Origin: Ruditapes philippinarum
Lineage: Eukaryota
DNA length: 64,000 nucleotides
NCBI RefSeq assembly: GCF_026571515.1
Contig: NW_026853675.1
Coordinates: 62,001 to 126,000 of the forward strand
Direction: 5' to 3'
Shown: positions 1 through 64,000 of the stretch, piece after piece
Position numbering within the stretch: position 1 is the first letter of the stretch
Layout of the letters: the number at the start of each line of letters is the position of its first letter
Notes under the pieces: model-generated
The model's database searches: none
What the model was told of the DNA's origin: nothing
What the model saw: the letters and a program-made list of their open reading frames with translations, nothing else
Made by a program: the position numbers and the translations under genes

Positions 1-238
1 CTAGAAATCACGAACTTATGTTCAGTTGACTAATGACGGAGAGTATTTTTGACAAAATTTCCATTTATTGATATACCCCCCCCCCCCCCCCCCCCCCCCA
101 TCGCCCCTCTCAGCATTGAAATTGTATTTCGATGTTTTCATCAGTTCGTTATCCACTGAAAAACATGTGATAAATATTCTTTTTATTTTCTATTTTACCT
201 ATTGATTGATGCATTCGCAGTATTTACATTTTTCTTCT

Positions 239-1869
239 TTATATTGCTTTGACAATTTTTTCACAAAAATAACCGGTAAAGCCTTCCGCACAAATACACG
301 AGAAACCTGGGCACGAATTCACACATGTACCTCCATTCTTGCAAACGTTTTGAAGAATCGTACATTCTTTTGCACAATCAGTGCTACTCTTTGCTTTCTT
401 GTCTTTTCCAGTTTTGTTTAAGTTATTCAAAAAATTTGAATTTTTAAGCTTTTCGAAAAACAAATGTACATCTTTTGCAGCCAGCACTTTATTCCCAGAT
501 ACATCATTTAATTTAGATTTATCGTCAATTGTTTGATAAGCACTGTGTACATTAGAATTATTTTTTATTTCAAGGTCATTAGTTCTTTGGGTTACTGACA
601 ATGTTATCTGCTTTTGATGTGTTGGTATGCTAGTCGTGCTTTTTGTTGCATTACTGGAATGTGGCGGAGTACTCCAGAAAGCTTCATTCATGTCTCTCAT
701 ATCTATTGTTGTTGTTGCTGTTGCTGTTGTTGTTAATGATGATGTAGACAATGCCAGTGGTGCCAAACTTTTAGTTATTTGAAACAGTGATGTCAAAGGA
801 AAAGTATTAGTTTGTTGGGACGTTACCCTCCATATTTCATTTTGAATCGTTGACATCGATAGTGTAGTCATTTGAAATTGTATTGGGGGTTGTATTACCT
901 CCTCTGTCTGTTTAGTTAAATTTCGAGATGAGACATGTGGAATTTGCTGGGTATTTATTATTGCTAATGATGGTGTGGTACTTAACAATTCTTGAGTCGT
1001 TTGTTCCGTTGTATCAATTTCTGCTTGTCGTAAGGTACTCGTCGTCTTGTGTTGAGTTGTAGATTTTGTTATATTTGCATTATTCTTTGATGAGTTTTCT
1101 GAATACTGTGTTGTGTCTGGTATAATCCCCTGCGATGTTGGTTTTTTAGTTGTTGCAGTTTCGTCTTTTGACACCTTTTCCGATAATTGTTTTACATTTT
1201 TAAACAAGCGTAAAATTCAACAGCCTTTTGCATTGTCAGCTTTTTGTATTTGTTATGTGCTTTCAAGTAAGGTCTCGCTGTACTCGTTACTTTACCAGTG
1301 AAATCTATGTTTATTCCTTTACGTTTTAAAATTGAAAGCAATACTTCCTGTTCTCTGCTCAAATCTGTTGTTTTTACTTTTGGTTTAGATTGAGCATTCT
1401 GATTAATTAACGTTTGTCGTTGTATGTCTGTTATGTGTAGCTGATGTTGTCGCGGCTTTTCTAATAAAGTCGGTCGTCTCCCACTCCCGGAGAATTTGTT
1501 ATTTAACATAAATGTTGTTAGTGTTTTAAGCTCTCCCTTAATGTCTACATGTAAATCCCTCTCACTTAGCATCCTTTCATTTCTAGAATGTACATTTGAA
1601 ATTGTCTTCCATGATCGAATTTTCGAATCAGCAACATTTCGGTGATGACTTTTATGTAGAAACATATCTATATAATCATCCAATACAGGTGGAAGGAAAT
1701 TGTGGTGTTGACTGTAAGTTTTAAATACTTGATTTTCGTTATGTTCTACATTATGTCTAGAATTTCCGCCAAAGAATTCTGTTAGTACATCTGCATGTAA
1801 TAATTGTCCAACACAAGATGTTAAACACATTATAACATTAATACAATACAATGAGCTGGTTAACTCCAT
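239..1869 (-). CDS. Secreted Thr/Ser-rich (mucin-like) protein with C-terminal EGF-like domain, ~543 aa if joined; interrupted by one frameshift near 1198-1215
   Basis: ORF 1869-1192 starts with a signal-peptide-like MELTSSLYCINVIMCLTSCVG. The overlapping -1 frame ORF 1207-239 is Thr-rich and ends in a canonical EGF repeat (CTILQNVCKNGGTCVNSCPGFSCICAEGFTGYFCE). Adding one T in the TTTT run gives a continuous KAVEFLRLFKNVK. Minus-strand AATAAA at 182-187. Confidence 0.75.
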
Positions 1870-2589
1870 GGTTTTGTTTCAACAAATATGAAGTCCTAGT
1901 TTTAAGAGAAACCAAATTATTTAGTTTTAAGTAATATAAATGGTAAATCCCGTGACAAAGCTAATGTATTGTTCACACAATAGCACGACAAAACATTCAG
2001 AATTGATGTTTCATACTCGACGCAAATTAATCTGGTGTTATTAATGTCATAACAGTAAGTACAAGATATTTACATTAATCCACAGTATCACGTCACATAC
2101 GGCACAAGGATACAATTCTTTTGCTCTAAAGTTATTATCATGACAATGTAACATCGTAGAAAAAAATCATTAACGTATTACACTTTTTAACAGTTTGATA
2201 AAATGAATAAAATTTTATTCAACATGTGCACGTTTTATTGTCTACAATATTTCTCAACAATATATTTATAATAAAATCTAGTGAAATTTAATTAGACAAT
2301 TGAATGAAGAAATAATTTCATATCTGAATATTCTTATTATGTTTATATATATGTTCAGATGAGAATAATAAGGAAATGATGAAAGTAGAATTTTATAGAT
2401 TTAAATTTTGGTCTTTTAGATCAAAACGATATGACGTATATATAAACATACAGTATAAATACAGTACAAATATTAGAGAAAATTTGTGGAAAACAGATAT
2501 ATGCATGTACTAATCAAATCAGCACAATAAACCCAAGTCACAACATTATGTTTAGATAATGATACAAAAACATAACAAAGAAAGAAAGG

Positions 2590-2780
2590 GAATTCCTATA
2601 GAGCTCCCAAAACAGCAAAATTGAAAATGTTGCAGACTCAGTTTGATTGGGCCTGTTCATAGTGGTATATGTGAATGCCCTGGCACCGGCTTAAGCAAAT
2701 TACAACATTTATAAATGTAAATGGCGAAATTTAAATTTAGAAACATCTAAAGATGTGTTCATCTAGCATTGTTTGGGAGC
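2590..2780. repeat. Interspersed repeat fragment, same family as 15735-16115 and 25990-26245
   Basis: CCCAAAACAGCAAAATTGAAAATGTTGCAGACTCAGTTTGATTGGGCCTGTTCAT aligns with 15744-15798 and similarity continues to GATGTGTTCAT. Confidence 0.7.
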
Positions 2781-3901
2781 ATTAATATTTAATATTTCCT
2801 TCCGAGTGCATTATACATGTATATAAAGTATTGAACATTTTACTATTCATTTGCATGTCATTGACATATGATGAATATTTTATGTAGTTCTGTATTAACA
2901 TTGGAGCATATTTCATAAGTATGAATGATTTTGTGACAATGTAAATGAAACGCATCCTGCTGGATGAGGGCCTAAATGCAGCATTGATGCCCATAAATAT
3001 AAATATACCCAGTATAAAATCAAAAATTAATTGGTAAAAATATATATATTATCATATTTTACCCGGAGAATATAATCAAAAGGATAATAGAAGATTTATT
3101 ATTTAACATTTGTATATTTTCTATTAATTAAGTTTGACAGCTGGTCACTCGTTCAATCGAATTCAGCGTTCTGAGGAATGTATAATAACCTCAAAATAAA
3201 GTACCCTTTAGATATTTTTGTTAAAAGTAAATCAATACTTCCGCTTATTTAGTCTTGATATAATTCAATTATATTTTTATTGCCAAGAGTGTTTCTACTG
3301 TTGCTCAGTTCAGTAAAATGGTAGCTATTGATTTATTAGAAAATATAAGGACGATAGAATAATCGGATTATTTTTTATTGTACTCCTTTATTATATACCT
3401 TTTTATTACCCTTCCAGATTTTTTCCGCCTTTTTGATTGGATATTGATCACCCGAAAGAAATTGATATAACCGAGCCAGACGGGTAATATACGCACTAAA
3501 TTTCCCCGTTTGGTACCCAACGTTGTAAACAACATGCGCGGAGATGATGCGCGTACGGTTCGATTTTACGCGGTGTAAATTCCGATTTAAAAGCACTTTT
3601 TAACTGTCAAATGATAAATATTTACCAAAGTAGAGTTATGATACATATAACCATCAGTATCGAAAACAAATATGACCTTGTGAAAGCTTGATATTAATTA
3701 CAAAAAAGTGCGTTCAATAGACTACTCCTTTTCTCTTGTTTACTTTTGTAAGGTACGGGAAAAATACGTCATGTATTTATGTGACGTCATGTTGTGACGA
3801 AGAGGTATCCTAAAGGGAATCTTATTTCGACGTTTCATTTGAAACAGCAATGATTATTTAAAAAATCGTCTCAACTCGGCAGGGGAAGGGTAATAAAATT
3901 A

Positions 3902-4035
3902 TTATTTTGGTTTTGGAGTGATATATGTGGATATATTACCTGCCAAGATAAAATATCACCCTCGCCTAACGGCTCGGGTGATATAAAATCTTAACAGGTA
4001 ATATATCCACATATATCACTCCAAAACCAAAATAA
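3902..4035. repeat. Long near-perfect palindrome (41-bp arms with nested inner hairpin), probably the end of a non-autonomous DNA element
   Basis: 3902-3942 TTATTTTGGTTTTGGAGTGATATATGTGGATATATTACCTG is the reverse complement of 3995-4035; inner ATATCACCC...GGGTGATAT stem around CTCGCCTAACGGCTC. Confidence 0.8.
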
Positions 4036-4449
4036 CATATAATATGCGCTGATTTGAGAAATAAGGATGAAGCTATAGTACAAACTGCTCAATGAATCTA
4101 AATATACGTCGTGTAAAGCTTACGCACTGTATCGATCACAGTTTATGTCACACTTAATAGTCTCATGAAAATTTAATTTACACAACTTTGCATTGGTAAA
4201 ATTTTCCTTATATTTTACTGTTTATAATATCAATATTTTGTTACGGTTATTGTGCATACTCTATTATTAATTTGCATCACAATTTGTGCGACGTTTATTT
4301 ACTTGTAACACGAGCGTCATCATATCGACATAAATACAGCATCAAATTGATTGATTTGATAGCCTTTTAGCACTTATTTGCAGGGTTCTTTAACCTCATC
4401 AAAATAAAAAAGATGTTTGTGTATGTAAAGACGATCTATAAAATTATAT

Positions 4450-4610
4450 TATTTGTTTGATTGGATTTTACGTCACACCGACACAGTATTGATCATATTG
4501 CGACGTTCTAGCTTTATTGGTGGAGGAAGACCTCAGTAGCCCGTCCTTGCATTATTTTAGGCACCGACGGGCACCTGAATAGAACCACCGACGTTCCGTA
4601 AGCAAGCTGG
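4450..4610 (-). mobile_element. SINE copy (3' part, tRNA-derived bivalve-type SINE)
   Basis: Similar to 47218-47420 and to the reverse complement of 18178-18358 (GGAAGACCTCAG...GGGCACCTGAAT...CCACCGAC..TCCGTAAGC.AGC). Confidence 0.65.
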
Positions 4611-7600
4611 GTAAAAACAATGATATTGTAAAATATTTCTATACGTAAAGGTCATTGGTTGACATACTTACGTTTTAATGTCAAGATAAGACTTGATTCT
4701 GATAAGACTTGATCACATTTCTTTTTGTATGGAATTGTGAGATCATCATGTAGCACTGTTAAATAAGATTAAAGTGGTTTCAAATCAATTCTATTACATT
4801 ATGTTTGCAATATACATTAAACACTTTATTGTTATTTTATTCTCTACGGACACAAGCCGGTCGATGTTCCCACTTAGCATACTAATATAACAATACTTCT
4901 TTAAATGTCCTCATGTAATGTGGACTTTAAAATATTGCCATATCAATATTTTACTTTACATCTCTAGTTTCCAATTACGTGTGGAGACACGGTCTATTGT
5001 TCGAACTAATATTTTTGTCACAATTCAAGTACGTCTTCAATAATAGATCATTGATTCTGTAATGTCAATATACTAGATATGGCAAGAAATAATAGAACTA
5101 TAATGGCTCAACATTATAAGGCAAATTTGTACCTTTGAATATGTAACGGCATTGTTTAATCTTAACTGTACTACGTATGCTTGTTGTTTTCAATTACTCG
5201 TTAAATTACATCATAATCGCATATGCATCCTTATTTACAAATAATGCTTCCAGTCTGGTTTTAATAGTTCAAGTTTAAAAATATGTGTTTCTTCTAACTT
5301 TGAGCGAACTTCATGAGGCTAAAATTGGTTTTGTGTTTGATTGGTAAAACTTTTTGAAAGACATTATCACTATGATTTAGAATACTATTATGAAATTGAA
5401 AAGGTTAACAAAATCCTAACAGGACTTTAAGAAAAAGTTAAAAAATTATTTAAAAAAAAAAACAACATTTTTTTTAATCATAAAAAGTTGAAATATTCAA
5501 TTTTGCACTCAATTACGCCCGATGTTTATTATTGTCATATGTATCAAAAATGATGTTGCTTACAGTAACTTTACAGTTGTTTAGAATATTTAAATCTAAA
5601 CATTTGTAAATACACAACTCATTGAGTATTTAGTGAACTATTTTCTAATTGTGAGATATATGAAATACACTAGGGTTGTGTGACCTTGCTTTATGTAGAG
5701 CATAAATAGTGTTTCATAATCAGGATATATTCATCACTGATCATAGAAAATTGGATAATGTTTTAGATCAATCATCAATTCAATTAATTATTTATTGTAA
5801 AATCAATTAAAATATATTAATGAATAACTGATGAAATTCATATATCAATCATCAATTCAATAAATTATTTATATTAAAAAAATAATTTAGTGAATAGCTG
5901 ATGAAACTCAACTTTGTATTACTTTACTTATTTTATGGTGTTTTTATTTCTATTTTGTTTATTATGTTATCGAAACAGGTCGCTGACATAACACGCAGGA
6001 CATAAATCTAATGATCACGATTCACCTGTAACAATCCATATATGTCGGACATCTTTAAAACATAAAAAGCATTATTGCACAATCATAACAGAAAATGATG
6101 TGTATGCAAAGTATCATATAATCTGGTTTGTATTGCATTGAGTTGGATTATTGTGACTGATTTAATGCCGATCGTTGTTCGATTAAAATCGATCATCACA
6201 ATACAACAAATGTTAACCGCCCTTTTTGTGGTACTTGTCTTTTAATTTGAATTGTGAAGCAAACCGGTAAAAAAAATGATTTAAATTTGTTTGAGCTTTT
6301 TGCAGTGTCCAAATGGCTATGATCACATAAACTTTGCATTGTTTTGTCATGATCATATCGATTATTACACATTTCTTTTCAATATCTATAATTATTATTA
6401 TGAACGTTTTCCTCGTAAACGTCAATCAATCAACGTCGCAAGAAGCGTCAAGTAGATATGCATTATGGAGAAAATTTTAGACTTGTTTTTGTGTATTTCT
6501 TGTTTTTGTTTTTACAACATCACTGTTTTCAAATTTTCTAATAAAAATAGCTTTTCTGATGTACAACATGTCACCGAGCTTTAAGAAACTTAAACAAGCG
6601 ATTAACTGAAGTGGTAGTGCCATGTTTGAATATCATATACTTTTATCAATATCTTATTTTATTTACCTAATAAATATCGTTCCAATGAGCCAGTCGACCG
6701 TTCTAAAACATAATGGTTGAGAGAGGTTACGACTGAGGCAGTGTCACTCACCTCATTTGCTTCGCCACTGTTGAAGTACGGCTCCGCCTTAAATTGACGC
6801 AAAGTTTAATATGATGCTCTGTATGCTAGCATTAAAGTCCTCGTTGACGGAGGGAAGGGAACCAGGACAACTAAGTATCGCGTACTTCCCTGCAAGTTTC
6901 AAAGCCTAAAACACGTCCACTATCTCTCTCAACCGAAGAAAGTACGTCTAATGACGGGAACCAAATTCGGGCAGGGAAAAGGGGTGTGACTTTTTTGCGA
7001 TACGGGCGAAATGCAAATATTTTTTTTTTTTTGCAAAACAGGCAAAACTTGTGCTAATTCATGAAAATAATTAACATTTAAGTTATAAAACAGATTAACT
7101 GAATGAAATAAAATCGTTTATTTTAAAATGTATCACAAATATTTACAATAGGATATTTTGAAGGACTCTGTTGCCTAGATTTTCATTACATTTAATGGTT
7201 CTGTACCTAGATTCCAGACTAGTAGTTTAATCTTTTATAAAAACAATACTTAATTAAGAATTGATTACATTTAACAATTGATTCATGACTATTTTGACAC
7301 ATGTTTGCTATTTGTAAAAGAAGACAACAGTTCGTCCTCAAAATCATTCGAACATTATGCAGTTCGCACTAAGATTTAAAAGGACATATTCTTGGCGCAA
7401 CAAAGATATTCTTTTCTTTACCTCTGTCTTTGTCTTGAATTTATTTTAAGTGTACCAATCATTTAATTTTGTCTTGTTTTCCAGTTTATTTTCCTTAGAC
7501 AAGACCTTTCAATCTTTGTCGCAACAGACATTTACATTTCAGAATTTCAGACATTACTTAGTGAATTTATGCATTAGATGCTACTTTGTCACAAAATATG

Positions 7601-9885
7601 TAACTTTATTAGTAATCAACCTGCAAATACCAAGACCATGGAGAAAAAAGGTTAGTGCTTCGGATATTCAACTCTAATAGAGACCGATTTTCAAGATTAT
7701 AATTATGTGTCTGTTCATATCGTTTGGCGGCGTCTTTGATGTACAGAATCAACATTTAACTTGTCTCTATATCTAAAGACATCCAACGATTTTACACTGC
7801 ATTTACAGGATCCTTTGTTGTGTAACACATAAATCATTTCATGCAAGGAAGCTTCGATTTAAGCTATATGTAATCTATCCTCCCAAGGGAATCTTCATTG
7901 GAAAGGTCTGGTAAAACATTCCATGGATGCAAAATTAAACAAATTAATCGTTTTGTTTGTGTTGTAAAGCAACTAATCCTTACTGATTCCAAAATACATC
8001 ATGCTGAACACAATGTAACACGTTGACAGTAACGTCAAATAAGCCTAAGAAAATGTCTAGATTACTTACCTTCATCATAAATAAATAATAATACATTTTC
8101 AATGCTGTAAAGATAAAATTGGCAAATCGTTTCGAAACAAAATAATTATACTATTCTTGCAAATCATTTTAACTGATTTAATATTATATAAGAAATGATC
8201 AGATTTATTTATACATGCATCATTCTTAATTATATCAACACATCCATTTCTTAAAATACGGCATCAGTTATCACTATTATATCAAGTTGCTCAGGTGGAG
8301 GAAGAACTTTCTGACTCGCACAGGCAAAGAGTCTGTCAAAGATGCAGAAAAATCTGACCGCTCTATGAATATAACAAGCAAAACAAATGTCCCAAAATTG
8401 AGGAGTAAAATGAAATTGATGACAGTTACGCGATTCTGCCAAAACTTCTGGCATATAACCATTGCGCAGGCATTTCATTTTGACGCGTATTTTAAAAATA
8501 CAAGATTTGTGCCAGATCGATACCCAATTTATTTTTAGATGACCTGAAAAGGCTACGAGGAATAACCGCTAAGCAATTAGTCAAAATATATGCAAACTTC
8601 CATCAAAGACAATTTGCAAACATTGTTACAAGTGGCTTAACACGGGTTTAGTATTTTGAACAAGTCAGGAAAATTGAAACAAAATAAGGGTAATCAAAAG
8701 TCTGTAGTATCCAACAAGACTATGAACACAAAGAAGGTCGTTTATTGCACATGCTTCTCTTTTGATGGTATAGCCGCACTAATTACTAAGGGCAAAAGTC
8801 TGTCAGTATTTTTCAGATGTTATAGTAAAAAGCACAAGAAATATTATCACAAACAAAGCCTTTTGTTGGCATAGAAGCCAAAGATAATGATCCAACACAT
8901 TCATCCGAGCTTGTGAAGCAATTTTTCAGTGATAGAAGGTCAGCTTTGTGCATATTATACCACATAACCCATTCCTATATTCATATTTTCATTAGGCTAT
9001 TTTAGTCTAATGCTTTTGAGATATTGTACAATACATATTATCGGACAACCTTCGTAAATCCTCTGGTCTACCAACAAATTTACAACAAATATAAAATATG
9101 TTATCAGCATATGATTTGACTGTCAAGCAATTAAATTCTTATCAGTAATAATGTTTGACCAACTATTTAAAAAAGACATTGAAGTTTAAACTGATTTGAA
9201 AAAAAAAGTTTCTGGCATTCTCACATTGTTTGATCATTAAACATTCGTAAAATGAGATAAAACAGAAAAATCCAAATGTTTTTTTTTCACTGAACATGAT
9301 ACTATCATTGGTCCAGTTACGGATACGGAAATAAAATCTAAAATCAAATAAATGACAGGGTGTAGATGAAATTGTTAATGAAATAACCGATTACTCTGTG
9401 CTAAGTCTATATAAATATATACATTATACTGTTTGTTGGGCATTGCAGAAAGCTGGGCGAAACTATCGCCTTATATCTCTTTTGAGCTGTCCTAGCAAAC
9501 TTTTTAAAAACAAGAAAATTTTTAGTTAAAATTGCAAGTGATCCCGATCTAATATTTAAGATACACACTGACGTTCGTAAGAACCACCCAACAGTTGATA
9601 ATATATTTATTAAAAATCATTAGATAGAGGATATTGAATGAGTGTAGGTTCAATACTGAAATGCTTTGGTAGTTTAACGGGGAGGAAGGTAGTCTAGTAC
9701 TGGTGTAACTCTCCACCAGAACGATGATATATGATACTGAATGCATAAATAATTGTTTTTCTATTTTATTTTTTTTCCTTTTTTTTCTATTGCTGATCTC
9801 TACTGGAACCATATATTGCTTAATTTGTGTTATTTGCATACATCCTCATGTTGTATTTGTAATACCTTGAGTGAAAATAAAGTTT

Positions 9886-9920
<35 letters not shown>

Positions 9921-10012
9921 GGTTAGGAAACGACCCGCCTATACTACTGAAATACTGTTTGGAAAGGGCGTAAAATGAAACAAACAAACAAACAAACAAA
10001 CAAACAAACAAA
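9886..10012. repeat. (TCTG)n and (AAAC)n microsatellites flanking a short SINE 3'-end-like segment
   Basis: About 9 TCTG units at 9886-9920 and about 8 AAAC units at 9978-10012. Confidence 0.85.
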
Positions 10013-13000
10013 TCAATGCTGAATTTATTGTCCGAGCTGAACATCATTATAGTATGCGAACATTTGGCAAACATGATATTCTTTCATAAACCTACATGAA
10101 TTTAATATTCTATTTATCACATATCCAAAATAAGAACGGTTAACAGTAAAAATAATCACTTTTTCATTGATGTGCGCTTATTGAATATTGCAAAATGACG
10201 CCACGTCAAAAAAGTTAACAGCAATGCTATATCAATTTTGCGGAGTCGCAAAAACGGCACGGGTATGTGATGTATGTGATAAACGACTTTGTCGAACAAA
10301 TTTTGTTTTGATCAAAATAGGATATACGTCGTTATAGCAAAATAAATGGATAGCTTGGTGAAGATTAACCAATGGCTTAAAATATTATTGTATTAGTTTA
10401 GAAGAACTTCAATGTCCTTCTTCCAACATTTTTGGAGTGAAAAACATACAAAAGTATTACTTAACAGTTGCAGACATGTCATATGGTAATGGTTTAATAT
10501 ATCGAAAGAATTGACCCTGAATACTTGCTTCTCTTAGCCACCACTCTCCATAATCACTACATCAAGAATGTCCAAATATCTAAAAGAACAATGCGAAATA
10601 GTGTATGCATTAGGTAAATAATTATAAGTGTAGTGTAATATTTGTCGACTTTAATTGCAAAAAAAAAACAAAAACAAAAACAAAAAAACACGCAATTGTT
10701 TGCAAAATAGAAGGTGAGGTTTCATGTCTAAATGGGCAAACACTTGTTAGATGAGTATCGATCAAATGAAATTCTCAATATTCAGAAGCATAAAACCTCA
10801 ATTACAGAGAAAAATTGTTCCGGACAAAAGGTTGAATACTGTGTAAGCATAACACATTATTTGCCTTTTTTAATTATTTGTTAACATTTTTCGGCCGGTG
10901 TACCCAACTGGTTTTTCTATACATTATATCTTTAATCATCTAAAAAGCGATTTTGAATTATTAACATCTTTGTTTTAATTGATTACCTTCAAGTATTAGT
11001 ACAAAGGGAGACGTGATCTATTGTTCCGGGTAATGGGTATGTCACGATTCCAATAAATCATTTGTCGTGTACACAACTTTGTGTCACAAACTAGGTCAGG
11101 AAACCAGGGTAAAAGATTTTATCCACTAACGCAGTAAATGATATTTTAAAAAATAAAAATATATGCTTTTTTAGCAAAAGCTGAAAGATGAAATAGTTCA
11201 TTCCATGTTAAAGACTAAAGAAAATGGTCAATTAAATATAACGTGAAATTAGCCATTTTTATTTCATCTCATGTTTATATGTATTTGCTATCGTTTTTGT
11301 CTTCGCTTAATTAAAGCTTACAAAAATGATTTTGGAATTTGATCTGGAGTTTCATTTACTTATAGTATACACTTCCTTTGTTCATGCATTCTAAAGACTC
11401 TTTATTCTGATAACAATAAAGTGCTAGGTAGCGTCTGTTTAGAATATCATATCCAATACCTAATAAAATATAGCAATATTTAAATGCATTTATGAGTTAT
11501 TCCAATGATAAGTTTCAGTCAGAACGACTATTAATTGCAAGTTATGTGATATTTTCAGTTACAAAATTCTAGGAATTTAAAATTTCCTATATGGGAATGA
11601 TGGAATCTTTGATTATCTTGTTTTCTTTGTTAATTATAAAAAACACATAAAATGATATTCGTCTTATAAATAATTTGTATGGCAGATAACACTTATATGA
11701 CTAAGTAGTTCAATTTAACTCTGCCGATTAATTTAAGTATTCGAAAAACTTACAAACGTAATCTAACAATGATGTTCATGTATCTTAGTATGTCTAAAAC
11801 ATTAAGGTTAATTTGTAATATAATGTTTGAACGAAATAAAAAAATCGAAGTGTTTTACTGAACGCTTACACTTGTCAGTAATATCAAAACTCTTAAGACG
11901 ATTATGTTACAATAGAATGTAAATATCTTTATCAACTAACTCGGAATTTCCTAAAGAACTCAAAATCCTGCATTCTTTATTTTGTTTCCAATTCAATGTT
12001 TTTTACCATGTATACGATGTCTATTACAAGTACATGTAGTAATATGGCGACACAGGACAAAATAATACATAATTTGACAATGAGCAAAGCTTGATAATAA
12101 CAATTATGAATATAGTTACTGACCTCTATGGTGTACACATGCACAGCCACTGGCTTTAGTGTAAAATAGAAAGACGAGGAAAAGCTACTTTTAAAAAATA
12201 CATATATATCAAATATAACAATGATATACGGCCAATTTGCACTTACCACAATAGTATCGATATTCAAGCGTTTACCTTCTTCAAAAGTATTTGTAATAAA
12301 ACTTTTCATTTTATTAAATGTTTTCATTTTTTAGACAACCTTCATTATTATTATTTTCGTATATGAATCCAACAACTTGCACAATATTAATCACTATAGT
12401 CCTTGCATGATTTGTCTATTATACACCCTAATAATAAGGTCATAAATGTAGTTTCTCAGACTGCAAGTTGTGTTTGATCTTGTTTCTTTTACATTCGACC
12501 AGACCTAAATTATTCTTTTACTGATCCTCATTACTTATTTATCATTACGCAAAGAAAAAGACATAAAAGTAAAAGGTCAGTGCAAACTAAAAGCAAGTAA
12601 ATGATACTCAGTAAATAAGTTCCTTTTTGGAATATGTGTGTTGAAATTTTAAAATAAAATCTTACGATAGTGATAGCATATCAACCCATCATAGTGTAGC
12701 CTTCTTTAACCGAAAGTGACTCGGTTTTGCCACTCTTTTACACAGAGGCAAGTCTTATTCGGCCCTAAACTGTTGGATAGCAAACTTTTGAACTTTGATA
12801 TTAAAATCCTTCAATTTCAAACGGTCTTTACAGATTCAAAGTTGTTTCTTTTCTTTTCGAAATTGCAGGATGTTAAAATAATTCGTTGTCTGCAGATTGT
12901 AAAATTATTTTTTTAATTATTGTGATTAAAACGATGACAATATAAACTACCTTGTATGAAAGCGATTTATAGGTGTATTTTATCGAAAGGAAATGTTGTA

Positions 13001-13862
13001 TGCAAGAAATCATCGGCGAAACTATTTTGTTCCGAAGAATTGTATTTTGTTTACGTAAATTATTCATCTATATTGAATTAAATGGTACAAATGTTACAAA
13101 TTTTTCAAGAATCGACAATAAATGTTATGAAAACAACATAGTTTTATTTTAAGGTATTTGATCAGATATAGCTTTATACTTTTCTTATGTTTCAGATAGA
13201 TCTAGTATACAACTACTATTATAGTAACTATAATAAATAATATGATTACCTTTAAAATAGCTGCACTTTGTTCACAAAAACTTTTTACTCAATTAACTGT
13301 TTTTAAACAGAACCTATGAAACCTATAGTCAAATGAGATTAATTTGATTTGCAACTTCTGTTATATAATATATAAGTTTCTATTTCAAAAATTTGATTTT
13401 TGAAAAATGTAACACATGCTCTTTAAAATATATATGTTAAATGCGTACCTAATGTCAAAGCATGTATTGTGTGAACTACTATGAAAAAGTTGCTTTGCAG
13501 AATCGATTTTAATTTACAAATGGGAAACCTAAATTCTAAAAAAACATGTAAATTCAGTTCATTTTAAACTGTATGACATTAATCAAATGTCCAATAAATA
13601 ATTCATGCTACCATTCGCGACATCGTATATTTCATTAAAGGGACTATCAATAATAAATGTTTCAGACGGTAAAAAGCTCAACTTCAGAATAAAGTAATAA
13701 TTGTTAATGGGTTACCTTTTAGGCGAATAACGTCAGTTCAATAGACAAAACAAAAGTGGTCGTGATGTCCTAGAACTTAACTTATAATTCAAATACAACT
13801 AGGTACATATCGGGTATCTGTTTATATGTATCCTCGGCTACGAAACAATCAACATATTTGAA

Positions 13863-13908
13863 CCAATCAGACAGCGAAGCAGAGAGCGTATTATCCAGGG
13901 TATAAGAA
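13863..13908 (+). promoter_or_regulatory. Putative core promoter of gene A (CCAAT box and TATA-like box)
   Basis: CCAAT at 13863-13867 and TATAAGA at 13901-13907, about 70 nt upstream of the ATG at 13973; spacing is typical of Pol II promoters. Confidence 0.5.
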
Positions 13909-13972
13909 TTCGATTAGAAGACGAAGCACCCGATCAGAAACTGCCCGTCAACTGATTTGTTCAGCAGGAAAA

Positions 13973-16900
13973 ATGTGGAGCAAAACAGTTTTTAGTGTGG
14001 CATGTTATGGACTTTTTTCTGTGATATGTGCTCTGACAACGGATACGTCTGATATACCGAGTACGTGTTCTTTTTCATCTTTTCTATTGTTTAATTGCAA
14101 ATATCAAATTTATTTATTTATTACACATTAGATAAGTAATATATAAATGATAAAAATAGTTGCGATCCACGAATCTTGAATGTAATATTACTATGTATTA
14201 GAGTAAAGGTTGAATAAAATGTTTTGCAACTTTTATCATCATTTTTGGTTCAAAACCTTATGAACTAAAGCCCATGAACATTATATTCATAGCACAAATG
14301 ATAAAACAGGCGACTCAAAGTCATGCTATTGATCAAAACAAATATATTAGACAACAAATTGTTTTTCGTTAGAGAATTGGAGACACGACAAGTAACTAAC
14401 ATTTCAAAATACCGCTATTGTAACAAATTGTGATAACTATTAGATAATTACAAATTCGATTAATGTTGGGTGCATCAGGTTTAATTGCGGGTTGGCATTT
14501 ATAATTGATCGGTCTAAAGCTATGTTGTCTAATTAATCAATTTACAGAAAGAGGTTTCAGATGAAAAATAAAAGGTTGCAAAATAATAGTTCGACGATAT
14601 TACACAGAACAGTGTTATACTGTTAAATTTGGGAAATTTTATAGCACAAGCATTTAAACGCAGGGAATTAAATCAACCGAATCTTCAGACATAATTATAA
14701 AAATGTTATCTTGTTAGTAATATTACTTTATTTCTTTTCATTCTCCATGTTTTGTTAATACAGTCCAAAGATGTATTTGTATCATTGTATGACACTTGTT
14801 AACTTTGATGATTATGTGATGTTTAATTATATTTGAATGTATGTATTTTGTGACCATGTGCATTTTGTACACGTATTATATGAATAAACTTTCTATCAAT
14901 CTTTAAAAATAAGTTGGCATGGAGATGATATGCCGTTTGAAATACTTTTTTGACATTTTACAAAACGATTATCTATTGTTTTGTAGCTTAGAACAGAACG
15001 GCTGTCTAAAAAATTTTACGTGCGTTTACTTTATGTATTTATAGAAAAAAGACTTATCCATTAAACATATAACATTATTTATAGTGTTGTTAACGACCTG
15101 TCAATCACTGGTATATATTTTTGCCGTCACTTGATTAAGAACAGATAATATTGGGGTTGATAATGGGGAGTGGAAGGAAATAATAAAGAAAACAATGTAA
15201 ATAATTTAGGTGGAATATCTTTATTTAGATGCAATATAAACACACAAGATATATTGAAAACAATTAAACTTAAAAAATAAATTTATATATGTATTAGTAG
15301 CTGGAGTGAAATCAGTTATAATTAAAACCCGCAAAATATATCAGAACTAATACCTTGGCAAAAATTAAAAATAAAAATAACCGTCTACTCTATTTGAGAG
15401 GAAATTAAAAAATATATATACCGTGTAAACGACATCTACAATACAAATTCAAAAATATTCAAAACTTTTCGTCAATTAAAAACTGAGTACAACATTCCTA
15501 ATAAAAAAATCATTCATAATACATGCACTCTCCGTAAGTAATAATTCAAAAATATTTACCAATGCAACAGAATATGTATAAAATGTATATTATAATGTTA
15601 TTATGACATGTAAAACTAATAATTGTTAAATGTAAAATGAATGTATAATATAAAGAAAGTATAAATAAACGGGCCCTAAACGAGGTTAAAAACAACAACA
15701 ACAAATAATATTTGCGTGGGCAAATTAGAGTCCCTAAAGAAAGCCCAAAACGGCAAAATTGAAAATGTTGCAGGCTCGGTTTGATTGAGCCTGTTCATTG
15801 ACGGTGCTGTCAAATGCAGACTACCGTCCACGCCACCTAGCATCGGCTTGAGCAGAATTCAACATTTAAACATGAAATGGTAAAAATTTGAGTCTAGAAA
15901 CATTTGCAGATGTGTTCATACGGCGGTTATTATGGAACCTTCAATATGACACTTCCGTGCCATTCAATGAAAAGCGGCGTATGGTCCCCAAGAAAGCGTG
16001 TGCCCTAAACGAGAAACAATGGGCATGGAATTTCGAAAGGGGATCAGAGGTTATTAAGCCAGCATATCACAGATAAGACGTCAAAAGACAGATAGTAGGC
16101 AACATATCCTATGGGTGGTTCAACGTTAGTCAGGAAGAAATATGGGAACCACCCAACTAGGAAATGCCAAACAAGTTAAAACTAAACATACCACAAACAC
16201 AACGTCTTTAAGGATCGGAAAATTTGTTTACTGACTGTAAACAAAAATGAGTAATTCTCATTATAGTTAAAACATGATCTTTAACAAAAGCACAGTTTTG
16301 TGAAATATTTGTATGCATTCCAACATAATAATCATATAATCTTTCGTAAACTAGGCGAAAACTGGCTGATAATCACATTAACACAATCAATGTTACATGT
16401 TTCTATCTAGTGGAGCCCGACTGTATTATTCGTGATCGTAAACTTGATCTATTCTGTCAAATATTAGTGAAATTGCGTTCAACGCCCGTTGTTTAAGGGA
16501 TAAAATGAATCTGTTTAAGGTATACTGACACAATGGATACAAAGGGATTAATGTTAATATCGTTTTCAATACAATCACAAAGATTTATATTTACATTAAC
16601 TGTATCATAAGAGGATCTTTCAGTAAGTTATGCATCCACTGCTTCATTGTAGCGTTCAATAACGGTTTGAATTGTATAGCATAATATGGATGTCAAGTCA
16701 TTTCAAAGCGCACAGGTGGGCCAATTTTTTAAAGCAAAACACGGTACTCTAAGCGTTTGGTCTAAGAAAGTTTTGCGCTTGGTGGGTACCCGATTTTGCT
16801 TACTAATGTAAAGTTGAAACTATCTACTTAAGTATCTATTACCAAGGCTTAAGAAAATACTTTCCGATAAAAGATAAACGTCTAGGGATACTATTGGCAG

Positions 16901-19900
16901 TGCAATTCATCAGTATCTGTGACAGATTCCAAAAGAAGATAATATTTCAGCTTTTCGAAACTGAACAAAGAGGTTACAAAAGCGCATTTTGGTAGAGAGG
17001 GAAGTCTTTAAAGGAAACAATTTCTGAAATGTAAAAGTTGCAGTTTTATCCAGTGAAAGATCTCATTGAATGACAATCGAAAGTCGGGATTTTTTACTAA
17101 ATAAATAGACGCCACGGATAAAAATATCTGCAAAAAGTTACCAATAGTATTTAGCGTAACTTAGTTTAAAAGGATTTACATACATATTTGTATTAATTTA
17201 TCTTATATTTACATGACAATACTTTTATAAAAAGATGTATTTGTTGTTCAAATATTTACTCTAGAAAAAAATGTTTGACCAATGTCGGGCAGGGGCTTTA
17301 TCTTTATTATTCGAGGTAGAATTATCTAAAGTACAAACGGCAATGAGGCATACCCAATAATGTTTGATTTTAAAGGTGTTGTTCCAGAGAGGGACTGTGT
17401 GTGTTTCTTAGGGAGGGAGTTGAACTCTCTTGGATTTAGATATTAACATCTTTTTAAGAATTTATGGCAAACTTTCGTGTTACTAGTATCTCCTCTGTGA
17501 AAACTAATTCACTGGACAATGCATTTTGCATTATCCCTTGTCGGAATTGTGCGACCGCCCCCACCCCCTCAGGTAAGAAATCGTGGAGCCGCGTATTTAA
17601 ACTGATAGTTCATTAGCATGTTTGTGTTTTGTATTTATATTCTTTTATGTGCAGCCTTGCTTTAACATGAATATTTATCATACAACAACCAATTTTTAAA
17701 TTTCAGAGTTGAAGTTGCTATGTGGAAGAGGCAACATCACTCAAGGGATGGAAAATACCATCAAGGTTAGAATATGTACATCTTATATATTAACTTTGAA
17801 TATTCTTTAAGTTGATTTTATCGATAGCCAAAAAGGTATGCTATTGAAAAGCAACAACTTACAAGCAGTGTGGAAAAATAACACACTAACGTGTATTCAT
17901 AAGTGAAAATGATTTGTTTGGAATTTATATGTTTTATATACACATAAGTTCAATATTGTGTAAACCATTCCATTTTGAAATTAACATAAAATGCAACAAT
18001 TATGTTCAAAGAATCAATCATCCGATATAAAAACATTCCTTTCCTTTGTGGATTCAGGGATTAGTTATTTACATTATTGAATATGCACAAAAGCGGTTTA
18101 AAAGTTCGCGGTCATACATAATGAAATAAAAGAATACCGATATACAGAATGTTTGATCAATTTCACATTTTGTAGTATGGGGGCCTCCGGGAGTCGCCGA
18201 CTTTAAAATACTTGCCCGCCACCGCATTTGGGCGTGACTTTAGTTTCTTTCATGTCAGGAAGTGATTAAGCTTGTTTATGAAAGGTCAGTGGTTCTCCGC
18301 TTATGTCTGAGGGGCACTTTGGTCTTCTTCCATCAGAGAAGCTGGAAAGTCGCCATCAAAATCCATCAAGAGTAATAACAACATATAGAAAGAAAAAAAA
18401 AGAAAGAAAGAAAGAAAGAAAGAAAAAAAGAAAAAAAAAGAAACAAACGAATATTAGTAATATAAGACATGCGTTACTGTTTGTTTGATATGTTTGCGAT
18501 TTACTCGTTACTATAAAAATCATTCTGTGTGAAATGATTATACATACATATCGATAATTGAAATTTAATATTTCATAGACTTTTCTCCCATGTTTAATAT
18601 TGAATGCAGGCATAATGAACTGTTACGCTAACTTCATTACTTTCTTTACAGAGTATTTGTCGTTCCAATTACAGCGTAATGGCCCCGGAAATATCAACCA
18701 TCCCGAGCGACAAATTTCCATTAATGTTTGTATCGTACATCAAGGACGATTCGGGGCAAGAATCTTCTCGCGTTGAGATGGAAAGTATGTAAATTAATTA
18801 TTATCGTAAAACAAGAACAAAATCAACTTAAAGCATTTCAAATAATAAAAAAACGCCAAACATAATATTTTTATACTCCAAACTCCTTAAACTGAATAAT
18901 TTATATTTTATTTACATCTGTTTCTACAAATTATTTCCTAATTATCTTTTCCAGTAAACAGTCCAACTGACCTAATGGACAAGGATAATATAACAAAATT
19001 TGTACCAGTTGGAGTTATGGCCCTTTCTGGAAGCACGTGCTCTATTAGAGGTAGGGAACCAGTAAACGTTCTTAATAATTTTTGTGTATTTTATTTATGC
19101 AGGCTTATATCTAATAAGCTATTCTTGAAAACAAAACATCAAAAAGAATATTCTGTTCCCACCGTCATCGTGAATTACAGATAATAGTTACGCTCACCAG
19201 TATGTAATTAAGAAAGTTAAGGTACTGAAAACTGTTTATATAAATACTTGGCATTTTGAGTGCATATTTTTATCATAATAATTTATTTAAACGGATGTTT
19301 GTATCTTTCGTATGTGTTTGTTAGCTTTGCAAAGAAAGAATCACAGAAAAATCCCGTAATTATCAAGAACAACATTATACATTGTAATATTATTCGTGGT
19401 GTAAAAGGCACTATTGTCAAAGTATTTTTTTCAGGAGCTTCAGTCCATTTTGAACTGGAATCTACAAATGGAGCTCTCTTATATCAGGCCCAGGTCAAGC
19501 GCAGAATCTGGTGTGACAACAGCGGTAAACATTTTGATAAAAGACATATAAATGATATAGACTATTTAAGCATAATAAATAAACATGATGTACAACGCCC
19601 GAACTGAGTATGATATTAACCTTCAAATAGAAACGTTCTAGCACAGCACGTGCTAATAAACTTAAGCACAAGCTATTTTAAAAGATAATTGTACTTGCAA
19701 ATATATTCTACAGAAAATGAGTTTATCACTAACTATGGGTGCAATGTATTAAGAAAACCAACAAAACAGAAAAGTAATTATAAAAGTAATTATTGCATTT
19801 CACAGCTAAGTTGAAGCAGCATGCCTCCAGATAATTCAAAATCTTTCAAGAAAATGAAACTTGAGAAATCTAAGATTTTTAGAAAAAGATCCAAGTAATA

Positions 19901-22900
19901 GTTTACAGGTTATTTGCGATTAATTAGTGATTTTGGTGTACCCATTATGTACAAGAAATACTTAAAAAAAAAATTTCAAAAGCTTTTTAATTTTAGTGTA
20001 CTTTATCAATTTCCAAAATGTTAATTGTCGGTAATTTACCTGAATTCTCTTTTTGGCAATAAGTATAGTAATAGTGATTAAGTACTATGTATGGAAGTCA
20101 AAATACTACTTTATTTACACTTTGCAATTTTTGTGACGAATATTTTTCCATTTAGCGCTCCTTTTTTAAAAAAAAAAAACAAGCATCTGACAAGCTCTTA
20201 AGTACTTCAACATATTTGAACATTATTAAACTAATGTAGCAGGAAAAATATTTTCGTTCCTTAGGTATTATGTGCCTTTAATTCTTAAAGTTATTAAATG
20301 CCCTTGTTGCCTCAAAAATGCTTTGAATTTTATTTCTCAAAAGCTTTTTAGTTTTGATGTCCTTTTTACAGTTTTCATAAAATTATTCATTTGCCAATTG
20401 CCTGAAGAGTTTTTTTTTCTCTCTGATGCTTTTTTGCAATAAGTACAGTTATAGCGAATGAGTATTTTTAATGAAAGCCAAAATACTACTTTGTTCACAT
20501 TTTACTTCTTTAATGACAAATTATTTCAGATTTATCGCTACTTTCTTCAGGTAGCAATCATCTAACAATCTCTAAAAAACGAGAATAAAGATCAACGTTC
20601 ACAGGACGCAGCAAAAACCATTATTTAAACATTATAAAATTCATGTTTGCCCTTTCTAAAGAAGTAAAACTTTATTTGTTCCTAAGGTACACGTGTCTTT
20701 CACTCTCAAAGTTATTAAGTCACCTAAAGGAAGGAATTATTATGTCAAAACTTGTTTATCTTATTCTACGGTGTTTCTCATTATCTAAACTTAAATGCTT
20801 TCACTGAATTATTAATTATTTTAAACCTACACCATTTAGGAAAAATAGTACAAAATGTTAAAGTTCCGCAATCGATTTTCCGATCTAATAAGAAACACGT
20901 ACGATAAACGAGATAGAAAGCATAATGTTCTTCCCTTTTGTGTAAAATGGAAAATACATTTGCATATTTCTTTATTCATAAAGGGGCATGATTCCTTGTA
21001 AAACTGAATACATGTATTTGAGCACATGAATTTGAAATTTATTATTTCATTAAACATAGGTCTGTGTATTGAAGAAATTTTATAACATTACCATCTAAAG
21101 GCTGTTTCTAACTATATCGTTACAATAATCATCTCTCTTTTAAAAGTATAGTTCAATAATATTTCAAATTAAGCATCTTTAATATAAAATTAAAGTGACA
21201 ATAGCAATGTTTGTTTATTTTAATGTAGATGTTGATTTGGCGATGCAAGTGACTGGTGGAGAAACACCGACAATTTACCTGGATGGAATAAACTCCCTAA
21301 TGACAGCTTTGTCCGGGTCTAATGTTGAGGTAAAAATCTAGTTTTTTATTGACGTATTAACATATCAATCAGTAAACTTTGTTTTCAATATGATAATTTT
21401 ATCGTGAATTTAATTATTTCTAAAACTCGATCAAATAATAGAAGTTGCTTAGTAATAAAATCAAAAACAATATATTATTTACGTTAGAAGTGTTTTATTC
21501 GTATATGAATTCCGTCTGTATCAACCAATATGATTTAGATTTTCAAGTTTTATATTTTATGTTCATTTCAAGACAAATAAACAATTCCAAAATATTTGAC
21601 TATAAATTATGCAAAGTAGGAACTTTGAAGTAGACTGTAGTTCGCGTGGACATTGCAACCGTTTTTCTTTTTCCGGAACAATGTAAAGAATTGAAGTGTT
21701 CCATTAATCAGATTTTATACACACATTTTAGGTGGTGGCCAAAAACCTAGGCGGAGACTTTCAGGAATTCGTGACAGAGGAAGGAAAAGTGCCGCTCGGG
21801 ATATTTGCTGCAGCGTTCGTAACAAAATATCGTAAAGGAATGCCACTCACAGAAACAGAATGTCTGAATAATGTCAATCATTCAGTACCAGAAATTACTG
21901 ACAAAGATATCATTGTTGCACATGAACTATTCACTGGTAGTAATAATCTATTTATAAATAATTGTAGTTATAATAAATAAACTCTTTACAAATATATTCT
22001 TGTATAAATATGTAATTACCAGTATATTGTTAATTTCAGTGTATGAAGAAAAAATCTTAAAGTGAAATTCTAAAAGGTTGACAAAAACTAATTCTAACAG
22101 TTATTTTGACTGTGATTGATTTTTTGGTAACACTTGATAGTAATCTTGTTATTTCATATTTTGCAGCCAATGCTGACCTGCCATCAACAAAAATCTCTGA
22201 CCTAGTGAAGTTGAATGACGATGAACTGGACATTTGCGGTCTGTAATAAAATAATATCTTGTGTTTTAATGTTAATTTTATGATATTTGTCTTCCAATGA
22301 TGTATATTACTCACACTTTAAATTCATAGAATTAAACGGCTATATTTTTGATGTAGATTTATCTAACAAAACAAAAAGATAGGTAACTGTAGTGTTGTGA
22401 ACTATGCATTGCATTACAGCTAAGAGATAACAGGCGGAATACAGGCATAAATATTCTACCGTATTTGTAAAGACTTAACTCAAAGAATTCGAAAGGATAA
22501 CTGTTCTTTCATTTCTGAGATTTGAGGTAGCTTTATTTGGTGAAATATGTACATGTATGCAATTGTATTTATGCACTTTTTGGACTAGCGGTAATAAATT
22601 GTACATGGCAGCAGCAGATGATCATAAGATAGCAATTAAGACTTAAGTAAAATGGGTACAATCTAATATAGCTACAATTACTGGACTTTTATTTATTTAT
22701 AATTGTTTATACTGCCAGAATTATCTTTTTTGAAGGATTTTTTATATCTATATACAGGTGATTATGTGTTAGTACTGCTAATTGACGTTCTGAACACACT
22801 AGGGAACGAAGGAAATCGCTGCAACAATTTTGTTACTTTCCGTATAAATTCTACGAAAAAATGTGATTCAGGTATGAAAAATATTTTTTTACAATCTTAA

Positions 22901-25900
22901 TGTAATGCTTGATTACGATTACAAGATGTACAGCACTTGAACAACTTCCGGCAATACAATATTACAACAAAAGCAATATGAAAACTTAATTAAACATTGC
23001 AATTGTAAAATACTACAGTACACTGAAAAGCTTTCTAACAAAACATTAAGCGATGCATCTCAATTATGTGCAAAACATTATGAAAAGATACAGCGCAGAA
23101 CTAAATGCAAAATGAAATGAATAAAAAAATTAATTTCTACTGTTTACAGTGTTGTACAAATCATAGTAAAAGTGACGTTATTCAGTTGAGCAAACCGTTT
23201 ACATTTTCACATTAATGTTGTTTTATTATTTTTGTTTTATCTCAACAATGTACATCGCGCTTGATTACGGAGATAAATCTAAATGATGTTATAAAGTACT
23301 AGTATCTTTAAAAGTCATGATTTTCTATCAAAATCAATTTTACCCTGATATAAAGTAATTCTATCCATGTATGTTGCAATATCGAATTTTTAAAAATCTT
23401 TATCAATGACCACCATTTCAAGTATAAACATTATATTAAAAGTAACAGCAACTGTGCAAAAGAGAACACTGCAAGATCATTTTAAAGAAATATTTCCATA
23501 CGAAAATATTTCAAATAAGCAATATAACGTTATTTTTTAAGTGCATCCACGTTGTGAATTGATAAGGAACGCATGGACTGATGGTGAAGCACGAATTGTT
23601 TATAGAGGTAAACGTGACACGACAATGGAACCGTATGGGAAGTCATTCTCATTTCAGGTATATCTCATATAACACTATCTTGACTTTAACTTCTACTTAT
23701 TTAGATAGTCGGAGAAATTACTTTGATAAAGATTATTAATCAAATTCTTTTAATGCTTACCTTTTTTCTCTGAGATGAGGAAACGCTTTTGTTTTAAATG
23801 GTTATCTGTATATCTATTAATTTCACAGACATTTTCATAGGCCATGAGTTATGCAAATAGTTTACTGAAAAGTGAAAAGTTTCTTTTCTTTTCAAAGAAT
23901 GATATTATGTATACATTTTGATGTCCTGTTTTAACACCAACGTTAGTGGTAAAGAATTTATGCTCATAGCTACATAGGTATTTTTGATTTCAGGACGAAA
24001 AACTAGAAGAAGTATACGAGAGCATGCAAGAGAAGATGTACATGAAAAATGCATATGGTCGGTTGAAGCTTCTGAGACATTACATAGAGAAACTCGTTGA
24101 AAACAGTCCTGGATTATGTACCGGTAAGTTAAAACATTTATATAAGTGTTATTCTGTGGTTATAATAATAAAGTTAATTATTGGATCGGAATTTCCCAGT
24201 TTTGATAAACATTTTTTTTTAAATCTTGATTAAATAGAGAACAAACATTTAACACTGCACATATTTACATTATTTTGCTACATTTGCAGAGTCATCTGAT
24301 ATGGTACACAAAATGGAAGAAAATGCAGATGACAGTGTCGTACCAGAGGAAAATGAGCCAACACTACCAAGTTCAGTTCTGAACGTTATTGAAAAACTTA
24401 AACAACTAAGCGATCCAAGTGTAGTAGGTTTAGCTTGTTTTATTGTATTAGGTAACTATAGGTACCTGTTCATGGTCAAGGATTCAGACCAAAAATTGAC
24501 AATAATTAGATATACCTGTTTTACGTAACCAGTAAATATTTAGCCATTTAATTTTATAATTATATAATCATATGTGAAAGGAAAAATATACTTAAAGTGG
24601 CATCATGCCCATCTGTTGGTAAATGGTCGGTGAACTGGTAAAAATCAAAATTTGACGTTTTGCATCGTGTTCAATTTTAAATTTTATCATGAAAAATGAT
24701 CAGTAATTCACATTACCGACGGAAACGTCTATAAACAGCTTTCGAATATATCAGATCGTTTATATATTGTATCATATACATTTTTCAATATCAATTAGTG
24801 GTCAATTATCATTTTAATAGTCAATCTTTAAAAATATATACTGAACATGACATTGTAACCATGTCACTTTAATAGGACATCAATATATACTGTTTATTCC
24901 TATCTTTATTTTCTTATTTAGATATTCAAGTTAGATATGAAGTTCAATTTATTTAGCTTCAAATGTAGCTTTAGATTATCAGAAAATCAAATCCTCATTA
25001 GTATTATCATTATGTTTTTGAATTGAATTTATCCAAATTCAGTTATTGAATGGTTTACCACAGTTGTCAAATATTCATTCACAGGACAGTAGTACCATTG
25101 TTTTGGAATTTGAAAATGCGCTCAAACAATTAGAAGCTCAAACTACCGTTGGCAAAAACCTTTATGAAATGCTCGTGCATAAAATGGAAATACATGCGTT
25201 GGGAGAAGCATTACATGTCATATCTGAAGGTGGCTCTACTACGGACACTAGTTACTGTGACTTACCGGGACGTTTTGAAGAAATGCAATGGAAATACACA
25301 GATGGTCAAGACATACATGAAGATATGTTCAATCTTGCAGGTGATACTGTTTCGGCCTTTGTCAGTAATCCTGGCTTATCCTGTCTGGAGAAAATTCTCA
25401 AGCGTTTTCTAATTTTTGCTGAAAAGGCTGATGCAAGTGAGGTAGTCGATCCCGCGTATCTCACAGCTGACGAAGAATCGGTTGCTAAAGAAGATGATCT
25501 TAGACATTGCGCAAAACCAAGCAGGTGTATCAAGAAGCTGCATAGAATGTGTAACGCTAAAGACATTTCCATATGGCAGGAAATTGACGAAGAAAGCAAA
25601 TCTGAAATTTGTAAGATGTATGTGATGAAGAAAGTGGCAAGGGAAAGTTTTATGACATTGGGTATGCCGGATATATACAACAAAATGAAACACTACGATG
25701 ACGTACGTAAGTAGAATTTTATTCTGTTTGTGATACATTGTGTATGCAAATTATGAAAGTGGATTCTGTTTTACTCTATTTTATTGTCACATCCGTGTTA
25801 TTTGTGCCGTGTGGCGGCTGTAAAAAGTCTCCCCGTACATTAAATTAATGATGTTATATTTTCGATCCGTGAAGATCGTTCAGCACGACATTTTTGTTGT

Positions 25901-27290
25901 GTATACATTTTGGGTGGTATTTTTGGTTTCTTGTAATTGGCCTTTTTCAACTCGGGTGGTTCCAGTGTTCCTACTTATATCCTGTATAATCACCCTCAGG
26001 ATATGTTGCCTGCTTTTTAAATTTATCTTTTGACGTCTTGTCTGTGATATACAGGCTTCATAACCTCAGATCCCTTTTCAAAATTCCATTTTATTTAGTT
26101 TCGCCCATTGTTTTCTCGTTTAGGGCACGCGCATTCTTTTACTAAGGGAACATACGCCGCTTTTCATGGAATGACACTACTATGTCATATTGAAGGTTCC
26201 ATGATAACCGCCGTATGAACACATCTGCGGATGTTTCCAAATTCAAAACAGTTTTCTTAAAGGATTCTGTTTTACTCTATTTTTAGTGGTTAACCCGTCG
26301 GACTAGTGACCGAAAGATCGCTCGCTAAACCCAATCAAGGGCAAGTCGTTGTTTCTTCGAGCTATAAAACTTAACACTCATTGCTCAGTACTGGTTGGTT
26401 TCCAGGAACGGACTCGAAAGTGTGTCTATTTCCTTATAGCTTCCTACGAAATCAAAGTAAGAACAAAACTAAAAAAGAGGAAACTGAAATCCCCAAAGAA
26501 CGCCAGTAGAATGATGCAGTTTTTCTTATTGTATATGCGGATTGCAAGTTAACAATAGCACCAGATATTCATAAGAAAGTTAAGCTTTTTTAAATCCGAC
26601 ATTTAGAATTCCTAATAACTTAAAGTTAGTAATATCTGTATGAAATAATAAATATATATAAGAAGCTCGATCAATTCAGTTGTATTTTTATTCAAGAATT
26701 ATTTCATTATTCATGACTTTCAGAATGTAACCGGGATCCTCTAAAGCCAGATCAAGCCGGACCTCCAACATATTGGAAAGAGATGAGTAAGTGTATCTTT
26801 TTAATAACTAACTGTCAAAAAAACAATAAATATTTAGTTTAAAAGTAAATAAAATGATATTGATAAGGTCTTAAAATTGTTCTACGTAATTTTCAGTAAC
26901 ATTCAAAATGATGATTTAAAGGTAAAGTTACTAAGGGTAATGGCAGGAGAACAAATATTGTCTCAAAGGTAATATGGAAAACATGAGCGATACTTGTTAA
27001 CAGAAATGACCGCCACATGCGATAAGACATCTGAAAATATTTACCATAGTAACAAAATTTTAATAAAAAGAGTACTTTACCAGTCTAGTTCTTTTATCAT
27101 CTTAGCTGAGAATGGACGGAAATACATTATGCATGGTATGATGAATGAAGATGCTTCGAAAATAGCTTGGCGCAAAAAAGCTGTATGCAGCTGTACAGAA
27201 TGTGTCGCAGGGGGTATGACCGGAGAGTCTGGCGGTGAAACACCAACTGAAGGTGGGAACGATGGAATGATGCGCAGGAGGAGAAAATAG
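13973..27290 (+). CDS. Gene A: uncharacterised secreted Cys-rich protein, 749 aa, 15 exons (paralog 1 of 3)
   Basis: Exons: 13973-14060, 17707-17765, 18652-18784, 18955-19050, 19435-19524, 21229-21329, 21732-21936, 22167-22238, 22758-22871, 23542-23657, 23994-24123, 24290-24423, 25043-25706, 26724-26786, 27106-27290. All introns are GT-AG, phases are consistent, and the total of 2250 nt has no internal stop. Signal peptide MWSKTVFSVACYGLFSVICA. AATAAA directly after the stop. Exon-by-exon similarity to genes B and C. Confidence 0.88.
15735..16115. repeat. Interspersed repeat in gene A intron 1
   Basis: Direct similarity to 2590-2780 and inverted similarity to 25990-26245. Confidence 0.75.
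18178..18358 (+). mobile_element. Degraded tRNA-derived SINE followed by A-rich tail
   Basis: GGGGCCTCCG head and ...GGTCTTCTTCCATCAGAGAAGCTGGAAAGTCGCCAT body, reverse-complement-similar to 4450-4610 and 47218-47420; (GAAA)n/polyA at 18388-18445. Confidence 0.6.
19979..20725. repeat. Diverged tandem duplication (~360-390 bp unit) in gene A intron 5
   Basis: Paired blocks AAGCTTTTTA, GCAATAAGTA.AGT.ATAG, CAAAATACTACTTT and TTCCT.AGGTA...AAAGTTATTAA each occur twice in the same order. Confidence 0.6.
25783..26261. mobile_element. Insertion flanked by a 22-bp direct repeat (target-site duplication), containing an inverted copy of the 15895-16115 repeat
   Basis: GGATTCTGTTTTACTCTATTTT at 25761-25782 and 26262-26283; long TSDs are typical of TPRT-mediated (non-LTR) insertion. 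Confidence 0.65.
26284..26475 (+). mobile_element. CORE-type SINE remnant
   Basis: Degenerate tRNA-like head (AGTGGTTAA), then ACTTAACACTCATTGCTCAGTACTGGTTGGTTTCCAGGAACGGACTCGA resembling CORE-SINE body, then an A-rich end. Confidence 0.5.
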
Positions 27291-30200
27291 AAAATAAAAT
27301 AAATGAAGTTTCTTAATCGAGGACAAGACGAATATACCGGGAATTGAATTGATTTTTTAAGATTGAATTATTAGTGTCTTTCTTTTAAAATAAAAGGGAT
27401 TTTTAATGTCTTACAATCAGATAAAATTGATTATTTTTAATATTAAACTTTTTAAGTAGAACTTACTCGTATAACATTGAGCGAAAAAGTTAAAGATTTG
27501 GGATACTTTTAACTATTCTATAATTGAACAATTAAACTTCCTTTTTGTGATCGTCATTAATAGCATACAAGCTTACTTAAAAATCTATCAATCTGCGATT
27601 TCAATAATTACATTTCAAAACATATAATTTGCTATGTTGAATAAGTAGATCAAGTAACTCTTATGGCCATACATTTCTTTAAAAATGATTGATAAAAGGA
27701 AGATAAAGACTGACATTTTATACATAAAACTTTATATTACTGGTATATATAAGGGTGGTCGGCATTTTTGACTTGTAATAACATTACAATGTATCTTTAT
27801 ATTTTCTTTATATTTTTCAATGATAAAATGATATATTCCACCATGAGACCACTATAAGAACTATAAATAGTTATGATAACACCAACAGCCCTTTTCAGGG
27901 CTAACCTTTCATATTGTCACAGGTTACTGTACATTTAGGTTCTCATTGACCGCCGTACAGTGACCTACTCTTGGCTCAAAATTCATATCTTTGGCTAATA
28001 CTCCGTGGAAATTGCATGGAGGTAAATTATCACCTCTTTGTGCTTCAAAATTAACTCTTTAAGGGCATGACTGGTGATATGTCCAGGGTCCGTACTCGAC
28101 AGCGAAAGCTGCATTTTGTGCCCGAAAATGCGGATGGACCCTCATTAAGCTTTAACTACATACATTTGTCCAATTGATAAATAAAACTGTAAAGATGAGG
28201 ATGATTATTTTTTCTTGTACATATGTTTTACTTTTGTAAACGCTTTTCCCATCTATACCATTTCGCTGCTAATAGACGGGTGTATTCGTGCAATCTCTTT
28301 TCCTACAACACAATCAAAACAATTAAATCTGTGCTAGGGATATAAAAATAATCTATATGATTAATTGACTTTTGTATCGTGTTGAAAATAATAATATATA
28401 ACAACATATATATAACAACATGCTCTATCATAAAGGTATAGTTTGATATGATTTATCTATGTAAGGTTAAAAATAAGAAACATTTTTTCACTTTCATTTA
28501 CTACACACCATGACAAATACAGTTTAATTTTACAGTTACAACTCTGGCAGCGAATTAGTGTAGTAAATTTGTTTTTGTAAGTGTTGTGAGTAAATCTATA
28601 TTTGTTAATCATCTTTTAGAAAACTAACATTGTTGTCAATATCTTAAGCTCCACATGTCTTTAGTTTAATTCAAAAAAGTACAAAAATGAAAAATTAAAA
28701 AAGAATCTATCATATTCAGTAACTACAACAGAAGGGAATAATAAAAAAAGTTTTTGTTCTTATTGTAATACTGTATCAGGCTATTAACTATGCAACAGAA
28801 AACAATTAAACGATAGATTACTAATTAAAATTTAATATCCTAGCTTTAATGTTGACGCAATTAGCTTCAAGCTACTTAGCACGGTTTTGAGATAACACTT
28901 TATTGTGAAAGAATTGAAGAAATATTTTGTTTAATTTCCAAATGTTAAACAAACATAATTGCTTTGTCTTTTTCAGCAATACATATGCATATTTTCAGTA
29001 TTGAAATCATGCCTGTATAAAGGAAAATTTTAGAGGAAACATTTAAGATATATCATGATCATTTCATGATAAAAATCTGAACTGTGAATATTGATTATTT
29101 CTATAGGCTGTTAAAGATAAGAAGTATTTTTCTTTCAATTTCATATATCTATATGTATATGCTTAATGTTTTTGTGCATATATAAACAACAATATAAAGT
29201 TGTAAAAGTTGGTAAAATATGAAAATTGCGTCTGCTGGGTTGCGTTTTTATAATTGTATTAAAATAAAATATTGGAATGTTCTAGCAAGTTTATTTGACT
29301 TACAAGAGAAAACACCAAACCAGTCAAATACATTCTTACAACGCATTATTTGGGTATGCCCTTTTTATAATCTAAAAAAATAACACAATCGAGTAGCCTG
29401 TGATTGCATAACACAATATATTAGCATCATAATTAAGTCATCATGACCAATTACAGAATCTCATTGATAATCAAAACTTCTTTTTTAAAATGCATATGTG
29501 ACAATTTGCAATATGGCAAATTAAAAAAACACACTATGTAACAAATAGTGTAATATCCATTTAAATCAGGAATGTTGTTGTTTATATATATGTTTATGCA
29601 AATTGTTATACGTATTTCATGTGTTACATGTTGCTTACTTCTTATATTGCTTTTTACGCAATTATTTCACTTGTTTAACATTTTAAATTCTGTCAAACTC
29701 TAACACTCAAATAACATAAAGTATATAAAATACAACTTGGAATGGCATACAGTTTTATTCTAGCTAAAATCTATGTCTTATTTCCAGAAGACCCACAAAT
29801 ACAATAATAGACATCAATATCAATTAATTATCAATATAGTTATAAGATACTCTATTTTCTGGACATATAATATCAACATCAGATGCCGATAATGTTTCGG
29901 ACCGTAACAATGATGTAATTTTGAAGAAAACAGAGTTTAAAAGATCTGCAGTTCCTTTAATGCTATAGTGCACCATCGTATAATTCACATTGCTATCTCG
30001 TTAGACGGTTAGACATCAGCAACTAGCTCAACGCATAGTATGTTTTATGTAAAATGAAAATATAATAATGTTTATTATGTATAAGAGCTATTTTCCAAGA
30101 ATAACCATCATATGTTTTTAACCGGGTTTTTCGTTTAGTTCTTTGTAAAATTGTTTAGATTATCGAAAAAGCGCATAAAGACATCTGCATTGTGGATTTA

Positions 30201-31894
30201 TATAATAAGAGGTACTTTGGTTTGTTGCATAACTGTATCAATGTGTACCTTCAGTGAAAATGATAGTTGAAATGACACAATTTGTATTATTACAGTAAAT
30301 ATTTCAATTGATTTAAGAGTATTGAATTTAAGTATAAGAACTGATTTTGATTTTTAGATTGCTTGATAAAATAAGCTAACGTTGGCAAAATTACGCCTTT
30401 GAGACATTTATGGTAAAATGTATTTTTTTAGAAGCTTATAAATGTATTTTACTTATCTGTGATATTCTTGTTTGATCATTTGTTTGTTCTGCAATAAAAG
30501 ATTCTTTGAATGTGGTGTTGCTCGTTATTATTTAATACTGGATAGCATGCTATGTATTGTATTGTTGTAAAAATCTTTGGCAAACACAGAGTAGCTGAAA
30601 ATTTACAGTATTGATTAAAAGGCACAGACGGTCACTTATTTTAGTTGGACATGCTTTGATTTACATTAGAATTGGAAATAGCTAAAACATATTTACTTGT
30701 CATCAACAAATATTTTTACAGTAATAAGGCGATTGTCAATTTTGTAACCAGAAACTAGTGCCAGTCTCTTAGATACTAATGACCGGTAAGAATATTTCAA
30801 CTTCATTAATTAACCAATACCATGTCATTTTCTCAAAGTTCCGAACCGATGCTTTCCACATATTAATAACATGAATATATAGATTTCGTTTCAACGGATA
30901 CAACATTTTAATGATATATCTTTTGGTATGCTGATGGGCAATGGTGACGTCAACAAACGTTATATATTTATTTACATCAATAGTAAATCCAGAAAAAAAA
31001 TTCCATCATATGCTTCAAATACAATATTGTGTGGCGAGATCATTGTAAGTTAACAATGATATATGATCTAGTAGAGGCGATTTGAATTTAAAATTTACAT
31101 TTCAATATTGAAAACATGAAAACACTATTAACTAACAGTAGGTACCTATGGCAATTGATGGTTTATAAGTCATAATTGCGAATAATCAATTAACATTAGC
31201 CTGAATAAACAGCTTGTATCAGATTAATGTACGTATTTTTTGTGAGTCATTATTATATTGTTGTATTAACAAAAGCCAGAACAGATGGCTGTTTAGAATG
31301 AGCAGTAAATACTTATCTGAAAAAAAAATCTAGAAAGCGGAGATTCATCGATATAATTAAAACAATTTAAAAGTAAGAAGCATATCAATGTTGAGTCTTT
31401 TCATGGACAATATTCCCAAGCTCTGGGCAGTATTCAGTCTCCAAGCACAACTGGCATTTTTGCTCCCGAAGGACCAGGAATATATAACAACAAGGTGCCA
31501 ACCAACACTTGATATCTGCTGAATCATGATCGAGTATAAGTCTGGGTGGCTGTTTGGAATTCACAGATAGAGCTGATTTTTTAATCTTACAAATATGAAA
31601 AATACACACCTAATAGTTTTATGTTAAAATAGCATACCTCTACAAGATTAATTTAATCATTGCAAACAATCGTTAACAACCATTACATACTAATGTGAGA
31701 AATTAAATGAACACAGCAGAGACCATAAATTGATAATAACTAATACTATTGTGGAAATATCGAGTATTGCCTGGCAATATTACCTAGACCTGTGGTAACT
31801 AAGGTAAGTTGTTTATGTAATTATTATTATTGCTAGTTGTTCGATTATTGGTCTCATTTGAGTCAGTGGTCACTGGTCACTGCAGACATAAAAG

Positions 31895-34800
31895 ATGGCG
31901 CGTACTGGTAATTTCAGTACATACCTTTGTTTTATAATGTTTGTGATAGGAATAAATGCGCAAGGTATTGTAATAGTATTTAATCCTTAGAACTCTGAGT
32001 TGCCAGCGTTATACCGATGCATTATTCATGAAATCGGCGATATAAATAGTGTCTTAATAATATTTTCTCTGCATATTTCATATTATATAACACGTGTAGT
32101 TTGATATACCGAATATAAGAATCAATAATGTGATATATGCGTTTATTATGTTCATAGATATCAACAAAACTTCAGTTCGGTACAAAGGTCATTCTCACGA
32201 ATGTTCATAAAAGTAAACGTTTTTTTCTGGAAATATATTTCATGAGGTTAAAAAAAATATTTTAGCAGCCTTATTATGAGCCAGTTCATGTCTTCCTTCG
32301 TCTTGAAATCAATATATTTTGGTTCCTTTTCTTGCGGTGACCCTCGTTTCGGCCGCAGATTTGCAAATTTCTTTGTTATTTTTACATTTTTTATATTTCT
32401 TGCATTTTAACACCCCATTTCTTTTGAAAACTAAGCTTCATGAAAAATTCATTCATTGTTGTTTCAGCATAGTAATTATATTTTCATTCCATCAACTATT
32501 ACTGTATCAGTTATTTTCTTACATTGCGTAATTTATTTTCGACGATTGCAGAACATACGTTTCTACAATGATTATTATTTGACATACATTGTAAACTTTA
32601 TTATCTGATTGCCTATAGGAATGAATATGTTGCCCTCAGAAACCTTATTTACTTGTAATATTCATGCATAATAAATGAAGTGACTGGTCAAATGTTTGAC
32701 CTAATAAGCATAGATTTAAAAGTGTTTCAGAGTTCGCAGAATAAAGTGCATTCACACCTGAACAGATGATGACCTAACCTTTAAGTATAAAAGCAAAACT
32801 AACTTAATGGTATAGAAGACAAATTGTTGATGCACAGTATCAAACGTTCTGGTTTATTATTTGACATATAATATAAACACCATAAAAGTAAAGTGGTGTT
32901 TGGCCAGAATTTCTAATTTGTATAAAAATATCATTTTTACTTTTCAAATCTTGACTTATTAATTTCTTATATAAAAAATGTTCATATCACATAAAGGCAC
33001 CACGGGCACCACGGGCACCACGGGCACTCAATGTAATTTATAATCATGGATTAAGTCAACAAGGAAACAAATCAAATTATTTGAAATTTTGAACGGTTTG
33101 ATTTTATTCACTGCCCTGAATATTTGGAATAATGATAAATACAATTTTGTGGCAGGTTGAAATGGTGTTCATGATATGTTAACATAAAAAATATATATAT
33201 ATGTAAGTATACTTGTTATGACAATTTTATGTTACAATTAGAATATATAAAACTCGCTCATAACAGGCATTATATAAATGTTGATGCATTAACCTAATAA
33301 AGGATATTTGTCCGTCTTACTCTATACAAATGATGTGTACAATATATATTTAAGTAATGAACATACAAAAATGTTTGTTAGTTAAATATGTTCTATAGAG
33401 CAAATATCAATATGCATACTTATTGTCAACTAGTTATTTCAATTAGTAATATTTTTTATTTTTTTATTTTTTTTTAGCATTTATGAAACTTGCCGGAAAC
33501 AGGCATTATATGAATGTAGAGGTATTATACTGTGCTTGTTATAATAATACATAAAGATATTTGTATGTCTTATTTGTTGGATTGGGGCGGGTTGTGTGCG
33601 GTAGCGCTGGATGTGATATTTACACGAGTTGTTAAGACAAAAGTGTAAATATAACAGCTGGTGCGGGCGGACAGAATGTGCTTTTCCCTTACATGTAAGA
33701 TAAACAAGTTAACTACTGCTTTTGTGCTTGTGTGTTAGGTCTGAGAGACTGATTTTTGCCATGTAATGTCAAATATTTGAAAAATATTACATTAAATTAT
33801 GAAGTAACATTGTCATTATATGTATGTTATCTGAAAATTTTCTCCGAATATTGTTAAGTGTTAAAAATAATATCCATCTTCTTATGTAACACTATCTTCT
33901 GAGAAAAAAAAAATTTGGAATTTGTTTGGGATATATTTTTCTCATTCGCATTCGAGCAAACATCAGGCATAATGAAAAATATAAATGATATATGACATTG
34001 TGATATGTCAGATATAATTTTCATTTTTGGTCTTTGCGAAGCATATGGATATTCTTATTAGGTCATGAAGTTCTAGTCACTGGTGTTATTAATTTGTGCA
34101 ATCAATAGCACACTTCGTAAGATGAAGTAATGCGAATAGATAGAGTATGTCATAATCAGTATTAAAAAATAGATCATGTTTATAACTATACTTTTACTTA
34201 GAGATTTAGAAGCATACACGATTATAACAATATGTTAGTACATTGTATGTAGTAATAATTTTCAACATGATTGTACACTGTTTAAAATGTTGTCCTCATG
34301 GGCTTTTGGCCTTCAGGATATTTTATGAAATAAAACTTTGAAACTTTGAAACTATGTTACAATCGATTTATACAGTGTCAATTCTTTTCTCTGAACGTAA
34401 TACAATAGTGTGGAGCTTATAACTCGTTGACAAGTCTTTAAAGTTTTAGGGGGAAAATAATTTCAAAAATGTAACACTGTTTGTAATAACATAAAATGGC
34501 TTGTTTTAACAACAAAATATATGGTCTATATGAAGTATATAGATATTTTTCCTGTGAGCTCAAATGACAACAAAGAATAAATGTTTGAATTTGCAAATAA
34601 ATAGTATAGGAACATGGGGAAATTCTGAGTAGAAAAAGATCCGCCATAAGGATAGGGGGCCAACGGCAAGCGGCAATTGTTGTCTTACCTGGGACAATTA
34701 ATGCTGCTTTGCTTATATTGCTGCGATTTTATAATTCCGTGCCTCATTTTTATCATTGATTGACGAATATTTCATGTGTAGTCATTATAATTTATAGATA

Positions 34801-37800
34801 TTACAACTTAAATGACCAATATATAAGGAAACATAAATATTTGATTATCAATAAGACTTTATAACTTGGAAATCATACAAAGATAAGATCTGCAATTTTC
34901 GAGGAAAATGCTGAACAAAACAAAATGAAATAATTAAAGATAAAATGTTTACTCAAAACCAACCTAATTTTGTTAGTAATTAAATACTCGTGACTACACT
35001 GTACTGAAGTATAAACGATCAGTATTACAAATAAAGTTTTTATTTTCACATTTTTTTTTTGTAAAATAGATAATAAAAAGTACAAGATTAGCCATTCTCA
35101 ATGTACCTCCGTTTTTGAGACCGTTATATTGGTACATTCGAGAAATGATACAGACGTATTCTTGAATAAATGACGCCAACGGCTACATAATAATATTTCG
35201 ATTTTTTTTACGTTTTACTTTTTCTGTTCTGTAATTTTCAAAATTAAGCGACTATAAGTTCTTGGTGCTACTATCGTTTTATTATGAAGTAGATTATACT
35301 AGATTGTAATGTCGTCTTAAAATAAATGGAAAAACAGTTTGTCTTCTTTTACGGCATGATTTTAACACACCCTTTACTTTTTTTAGAGTAAAAATTTATA
35401 CAATTGTTATTCTTTTAAGAGAAAACACCAATTATTGTAATCACCCGCCAGATAAACAAAAAAGACCCATCATTGTGCTTAAGGCAATATTTGCAGAAAA
35501 AACTCATGTAATAGAATAATGTTAGTTTGAGTATTATTTAAGCATATATCAGCGATGTTTTTTCACAATCATTTATCGCAGAAAGGTGTGTCATCATATG
35601 AGAAAAGTCTATTGCATTTCTATAAGAAAGCTTCCTAATATCTGAAAGCGGGCATCAGCAGGAACAAAGCCCTTGCCATGAAAATACAGGAAATCTGACA
35701 TAGATATGTTGATGCTTTAAATTAAGATACGAGATTGCGTATTTGAAATACTGCTTTAAAATAGAGCACGCTACCTTAAAAATAGTCATTAAAATAATCT
35801 ATTTTTCACATCGGATAGTAGTTCTTTTACTGTCTTATTGTTCATGTATAACTATAATTTACAAGATGATCATTACATTCAGTATTTTTGATGATAATGA
35901 CTTTTGTCATGCAGGAATGGACAATGTCCTTGACATTAACTGTGACTTGAAAGCGATGTTAGCAGGATCCTCGCCTACAATACAGGTAAACACACCTTTT
36001 AAATATTAAACTTGTCTTATTTGACAATACCAACAGTTTTGTTTTTGTAAAACATTGATGGCTGCTCACAATCATATCTTATAAAGATATTGGGGTCTAA
36101 TGTTTCTCCATTTGATAAAAAACAGAATTTTATGATTTGTTTCAAAGTGCATAAGTTTCTAAGACATTCCTTTTTGAATATTTGACCTTAATTTTTCACG
36201 AGCAAAATGATTTGAAATGGCCTAAAAAGTTTATTTGTTGAAACACGGTGCCTTTACACGTGCATTTTTGTGTTATGTTTGGGACAGAAAACAAGTATAA
36301 AAGACAATCAAGGTTTTATTGTCTTCCATAACATTTGTAATATGTCACTATTATCATGGGATAAAAAGTAGGGCCTATTCATTATAAAGAAAAGAAAACT
36401 TATTCAAAGATGTTTTCTGTGAAAAAAAACTGCTTTCTTTTTTTGCTTGTTTTTGGCCACACGAAGATCATAAAATGCCATAGTAAAGGCACCTTGATTA
36501 AGTATATAATATATCGCTAATACTATCCAGTCTCTTCTCAATTAATCATGCACTACGAAATAATTTTCACATGTAGAATATGATGTTTAAGAAATCCTCT
36601 GAGACTTTTTGACATGACACATTGATTTTAAATTAGTCACATATAAACTTTTGTTAGAATTTAAAATTAACCATTTGCCTTCCATTTTGTCTGTGCAGGA
36701 GATTTGTGGAGACAATTTTCAGGTGATTGTTCATGGATTGACAAGCAATACGTACTTATTTCCAGCTGAATCCTTTCCATGGAAATTTGAAATGACTCTT
36801 GTGACTGATTTAGAAAACCCAGACAATATCATCAAATCCACTAAAATAGTCTCAAGTAAGTAAAAATTAAGTCCCTATTATAATTTTGTTCTAGTTCATT
36901 CGTTATCATTATTATATTTGAAAATGATGTCGAGGAAACATGTACAGTGGATATACCTCGTATATAATTTATAGATTGTTATAGTAAGTGATTACATTTT
37001 TAAAGTTTTGTTTATATCTAGTTATTGATTTCTTTTTTCCCCAAACACCATTGTTTAACTTATAGATATATACATGTAGTTCTAATAACAACAACAATAA
37101 AAGAAAAACAATCGTAAAAATATACTTAAACACTCTGCAACAACACCGAATATTTAACAGCTATTTTTGCTTTAGTTGAATTAACAGAATTAAACCAAGG
37201 CGATAACATCACTGATATCATTACACACTATTTGACTGTAACCCTTGGCAACACAGAGTTCCAGATTCCCGATGGACAATGTGACAATAGAGGTAAATAT
37301 AATCTATTGCTGTACAGATTATAACATTATTTGACTTGACAAGAGTTCTAATTTGTAATCTGCAAACGACTATTTTAACACCTTTCCAATTATATATGTA
37401 TAAGTTTGCGCTATAAACATAAAACAGGTTATAATTCTACTGCTTTATGTATAATATGCTTTTCTATGATGACCATGTATTACACTTTTTCTCTGTCTTA
37501 TATGTTGAAAATATCGATGAGTTTGCTATTTTAGGTGGAAAGGGAATTATGAGGCTTTTCTCCGAACAGTCAGGGTTCGATGCAGAATATGTTGGAAAAG
37601 GTTTCTTTAGGGTGATGTGTGAGTTCTCAGGTATACGTTAGGCTATCAGTTTCACTGGCGTTTTTATAATCACAACTCGTACTATTGTTATTTGAATATT
37701 CTCTTTAACACGCTGCATGTTAGTATTTTATTTGGCGTTTTCACAGAATTTGATAAGAACTTAAGACCACGGCTAGTAATTGTGATACTTGTAAAGCTTG

Positions 37801-37916
37801 TGATATGATAGTCCGTTGCTTTTAGATAATGCTTTTTACCCCCTAAAAAATGCTACCCCCCCCCCAAAAAAAAAAAATAAATGAATAAATAAAATGATAA
37901 TAAAAAATAATGATAC

Positions 37917-37972
<56 letters not shown>

Positions 37973-40900
37973 GTAATAATAATAATGGTAATAATAAAAA
38001 TAAACGTTGATAAGAATTTTATTGGCAACACGCGCATGATGAAAATTTAAGAGTCATACAAAACATAATTATTATCTTCATTTATATTAAGGAGTTGACC
38101 TGAAACTAGAGTTACAGACACCTAATGGCCTGCCATACACACAGAGTAACAATACCACCCTCTACATCGACAATATAAATACAACCAGTGATCTCTTTTA
38201 CGCAACAGATCTTGCCAATTTAAAGGTAATCCGCCACTGTTTGGATTATTGACAATTGTGTTCGTTAACATTATATTGATATTAATGTAATGGGTATGTT
38301 CATTGTATCGTTTCACTATATAAATATAACTTTGTGGTGACTTTTGTATTGCTGGTTAATATTGTGTTAAATACTTGTCTGCATTCATAGAAATAACCCT
38401 AAAGTAAGTATAAAAGAGGCTAAAGTATCTAGACTTTATTTATTGAAAATATTGTTTTCGCAGCAGGCATGCTTGCTTTGAAAACAAAATTTATTTCAAT
38501 AAGAAAACTTTCTATTAAATTAGATAAGGTATAAATGTTTATGTGTCTGTATAAACAAATTAAAAGTTTATCGAATATGAAAATATCGTCAGAATTTGTT
38601 CTGCTCTTATATTACTTATTTTTATAGGTGATCATGTACTTCATTGTTGAGAAAAAGTTAGAATAATAATACATGTACTAATATTACCAAATACTTAATC
38701 AAAGTTATTTGCAGATAATTGTCGATGGCAGCATACCGCTTCTCGATCCGGCAGACACGTGTATATTTGCCATTGCTTACCTTACTAAAACACATGGAAT
38801 ACATCCAGTACCTAGCAACCAGCATTGTACAGAAATGGGAATGGAAACCAAGGTTCCAGAGATGACTTACTACGACAGTCTAATAGGGGTCCCTATTTGC
38901 TTATGTAAGTGATGTTTTCTTAATTTTCCCTACATTTATTTTTTATATGACGTGAATTTGTTATGCAATAAATATTACAAAATGTGTCATGCTTTACAGA
39001 GAACACAATGACGAAAGAATATTTGAAAAAAAACTATACCTGTTTGGTACTTTAATATTGTTACTACTGCGTCTTTCGTTAATACATGTATGTGCTATAA
39101 GTGTAATGTGCGCGAGAGAACGTGCCACAGTCTTGGAAACAAAAACATATATTCCTATCAGATCTTACTGACTGTATTTCTTTTAACCCATTACTTCATG
39201 AGCATTTTGTGAAAAATGGCTTTTTTCATTGAAAAGTCTCCCGTTACAAGTTCAAATTGTTATAATACTATAAAAAATGCCTCAACACTAATCAAACTTG
39301 GCACAAATGTTGACTGGACCATTGCCCTTGCAACAACATGCTCAGGCTTAAATTACCATGGCAACGAGGGGACATCTCAAAATTGCCAAAAATCACTATT
39401 TTGCGTTGATTTTTTCCATCAAAATTGATTTCAAAGTGCTGCAACTTCTCAATGGATTGAGATAGAGTCAAATGCTTTTCAGCGTTGCTTACACGTTACC
39501 TTATGATCAATCTGGGGTCATTTATAGCCTCTCACAAGTCCAAAATTTTCTTGGCGATGAGGGGGACTCCGCCCCCTTCAAACCCCCCAAACAGAAGGGG
39601 GCACATCCCCCTTCTGGCAACCCCCTGATGTATCTTTTGGTTGGGGGGCCGCGCCGAAAAAGAGGTCACTTTTTTTAACAACATTTCTCAAACAAAAACA
39701 AGTGTTGGGGGCCTAAATAAGGCATTTTTTCACCATTTGAGACAACAAAAAAGGGGGGGGTGAAAAAGGCGTTAAAAGGCGTGTATATAACGTAATGGGT
39801 TAAGAAATAAATAGTAAAATAATGTTCATAATGTTCAGGTGTAAAAAGTGTGCGTATAGCTCAATAATTCTTCATAACTCGTATAGTAATCAACTTTGTG
39901 TGATGTTTTGTTTTTCACATTTCAGCCAATTTGAATAATGGAGGAGACTTGTTACAGATGATAAAAGAAAGTCACCAGAATCTCAGTGTCTGTGGTATGG
40001 TGAAAAAACAGCAAAATAACATAACCTTAAAAATGGCCTATTATCTTATATAAATATGTTTGGCTTATCATTAATATGATATTTAACAAATATGCATATA
40101 TTAAGAAGCACATTCACTGTAAATGAAATGTAACAATTGCAGGCTAGGTATCTTGTGAAGTCTGTACATAGGCGCCCAGATATCTTATATTTCCAATCAT
40201 TAAAGATGGCTAACACGACATTGTTTTTGATATTTTTCTTGTCAATAATGCCGGAAGGTCACCTGCTATTTACATTTATCTTTGATGTTTGTCTGTTATA
40301 TACCGGCTTCAAAACATTTGGTCACGTTACAAAATTTCATTTATTTATTTCTGCAAATTGTTTTCTGATTCTGTGTTAGGGGCGTGGACGATGGTTTTCA
40401 ATTACCCTTACTGTTCTGTAGGAAATCCTGGTTTTCTTTATTTTATTTCAATTTATATAAGGCAGCTATAGGTAAGTAAAGGAGAACCTTAATTTGATTT
40501 ATCAAATGTCAAATGTATGAGCCATGCTTCAATCAAGTGAACTGCAAAAGTATTTATGAGAACTCATAACTGCTCCTGGATTGAGTCTACAACATATAAA
40601 TGTCCTTCATCTTTCACATCCCTGTTTAAACATTCCTGAAAAGAATCATGTTTTGAATTTTTTTTTGATTATTTTTATGTCCTATTTGTTGATTTTTAAG
40701 ACTTGATTTTTATGATTATTCTTCCAGGACAATATACCCTTGTTATTCAAGTGGATCCATTGCATACCTTGCATAACGAGATGAGCAAATGTAATAACTT
40801 TATAACCTTTGACATCTATATCAACTGTGGCATGTCACACGGAGGTATTACAAAAGTCGGCATTTTTTATTTTTAATATAAAAAAAATTTCATAGAATGT

Positions 40901-43900
40901 TCACTAAAGTTCATTCTTTATTGTCTACAAATATCAGTCTACAAGTACGCAACTTATTTTTTAACTAAACAACGAGACAGATACACTTATTGCAGGTCAG
41001 TAATATATTACTTACGTTTTTCTATGGGAAATATAAGTCTTATAAATAACATGAGCCGCGTCATGACAAAACCAACATAGTGCGTTTACGACCAGCAATT
41101 GATCCAGACCAGCCTGCGCATCCGCGCAGTCTGATCAGGATCCATGCTGTCCGCTTACAAACCCTAAACAAGTAGAGAAACTGATAGCGAACAGCATGGA
41201 TTCTGATTAGACTGCGCGGATGCGCAGGATGGTCTGGATCCATGCTGGTCGCAAACGCACTATATTGGTTTTGTCATAACGCGGCTCACATATTTGTTTT
41301 GAAGGCATGGCACCTGCTACATGCGAGATAATGATGGACCCGTTTGGAGGAAGCCCGCATCAAGAGATGTTCCATACTAGATTTATATACCATAAAGCCA
41401 ACCATAATTATTCGACCTCTGAAACATTTCACAATGTTCGAATGTTTAGACAGGCAAGTATAATTCTGTTTAGTAAGATAATAATGTTAAATTTAAATAT
41501 ATGGATTAATGAAGTCACATTAAGTCTCATAATCAATAAAATTTAAACTTGACAGAAATTTCTTGATTGAAAACATTACTTTATCTAGTTAAAACGTGAA
41601 ACAATGAAAACCTTAAAATGGTAATTTTATTCGAATGTTGTTGTTACGTCAATTGTATTACCTTCGTTGTAGATCTAGTTTGTTCTTGAAATGCTCCATC
41701 TTATAATTAATTAAAAAATATAACAACAAAACAACATAGTAATTGGTTTAAACATATTTTATTCGTCACATAAGCATATTTACATACATGATATTTCACA
41801 TCAAAACAAGTAAAGATTTAGACTGGAAGCAACCTAATGCTTATTTAAGTCTTTTCCCATTAATTGTGTAGCAGTTAATTCGCAAAAGGCATAATAAAGT
41901 AGATAGCAATTTGAAACATACTAAATGTGAACATGAAATGATCCTTGTTATAAAAGATGTTACTGAGCGGTAGTAGGATGAAAAACATGTACATTAATAA
42001 ACTCTTAGATAATTGTGCTAATATATAAAAGGTTAAAAAAAATTCACATGTAGCTCATCACTCGCAGACAATTCGCTAGAATTTGATTTATTTTTCTTTA
42101 ACGTTAACCAGTCACAAGGCTTGTTTATGATTGTTCACTGGCGTATACACCAATGATTTCATTTTAAGATAAATTATGTCTTTAAAAAAGTTAGGATATA
42201 CAAACCAAGATACAATACATATGAAATAAAATCCATTGACTCACAAAAAATCAACATAAGACATTTATGTTTTAATTTTGACTTTGACAGGAGAAACTAC
42301 ATTGGATGGAAATCCATAATAACTACATAGAAATGCATGATGGCCGTAAATCAAGATCCGATCTTCTGAAAGTATTCAAAACATATATAGAAAACAAGGA
42401 CATTGAGAGCAGCTGTAATGATCTTGGTATGTTAATTATATCAAAGCAAGTTTTATACATTAGAAATCCATCGGGACATATATTTTCCAGATACAAGTCA
42501 CATTCGGTATTGAAATAAATTTATTGTTTAAACCAATATGATAAAATGTCATTTAAATCGAAACATTGACTTTTATATAAATGTGAACAACTCTAAAGTT
42601 TTGTTTTGTTACGGTTGCTAAGAAATATACAAATATGATATACACATCTAAATGTCACTTACTGCAATGCTGCAAGAAGTTTGCGCGTAATACTGACTAC
42701 GTATATGCTACTAAAAATAAATTCTAAGGTGTCTGGCTGTCTGCATACGATGACTATTTTTTCTGAAATAATGATTAGTTCATTTGGCTCAGCTAGCTAT
42801 TTATGTCATAGAAAATTTTAATTTTCCAACGTTCCTTTAAATATGAAAAGAAACAACATTTATGAACATTACTGTAATAATTTCAATTTAAGTGGGTGAC
42901 AGTGACATTCAAAATGCTATATCAGAATTAGAAGGATTAAATGAAGATTTGCTGAAAGCCAGTCAAGACATTAGCATAGACTTGCTTGTGCCGGCCTATG
43001 TGACAGCAAAGGAGAAAATGGATCTGATGAGCAATTCTAAGGTTTACAAGTTTCTTTCACAAAAATGAAATTGTCTTTAACTGTTTTAATATATATACAT
43101 GTATATATAAACGTTTACATTGGCATTTAGAATCAACGTTATGTTACAAATGGTTATTTATTTTAGTTGAATTGTTTTACTTCATTAATACATAGATCTA
43201 TATGTTTTACAAAAATTATATTCAATTGTTAAAGGTAATGAAATATCATATAATCTGTTGCAAATATAAGTATGAAAAATTGACAATAAATTAATATCCT
43301 CGGTCCTAGAAATGTTAAAACTTTCCGAGAATTTCATGTTTCGTCTTCCATTAAACAGAAATGTAGCATTGTTTATTAACGACAACATATGAAAACATAC
43401 ATTTGTATACTTTAAAAATACAGCAACTTTAATCCTAAAAAGTTTGCATCAGAAGTATCGACACTGGAAATAGCAATCATGTGGTGTGCATGTGTTGTTG
43501 TTGTGGTGTTGGTGATTTTTGTGTTATATTTAAATAATAAATTGTTATATTTGAAGGATTATAATGGCATTGCATCAGATGTTGAATCATTAATACGAAA
43601 TATGGTTGATACTGGCATCAATAATACATTCAACGAACGTGTAAAATTCATGGCCGCAGTAAATGCAATGAATGCAACCTTGGAGCTGGCCACTGCTCTG
43701 CAGTCTGGCGTCAGAGAGATGGACATAAAGATGCATGCACAGATACAAGCTTGTGAAACTGCCACCTGGTTAGAATATGTCCCTATGATCATTATGGGAC
43801 TGAACGACTTCTACAACCCCGAGAGTCAGAAAAATGGAAAGGAAATGTTGATGAATGTCGTTGGAAATTTAACAAAAACAGTACTTTATATGCACCATTT

Positions 43901-45139
43901 ATATCCTGAATTTACTTGCATTGAAGACGTCCTTATCAATATGCTGAGCTATGCAGAAGAGTGGAGCACAAGATCGCCAGAAGAACGGGGCAAGATTGAC
44001 CTTGACTGGATGTTTAGTGTGGATCAGGTATACAGTTCGAATGAGCATGATTTAAACCATGCTTTGTTATGCCATTAGTAAAATGATATACAAAATAAAT
44101 ATTACTTCGGATACATAGTTCTGAAATCTTAACAATCCGTGATAAAAATATTTAAACAGCTCGTTGTGAGAATATATAAGTAGATGCATTGATTTTCATA
44201 CAGTTATTAAACAGTAATATTTTAAGATATTTATCAGATGAGAGGTATGAACATTCTTGTTTTCTATCACAAGGTGAGGGATACGAACGAAATAGTCAAT
44301 GAGAAAGTGGCTTTCAGTGGATGTAAGTTAAAGCCTAACCAATGTGTAAAGAAGTTACAGACAATGTGTCTAACCAGCCACATGACATCAAGTATTCCTG
44401 TAATGGATAGTAAATACGAGATTTGCAGAGCAAGATATCTAAAGCAGCAAGCTGAAAAGCATTTCAAATGGTTGGGAATGAAATATAGACACGGAATGAA
44501 TGATGGTATGTTATGCCTAGATATTGAGGTATTGAATAAGTTCTATATAAAATTATTAAAGTACTTGCTTAAAAGATAAGACAATAAAGAAAACATTGCC
44601 ACCTTTGTTTGACTTTTGCAAATTTACATGTTTATATTGAAAATATACATGAACACTTTTTCTGCTTAATGTACATTTTGTTCGTTTTAGATGAATGCCG
44701 CAAAGACCCCTTAGCCCCAAATAAAGGACCTTTGACTCTGTGGAAAATGAGTGAGTAATATTGAGTTTATTTTAGTTATCTCTTTCATTAAGAATATAAA
44801 GTTTGCGATATGTTTGTATTTTTTTTTTGTAAAACAGGCAAAACACGTAAACAGTATTGTTTGTGCAAAAAGGAACAGATACAGATGTATGGTTTATGGC
44901 AAAATGTGTGTCTTATAACTTATGTAACAAGTTTATTAGATTATTTTTCTTTCACGAATGAAGAATATTATATAATTTTGTATTTGAAATTTTGTGCAGA
45001 ACATGAACCTGTCGGGAACGGAGATGGTCAGGTCATTTACAGAGGAGTGCCAACACTAGACAACAAGCACATCATGTGGCAGAAAACGTCCGTCTGCACG
45101 TGTGAGAAGTGCTATGATAACGCCAAGAAAAGAAAATGA
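31895..45139 (+). CDS. Gene B: uncharacterised secreted Cys-rich protein, 785 aa, 16 exons (paralog 2 of 3)
   Basis: Exons: 31895-31964, 35915-35985, 36699-36855, 37176-37292, 37535-37630, 38092-38225, 38715-38904, 39926-39994, 40728-40844, 41305-41453 (GC donor), 42291-42426, 42893-43041, 43557-44027, 44274-44505, 44691-44750, 45000-45139; 2358 nt open. Signal peptide MARTGNFSTYLCFIMFVIGINA. Same intron phases as gene A plus one extra intron. Confidence 0.86.
37905..37996. repeat. (AAT)n microsatellite
   Basis: Imperfect run of about 30 AAT-type triplets; explains the poly-Ile pseudo-ORF 37843-38037. Confidence 0.95.
39187..39799. mobile_element. Non-autonomous piggyBac-like element in gene B intron 7
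   Basis: TTAA|CCCATTAC ... GTAATGGG|TTAA: TTAA target duplication, CCC/GGG termini, 8-bp perfect TIR, interior more GC-rich than the flanks. Confidence 0.7.
41052..41288. mobile_element. Palindromic MITE, full-length copy
   Basis: TIR TGAGCCGCGTCATGACAAAACCAACATAGTGCG / CGCACTATATTGGTTTTGTCATAACGCGGCTCA; internal inverted CAGCATGGATCC...CTGCGCATCCGCGCAGTCTGATCAGGATCCATGCTG; other copies at 54360, 59871, 61687. Confidence 0.9.
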
Positions 45140-47217
45140 AATGCAAAACGTTTTGATTTAACTAGTTCTTTGAAATTGGATATCCAGTTCATTCTTTAGA
45201 CGAGATAAAAATCAAAATGTATGTTAGATATCATTTAAACATTAAAATAGATTTACAGTCTCTTTGGGTAGATTCATCGTGTTTGTTGTATTTTCTGCCA
45301 AAACAACATTTAACATGTCTGATTGGAAAAAATAAAATGTATGCAAAATCGAACCATCCATTTTCAGATTTATATCAAACACACATATCATTGAACAGAG
45401 ACAGAAATAGCTATCAATTGTTATAAACAAAACTTATTTGCAAACTGTTTATGCGATTTATTTACTTTCATGTTCGCCTCTGAGAAAATAACCATTACAG
45501 CCTTATAGTAACTGTATAAACTTTAGTCGTCTCCCGTTTTGATGATATTGAATAACCAACATATGATCAAAGAGTGCTTTCATCAGTATATACATGTAAA
45601 ATAAAAAGTATAAGATGTAATTGATTAAAAGTACAATATTCCTAAACAAACAGAAATAAAATACTATAAAACACTCTATGCTCTTTAGTGTATTTAAACC
45701 ATGAAACTGTTCAGTACTGCAATAAAAACATTAAGCCTTGATTCCTTTATTGTTTATTTATACTTGCTCTAGTTTAAAGAATTGTGTCTGTGGTTCTTGC
45801 CATCATTTCTTTTACTTACTATAAAACACTCTATTTTATATAAAAATGTGATAAAACGTTGGTACTGTATTGACATTTATCCAATACTTAAAGATTTCGG
45901 TCAACCTGCTGAATGGTCCTACATTTTTATTTTAATTGAGTCTTTGTTCTATATTTCAAGTTATTGTCAATATGTTCTTTTTTTTTTCAAGTTTACAGTT
46001 AGTTATTTTTGAATACTGTAGTACAACTCTTAACTAACATGTTATAAAATATCAGGCAGTTATCATCACAACTTTTGAAATCAAAGAGAATTTCAAACGA
46101 AGTTTGTCTTTTGTGACAAAAGATGAAGAAATTGCATATTCTTGAAATTAAGGAATTTCATGAATCCTTTAATAATTTGATGATAGCAATTTTTTAGATA
46201 ACCAACAAATCAGAAAACCTTGGTTTTAAAAACAACAATGCAGATTACAAGAAACATAGGACAATAAAAACATAGTTATCATTTATAACTTTATTTCTGC
46301 CATTCATTATATAGAAATATTCAAATTAAAAATGGTAAGCAGATGCATAATAATCAACTTTCTTTGTTGTTTTGTTATCGTTGTTGTTATTTTTTTGCTA
46401 TTTTCGGAAGGAATTCTCTTAGATCTGTATGATCTGAATGATATTTCTAATTTTAAACGATGAATACTTTCAGTATTAAACTATAAAATTAACATATTAT
46501 TTGTTATGAAATGAAAAGCATAGAAGTTTTATATATTGTTTATGCATGTATAAATAAAAAATAATAACATGAATTCAATGCGAAAACAAACTATGAGCTT
46601 TGATAATGTTAATGACGTTATAAAAACAATTAAAGGTAAATTTGTCAATTAAGACAGTTCAGTTCTTCATAGTATACTTCACAGGCAAAAATTGCCAGTC
46701 ATCACCAATCCCAAAGTCACGACCAGAGTAAGAGCTTTTGGCAAATGTTAAAGACTTTTAAAAGAACAAAGGATACATTATGAATTATAGATATTTCCTG
46801 TCAAACATGAGCTGGTTGGTTGCCGTAAAGCAATTAGTAGATATCTTATAATTCTTGATTTATAGTTAGTTCGTGATTGTATTTGGAAGATAAAGAGAAA
46901 CCATTTAAAGTATTAAGATGTTCTAAATTTTAGAAAGAGAATTTCAAATTCTGTTTTTCCATAATGATGTTGTCGTTGCTATAGCTAGATAATAGGCAAA
47001 ATATAACGTAGCTCATAATTTGGTACTCATTTGTTTTTTGTTGTTTTTTTTCTTGTTTTTTTTAAGAATCGAACTTTTGCATTGTTTTATCACTCGATAA
47101 AACATAACTTTTATTGTAAAATTATGATAATAAGTAAATATTGTATAACTTTGCTCGTCAAATCAGGTATACTGTGACCGTAAAAACGTACATATCATGA
47201 AATACATATTATATATA

Positions 47218-47420
47218 CTTTTTTACGTCGCACTAACATTGGAAAGGTCATTTGGCACTTTTAAGCTTTACTAGTGGGAGAAGACCTCAGGTGTCCCTCC
47301 GTGCAATATTTCAGGCACGAACGGGCACCTGAATATAACCATCGAAGTTCCGTAAGCTAGCCGGATAGTTTCCTCACAGGAAAGACTCTAAAATCACTTG
47401 CGGAATTCGGACCACAAGGG
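47218..47420 (-). mobile_element. SINE copy, same family as 4450-4610
   Basis: TTTTACGTCGCAC...GAAGACCTCAGGTGTCCCTCCGTGCAATATTTCAGGCACGAACGGGCACCTGAAT...TCCGTAAGCTAGC. Confidence 0.65.
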
Positions 47421-47906
47421 CATTACATATTCACCGATATTGAAATAATAATATACAATCAATTGTTTCATTATGTGGCTCAAACTTTTAAGCTAGAGGA
47501 GTATATTTAAAACAAAATAATTAAGCAGCGTCTGATCGTCAACAAAAAATAAATTAATTTTAAAAAATCAATTTATATTCTTTTTGGAGTATTTTTCTTT
47601 TTTGCAGCATATTGTCATTCACTAATTTCATTTTCACCATTTTATTACTATAATTTTTATTTGCATTTTTGGATGCGGAATATTGCTACTTCTGTTCTGT
47701 TTATTAATCATATGGAAAGATTCTAATTATCAATAATTAGTTCTTCTGGAAACAAATATGTTTTTAAGTTTGCCTTTTTCTGGAGTCAGTCTCGTTTTCA
47801 GCTACCTGCGTCAGAGATTACAAATTAAAGGGATAAATAAAGACTTCGGCGACATTTCATAAACGAGAAGGTTAGAATAGGTTGTGAAGCTTTAGAATTA
47901 ACTAAT

Positions 47907-50900
47907 ATGGATGGAAGTAATTTATGCCTTCTTGGCAGTGTTTGTTGCTTTCTATATTGCATCTTTTCGGTGCAGAGTTATGGTGGTGGTAAGTTTTCAT
48001 TTCTGATTTCTTCCTAATTTTATATATGCTAATCTTATATAGTTTTAAACTGTCAATGTAAAATAATATAAAGAATGTTTTCCTTTGCTTTATTATACAT
48101 AAAGCTAGCGGAGATGAATATTTGAGTTGCCGTTATAATACTTTAAATTTTATTTCAAAAGTCAATTTGTAAAAGCTATATGATAAATCTATTTAGAACC
48201 GCTAAAATGATGACAATACAAACCACATGAATCAAGGATCTAAGTTTAATATTGATATAACCTTTGAAAGTAAATTAGTACCAAAGGGGTCACACTTTAT
48301 ATTTCTCAGTCATAGTTGCGAAAAGAATATTTTTGTTGCTTATTCAATTCCATTTTGCACTAAAAATTTAAAACCTCTTTAGATAAAAAAAACATATCTC
48401 GTCTGCTTAATTAAACTACCAACATCATCATCAACAACAACAAAACTGGTCCTCCGTCATTAAGAGTTTAAATATTCTAATATCTAAACATTAAGTAAAT
48501 AGCTTAAGAGTGTTCTTACTACGACATCAAAAGTTGGTTCTGAGGGCGTGGTTTGTCTGATATTCGGCAAGATTCTCTATACCTTAAACGGATGGCACCG
48601 ATTTGATAATTCTTGGTCACTAGCGTTCAAAACATAATAAATCCATTACACGAATTTAGCAGGTTTAAGGTAATATCCAACCCGCAATTTTTGATATGTA
48701 ATTTTAATGTTAATAAAGTAAACTCTCATATCGGTTTGCTGAAAAGAAATTTTATTCACATGGATAAGATGCAATTTTTTTTATTGTATAAAGGTCTTAT
48801 AAGACCAATCACTGATTATGGAAATATCATTTATTACCCTGTAACAAAGAAAAATAAACAATTAGTGGAAAATACCCAAAGAAGAGCTACAAGAATCATC
48901 CCTGAACTAAGAGTACTCACATATGAACAAAAATTAAAGGCTTTCTATTGATTACAGACGTCAACGTGGAGATATGATACAAGTTTTTAAACTTATTCAC
49001 AAAATAGACTACGAAAGCCTAATAGTGTCAAATAAAATTAAAATAAAAATGCAAAGGCGTTAAAACGCGAATAAAGGCGTTATTACGCGAATCAAAAGGC
49101 GTAATGACGCGAATAAAGGCGTTATAACGCGAATCAAAAGGCGTAATAACGCGAAAAAGGGCGTTATAACGCGAATAAAGGCGTTATTACGCATTTTGAT
49201 TCGCGTTATAACGCCTTTATTCGCGTTATTACACATTTTGATTCGCGTTACAACGCCTTTTTCGCGTAATAACGCTTTTTATTCGCGTTTCTACGCCTTT
49301 TTCGCGTTATTACGCATTTTGATTTGCGTAATTACGCCTTTTGATTCGCGTAATAACGCCTTAAATTTATTCGCGTTATAACGCCTTTGCATTTTTATTT
49401 TTTTATCTTATTTGACACTATTAGGCTTTCGTAATAGACGATTTTGACTATGAAAAGTTGTTCAAATTATCTGTTACAAATCATGAAATCTGAGGACATA
49501 TTTATTAATTAGAAAAGTTAAGACCACTAAAGGCAATAAGACAAAATTCCTTCTCTAATAGAGTCGTAAACGAATGGAACCTACTTCCCAGTGAAATAGT
49601 TTTATCAAAGAACGTTAATGAGTTCAAATCTAAATTAGATAAACACTGGCAATGGAAAAGATTCAAACTTGACAATATCTATTGAATAGACCAATACCGG
49701 AGCGGACGACAATGAAAACAGCTCTCGAGGGGAATGATAGTCCGTTAGGGGACTAATAAAGTTTCCCATACATCACAAGTATCACACGTATAACTGTATA
49801 GATATATGTTATATCTGTATTTAAGAATTTGCGTATGAAATAAGTACAAAATAAAATATAGTGAACTAATGATGGAAATTGGGAAAACGATAAAATTGTT
49901 GTCCGAACAATGTAAGTAAATGTACTATCGTTTGTTGTAGTTGACGTAAAGTTAGGCCTAACATTCGATGGTGGACTTATGGATGTTGATCCAAGTATGT
50001 TTCCCACAATAGAAGTAACAGAGACTCCTGGACGCAAATCCCTCGCAAATATTATCGGTGATATGATGGTGACACATAATGTGGAGGTAAGCCTTAAATA
50101 TACACATGTAGGAGAAATAACTTGTGATGTCATAAAGTCAAGATTTCATCAGGCAAAAATGTATTTCCATTTTTTTTCTGCGTTTAAAATGTCAAATATT
50201 GATAAAGTTTAATGACACAGAAGACAGGATTAATCATTGTGAATATCTAAATAAAAAATATATTTTGAGTTACATCTTATTCATCATGTAATTAAACTTG
50301 AAACAGATGAAAACGTATGTGAACTTTTTACCAGATTGTTGCTACAGCTTCTCCATTACCTTCCACCGAAACTGATGAATGTTTCTTTGTTGTCGGATTT
50401 CTATCTCCTCTTGAAAGCATCACCGCCACAAAACCGTTCCCAAACAGGCAAGAATGTGAAAAGAACAATCTACTACCAACCATCGGAGTTGCTGACGAAA
50501 TTTTAGGATATCCGCAATGTATCAAGTGTATGTATGAGACAANNNNNNNNNNNNNNNNNNNNNNNNNNNNNNNNNNNNNNNNNNNNNNNNNNNNNNNNNN
50601 NNNNNNNNNNNNNNNNNNNNNNNNNNNNNNNNNNNNNNNNNNNNNNNNNNNNNNNNNNNNNNNNNNNNNNNNNNNNNNNNNNNNNNNNNNNNNNNNNNNA
50701 ATTTAAAAATACTGTTTTATACCTGATATGAAATCTATGAATATTATTATTTATAATTTAATTTAGTTAATATAAATGCTGTCTCTTAAATTGATTGAGG
50801 CAAACACTGTCAGATCAATACTAGGATGAGATCGGACGCGTTTTAATTCAACGTGTATAACGTTTTGTATATGACCATATGCACTGTCTGTACGTAAATA

Positions 50901-53900
50901 TGCTTGGGCTTATAAGCCTTATTTGATTGTAATAAATTGTCTGCCTGTCTAAATAATCCACTGAACGAACAAAAAGCGCGGTGACATGATATATCTAAAT
51001 CGTATTGGATTATGTATATCGTTTAGTGTCCTCTGTAATCAAATCAAACAGTTCAATGAAAGCTTTGACTTAAAATATTTATATAAAAAAGTATTTTAAG
51101 TCCCAAATGAAAATATTATGAAAAATATAATGAAAAAGTAACAGTGCATATTTTGCAAGTTTTGAATCCGTTTTTTTTTTTTTTTTTTTTTTTTTAATTA
51201 TGACACTAACCGTCATATATACATGTACATATATACATGTTAATAAACGTATCAATTTTCATACTCATTTTTGCTATTAAAATCTACATATAAGTGTATA
51301 GACAATAAAGAGTTATTCGGCCTGTGCACTAGTTATGTATAAGTTTAACTTAATCAATCTTTCAGATGCAGACCTTGAAAATAGTGATTTCACTAAGTTG
51401 ATTGGAGAACACGGCCGTACACACTGTGGTAATTAATTTGTTTTAGCACTGTTTATTAAATATTAAAAAAAATATTTAATGGATAGATGTAACTACTTTA
51501 TCACAGATTTGTACCCGAACGGTGTACAAAAGTAATTTCTATCGGCATACCCATGGCAGGCCTGTCGCAATACCGATGCGATTCAATAATTGTTGTTTCT
51601 AGAAGAACAAATTAAAGATATACACTGTTGATATCATACCGTTCAAGATTTTATACTTACTACATAGGTTACCACTTCAATTTATGTTTCTGGTAAAAGA
51701 AATGTGAAGGACAAGTTCTAAAATTCTCAAGGAGATGAGAATAACTATTGACAAGTCATTTTCATTTGAAAAAAAAATATACTCATGATTCTTAACAATT
51801 AGCAATATGTGAAACCCGTTATTAAAGTTATGGTGCTTTTACTTATAAAAAGTGATTCATCTATTTAGTTGTTTTATCTAAAAGCGTTTTTCTTGAGCAC
51901 ACTTTACAGGTTTTTAATAATTGGTATTTATCAGGTTAGTATTTATAGTTAACATATATAAATTGTGCAGGTATGTACCGTTTGGTGGGTATGTTGGATC
52001 CATTACGGGAGGTTCAAGGTGACACAAACTTCTGTAACAACTATCTTACGTTTGATATCAACTTTAACTGCTCCATTCAAACAGTCACGGGTATGTTACT
52101 TTGTTTTGGAAATTAGAAACATCGTTTACTATCAGTACAAATTAAAAGTACTCAAAGTTTACGTAAGCAAGCAAGACAATGGAAGATATTAATAATCTAT
52201 CGCATACTACACCCACAGTAATTTCAAAACAATCGGATAGCTCGTGTTGTTAAATTAAGCGTACAATAATCTTTCTTAAAGTCTCTTGATGGCTTCAATA
52301 ATTTAGTTCTCTGTATGAAAAGAAATAAGATAATGCAACAACTGCCACATAAAATACGCTAAACTTTCAATATGAGGTGCTTATTATTTAGTAGAATTTA
52401 ATTGTCAATATATTGTTTTTCTCAATGTTGTTTTGACATGACCTTGACCTTACGTCCTCCTACAACTTGAAGTGCAGAACAAAAAATAAAAAATACATAT
52501 GTATTTTCTAAAATACTATCAATAATGTTTTCGTCTTGTGATATTTCACAGTTAAAAATACAGACGAATACAAAAATAATGTCTATAATTGCTTAACGCC
52601 TTTACTAATGGATAAATCATACTATGACTATCAATGCAGTAAAACCACTCACATTTTATTTTATAGAGCCTACTTGCGATTTGCTCCCAATGGAAACCGA
52701 AGACGATGACGTTACATTACTCTACATGAATCACATGCGGACTGAAGGGGTGTATGGTCAACCAAGGAGGTTCAAACATGCTATGCAAATGTTTAGACAA
52801 AGGGTAAGTTTCATGATAGGAAGAATATGGGACAGTTTCTGTTATGCTTATGTAAATTTGAAAGAAAAAAATACACGACTCATTATCAAAATGCTAAATT
52901 GTTGAATGCAAGCAAATTGTTTGAATGAGATAATAGATGGTAAGGTAAATTTCAATGGTCGAATTGAACAGAAAAATATTGCAGAACAGGTCGTATGGCA
53001 ATTGAGTGAGAAATTCAAGGGAGTAAACTCTTGCAAACAAAATGGCAAATATAATATGGTCACAATTATTTCCTTATTATCATATGTTTTCATGTTAATT
53101 TTCAAGTCAGATTTAACGACCATAAAATTCGGTGTTAAAGTAATGTACAAGACAGCATCTCATTTCAAACTATACATTGTATGCATATACTGTTAATATC
53201 TTTACACAATTAAATGTTTTAATCTCTAGTGACAAAGAAATACTGGAAAATCAGATATTGACTATTTGTTATTATCCTCCGTTAGGCAATGTCTCCTGAA
53301 TGGAATGAAGAGTATGAAAAAGACTATGATGTAGTTGGAAAATATGGAAAGATGTTTACTAAAATAATGAGAGCCTATATTAAAGGACTTCCGAAGGAAT
53401 CTTACCTTGATGATTGTTCCAGGGAAAATGAAAATGGTAATAATAATTTACACATAAAACAAGATACTAGGAATTTAGTTTACCAAAATTTGTTTAACTT
53501 CAAGTCTCACAAAGTTGTTCTAAAGCCCAAAAAGTATGACACATAATGTTTTCCTTTTTTTTTCTTCTTTAGTAAGGGCAAACATAAGTTTTATAACATT
53601 GAAGTAATATTTGTGGAGCATACTAGATGACTACTACCTGAATACATAGGCGCTGAATGTAAAACTATTTGTCGTAAAAGTTAAGAAATAAAAACAAAGT
53701 TAAATTGCCTTTACAAAATGCTCCACACGATAAGTGTACTTATTGCAAAGAAAAGCAAAAAAAAGCAAAAGATGGTTTATGTAATTGGCCAATAACTAAA
53801 TGATTGCAAACTATAACAGGCACGTAATGATTTATTAACGCCACTAATAAAGAATGTTTATAAAATGAAAACATGTTTATAAATAGCTAAAGAATGGGTA

Positions 53901-56900
53901 AAAAGTCAACTGAATGAGTTTCAAGGGTTAAACGGTGAAAACACATGGGGTGATGCGAATGAAGAAAGTGTTATCAATTACCGACGACTTCTAGACTTGA
54001 TCAAACGCTATGTACAAGAAATGAAAGTAAGATATTTTCTTATTAAACAAAAATGTGTTCTAAGGTATAATTGGCAAGTCTCACTGTGTTAGATTTCATC
54101 TCATTTTTTCAGATACATTGGTTGTTTATTGTCATATGCTTTCCAATATTTTATGGAAATCAAAAACAGATATAATATAGAGAATATTTATTTCACGTAT
54201 ACGAAGATGTTCAGAAAATTATGAAACTAGGGTCGTATATTTAAATGCAATACATCAAATTTACCAAATTCACTTCAAGTCTTCAAGTAACCGTTTTAAA
54301 TGATACAAAGCAGTCACTCCAATAGTTATGCACCCTTTTTCAAAAGTTTTATCCACAATTGAGCAGTGTCACGACAAAACCAACATAATGGGTTTGCGAC
54401 CAGCATGGATCCAGACCAGCCTGCGCGTCCGCGCAGTCTGATCAGGATCCATGCTGTTCGCTTTCAGTTTCTATACTTGTTATAGCAGTTTCGTTAATCT
54501 GAAATAGGTATATCCTTTAGGTTCTTAACTAGTGTTGTCCCAAGAGCATTGTATGTTGTACAGACAAGTACGATTTACAGGATAGTTAAGAACATTTGTT
54601 GTTGTTGTTGTTTTGTTTCTAAAAATGTTTTCAAATTGTCTAGCTTATGCGACGATGCTTTGTCATACCAAAATTGAATATAATATTAATTTTATCCATC
54701 CCCGTTTTTAGTCGCTGTTTTGAAAATATATTTTCCTAGTTTTTTCAAGATAACATTTTCATAGATGTTTTTCCGTCATAGAGTTTGTTTTCGGGACATG
54801 TATCTAGTATGCTTAACTTTTATCACAGACAAAATTACGTGTGACATCATCTATACAGATTGTGTCCTTTTTGCTGGTCTCGTAGTGTTTTAATTGCCCA
54901 TTCACGATTTGCCTGTTTATTTCTCCGCTCAAAGTATTGTGTTCATTTTTGTCCTGCTTAATTGAAAATAAAATAGTATATATATTTTAGAAACATTTTC
55001 CACGTTTACTTGGCCTTCAAAGTGAATGTTTAGAAACAATTACACTTTACGCATGTGAATAGTGTATCTCAAATAGTTCGTGTATCACGTGATAGGTATT
55101 TGCTTAGTTTCATTATTTTTTAACAATCTTCGTTATACCGATAAACAGCTTTTTTTGATGACAATAACAAAAAAACAAAACAAACAAATTCATTAATCAA
55201 CAAAATAATTTGTACAATAAAGTACAAATGTGATATTAACATTTACTTAATAATTAAATATAAATGCATACGATATTATACAATTTAAAGTCGAACAATT
55301 GAAATAGGACGTAAATTTTACGCTTCAAGAAAGAAACAAGTTACAATCGTGGTAATAAAAAATGATAACTTGCAAATAACTAAACTATGAATTACTTTGG
55401 ACAGGATGAAGGTCAACTATCGAACATTGCTGAGAGACTTCGGGCGGAGTTAAGTTCTCTAGGGTATACGTCTGCTGGCGAACTGACAGGTGTCAGAGCA
55501 ATGAATGCAACTATAAATGAAATGATTTCCCTTGTACGCAATCATAAACAAGAAATTGCTAAGAAATATGTTGCTAAAGAGGTATGTGGAGTAGCAAACA
55601 CACTAGAAAGATTCAAGCAAATGTCAGCACAAACTCAGTATCAGTATATGGATCTTGCTGGTAAAGAAGTAAAGGAAATGATTGCAAAGTTTTCGGACAC
55701 AACATCCTCGCTGGCAGTCAAGCTAATGTTTTTCTATCCAGAATTTTATGACACGTGTTTCGAGAACATGCTTATGCATTTACATGATGCTTTGAAACAA
55801 GACATACAATCGGTAAGATTTGACTGGATGAATGATGAATCATTTCAACAACGACTGAATGATTACAGGATGAATAAGACAGGGTTTCCATTTAACGAAG
55901 GAATCTATGCTAAACTTTTACATGGCTGTGGTAAAAGGAACGCATGTATCCGAAAGATGAAGAGCATGTGTAGACAACAGGACCAGTCGTTTACTGGAAA
56001 TGGTGAGACCGTTGACACTCTAAAAGAGGATGTTTGTAAAATGAGACGCCTGAAGGAAGTAGTATCTAAACATGCAAAACGTATCTCCGACAATAACATG
56101 ATGCAAATGGGCACAATGCAAAAGGATCCATTTGGTAAATGCATTTTGTTCTGTGGTTTATAATGTGGTTAAGACTGTTTATGGGTTCTTTTTTATACGC
56201 CCGAGAGTATAACGGAGAGTATTGTTATGTACCTGGTCGTCCGTCTGTTAACAGTTTCCATGTCCGTTCTGAATATTTTGAACCGTTGGATGGAGATTGA
56301 AACCACCTGGCAGAAATTTTAATTTTTAATGAGACGATGAGCGCATGTTTGACATTCATCATGTCAAGATCAAGGTCACACTTAGTTATTTTGTATGAAT
56401 CTCAAAATTCGTGTCCGGTCTGTATCTTTTGAACCGATAGAAAGATGTTAAAACTCTTTGGCGAAAACAGTACTTACATACAGGTGCTTGAAACATTTCT
56501 GTTTCTATTGAAAACTTAGAAATAACATAATTTTGTTTGTTAAAAAGTTTTTATTCGGCTGAGTAGGGTGTTAAAAGATACTTCTTGTTTTAAAAAGGTG
56601 GTAGAATATTAAATGTTGATCATTTTGTATTCGTATGATAAAGAAATATGCTTCGTATTTTTCGCAGATTTTGGTATTACTTCAAAAGATTCAAATATCT
56701 ACATTTCGGTAGAATATTTTTGTCTTTAACATTATTGGTGAATTTTAAACATAAGTATCAGTAATCAATTACAAATCTTTTCAGATAATATAAGTGTACT
56801 TGATATTTAATAAGAATGCTTCAATAAATTTAGTGTCAATTAATAATTATGAAGTACTCTATTATCTCACAGATGCGGTATGTAATGGAAATGACAAAAT

Positions 56901-58311
56901 GACTACAAGAAAACAGATGCCGTTGACGAAAATGGGTAAAATTTTGTTATCTACCTAAAATTACTGTCATTATAAAATATCACAATCAAATATGAAAAGT
57001 ATTGTAAATTTATGTCTTATTTTTACGTGTATGACAAGTCTTAGCTAGATATTTACCTTTCAAAACGTCCAAGTATAACAGGAGTTCAATGTGCTGTGCT
57101 TGTAAAGAACTTGTGATATATAAATTTGTATAGTTTATTTTTTTAAAGTTTATAATCAAGCACTTTATGTGTTGAAGATTGTTTGAGAGAAGCGGCACTT
57201 TTTTACATTTAAACTCATGAACAGACTCAACAACAGCCAGTCTGAATTTTTCATATAATTCTGTTGTTTCTTTTGTTTCCAGCATATCTATTAAAGGGAG
57301 AAACAGGCAAAATTTTCATTTCTTAGTTTTGAATTTTTCATTCATTATTCTGTAAATGTCCTCAAAATTAAAACACTAGACTGTCACAAGAACAAAACTT
57401 TTCTCCTTATAAAGAATAAAACGTTGGTTTCCTAACTTGATCCAAGTGGGTCAGGTTATCTAGAGCTTAAGATTTCATAATACTTGTTACAGTGAACTCT
57501 TGAAACGTTAAAGTACATGTCAAATGAATAACTTACACTTGTTTCAGTCATACAATATCCCTAGTATATGTTATTGTAACTTCCTGGGTTTGTTAGTGTC
57601 ACATGACTTGTTTTAAAACTACTCGGTGATTGATTTTGTCGGGGTCTAAATTTTGTTCTACATATATGAATACATTCACGCTTCAAACCCTAAATATCTA
57701 GAAAATATACAGAAATTCATGCTGGGACTTAAAAAATGTCATTTTAGCGTGATTTGAGTACATAAAATCATTTTAATATTTTGTCATTGTTTGCCTAAGT
57801 ATCCCTAACACTAACAGTATTCGTTATTTTATAAAACGTTGAAATACAACTTGTTTAATATTGAAAAGCGTCATAAGTAGTGGTGTGATTAATTTTATAT
57901 TATCATTACTATTCATGATGATAATCAGCAGTGACATATCTTCTACTTTTAGAGAAAGGCATAGTAAAGAGAGGGTACCTTGACCTTGAGAACAAAATGG
58001 TAGCCTGGCAATCTATTGCCCGGTGCACTTGCGATCATTGTGGCAAACATCCGGTCAAAGGAGGTGGTGAATCAGATGACATAGCTTACGCTGACGACAA
58101 AGATACATCCGATTCTCATGGAGAAAGAGACCCTAGTCACTACCCGAATGGTGAGTATCCTGAAGATGATGGAACTCGACCTTCCCGTGAAGATGATGGA
58201 GACACAACGGAGGGTGATGATGTAGGTGAACCAGAGCACCAAGGAGATACAGAATCCGATAGATATCCTAATGAACATGATGACGGCAGATATCCCTACA
58301 GGAAAAAATAA
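47907..58311 (+). CDS. Gene C: uncharacterised secreted Cys-rich protein with acidic C-terminal tail, 727 aa, 11 exons (paralog 3 of 3; lacks the module encoded by exons 2-5 of A/B)
   Basis: Exons: 47907-47988, 49941-50086, 50335-50527, 51366-51428, 51971-52090, 52667-52803, 53286-53436, 53887-54026, 55405-56134, 56873-56935, 57953-58311; 2184 nt open, GT-AG introns. Signal peptide MDGSNLCLLGSVCCFLYCIFSVQS. Shares AMNAT, YPEF, DWM, GC...C...MC and CTC-x-x-C motifs with gene B. Confidence 0.86.
48706..49790 (+). mobile_element. 5'-truncated, degraded CR1-type LINE (C-terminal part of ORF2) in gene C intron 1
   Basis: Translates to GLLKRNF...LYKGLIRPITDYG...VENTQRRATRIIPEL..LTYEQKL / RRQRGDMIQVFKLIHKID / RQNSFSNRVVNEWNLLPSEIV..KNVNEFKSKLDKHW, typical of the CR1/L2-clade region downstream of the reverse transcriptase; contains frameshifts and stops. 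Confidence 0.85.
49010..49433. mobile_element. Palindromic non-autonomous DNA transposon (TAC...GTA termini, 6-bp TSD; IS3EU-like) nested in the CR1 remnant
   Basis: TIR TACGAAAGCCTAATAGTGTCAAATAA / TTATTTGACACTATTAGGCTTTCGTA; TSD ATAGAC at 49004-49009 and 49434-49439; internal 20-22-bp tandem units AAAGGCGTTATAACGCGAAT that invert near 49190. Confidence 0.85.
50543..50699. other. Assembly gap (157 N) inside gene C intron 3
   Basis: Run of N; flanking exons splice in frame and match consecutive exons of A/B, so no exon appears to be lost. Confidence 0.99.
54360..54484. mobile_element. Half copy of the palindromic MITE
   Basis: Left arm only: TGAGCAGTGTCACGACAAAACCAACATAATGGGTTTGCGACCAGCATGGATCC... 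Confidence 0.85.
56189..56470 (+). mobile_element. Helentron/HINE-like non-autonomous element remnant
   Basis: TTTTTATACGCCCG start, CGTCCGTCTG microsatellite-like motif, CAAGATCAAGGTCAC motif and an internal duplicated TGTCCG.TCTG.AT.TTTTGAACCG block. Confidence 0.5.
56672..56803 (-). repeat. Inverted single copy of the 58670-59249 repeat unit, in gene C intron 9
   Basis: Reverse complement reads ...ATCTGAAAAGATTTGTAATTGATTACTGATACTTATGTTTAAAATTCACCAATAATGTTAAAGACAAAAATATTCTACCGAAATGTAGATATTTGAATCTTTTGAAGTAATACCA. Confidence 0.85.
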
Positions 58312-58669
58312 AAATGTTTAAAGGCCGAGAACGGAATAGAACTTTGCCCAATATTTTATCAATATATTACTAATTTTGTTGAACATTTTCCTGACCATTA
58401 CAGGGCAGACAGCAAAAAATTGGTAGTAGTTAACCAGCGTGACTATTTATGAATTAAGCAATATTGAAATACAACAAGACCTATAACTGAATCTTTCTTT
58501 TTGAATTTTCTTTTTGAATTTTTTTTCTGTTTTATATGTTTTTCTTTTTATTTAAAACCAGGTCTACCATTTCGTTTATTTATTTTAATCCGGTTCATAA
58601 ATGTTTCAAATGAAGTTACATCGTCAGTGCAGATTCTTAGGACAGACAGAAGCGAGGCTTAGTATTATA

Positions 58670-59249
58670 AATACCATGTACTTTTATCATCAATGTATGA
58701 GATTTTCAACTTTTGTTTTTGTAGACTTTGTTCAAATAGACTTATATAATCTGAAAAGATTTGTAATTGACTACTGATACTTATGTTTAAAATTTACCAA
58801 TAAGGTTTAAGACAAAAATATTCTACCGAAATGTAGATATTTGAATCTTTTGGATCTTTAATCTTTTGAAGTAATTCCATGTACTTTTATAATCAATGTG
58901 TGAGATTTTAAACTTATATTTCTTCACGTTTGTTTTTGTAGACTTTGTTCAAATAGACTTATATAATCTGAAAAGATTTGTAATTGATCACTGATACTTA
59001 TGTATAAAATTTACCAATAAGATTAAAGACAAAAATATTCTACCGAAATGTAGATAATTAAATCATTTTAATCTTTTGAAGCAATACCATGTACTTTTAT
59101 CATCAATGTGTGAGATTTTTAACTTTTGTTTTTGTAGACTTTGTTCAAGTAGACTTACATAATCTGAAAAGATTTGTAATTGACTACTGAAACTTATGTT
59201 TAAAATTTACCAATAAGGTTAAAAACAAAAATATTCTACCGAAATGTAG
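58670..59249. repeat. Tandem array of ~205-bp units (2.8 copies) downstream of the gene C stop
   Basis: Units start at about 58670, 58873 and 59083 (AATACCATGTACTTTTATCATCAATGT...CTACCGAAATGTAG). Confidence 0.9.
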
Positions 59250-59870
59250 CTACAAGAAGTCATATCTTTTTGTTCTTTTTTGTTTCTGTTCATTTAAGAT
59301 TTTATGAAGGAATGACTGTTATATATAAGACACGAGTAAAAAAAATTAAAACAACTGGTACATATTAGATTTAGAAAAACGATGTGTGATTAACAAGAAG
59401 AGATTTAGTTGTCTTTTGGTGACCATTGAATAAAAGAAGTGTTGAATTGAAAAGCTGGAGGGTTTAAAATAAATGAATTTCCGATTAAGAAATATTCAAT
59501 TGAAAGTATTTTCCGTCGTTTAAATGAAAAACATAATCCTTTTTAGGACTATATAATACTTATTGTTGCGGTTTGTATTTTTTCTAAATTAAATCACTTA
59601 AATTTATTGTAAATATTATGTTTTTATTTTCTTATCTTTTCGTCTTTGAACTGTCTCTTTTGATATAAATCTTTAAAAAAAAATTGTGTTAGCTTCTTTT
59701 ATTTTTTATTATAGCCATCTATGAAATGAAATATGGAACCTTACATACACACTATGATGGTCACTTTAATTTATTAAAACATTTGTATTGACCGAGTTAT
59801 TTAATGTAAATGAATATTTTCATAAAAAATATTTCCCAAATAAGAAAAAGAAGATCTTCCGCAAAACATA

Positions 59871-60081
59871 TAAGCCGCGTCACGACAAAACCAGCATAAT
59901 GGTTTTGCGACCAGCATGGATCCAGACCAGCGCAGGCATCCGCGCAGTCTGATCAGGATCCATGCTGTTCGCTGTCAGTTTCTTTACTTGTTATAGGGTC
60001 TGTAAGCGAACAGCATGGATTCTGATCTGGATCCATGCTGGTTGCAAACCCATTATGATGGTTTTATCGTGAAGCGGCTCA
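59871..60081. mobile_element. Palindromic MITE copy with internal deletion
   Basis: TAAGCCGCGTCACGACAAAACC ... GGTTTTATCGTGAAGCGGCTCA, flanked by TA/TA. Confidence 0.88.
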
Positions 60082-60428
60082 TATTATCTTTTTCATGTGT
60101 CCAATTTAAAAAAAATTAAGTTCCATGTTATTAAAAGAAGTAACGTAACAGAACTGTGTTTGCTAGTAAACGTCATCCGCTAACTAGTGTACTGAAAATT
60201 AAATATATGACCTGCAAAAAAAACAATCAAAGCACAGAAGGCGCTTAATTTGTTTGGGCCTCAGAATGTAAGAAAGGTGCAGGTTGTGAGATTATAAACC
60301 AATTTGTTTTTGTATAGTGCCACCAATGCTTTTCATCGTTTTAATTTTAGTAAATTGGCTATAAGACTAATTGCAATACTGATATTCTATCCAATGTTTA
60401 TTTGACTTAAACAATTTGAAAAAAATGA

Positions 60429-60500
60429 GTGCCTTATCTGGAACTTGAACTCCAGACTTCCCGCTTCCTAGGCGAGCGCGCAAACCCCTCGGACACGGTG
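60429..60500 (-). pseudogene. tRNA-like sequence (SINE head or tRNA pseudogene, AGG loop)
   Basis: Minus strand: A-box-like TGTCCGAGGGG, anticodon-like arm CTCGC-CTAGGAA-GCGGG and T-arm CTGGA-GTTCAAGT-TCCAG, but no pairing acceptor stem. Confidence 0.4.
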
Positions 60501-61686
60501 AATTTATATGTTAATGGCCTTAAGAAACCCATATTATTCTAAATTAGGGTTTGTAACGACGCTCACTGTTGTTTAACACATATGTAATTTTAACAACATG
60601 ACATTAACTGTTAATAATAACAGCTCCTTCCATAGGCCAAAATAAAAAGCATTCCATAAGAGACGACGCCGCTCACCGGAGCTTACTATAAGCATGTATA
60701 TCTATAAAGAATAAAACAATATTAGAAATCTTCGACCATTCGGGAATTATTTTGCTCGAAAATTAATGCGCCTTTTGCCTGAAAATTAATGCGCCTGTCA
60801 TTTGACCATCTTTACGCAGTGATCTCCCCTGAATTATTCTGCGTTAGTGTACATATAAAGAGAAGTATCCGCTTCAAAAAAGCGGACTACTTTCGGCATT
60901 TGCAATTAACAGCATTAGAGTCTGAAATTTCACTACCATTATTTGTTTGGTCTGACGAGCCAAACAAATAAAAACAAATCGATTCCATCGAGAAGTTACC
61001 ATGGTTACTGAAGGCAAATGAATAAAGCGTAGTTTACATGGCTCTGTTTCAATCTTGAATCGGTCTGTATTGATACGTGAATGAAATTTGTTGAACAAAT
61101 ATAAGTATTAAATTTAGTATTTATACCTGGGTTTCTGACACCATGGCCGCATATATACATTATATGTCCGGCAGAATACATGTACATATACACTTAAAAC
61201 AAATCTTATAAATGTGCATGTATAAATAGTGTCATATACGCTGCTCAATATTTGCCTGATCATGCTGACATTTTCAAAATATATAGCTGAGAGAAATGAT
61301 ATTATAGTTCATTTATTTAATTACAAATCAAACACAAATTCAACGCACACGGTCAATAAATTTGGGTACATAACCAAAAGTTAAATCGTGTTTATTAACG
61401 GTAATCTGAGTAATACTACGAAGACTTTTAAGGTATTTTAACTGACATATGCTCAGAATTAACACTGCAGATGTTGCAAACACAGCAAAATTAAGCGACA
61501 ACACATTTGTAATTAAACAACATCAACGTGATAAGCGTACGTACTATTAAAGTCATAAGACATATTAATTAATGCGATTGAAGAATGACGAGCGCAGACA
61601 TTTCCAGAGTTTAACACTGTTCAAGAGTGGGAAAGTTTACACAATTTGAAATTGATGAATAAACAGTGTTAAACTCTGGAAATAAA

Positions 61687-61896
61687 TGAGCCGCGTCACG
61701 ACAAAACCAACATTGTAGGTTTGCGACCAGCATGAATCTTATCAGGATCCATGCTGTTCGCTATCAGTTTCTCTGCTAGTAAAAGAGTTTGTAAGCGAAC
61801 AGCATGGATCCTGATCAGACTGCGCGGATGCGCAGGCTGGTCTGGATTCATGCTGGTCGCAAACCCACTATGTTGGTTTTGTCGTGACGCAGCTAA
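61687..61896. mobile_element. Palindromic MITE copy with internal deletion
   Basis: TGAGCCGCGTCACGACAAAACCAACATTGTAGG ... CCACTATGTTGGTTTTGTCGTGACGCAGCTAA, flanked by AA/AA. Confidence 0.88.
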
Positions 61897-64000
61897 AAAA
61901 GTTGGACATTACGTATACTATGATGGATTCTTCATGACCTGTACTTTGCATAACGCGTTTTTAGCCTTTGTGGAATATAAAGCGGACAAATTTATACAGT
62001 AAAAGACAGCAATCAGATAACATGGCTAGCCAAAATATATTGATTCTAAAATATGTTTGTTCTGGGCATAATCACGCTACAAGAGAGATATTGCCCATAC
62101 ACAAAAACGCAAAATATATCTTCGCACGGTACAATTAGTTGGACTAACAACATGCATAATGTTGGGGTGATGTCAAATTGTATATTACTTTATGGAAACG
62201 CGCAATTCTTATAAGTTTACATGTGTATAATTGATCTCATATTTGCAGTGGTCAATATTGGCCCGATCATGCGTAGATTTGCAATAGATATAGTTGAGGG
62301 ACATGATATTATTTTACAAAGTGCGCCTTTTTGCAGACGGGTGAATGCAATTTTCTCTATACATGTACAAAATGTATATCTATATTACATATAAAGTGAT
62401 ACTTTTATACTAATCCCTAAGGACAATGACAAGTTAGCGTTATTCTTAAGCTAATTAATATCATTCATTAAAAAGCAGGCAATATGTCCTGATATTGGCC
62501 TGGGCAATAAAGTGCCGTTTAATATTTTATTCGTCAGCAACTTAGTACTAAAACATCATCCTGATCTTTGCGACGTAGATATTCAAGCGTCTTGATGATA
62601 CAGACTTAAAAAATGTGATTTCTGCAAGTTGTCAATGAATTAACTGAATAAAATATTATTAAAGGATGACGTACAAAGACGAACACGAAGCATTTATAGG
62701 TGGAACGAATGGTACAGATGCATTGCATATCGCAGTTACTGGGATCGCATGTCTTTTACCAGTATACATTAGAGATGCAAGTGTCGTTGTTATTCCAGGG
62801 TTGGCGAAGTTTACAGAAAAAGTGTGGTAAAAACTTAGTTAAACTCAAGTTCAACCTTTGATTCTTTACATATTTCACTAAAACATTGTCGTATCTCTAG
62901 TTCAATGAAATAATGCATGTTGCAAAATGTTGTTCGTCAGGCACTGAAGTAAAAATATCTCAAAAGCATCATCATATTTAGAGGACGAGAAGTTAGAGGG
63001 TGTAATGATACGCTCAGCTCACCATACAATACTTATCATGGTACAGGGTTCATTATACAATACTTTCTAAACCGCTGAAAAAGAACGAGACACAGGAAAC
63101 AAAACTGCACATTGTAGTAATATAACAGTCAAAGCAATTTAGCAAACTTTTTTTCCAGGTCCTTTTAATTTTATCCACCCGAAATGCTTCCATATATGGA
63201 CTTAAAACTAACAGAAGCAGATTTATATTCATCTTTTGCAGTTTTTTATTAACTAATTATTCCCCTTGAAAATGGTATAAAAATGTTGTACCTTATGGAT
63301 GTTTTGTCTTACCTTCAACCGTACCGTGTGGAAAGAATTATGTGCACATAATGAGAGATATATTGGACAAGGTGGACCGTGAGACAGGGCGGACTGTATG
63401 TTTGGATAGAGCGAACCTTATTTTGGGACAGGGAAGACCATGACTCAAGACAAGATGATCTGTGATTTAATGTAATATAAACATTTAAATATTGATATTT
63501 CTTTTTTTCTTTTCATTATAAATATATATGTATACATATTATTAATTAAACTTAAGCAGTTTATAACTTTAAACAAAATGTTGTAATGAATTTATAAATA
63601 ACAGCATCCAGTTGGACATTTAATCAGGTGGTAATTGACCAATTAGTCATTGTTTGTTAAATAATAAGACAGTAATGCTGCTAATACTGAAAACCTTTAT
63701 TTAACAATATGATACAAAAAAGACAATATGATAATAAATTTATGTAAAATTATATTAATCCACTGTCCCAGACTTCCCGAAATACGTCGGTCCGGCAGAC
63801 ATGTCCTATAAATATTGATTAGGTCCGAAGGTTTTTCTATTCCGGATCGGTCCGACTGTCCGGCTTTTATCCAAGTCGCATGTATACAAAATTGCGTCAC
63901 TATAGGTGCCAAACATGGGAAAAACCAAAATCTACGTCAGCGGAGCACGCAGTACAGCAGTATAATGATGAAAAGAATAGATCTGAGACAAAATTTAATG

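Follow-up and report, generated by a model that had tools for sequence, protein, structure and literature searches.

Three tandem genes, probably ancient duplicates, for distinct secreted proteins of an unnamed cysteine-rich bivalve family

Results

Gene organization of the locus

The window, a stretch of DNA of 64,000 nucleotides, comprises three separate and intact genes, here designated A, B and C, which follow one another head to tail in the same orientation (Table 1). The models were obtained with our own exon-chaining program and an HMM of public homologs, together with hand curation. A preliminary description of this DNA had proposed three co-oriented, spliceable genes, and the independently built models confirm them, with the same protein lengths of 749, 785 and 727 amino acids. 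Collinear similarity among the three regions was detected by blastp between stop-free segments of the + strand (for example, 22739-22846 with 40709-40816 and 51967-52080, and 25499-25666 with 44319-44480 and 55918-56085).

The three genes together contain 39 introns, of which 38 are GT-AG and one, after position 41453 in gene B, is GC-AG. The intron phases of A read 1,0,1,1,1,0,1,1,1,0,1,0,1,1; those of B follow the same string with one extra phase-0 intron within the big exon, and those of C read 1,0,1,1,1,0,1,0,1,1, with exons 2-5 missing in comparison with A and B. The intron count and phase strings given earlier, including the additional intron of B and the missing first four-exon block of C, were reproduced by the independent models. 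All 39 junctions are placed by homology, phase and splice consensus. Intron positions and phases coincide among A, B and C in the protein alignment, and in the alignment to public homologs conserved residues span most of the predicted exon junctions. Three acceptors are ambiguous by 2-14 amino acids (A exon 13, B exon 4 and C exon 8; Table 1). The alternatives for A exon 13 are in phase, and the chosen position 25043 retains the residues QLSNI, which are common to C. No internal stops occur in the spliced frames of the three genes, each of which is open over approximately 2.2 kb; the earlier statement that the three copies have been kept open holds.

A run of N lies inside intron 3 of gene C (50528-51365), beginning 15 nt past the donor AAGT/gtatgt. 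Exons 3 and 4 are joined in phase 1, as at the corresponding position in A and B. Since the alignment with the Mercenaria ortholog continues across this junction and shows a gap of no more than one residue (YPQCIK/YA-DLE in C versus YPKCIN/SSEDLE), the C sequence flanking the run of N behaves as a continuous coding structure.

Table 1. Genes, exons and assembly gap in the window. A slash within a sequence marks an exon boundary.
Feature	Position	Strand	Phase at end	Remarks
Gene A	13973-27290	+		15 exons, 749 aa
A exon 1	13973-14060	+	1	ATG, signal-like peptide MWSKTVFSVACYGLFSVICAL..., hydrophobic N-terminus; donor CGA/gtacgt
A exon 2	17707-17765	+	0	junctions collinear with homolog P0007
A exon 3	18652-18784	+	1	resembles B 36675-36788; HMM match
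A exon 4	18955-19050	+	1	
A exon 5	19435-19524	+	1	closes predicted beta-sandwich module 1
A exon 6	21229-21329	+	0	opens module 2
A exon 7	21732-21936	+	1	HMM E 9e-6
A exon 8	22167-22238	+	1	last residues ...DIC
A exon 9	22758-22871	+	1	GDYVLV...NRCNNF; paralog blastp; HMM E 3e-12
A exon 10	23542-23657	+	0	HPRCELIRN...; tblastn with P0005 and P0007; HMM E 2e-7
A exon 11	23994-24123	+	1	
A exon 12	24290-24423	+	0	
A exon 13	25043-25706	+	1	big helical-domain exon; HMM E 5e-26; alternative acceptors 25064, 25085
A exon 14	26724-26786	+	1	QCNRDPLKP...
A exon 15	27106-27290	+		W-x5-CSCTEC, RRRRK tail, stop TAG
Gene B	31895-45139	+		16 exons, 785 aa
B exon 1	31895-31964	+	1	ATG, signal-like peptide MARTGNFSTYLCFIMFVIGINAQ; donor AAG/gtattg
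B exon 2	35915-35985	+	0	
B exon 3	36699-36855	+	1	HMM E 9e-11; tblastn with P0006
B exon 4	37176-37292	+	1	alternative acceptor 37161 (+5 aa)
B exon 5	37535-37630	+	1	closes module 1
B exon 6	38092-38225	+	0	opens module 2
B exon 7	38715-38904	+	1	paralog of C 50323-50523; HMM E 9e-14
B exon 8	39926-39994	+	1	
B exon 9	40728-40844	+	1	GQYTLV...SKCNNF; HMM E 1e-13
B exon 10	41305-41453	+	0	followed by GC-AG intron (CAG/gcaagt)
B exon 11	42291-42426	+	1	
B exon 12	42893-43041	+	0	
B exon 13	43557-44027	+	0	helical domain part 1; followed by extra intron of B; HMM E 2e-23
B exon 14	44274-44505	+	1	helical domain part 2; HMM E 1e-14
B exon 15	44691-44750	+	1	ECRKDPLAP...
B exon 16	45000-45139	+		W-x5-CTCEKC, KKRK tail, stop
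Gene C	47907-58311	+		11 exons, 727 aa
C exon 1	47907-47988	+	1	ATG, signal-like peptide MDGSNLCLLGSVCCFLYCIFSVQS; resembles N-terminus of ortholog P0004
C exon 2	49941-50086	+	0	counterpart of A/B exon 6
C exon 3	50335-50527	+	1	HMM E 6e-11; donor 15 nt before N gap
Assembly gap	50543-50699			157 N, inside C intron 3
C exon 4	51366-51428	+	1	
C exon 5	51971-52090	+	1	GMYRLV...NFCNNY; HMM E 9e-12
C exon 6	52667-52803	+	0	
C exon 7	53286-53436	+	1	
C exon 8	53887-54026	+	0	alternative acceptor 53893 (-2 aa)
C exon 9	55405-56134	+	1	big helical-domain exon; E 5e-37 with P0004
C exon 10	56873-56935	+	1	NPF/DAVC conserved in P0004
C exon 11	57953-58311	+		W-x5-CTCDHC, ~89-aa acidic low-complexity tail, RKK, stop

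Sequence features of the encoded proteins

Each protein (~730-790 aa) has 22-23 cysteines, 3-9 N-x-S/T sites, a net acidic charge and a short polybasic C-terminus. The conserved cysteine motifs of the preliminary description were all found in A, B and C, namely C/G-x-Y (across the junction of exons 8 and 9), CNN, xCE/D, C....LE, C-x5-C-x7-C, [IV]C and W-x5-CxCxxC. Across 10 family members, 11 cysteine columns are invariant (10/10) and one more is occupied in 9/10; A, B and C carry all of them. As judged by a hydrophobicity heuristic, through which alone the earlier call of secretion without a transmembrane segment is borne out, the N-terminus of each protein is hydrophobic and signal-like, and no later membrane segment is apparent in any of the three, the 19-residue Kyte-Doolittle mean never exceeding ~1.6 past the N-terminus.

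Homologs, divergence and copy number

The three proteins are mutually 23-24% identical. Each was aligned end to end with a public homolog by blastp: B with P0006 (36% identity over 815 columns, E 9e-166), C with P0004 (37%, E 5e-125) and A with P0005 (33%, E 2e-95). A is in addition 27% identical over its whole length to P0007, a 773-aa product encoded on a 3.7-kb Logan contig. This contig is intronless and is therefore probably an mRNA, which would mean that a relative is transcribed and spliced.

In the phylogenetic tree, A pairs with a Mercenaria sequence with support of 100/99, B does so with 95/95, Mactra lying outside (96/98), and C with 100/100. The Mercenaria orthologs share 33-37% identity with A, B and C, and are separated from them by ~1.7-2 substitutions per site in the tree. 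As each copy has its own Mercenaria ortholog, the duplications predate the split from Mercenaria. The low identity between paralogs and the separate, well-supported orthologs (95-100) agree with the initial view that the non-cysteine sequence is very divergent and the duplications old.

The Mercenaria mercenaria genes are LOC123525084 (XP_045159758.2, B-type), LOC123525082 (XP_045159756.2, C-type) and LOC123525832 (XP_053394168.1, A-type, partial), all annotated as 'uncharacterized protein'; further relatives are Mactra antiquata KAL4237168.1, Dreissena polymorpha LOC127863131 and Mya arenaria WAR23615.1. The bivalve relatives are homologous to A, B and C in a collinear manner over the full length, with the same cysteine framework, the C-terminal W-x5-CxCxxC and a basic tail, and the C-type LOC123525082 resembles C in having an acidic tail and in being without module 1 (exons 2-5). 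Collinear similarity, the cysteine framework and the signal, anchor and tail features place A, B and C as full-length members of the family of LOC123525082, LOC123525084 and LOC123525832. Beyond the Mercenaria orthologs, identity to more distant members falls to 20-32%. Dreissena and Mya are represented among the matches by one gene each (a single LOC and a single Mya model), which group together in a separate clade.

When 1.84 billion representative proteins were searched with a profile, 14 relatives were recovered. Those with names are all 'uncharacterized' or 'hypothetical' and come from Mercenaria, Mactra, Dreissena and Mya, bivalves of the Venerida and Myida, a taxonomic range defined by one helical-exon profile and existing annotation. 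No name, Pfam domain or paper was found for these relatives. Judged by sequence, this is an unnamed family whose named members so far all belong to the neoheterodont bivalve orders Venerida and Myida. The 1.41-Gb genome contains exactly three copies, all within the window.

Predicted domain architecture and fold searches

The proteins can be divided, with moderate confidence, into one (C) or two (A and B) predicted Ig/MG-like beta-sandwich modules followed by a further beta region; a segment of ~300 amino acids predicted to form long, disulfide-stapled helical bundles, mostly encoded in one large exon; and a putative small C-terminal beta domain with the W-x5-CxCxxC motif, followed by the K/R tail. 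The B ortholog, as modelled with AlphaFold2 (pLDDT 67, pTM 0.69), comprises beta structure at 39-411, helices at 421-730 and beta structure at 751-783, and the big helical exon, for which C exon 9 was folded, is modelled as four-helix bundles. The models are of moderate confidence, the underlying alignments being shallow (7 and 11 rows).

Each beta module corresponds to a set of four exons bounded by phase-1 introns. Modules 1 (exons 2-5) and 2 (exons 6-9) both have phases 0,1,1 inside and 1 at both ends, and both are predicted to be beta-rich; an hhalign profile-profile comparison gave a probability of 0.4%, with no sequence similarity found. The putative double occurrence of a four-exon block is reflected in exon number and phases alone. 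Gene C is predicted to have lost the first module without a change of frame, or never to have acquired it, and its long acidic tail, as in the hard-clam ortholog, is predicted to be disordered.

No Pfam-A family scored above its gathering cut-off with 10 exon translations and 7 full-length homologs; the sub-threshold matches were at chance level (UPAR_LY6, 14.8 bits, cut-off 24.8; HSL_N, 17.2 bits, cut-off 25). Searches of the PDB by sequence returned no relative, and fold searches gave nothing above generic beta-sandwich and four-helix-bundle matches, so that the three kinds of search, all without a full-length characterised match, are in keeping with the earlier failure to assign a named family. 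The closest likenesses of the beta module are MG domains (alpha-2-macroglobulin, complement, CD109), bacterial CARDB and FnIII-like sandwiches (Vibrio RbmA), and it fits RbmA, VPS26 and transglutaminase barrels just as well. The helical region is most like up-down four-helix bundles (TorS, QseE, MCP ligand-binding domains, de novo designs and the ClyA/YaxB/Cry6Aa toxins), with scores below the tool's bar of ~13 for helical proteins and without sequence similarity; unlike these, the clam bundle is stapled by conserved disulfides. The fold matches fall within the range that unrelated proteins reach, and the domain labels are therefore descriptive rather than evidence of kinship.

Named candidates were examined individually. 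Proteins of the alpha-2-macroglobulin/thioester group are characterised by an alpha/alpha toroid thioester domain, a GCGEQ-type motif and an array of 7-8 MG domains. No A2M or TED match was found in the 7 homologs at E<=1, no GCGEQ-type motif was seen by eye in the family alignment, only 2-3 sandwich modules are predicted, and the helical region matches generic bundles only and not the thioester domain. CARDB (PF07705) likewise gave no match at E<=1 in the 7 homologs; a language-model lead towards it scored 0.82, under the bar of 0.9, and shuffled proteins reach atlas scores below that bar a third of the time. Alpha-helical pore-forming toxins of the ClyA type, among them the tripartite toxins, combine a helical-bundle tail with a head formed by a hydrophobic beta-tongue or helical hairpin, and membership would call for a fold match well beyond background; the clam proteins have no hydrophobic hairpin of the pore-former type, and their helical matches stay under the bar.

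Discussion

The locus is best explained, with good probability, as three intact and ancient tandem duplicates of an unnamed family that encode distinct secreted products. The interpretation offered in the preliminary description is in part upheld: the paralogs are intact, divergent and old and belong to no named family. Its suggestion of a diversified recognition family, by contrast, finds little support. On that reading, the products would be rapidly evolving humoral immune factors or interaction proteins of the gamete or egg coat, with diversifying surfaces on a fixed disulfide scaffold. It would account for orthologs that are only 33-37% identical while 12 cysteine positions are fixed, a divergence that would be very high for the distance if the host is a venerid like Mercenaria; the lineage-restricted family and the predicted beta-sandwich modules, which are of the adhesion/recognition type, would also suit it. 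However, the genes are few and constant in number, each of the three having its own ortholog and none having multiplied within one lineage, a pattern not typical of the immune repertoires of bivalves, and Pfam searches of the exons and the 7 homologs revealed no lectin, C1q, FReD, ZP or other recognition domain. Because three stable paralogs with 1:1 orthology are observed, we consider a diversified recognition family unlikely.

Less probable still is that the three proteins form a single hetero-oligomeric secreted complex, in which each would be a non-redundant subunit, and have been kept together for that reason; the sites named for it in the preliminary description (hemolymph, mucus, egg coat, shell or ligament) are conjectural. 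The tight tandem in a single orientation, the 1:1 presence of all three lineages on one 104-Mb sequence in Mercenaria and the frequent use of long helical bundles as oligomerisation surfaces speak for it, although tandem position is how duplicates arise in any case. The single genes matched in Dreissena and Mya suggest that the family can work without three types, which argues weakly against an ancestral, obligate three-subunit complex; annotation gaps could also explain them. It is very improbable that the proteins are highly divergent alpha-2-macroglobulin/complement/CD109 or CARDB-type members cut down to a few domains, given whole-chain TM-scores of 0.08-0.16 (rmsd 9-30 Å), the lack of the corresponding Pfam matches at E<=1 in the 7 homologs, and helical and beta regions that fit generic or unrelated folds. 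The chance that at least one model is not a working gene, being an unexpressed open relic or a wrong joining of exons, appears slighter yet. No protein identical to the window was matched in the 15-billion-protein collection behind the search, and the junctions, with their three ambiguous acceptors, are derived from homology and splice signals; on the other hand, the long open frames, the canonical splice sites at homologous positions, the intact cysteine set and the full-length collinearity with separate orthologs all tell against it, and a relic is disfavoured because its frame would not remain open across ~1.7-2 substitutions per site.

From their architecture, A, B and C would encode soluble glycoproteins that serve outside the cell in binding or as scaffolds. 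The products may have been sub-functionalised since before the Mercenaria split and may act as three distinct proteins, neither as interchangeable copies nor as an expanding receptor repertoire. The three genes represent a real, lineage-restricted family of secreted cysteine-rich proteins.

Three tandem genes with a shared exon structure

The window is AT-rich (approximately 31% GC), and a blastp comparison among all stop-free segments of its forward strand returned three series of weakly similar segments in collinear order, corresponding to the tandem genes A, B and C. Exons were chained with our own program, which scores codons by log-odds learned from the clearest segments, applies generic splice matrices and keeps track of phase; a hidden Markov model of seven public homologues from the profile search was added as a guide, and ambiguous sites were checked by hand. 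No coordinates were taken from the preliminary description, and the independently built models reproduce exactly the lengths, the phase strings and the total of 39 introns that it had put forward. Every sequence motif that it had named was likewise found.

Features of the window and the final gene models
Feature	Position (nt)	Strand	Exons	Protein (aa)	Remarks
Neighbour gene	239-1869	minus			two long open frames
Neighbour gene, frame	239-1207	minus		322	Thr/Ser-rich, mucin-like; EGF-like domain at end
Neighbour gene, frame	1192-1869	minus		225	signal-like start MELTSSLYCINVIMCLTSCVG
Gene A	13973-27290	plus	15	749
A intron 2, microsatellite	18387-18447				A-rich (AGAA)n
Gene B	31895-45139	plus	16	785
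B intron 5, microsatellite	37888-38003				(AAT)n, ~40 copies
Dispersed repeat, copy 1	41050-41300
B intron 10	41454-42290	plus			GC-AG
Gene C	47907-58311	plus	11	727
C intron 1, open frame	48610-48948
C intron 1, tandem array	49053-49389				units of 20-22 or 42 nt, based on palindrome GCGTTATAACGC
C intron 1, open frame	49509-49682
C intron 3	50528-51365	plus
Assembly gap	50543-50699				157 N
Dispersed repeat, copy 2	54349-54487
Dispersed repeat, copy 3	59870-60090
Dispersed repeat, copy 4	61685-61900

All three reading frames are open. The splice sites are GT-AG in 38 introns and GC-AG in one, intron 10 of B, where the strong consensus donor CAG/gcaagt (a slash marks the exon boundary here and below) is the only non-GT donor; this is the classic GC-AG donor sequence, and A and C have GT donors at the same position. 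In the protein alignment the introns of A, B and C coincide in position and phase. B carries one additional phase-0 intron within its large exon, the exon that encodes the helical domain (exon 13 in A, exon 9 in C, split into exons 13 and 14 in B). C does not contain the four-exon set corresponding to exons 2–5 of A and B, and its frame is kept despite their absence because the set starts and ends in phase 1. Three acceptors are ambiguous by 2–14 residues.

The spliced models align end to end with public Mercenaria orthologues: B with P0006 (36% identity over 815 columns, E 9e-166), C with P0004 (37% identity, E 5e-125) and A with P0005 (33% identity, E 2e-95). A also aligns over its full length with a further relative, P0007, at 27% identity. 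This 773-aa product is encoded on a 3.7-kb Logan contig, presumably an mRNA assembly from a related clam, since 3.7 kb cannot hold the 14 introns of the family. Most junctions are crossed by conserved residues, for example HC/GMYRLV, NPF/DAVC, CDNR/GGKG and SDQ/VRD.

The only run of N in the window lies close to an exon of C. The donor of exon 3 (AAGT/gtatgt) places the exon end at 50527, and the run begins 15 nt beyond it, so that the gap falls within intron 3. The junction of exons 3 and 4 matches those of A and B in alignment position and phase, and across it YPQCIK/YA-DLE is paired with YPKCIN/SSEDLE of the Mercenaria orthologue, which is continuous, with a single one-residue alignment gap. 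At the level of sequence there is solid support for A, B and C as real, separate and intact genes that descend from old tandem duplications.

Neighbouring gene and repeats

The neighbour gene is read from the opposite strand and lies approximately 12 kb upstream of A. The EGF-like domain of its 322-aa frame is matched by Pfam EGF (E 2.5e-7, 31.3 bits against a cut-off of 21.5). Its two open frames overlap by 16 nt in different reading frames, an arrangement suggestive of an intron or a frameshift. The dispersed repeat, which contains DPDQPAHPRSLIRIHAVR in one-frame translation, is probably a SINE or other transposon fragment; of its copies, two lie within introns, in B and in C, and the other two downstream of C. 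The open frames on either side of the tandem array in C intron 1 (all within 48610-49682) look like retroelement remnants. A Pfam search of the transposon-like open frames in the introns and flanks, these two included, returned no match.

Features of the predicted proteins

Each protein begins with a hydrophobic, signal-like segment, and hydrophobicity analysis identified no later segment in A, B or C sufficiently hydrophobic for a membrane span. The proteins contain 22–23 cysteines and 3–9 N-x-S/T sites, and their net charge is acidic. Of the cysteine columns, eleven are invariant across the ten aligned members; a twelfth is so in nine of the ten. Each protein ends in a short K/R run (RRRRK in A, KKRK in B, RKK in C), found likewise in nearly all relatives. 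C has an acidic, low-complexity tail of 89 residues (31% D+E) containing Gly, Pro and Tyr; the tail of its Mercenaria orthologue is alike in composition and different in sequence.

Four-exon modules with phase-1 introns at both ends are a classic signature of shufflable extracellular modules. The matching exon patterns of exons 2–5 (module 1) and 6–9 (module 2) of A and B would suggest that the two modules are duplicates of each other; a comparison of their sequences gave no such signal (hhalign probability 0.4%). The C type, an in-frame version without module 1, is conserved in the hard clam.

Predicted structure and comparison with known families

Single exons and public orthologues served as queries for external searches and folding, and the spliced A, B and C proteins were compared in local scripts. 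Folding used alignments A3 and A5; alignment A4 (homologues plus 27 exons from the window) was left out, as its short rows were smeared over the full length. The AlphaFold2 model of P0006, the orthologue of B, was calculated with seven aligned homologues (pLDDT 67, pTM 0.69) and comprises a beta-rich half (residues 39–411), long helices (421–730) and a small beta domain (751–783). Exons 2–5 correspond to its first compact beta module (residues 37–171). The large exon of C, folded with ten fragments, gave an all-helical model (pLDDT 62).

The family had been described as one that could be assigned to no named group, and the searches bear this out. No Pfam family scored above cut-off for ten exon translations and seven full-length homologues, and no PDB chain fell below E 0.1 when the family profile was compared with PDB sequences. 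Foldseek and VIA-align searches with the 797-aa model and a 243-aa exon model returned only generic sandwich and bundle matches. The top Foldseek matches of the whole model, to alpha-2-macroglobulins and complement C5, had TM scores of 0.08–0.16 and were rejected. The ESM Atlas yielded no usable feature match for the whole protein (pLDDT of its own model 0.37); for residues 37–415 it gave CARDB leads only, below threshold. A literature search by locus and accession names of the Mercenaria, Dreissena and Mya members found no paper. The models point to parts with common folds, in a combination for which these searches gave no match.

Range, age and copy number of the family

A profile of the A, B and C large exons, searched against 1.84 billion representative proteins, identified 14 relatives at E<=1e-3. 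Those with a species name come from Mercenaria mercenaria, Mactra antiquata, Dreissena polymorpha and Mya arenaria, all within Neoheterodontei, and are annotated as 'uncharacterized' or 'hypothetical'; the others are unnamed fragments. A homologue search with P0006 and with alignment A3, limited by a word and length filter, recovered P0006 alone and so carries no information on how widely the family occurs. The M. mercenaria relatives occupy three loci on a single 104-Mb sequence. None of the 14 is identical to a product of the window, the closest being fragments from other sources at 48–70% identity, so A, B and C seem to be absent from the 15-billion-protein collection; they may be unannotated or withheld.

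In a maximum-likelihood tree A, B and C each pair with a separate Mercenaria protein (support 100/99, 95/95 and 100/100, respectively), and the three lineages are therefore older than the split from Mercenaria. Mactra falls within the B group (96/98), the genes of the window being nearer to Mercenaria than Mactra is, and Mya and Dreissena form a clade of their own. Paths between orthologues amount to approximately 1.7–2 substitutions per site. The one-to-one orthologues and open frames substantiate the earlier proposal of old duplications with all copies kept open, and all three lineages have been kept intact in both species since the split. In a six-frame search of the 1.41-Gb assembly (15,874 contigs) with a full-length profile, exon matches were confined to the window; the genome therefore holds three copies and no more.

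Among the unnamed ENA/Logan fragments, with P0002 and P0008 set against P0001 and P0003, identity is 64–70% to the B large exons and only 48–49% to those of A and C. If these fragments share one species, the pace of evolution would be markedly lower in B than in A and C.

Implications for function

Judged from sequence, the case is solid for an undescribed, lineage-restricted and fast-evolving family of predicted secreted proteins. We favour a reading in which A, B and C would encode soluble glycoproteins of the extracellular space, with a binding or scaffold role, that act as three distinct products. The preliminary description stands in its observation of three intact paralogues and only in part in its interpretation, which offered subunits of a hetero-oligomer or a diversified recognition family. 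Developed fully, the former idea would join the three paralogues in a single secreted assembly peculiar to neoheterodont clams, each of them being an obligate subunit that the others could not replace. Its core would be built from the helical-bundle regions; the N-terminal sandwich modules, which differ among the paralogues, would together with the basic tails and C's acidic disordered tail provide surfaces binding, for example, matrix, mucus or mineral phase. We consider this improbable, and the single gene found in each of Dreissena and Mya is weak evidence against it. A recognition family, understood as an expanding repertoire, fits poorly with three stable one-to-one paralogues. An immune or reproductive role is possible, given how fast the sequences diverge while the disulfide scaffold stays fixed.

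Bivalve genomes abound in lineage-restricted secreted proteins, and much of what is distinctive in the biology of these animals, from shell, ligament and mucus to immunity and fertilisation, depends on them. In this setting the unnamed family, with its common folds, is of moderate interest, and at present it reveals no new mechanism and has no bearing on a long-standing question. The case is clean and small: one family with exactly three ancient paralogues retained in tandem, a clearly modular exon structure of phase 1-1 four-exon modules with one module missing in frame from one paralogue, and very fast sequence turnover over a fixed disulfide scaffold. It is tractable for expression mapping, proteomics and structural work, and may merit a Pfam family of its own.

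Follow-up and report, generated by a model that had tools for sequence, protein, structure and literature searches.

The window, a stretch of 64,000 nucleotides from Ruditapes philippinarum, holds three intact paralogous genes in tandem on the + strand, here called A, B and C, whose proteins of 749, 797 and 727 amino acids are ~23% identical and whose intron phases match:

13973..27290, + strand: gene A, 15 coding exons, 749 aa, open spliced frame, all introns GT-AG
17707..19524, + strand: gene A exons 2-5, predicted first Ig-like beta-sandwich (the homologous region of P0006 matches Ig/MG-type sandwiches)
21229..22871, + strand: gene A CARDB-like module, exons 6-9 (21229-21329, 21732-21936, 22167-22238, 22758-22871)
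25043..25706, + strand: gene A long exon, helical Cys-linked region (spliced model, predicted structure)
31895..45139, + strand: gene B, 16 coding exons, 797 aa, open spliced frame
38092..40844, + strand: gene B CARDB-like module, exons 6-9 (38092-38225, 38715-38904, 39926-39994, 40728-40844)
47907..58311, + strand: gene C, 11 coding exons, 727 aa, open spliced frame
49941..52090, + strand: gene C CARDB-like module, exons 2-5 (49941-50086, 50335-50527, 51366-51428, 51971-52090)
55405..56134, + strand: gene C long exon, helical Cys-linked region (spliced model, predicted structure)

The three proteins are likely secreted. The gene A product begins with a hydrophobic signal-like segment and ends in MRRRRK; in gene B, which has one GC-AG intron (after 41453) and whose protein ends in AKKRK, exon 1 (31895-31964) is the best candidate for a signal peptide; and the gene C product combines a signal-like segment with an acidic tail ending in YRKK and has no counterpart of the first Ig-like sandwich of gene A. 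Two protein searches, which set lower bounds, found no further paralogs in the flanking 20 kb to each side or in the rest of the genome. Among the 20 sequencing runs listed as containing part of the gene C long exon there is no RNA run, and comparison of gene B with the contigs of 4 runs gave, among 15 of 137, only repeat-derived joints, with one run covering intron sequence.

Named relatives come from heterodont clams only, with full-length homologs in Mercenaria (LOC123525082, LOC123525084 and LOC123525832), Mactra (ACF0H5_005548), Dreissena (DPMN_192587) and Mya (MAR_037284), all of which bear only the names ‘uncharacterized’ or ‘hypothetical’ in databases. The best homolog matches to A, B and C are 33-37% identical. 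Gene A groups with LOC123525832, gene B with LOC123525084 and gene C with LOC123525082, which likewise has no first Ig domain; all three have Mercenaria orthologs, and the contigs carrying these share one length, 104 Mb. In Mercenaria XP_045159758 the module corresponds to residues 170-356. Our family alignment is shallow, comprising 10 proteins. Word-based protein searches returned no match for the long exon of C, one for the full alignment and, for the module, three that were already known.

The peptides singled out in the preliminary description of this DNA each prove to be encoded by the final exon of a module that spans four exons. They lie on the + strand, the coordinates 22758-22871, 40728-40844 and 51971-52090 coincide exactly with exon limits (AG/GT borders, phase 1 at both ends), and their leading ‘CG’ consists of a Cys from the preceding exon and a Gly whose codon is interrupted by the intron. 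The module starts also read as described (DVDLAMQV at 21229, GVDLKLEL at 38092 and VDVKLGL at 49941), and the three introns bear out the proposal of an intron-split animal domain. The last module exons of A, B and C match one another (tblastn E 4e-9, 1e-7 and 6e-4), and no other region of the protein is as well conserved (44%, against 22-32%). The pattern G-x-[YH]-x-L-x4-D-x9-13-NN occurs exactly three times in the six frames of the window and never in 200 dinucleotide shuffles, a test that speaks to non-randomness only, because the pattern was written from these exons. Across the family, the C-terminal motif G-x-Y-x-L-x4-D...E...NN is present in all nine members having the exon; the module opens with D-L or D-V in seven of the eight cases with an intact start and with N-L in the other, the Pro of the CARDB consensus (P)DL, taken from 103 bacterial CARDB-type repeats, being absent. 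Two cysteine pairs, 238/292 and 267/340 in P0006 numbering, are gained and lost together across the family, a covariation that supports the suggested disulfide stabilization. A third predicted disulfide joins positions 318 and 352.

We regard an Ig-like fold for the module as nearly certain. Its AlphaFold model is a beta-sandwich (pLDDT 74, pTM 0.72), and Ig-like (E-set) folds fill the structural match lists obtained with this predicted model. Solved CARDB structures rank at the top, in keeping with the sandwich anticipated earlier: Foldseek places 2KL6 at the head of its list, with E 0.047 and prob 0.75, and 3IDU in third position, 3IDU is first of 48,161 chains in a wide VIA search (Z 5.6, rmsd 3.8, 102 aligned), and 2KL6 and 3IDU are first and second of 992 in a narrower VIA set (Z 5.9 and 5.8). 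None of these scores reaches the level that the tools themselves set (all have E>0.001 or Z<8), and hexamerin, T-box and others lie no more than 1 Z away. PF07705 also appears in 8 of 9 listed rows of Atlas features (score 0.81-0.84), which we treat as a lead only. For the helical region, the whole-model searches list no TED, pore-former or other known fold.

Sequence profiles register this relationship faintly. The hmmscan check proposed earlier failed, with neither CARDB nor Lysyl_oxidase matching (E<=10) any of the 17 single exons, 9 homologs and 15 module rows, and no module reaching the PF07705 gathering cut-off of 22.7 bits; nor did any other Pfam or NCBIfam profile match the family. Similarity to the CARDB profile survives as a weak signal over the last two strands (hhalign, 9% probability against bacterial repeats). 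An HMM built from the 103 bacterial repeats picks the last exon in P0017, P0006, A and B, with scores exceeded by 1, 0, 2 and 6 of 500 shuffles, respectively, and finds nothing above shuffles in the other six of the 10 proteins (C, P0005, P0007, P0009, P0010 and P0014). In a global alignment, the D-L start, [AG]-[YF]-L-[TS], D..[IL]G and the end motif keep the CARDB order. The V-x-N-x-G that follows strand B in 86 of the 103 bacterial repeats reads G-x-[VL]-P or similar at the aligned position in the modules, and a loose V-x-N-x-G expression matches four of 10 modules irrespective of alignment position. Sequence searches of solved structures with the family found nothing relevant, but these blanks say little because a control CARDB-annotated bacterial repeat also missed 3IDU. 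Taken together, we think it quite likely that the module descends from the CARDB lineage. Alternatively, it could be a generic Ig-like or macroglobulin-type sandwich that converged on CARDB at two edge strands, as the confinement of sequence similarity to those strands, the Z-scores tied with unrelated Ig-like folds and the second place of E. coli alpha-2-macroglobulin in Foldseek might suggest. Because CARDB nevertheless comes first in each of the three structural comparisons and accounts for most of the Atlas rows, the motifs run from start to end in CARDB order and the ligand spacing considered below is exact, we judge such convergence decidedly unlikely.

The Ruditapes genome also encodes canonical CARDB repeats (Pfam E 7.9e-15), in an intron-containing CARDB + YD/RHS gene on contig G000:C4476, the only contig listed by a genome-wide CARDB family search. 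Profile comparison of these repeats with the module detects no similarity (hhalign, 0.2-0.5%). There are two implications. First, the idea of an intron-split CARDB domain in animal genes stands, but the surprise it carried is lessened, since canonical repeats already occur in an intron-containing gene of this genome. Second, their residence there means that a new horizontal transfer is not shown; tblastn of P0017 and the gene B exon against plasmids gave no match at E<=10.

The calcium ligands of human LOXL2 are given as D549, L550, E722, D724, N727 and N728, in GDYLFQVVINPNFEVAESDYSNN (PMC5899467). All nine family members having the exon show the LOXL2 spacing E-x-D-x-x-N-N at one constant offset, and six of them are homologs retrieved by the helical region alone; one of the nine carries Ser in the middle ligand slot, a residue allowed there only after gene B had been seen. 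The strict ligand form is found in 45 of the 103 bacterial CARDB-type repeats. In the three paralogs the predicted loops, located by this pattern, are:

22808..22828, + strand: gene A predicted calcium loop, EGNRCNN
40778..40798, + strand: gene B predicted calcium loop, EMSKCNN (middle ligand position Ser)
52021..52041, + strand: gene C predicted calcium loop, DTNFCNN

The match to LOXL2 favors the earlier suggestion that the D...NN loop could bind Ca2+, and we consider a calcium site in the module likely on this sequence evidence.

The same match raises the prospect that the module derives from a lysyl oxidase catalytic domain that degenerated, losing catalysis while its calcium clamp survived. 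LOXL2 (5ZE3) ranks 13th in Foldseek and in the wide VIA search (Z 4.8, less than 1 from CARDB), the F-G motifs of the two are a single residue apart in length, and lysyl oxidase likewise adds disulfide-tied segments to a sandwich core (PMC5899467). However, the copper-binding histidine cluster of lysyl oxidases, WxWHxxHxHxH (PMC4448552), is missing, as the preliminary description had noticed: H-x-x-H-x-H-x-H is absent from 10 of 10 family proteins, which are therefore not lysyl oxidases. No alignment places the LTQ-forming Lys and Tyr of lysyl oxidase well in the family, residues that would have no meaning once the copper ligands are gone. No SRCR domain, as carried by protostome lysyl oxidases, is matched by Pfam in the family; the sole PF01186 match in the genome is a true lysyl oxidase gene on another contig, in which the intron apparently follows G-x-Y-x-L-K rather than falling within the Gly; and the module is shorter and ranks CARDB higher. 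Degeneration from lysyl oxidase is slightly less probable than convergence.

Whole-model comparisons suggest a third possibility, that the proteins are shrunken, thioester-less kin of alpha-2-macroglobulin and complement, with two MG domains and a split beta domain around a CUB/TED-like helical insert. A2M and complement head the whole-model Foldseek list (best E 7.6e-5), the first sandwich (P0006 model region 37-172) matches Ig/MG-type sandwiches at Z 7.2-7.4 and A2M MG domains at Z 7.3-7.4, and strands 361-411 and 751-783 enclose the 309-residue helical region. Yet TM-scores are 0.13 with 8-9% identity, and the matches cover the two sandwiches only. The motif CGEQ marks the thioester of alpha-2-macroglobulin and related thioester proteins. 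It occurs in none of the 10 family proteins, there is no A2M-related Pfam match, and we find this kinship very improbable. Least credible is a three-component secreted helical complex, for example in defence or pore formation, with the sandwich for targeting: two clams do retain the three ancient paralogs as tandem neighbours, and each of these has a helical bundle, but no hydrophobic 19-residue segment scores above 1.61 beyond the N-terminus and the helical matches are nonspecific (Z<=7).

We therefore favor, with moderate confidence, a diverged CARDB-like sandwich that likely serves as a non-enzymatic structural clamp around one Ca2+ in a likely secreted clam protein. By analogy with LOXL2, the ion would be enclosed by the Asp-Leu that opens the first strand and by the E/D-x-D/N-x-x-N/D-N loop that joins the final two strands, while up to three disulfides might staple lineage-specific insertions onto the core. 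The sandwich so stiffened could act as a spacer or binding face in front of the helical domain of 300 residues, with the acidic protein perhaps tethered to polyanionic extracellular matrix by its basic C-terminal end. A matrix or adhesive role is possible, if on balance doubtful. More broadly, and rather unlikely as a whole, CARDB and the lysyl oxidase core may share an ancient calcium clamp on which heterodont clams built a non-enzymatic secreted matrix family by joining it to a helical domain of no recognized family, the paralogs being calcium-dependent parts of an extracellular structure peculiar to clams, for instance shell, periostracum or mucus.

We read the module as a diverged, disulfide-stapled CARDB-like domain in an apparently undescribed clam family. 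A literature search found no paper on it, with subscription shell-proteome papers and bioRxiv supplements, which may list the proteins, lying outside its scope; gene identifiers and six family peptides likewise retrieved no papers, no title on an animal CARDB family was found among the 40 listed of 64 CARDB-domain papers, and the identifiers are not in the supplements of PMC9781830, PMC8902148 and PMC9210306, where other annotation numbers may be used. The module offers a first entry point, structural as well as mechanistic, into a conserved clam gene family labelled uncharacterized, and the putative shared calcium site links CARDB with lysyl oxidase, a relationship that we did not find stated in the literature searched.

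Among known systems, the lysyl oxidase domain (PF01186; LOXL2 5ZE3) has in common with the clam module a sandwich core, D-L plus E-x-D-x-x-N-N and disulfide-tied insertions (PMC5899467), whereas the module has no copper His triad, SRCR domain or Pfam match and apparently a different intron position. The C4476 repeats share with it a genome, introns in the gene and the CARDB end motif, but score 17-74 bits each on the bacterial HMM, against <=10.8 for the family of the clam trio. CARDB itself (PF07705; 2KL6 and 3IDU, P. furiosus PF1109, the latter titled as a di-metal complex) shares the top-ranked fold, the D-L start and the end motif. In contrast to CARDB, the clam module falls under the Pfam cut-off, is missing N-x-G at the aligned place, is ~170 rather than ~110 residues long owing to insertions, and occurs as a single copy per protein instead of in tandem repeats, with three introns and up to three predicted disulfides.

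The motif exon that closes the four-exon CARDB-like module lies at 22758–22871 in gene A, 40728–40844 in gene B and 51971–52090 in gene C. The peptides quoted for it in the preliminary description all occur on the forward strand, and the coordinates proposed there coincide exactly with exon borders. Phase-1 introns lie on either side of this exon in all three genes, and the Cys of the ‘CG’ at its start is encoded by the preceding exon. The three exons are mutually similar (E 4e-9 to 6e-4), and a pattern derived from them matches the window three times and none of 200 shuffles. The gene models are:

13973–27290, + strand, gene A: 15 exons, 749 aa, open spliced frame
31895–45139, + strand, gene B: 16 exons, 797 aa, one GC-AG intron, open spliced frame
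47907–58311, + strand, gene C: 11 exons, 727 aa, open spliced frame

Pairwise identity among A, B and C is only about 23%, but their intron phases nonetheless agree exon for exon. Exon 1 of gene B is the best among four candidates, and its long exon is split by one additional intron relative to the paralogs. The gene B model requires a GC-AG intron at 41453/42291, where A and C have GT-AG. Gene C lacks exons 2–5, the whole first Ig domain (47988/49941), as does its Mercenaria ortholog; the missing block forms a symmetrical phase 1-1 cassette, pointing to its loss or gain as a unit long ago. A 773-aa homolog is encoded on a 3,729-base contig and thus probably represents a spliced transcript; together with the annotated orthologs, it would indirectly back the splicing of our models. 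All three products are acidic (pI 5.0–5.4) and open with a hydrophobic, signal-like stretch, after which no clear transmembrane segment follows (19-residue hydropathy ≤1.61). The basic C-terminal tails RRRRK, KKRK and RKK, at gene ends 27290, 45139 and 58311, are common to most homologs, and seven of the ten family proteins carry at least three Lys/Arg among their final six residues.

Just upstream of gene A, at least three genes form a cluster; their products combine EGF with Thr/Ser-rich, mucin-like sequence and are likely secreted. Exons downstream of the window resemble a putative PIG-W/GWT1 inositol acyltransferase gene. The interspersed-repeat copy at 41050–41300 has very deep coverage in all four sequencing runs compared with gene B.

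242–1878 and, upstream of the window, L025:715–1293 and L025:8420–8992, − strand: EGF/mucin-like genes
L026:983–1408 to L027:2891–3193, + strand, downstream of the window: PIG-W/GWT1-like exons
41050–41300, 54355–54480, 59870–60070 and 61690–61900: copies of an abundant short interspersed repeat
49060–49400: palindrome-rich tandem repeat within gene C intron 1, present also on C4476, another contig of the same genome

The AlphaFold model of P0006, the ortholog of B (pLDDT 77, pTM 0.79), is organized as follows:

residues 37–172: first sandwich
residues 173–352: module
residues 361–411: strands
residues 420–728: helical region
residues 751–783: final strands

Segments 361–411 and 751–788 of P0006 flank the helical region, with invariant Cys at 362, 737, 783 and 785; strands on either side of this region, encoded at 23544–23657, 45000–45139 and 57953–58311, may form one split beta domain. 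No fold has been assigned to residues 355–790.

For the module modelled alone from a Mactra protein (pLDDT 74, pTM 0.72), the top Foldseek match was the CARDB structure 2KL6 (E 0.047); another CARDB structure, 3IDU, came third, and no match reached E ≤ 0.001. VIA ranked 3IDU first among 48,161 chains (Z 5.6, rmsd 3.8, 102 aligned); among 992 chains, the top two places went to 2KL6 (Z 5.9) and 3IDU (Z 5.8). These values are below the tool's bar of 8 and lie within 1 Z of hexamerin and T-box folds; LOXL2 scored Z 4.8. An Atlas feature search, a lead only, gave CARDB in eight of the nine rows listed (score 0.81–0.84).

By Pfam, the module belongs to neither CARDB, an Ig-fold family placed in clan CL0159 (PMC8416519), nor Lysyl_oxidase: Pfam and NCBIfam searches of the family matched neither. 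An HMM built from 103 bacterial CARDB-type repeats selected the motif exon in four of the ten family proteins, above nearly all shuffles (exceeded by 1/500 for the homolog P0017, 0/500 for P0006, 2/500 for A and 6/500 for B), and found nothing in the remaining six. In the reverse test, a family HMM gave at least 5 bits for 4/103 bacterial repeats versus 1/2,060 shuffles. With hhalign, the family aligned to the bacterial repeats at 9% probability, confined to the last two strands, and to the same genome's own CARDB repeats at <1%. The domain therefore fails formal CARDB membership, yet is CARDB-like in fold rank and motif order; the reading originally proposed, a CARDB/lysyl-oxidase-like sandwich, is supported in part.

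A lysyl oxidase identity can be ruled out: in keeping with the preliminary description, none of the ten family proteins has the copper His cluster by which LOX activity is defined (PMC4448552), and the true LOX gene of this genome sits on a different contig.

According to the LOXL2 structure paper (PMC5899467), a calcium ion is bound by D549, L550, E722, D724, N727 and N728; at this site, the LOXL2 chain reads GDYLFQVVINPNFEVAESDYSNN. The pattern [ED]-x-[DNS]-x-x-[ND]-N sits 22 residues past the Gly in all nine family members having the motif exon, with Ser admitted to the middle slot after gene B was seen and Asp or Asn there in eight. Outside this position the ten proteins contain it just once, and 0.2–3% of shuffled segments match it; 45 of the 103 bacterial repeats have the strict ligand spacing. 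The first strand of the module carries D-L or D-V in seven of eight intact starts; by general Ig topology, this strand and the ligand loop would share one end of the sandwich. No other part of the protein is as well conserved as the motif exon (44% versus 22–32%). 3IDU is, by its title, a di-metal complex. The module likely acts as a CARDB/LOX-type calcium-clamped sandwich without enzyme activity. A matrix or adhesion role is the least supported step of this explanation.

Cysteines (P0006 numbering) tend to disappear in pairs. Cys238 and Cys292 are both absent from A and the homolog P0009, which form one clade, and in P0007, another homolog, only the second site is visible, also without Cys. 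Cys267 and Cys340, the latter the Cys of ‘CNN’, are both absent from P0006 and P0017, which sit in different clades. Cys318 is retained throughout, as is a Cys that closely follows the last strand. Such paired loss suggests three predicted disulfide bonds in the module.

A four-row profile of the long helical exons, with the motif exon left out, matched 14 proteins among 1.84 billion representatives; the six named matches, from Mercenaria (three), Mactra, Dreissena and Mya, are all uncharacterised. This one search suggests that the family is missing from mussels, oysters and snails. In the tree, A, B and C each pair with one Mercenaria gene (support 96–100%), and thus the trio is older than that split. 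Within the non-subscription literature searched, this diverged, disulfide-stapled single-copy domain and its clam family look undescribed.

A PF07705 search of the genome found canonical CARDB repeats on C4476, and thus animal CARDB is not unique to the A/B/C family. The gene there contains introns and runs on into YD/RHS repeats. It spans about C4476:159600–183400 (− strand; pieces L006, L008 and L028–L030), with a second copy near C4476:110000–117000, and combines Ig-like exons and six or more canonical CARDB repeats with YD/RHS-like repeats and an RHS-core-like motif, after which comes a tail. In its two tandem copies, this gene shows a CARDB-RHS architecture of bacterial type within an animal genome.
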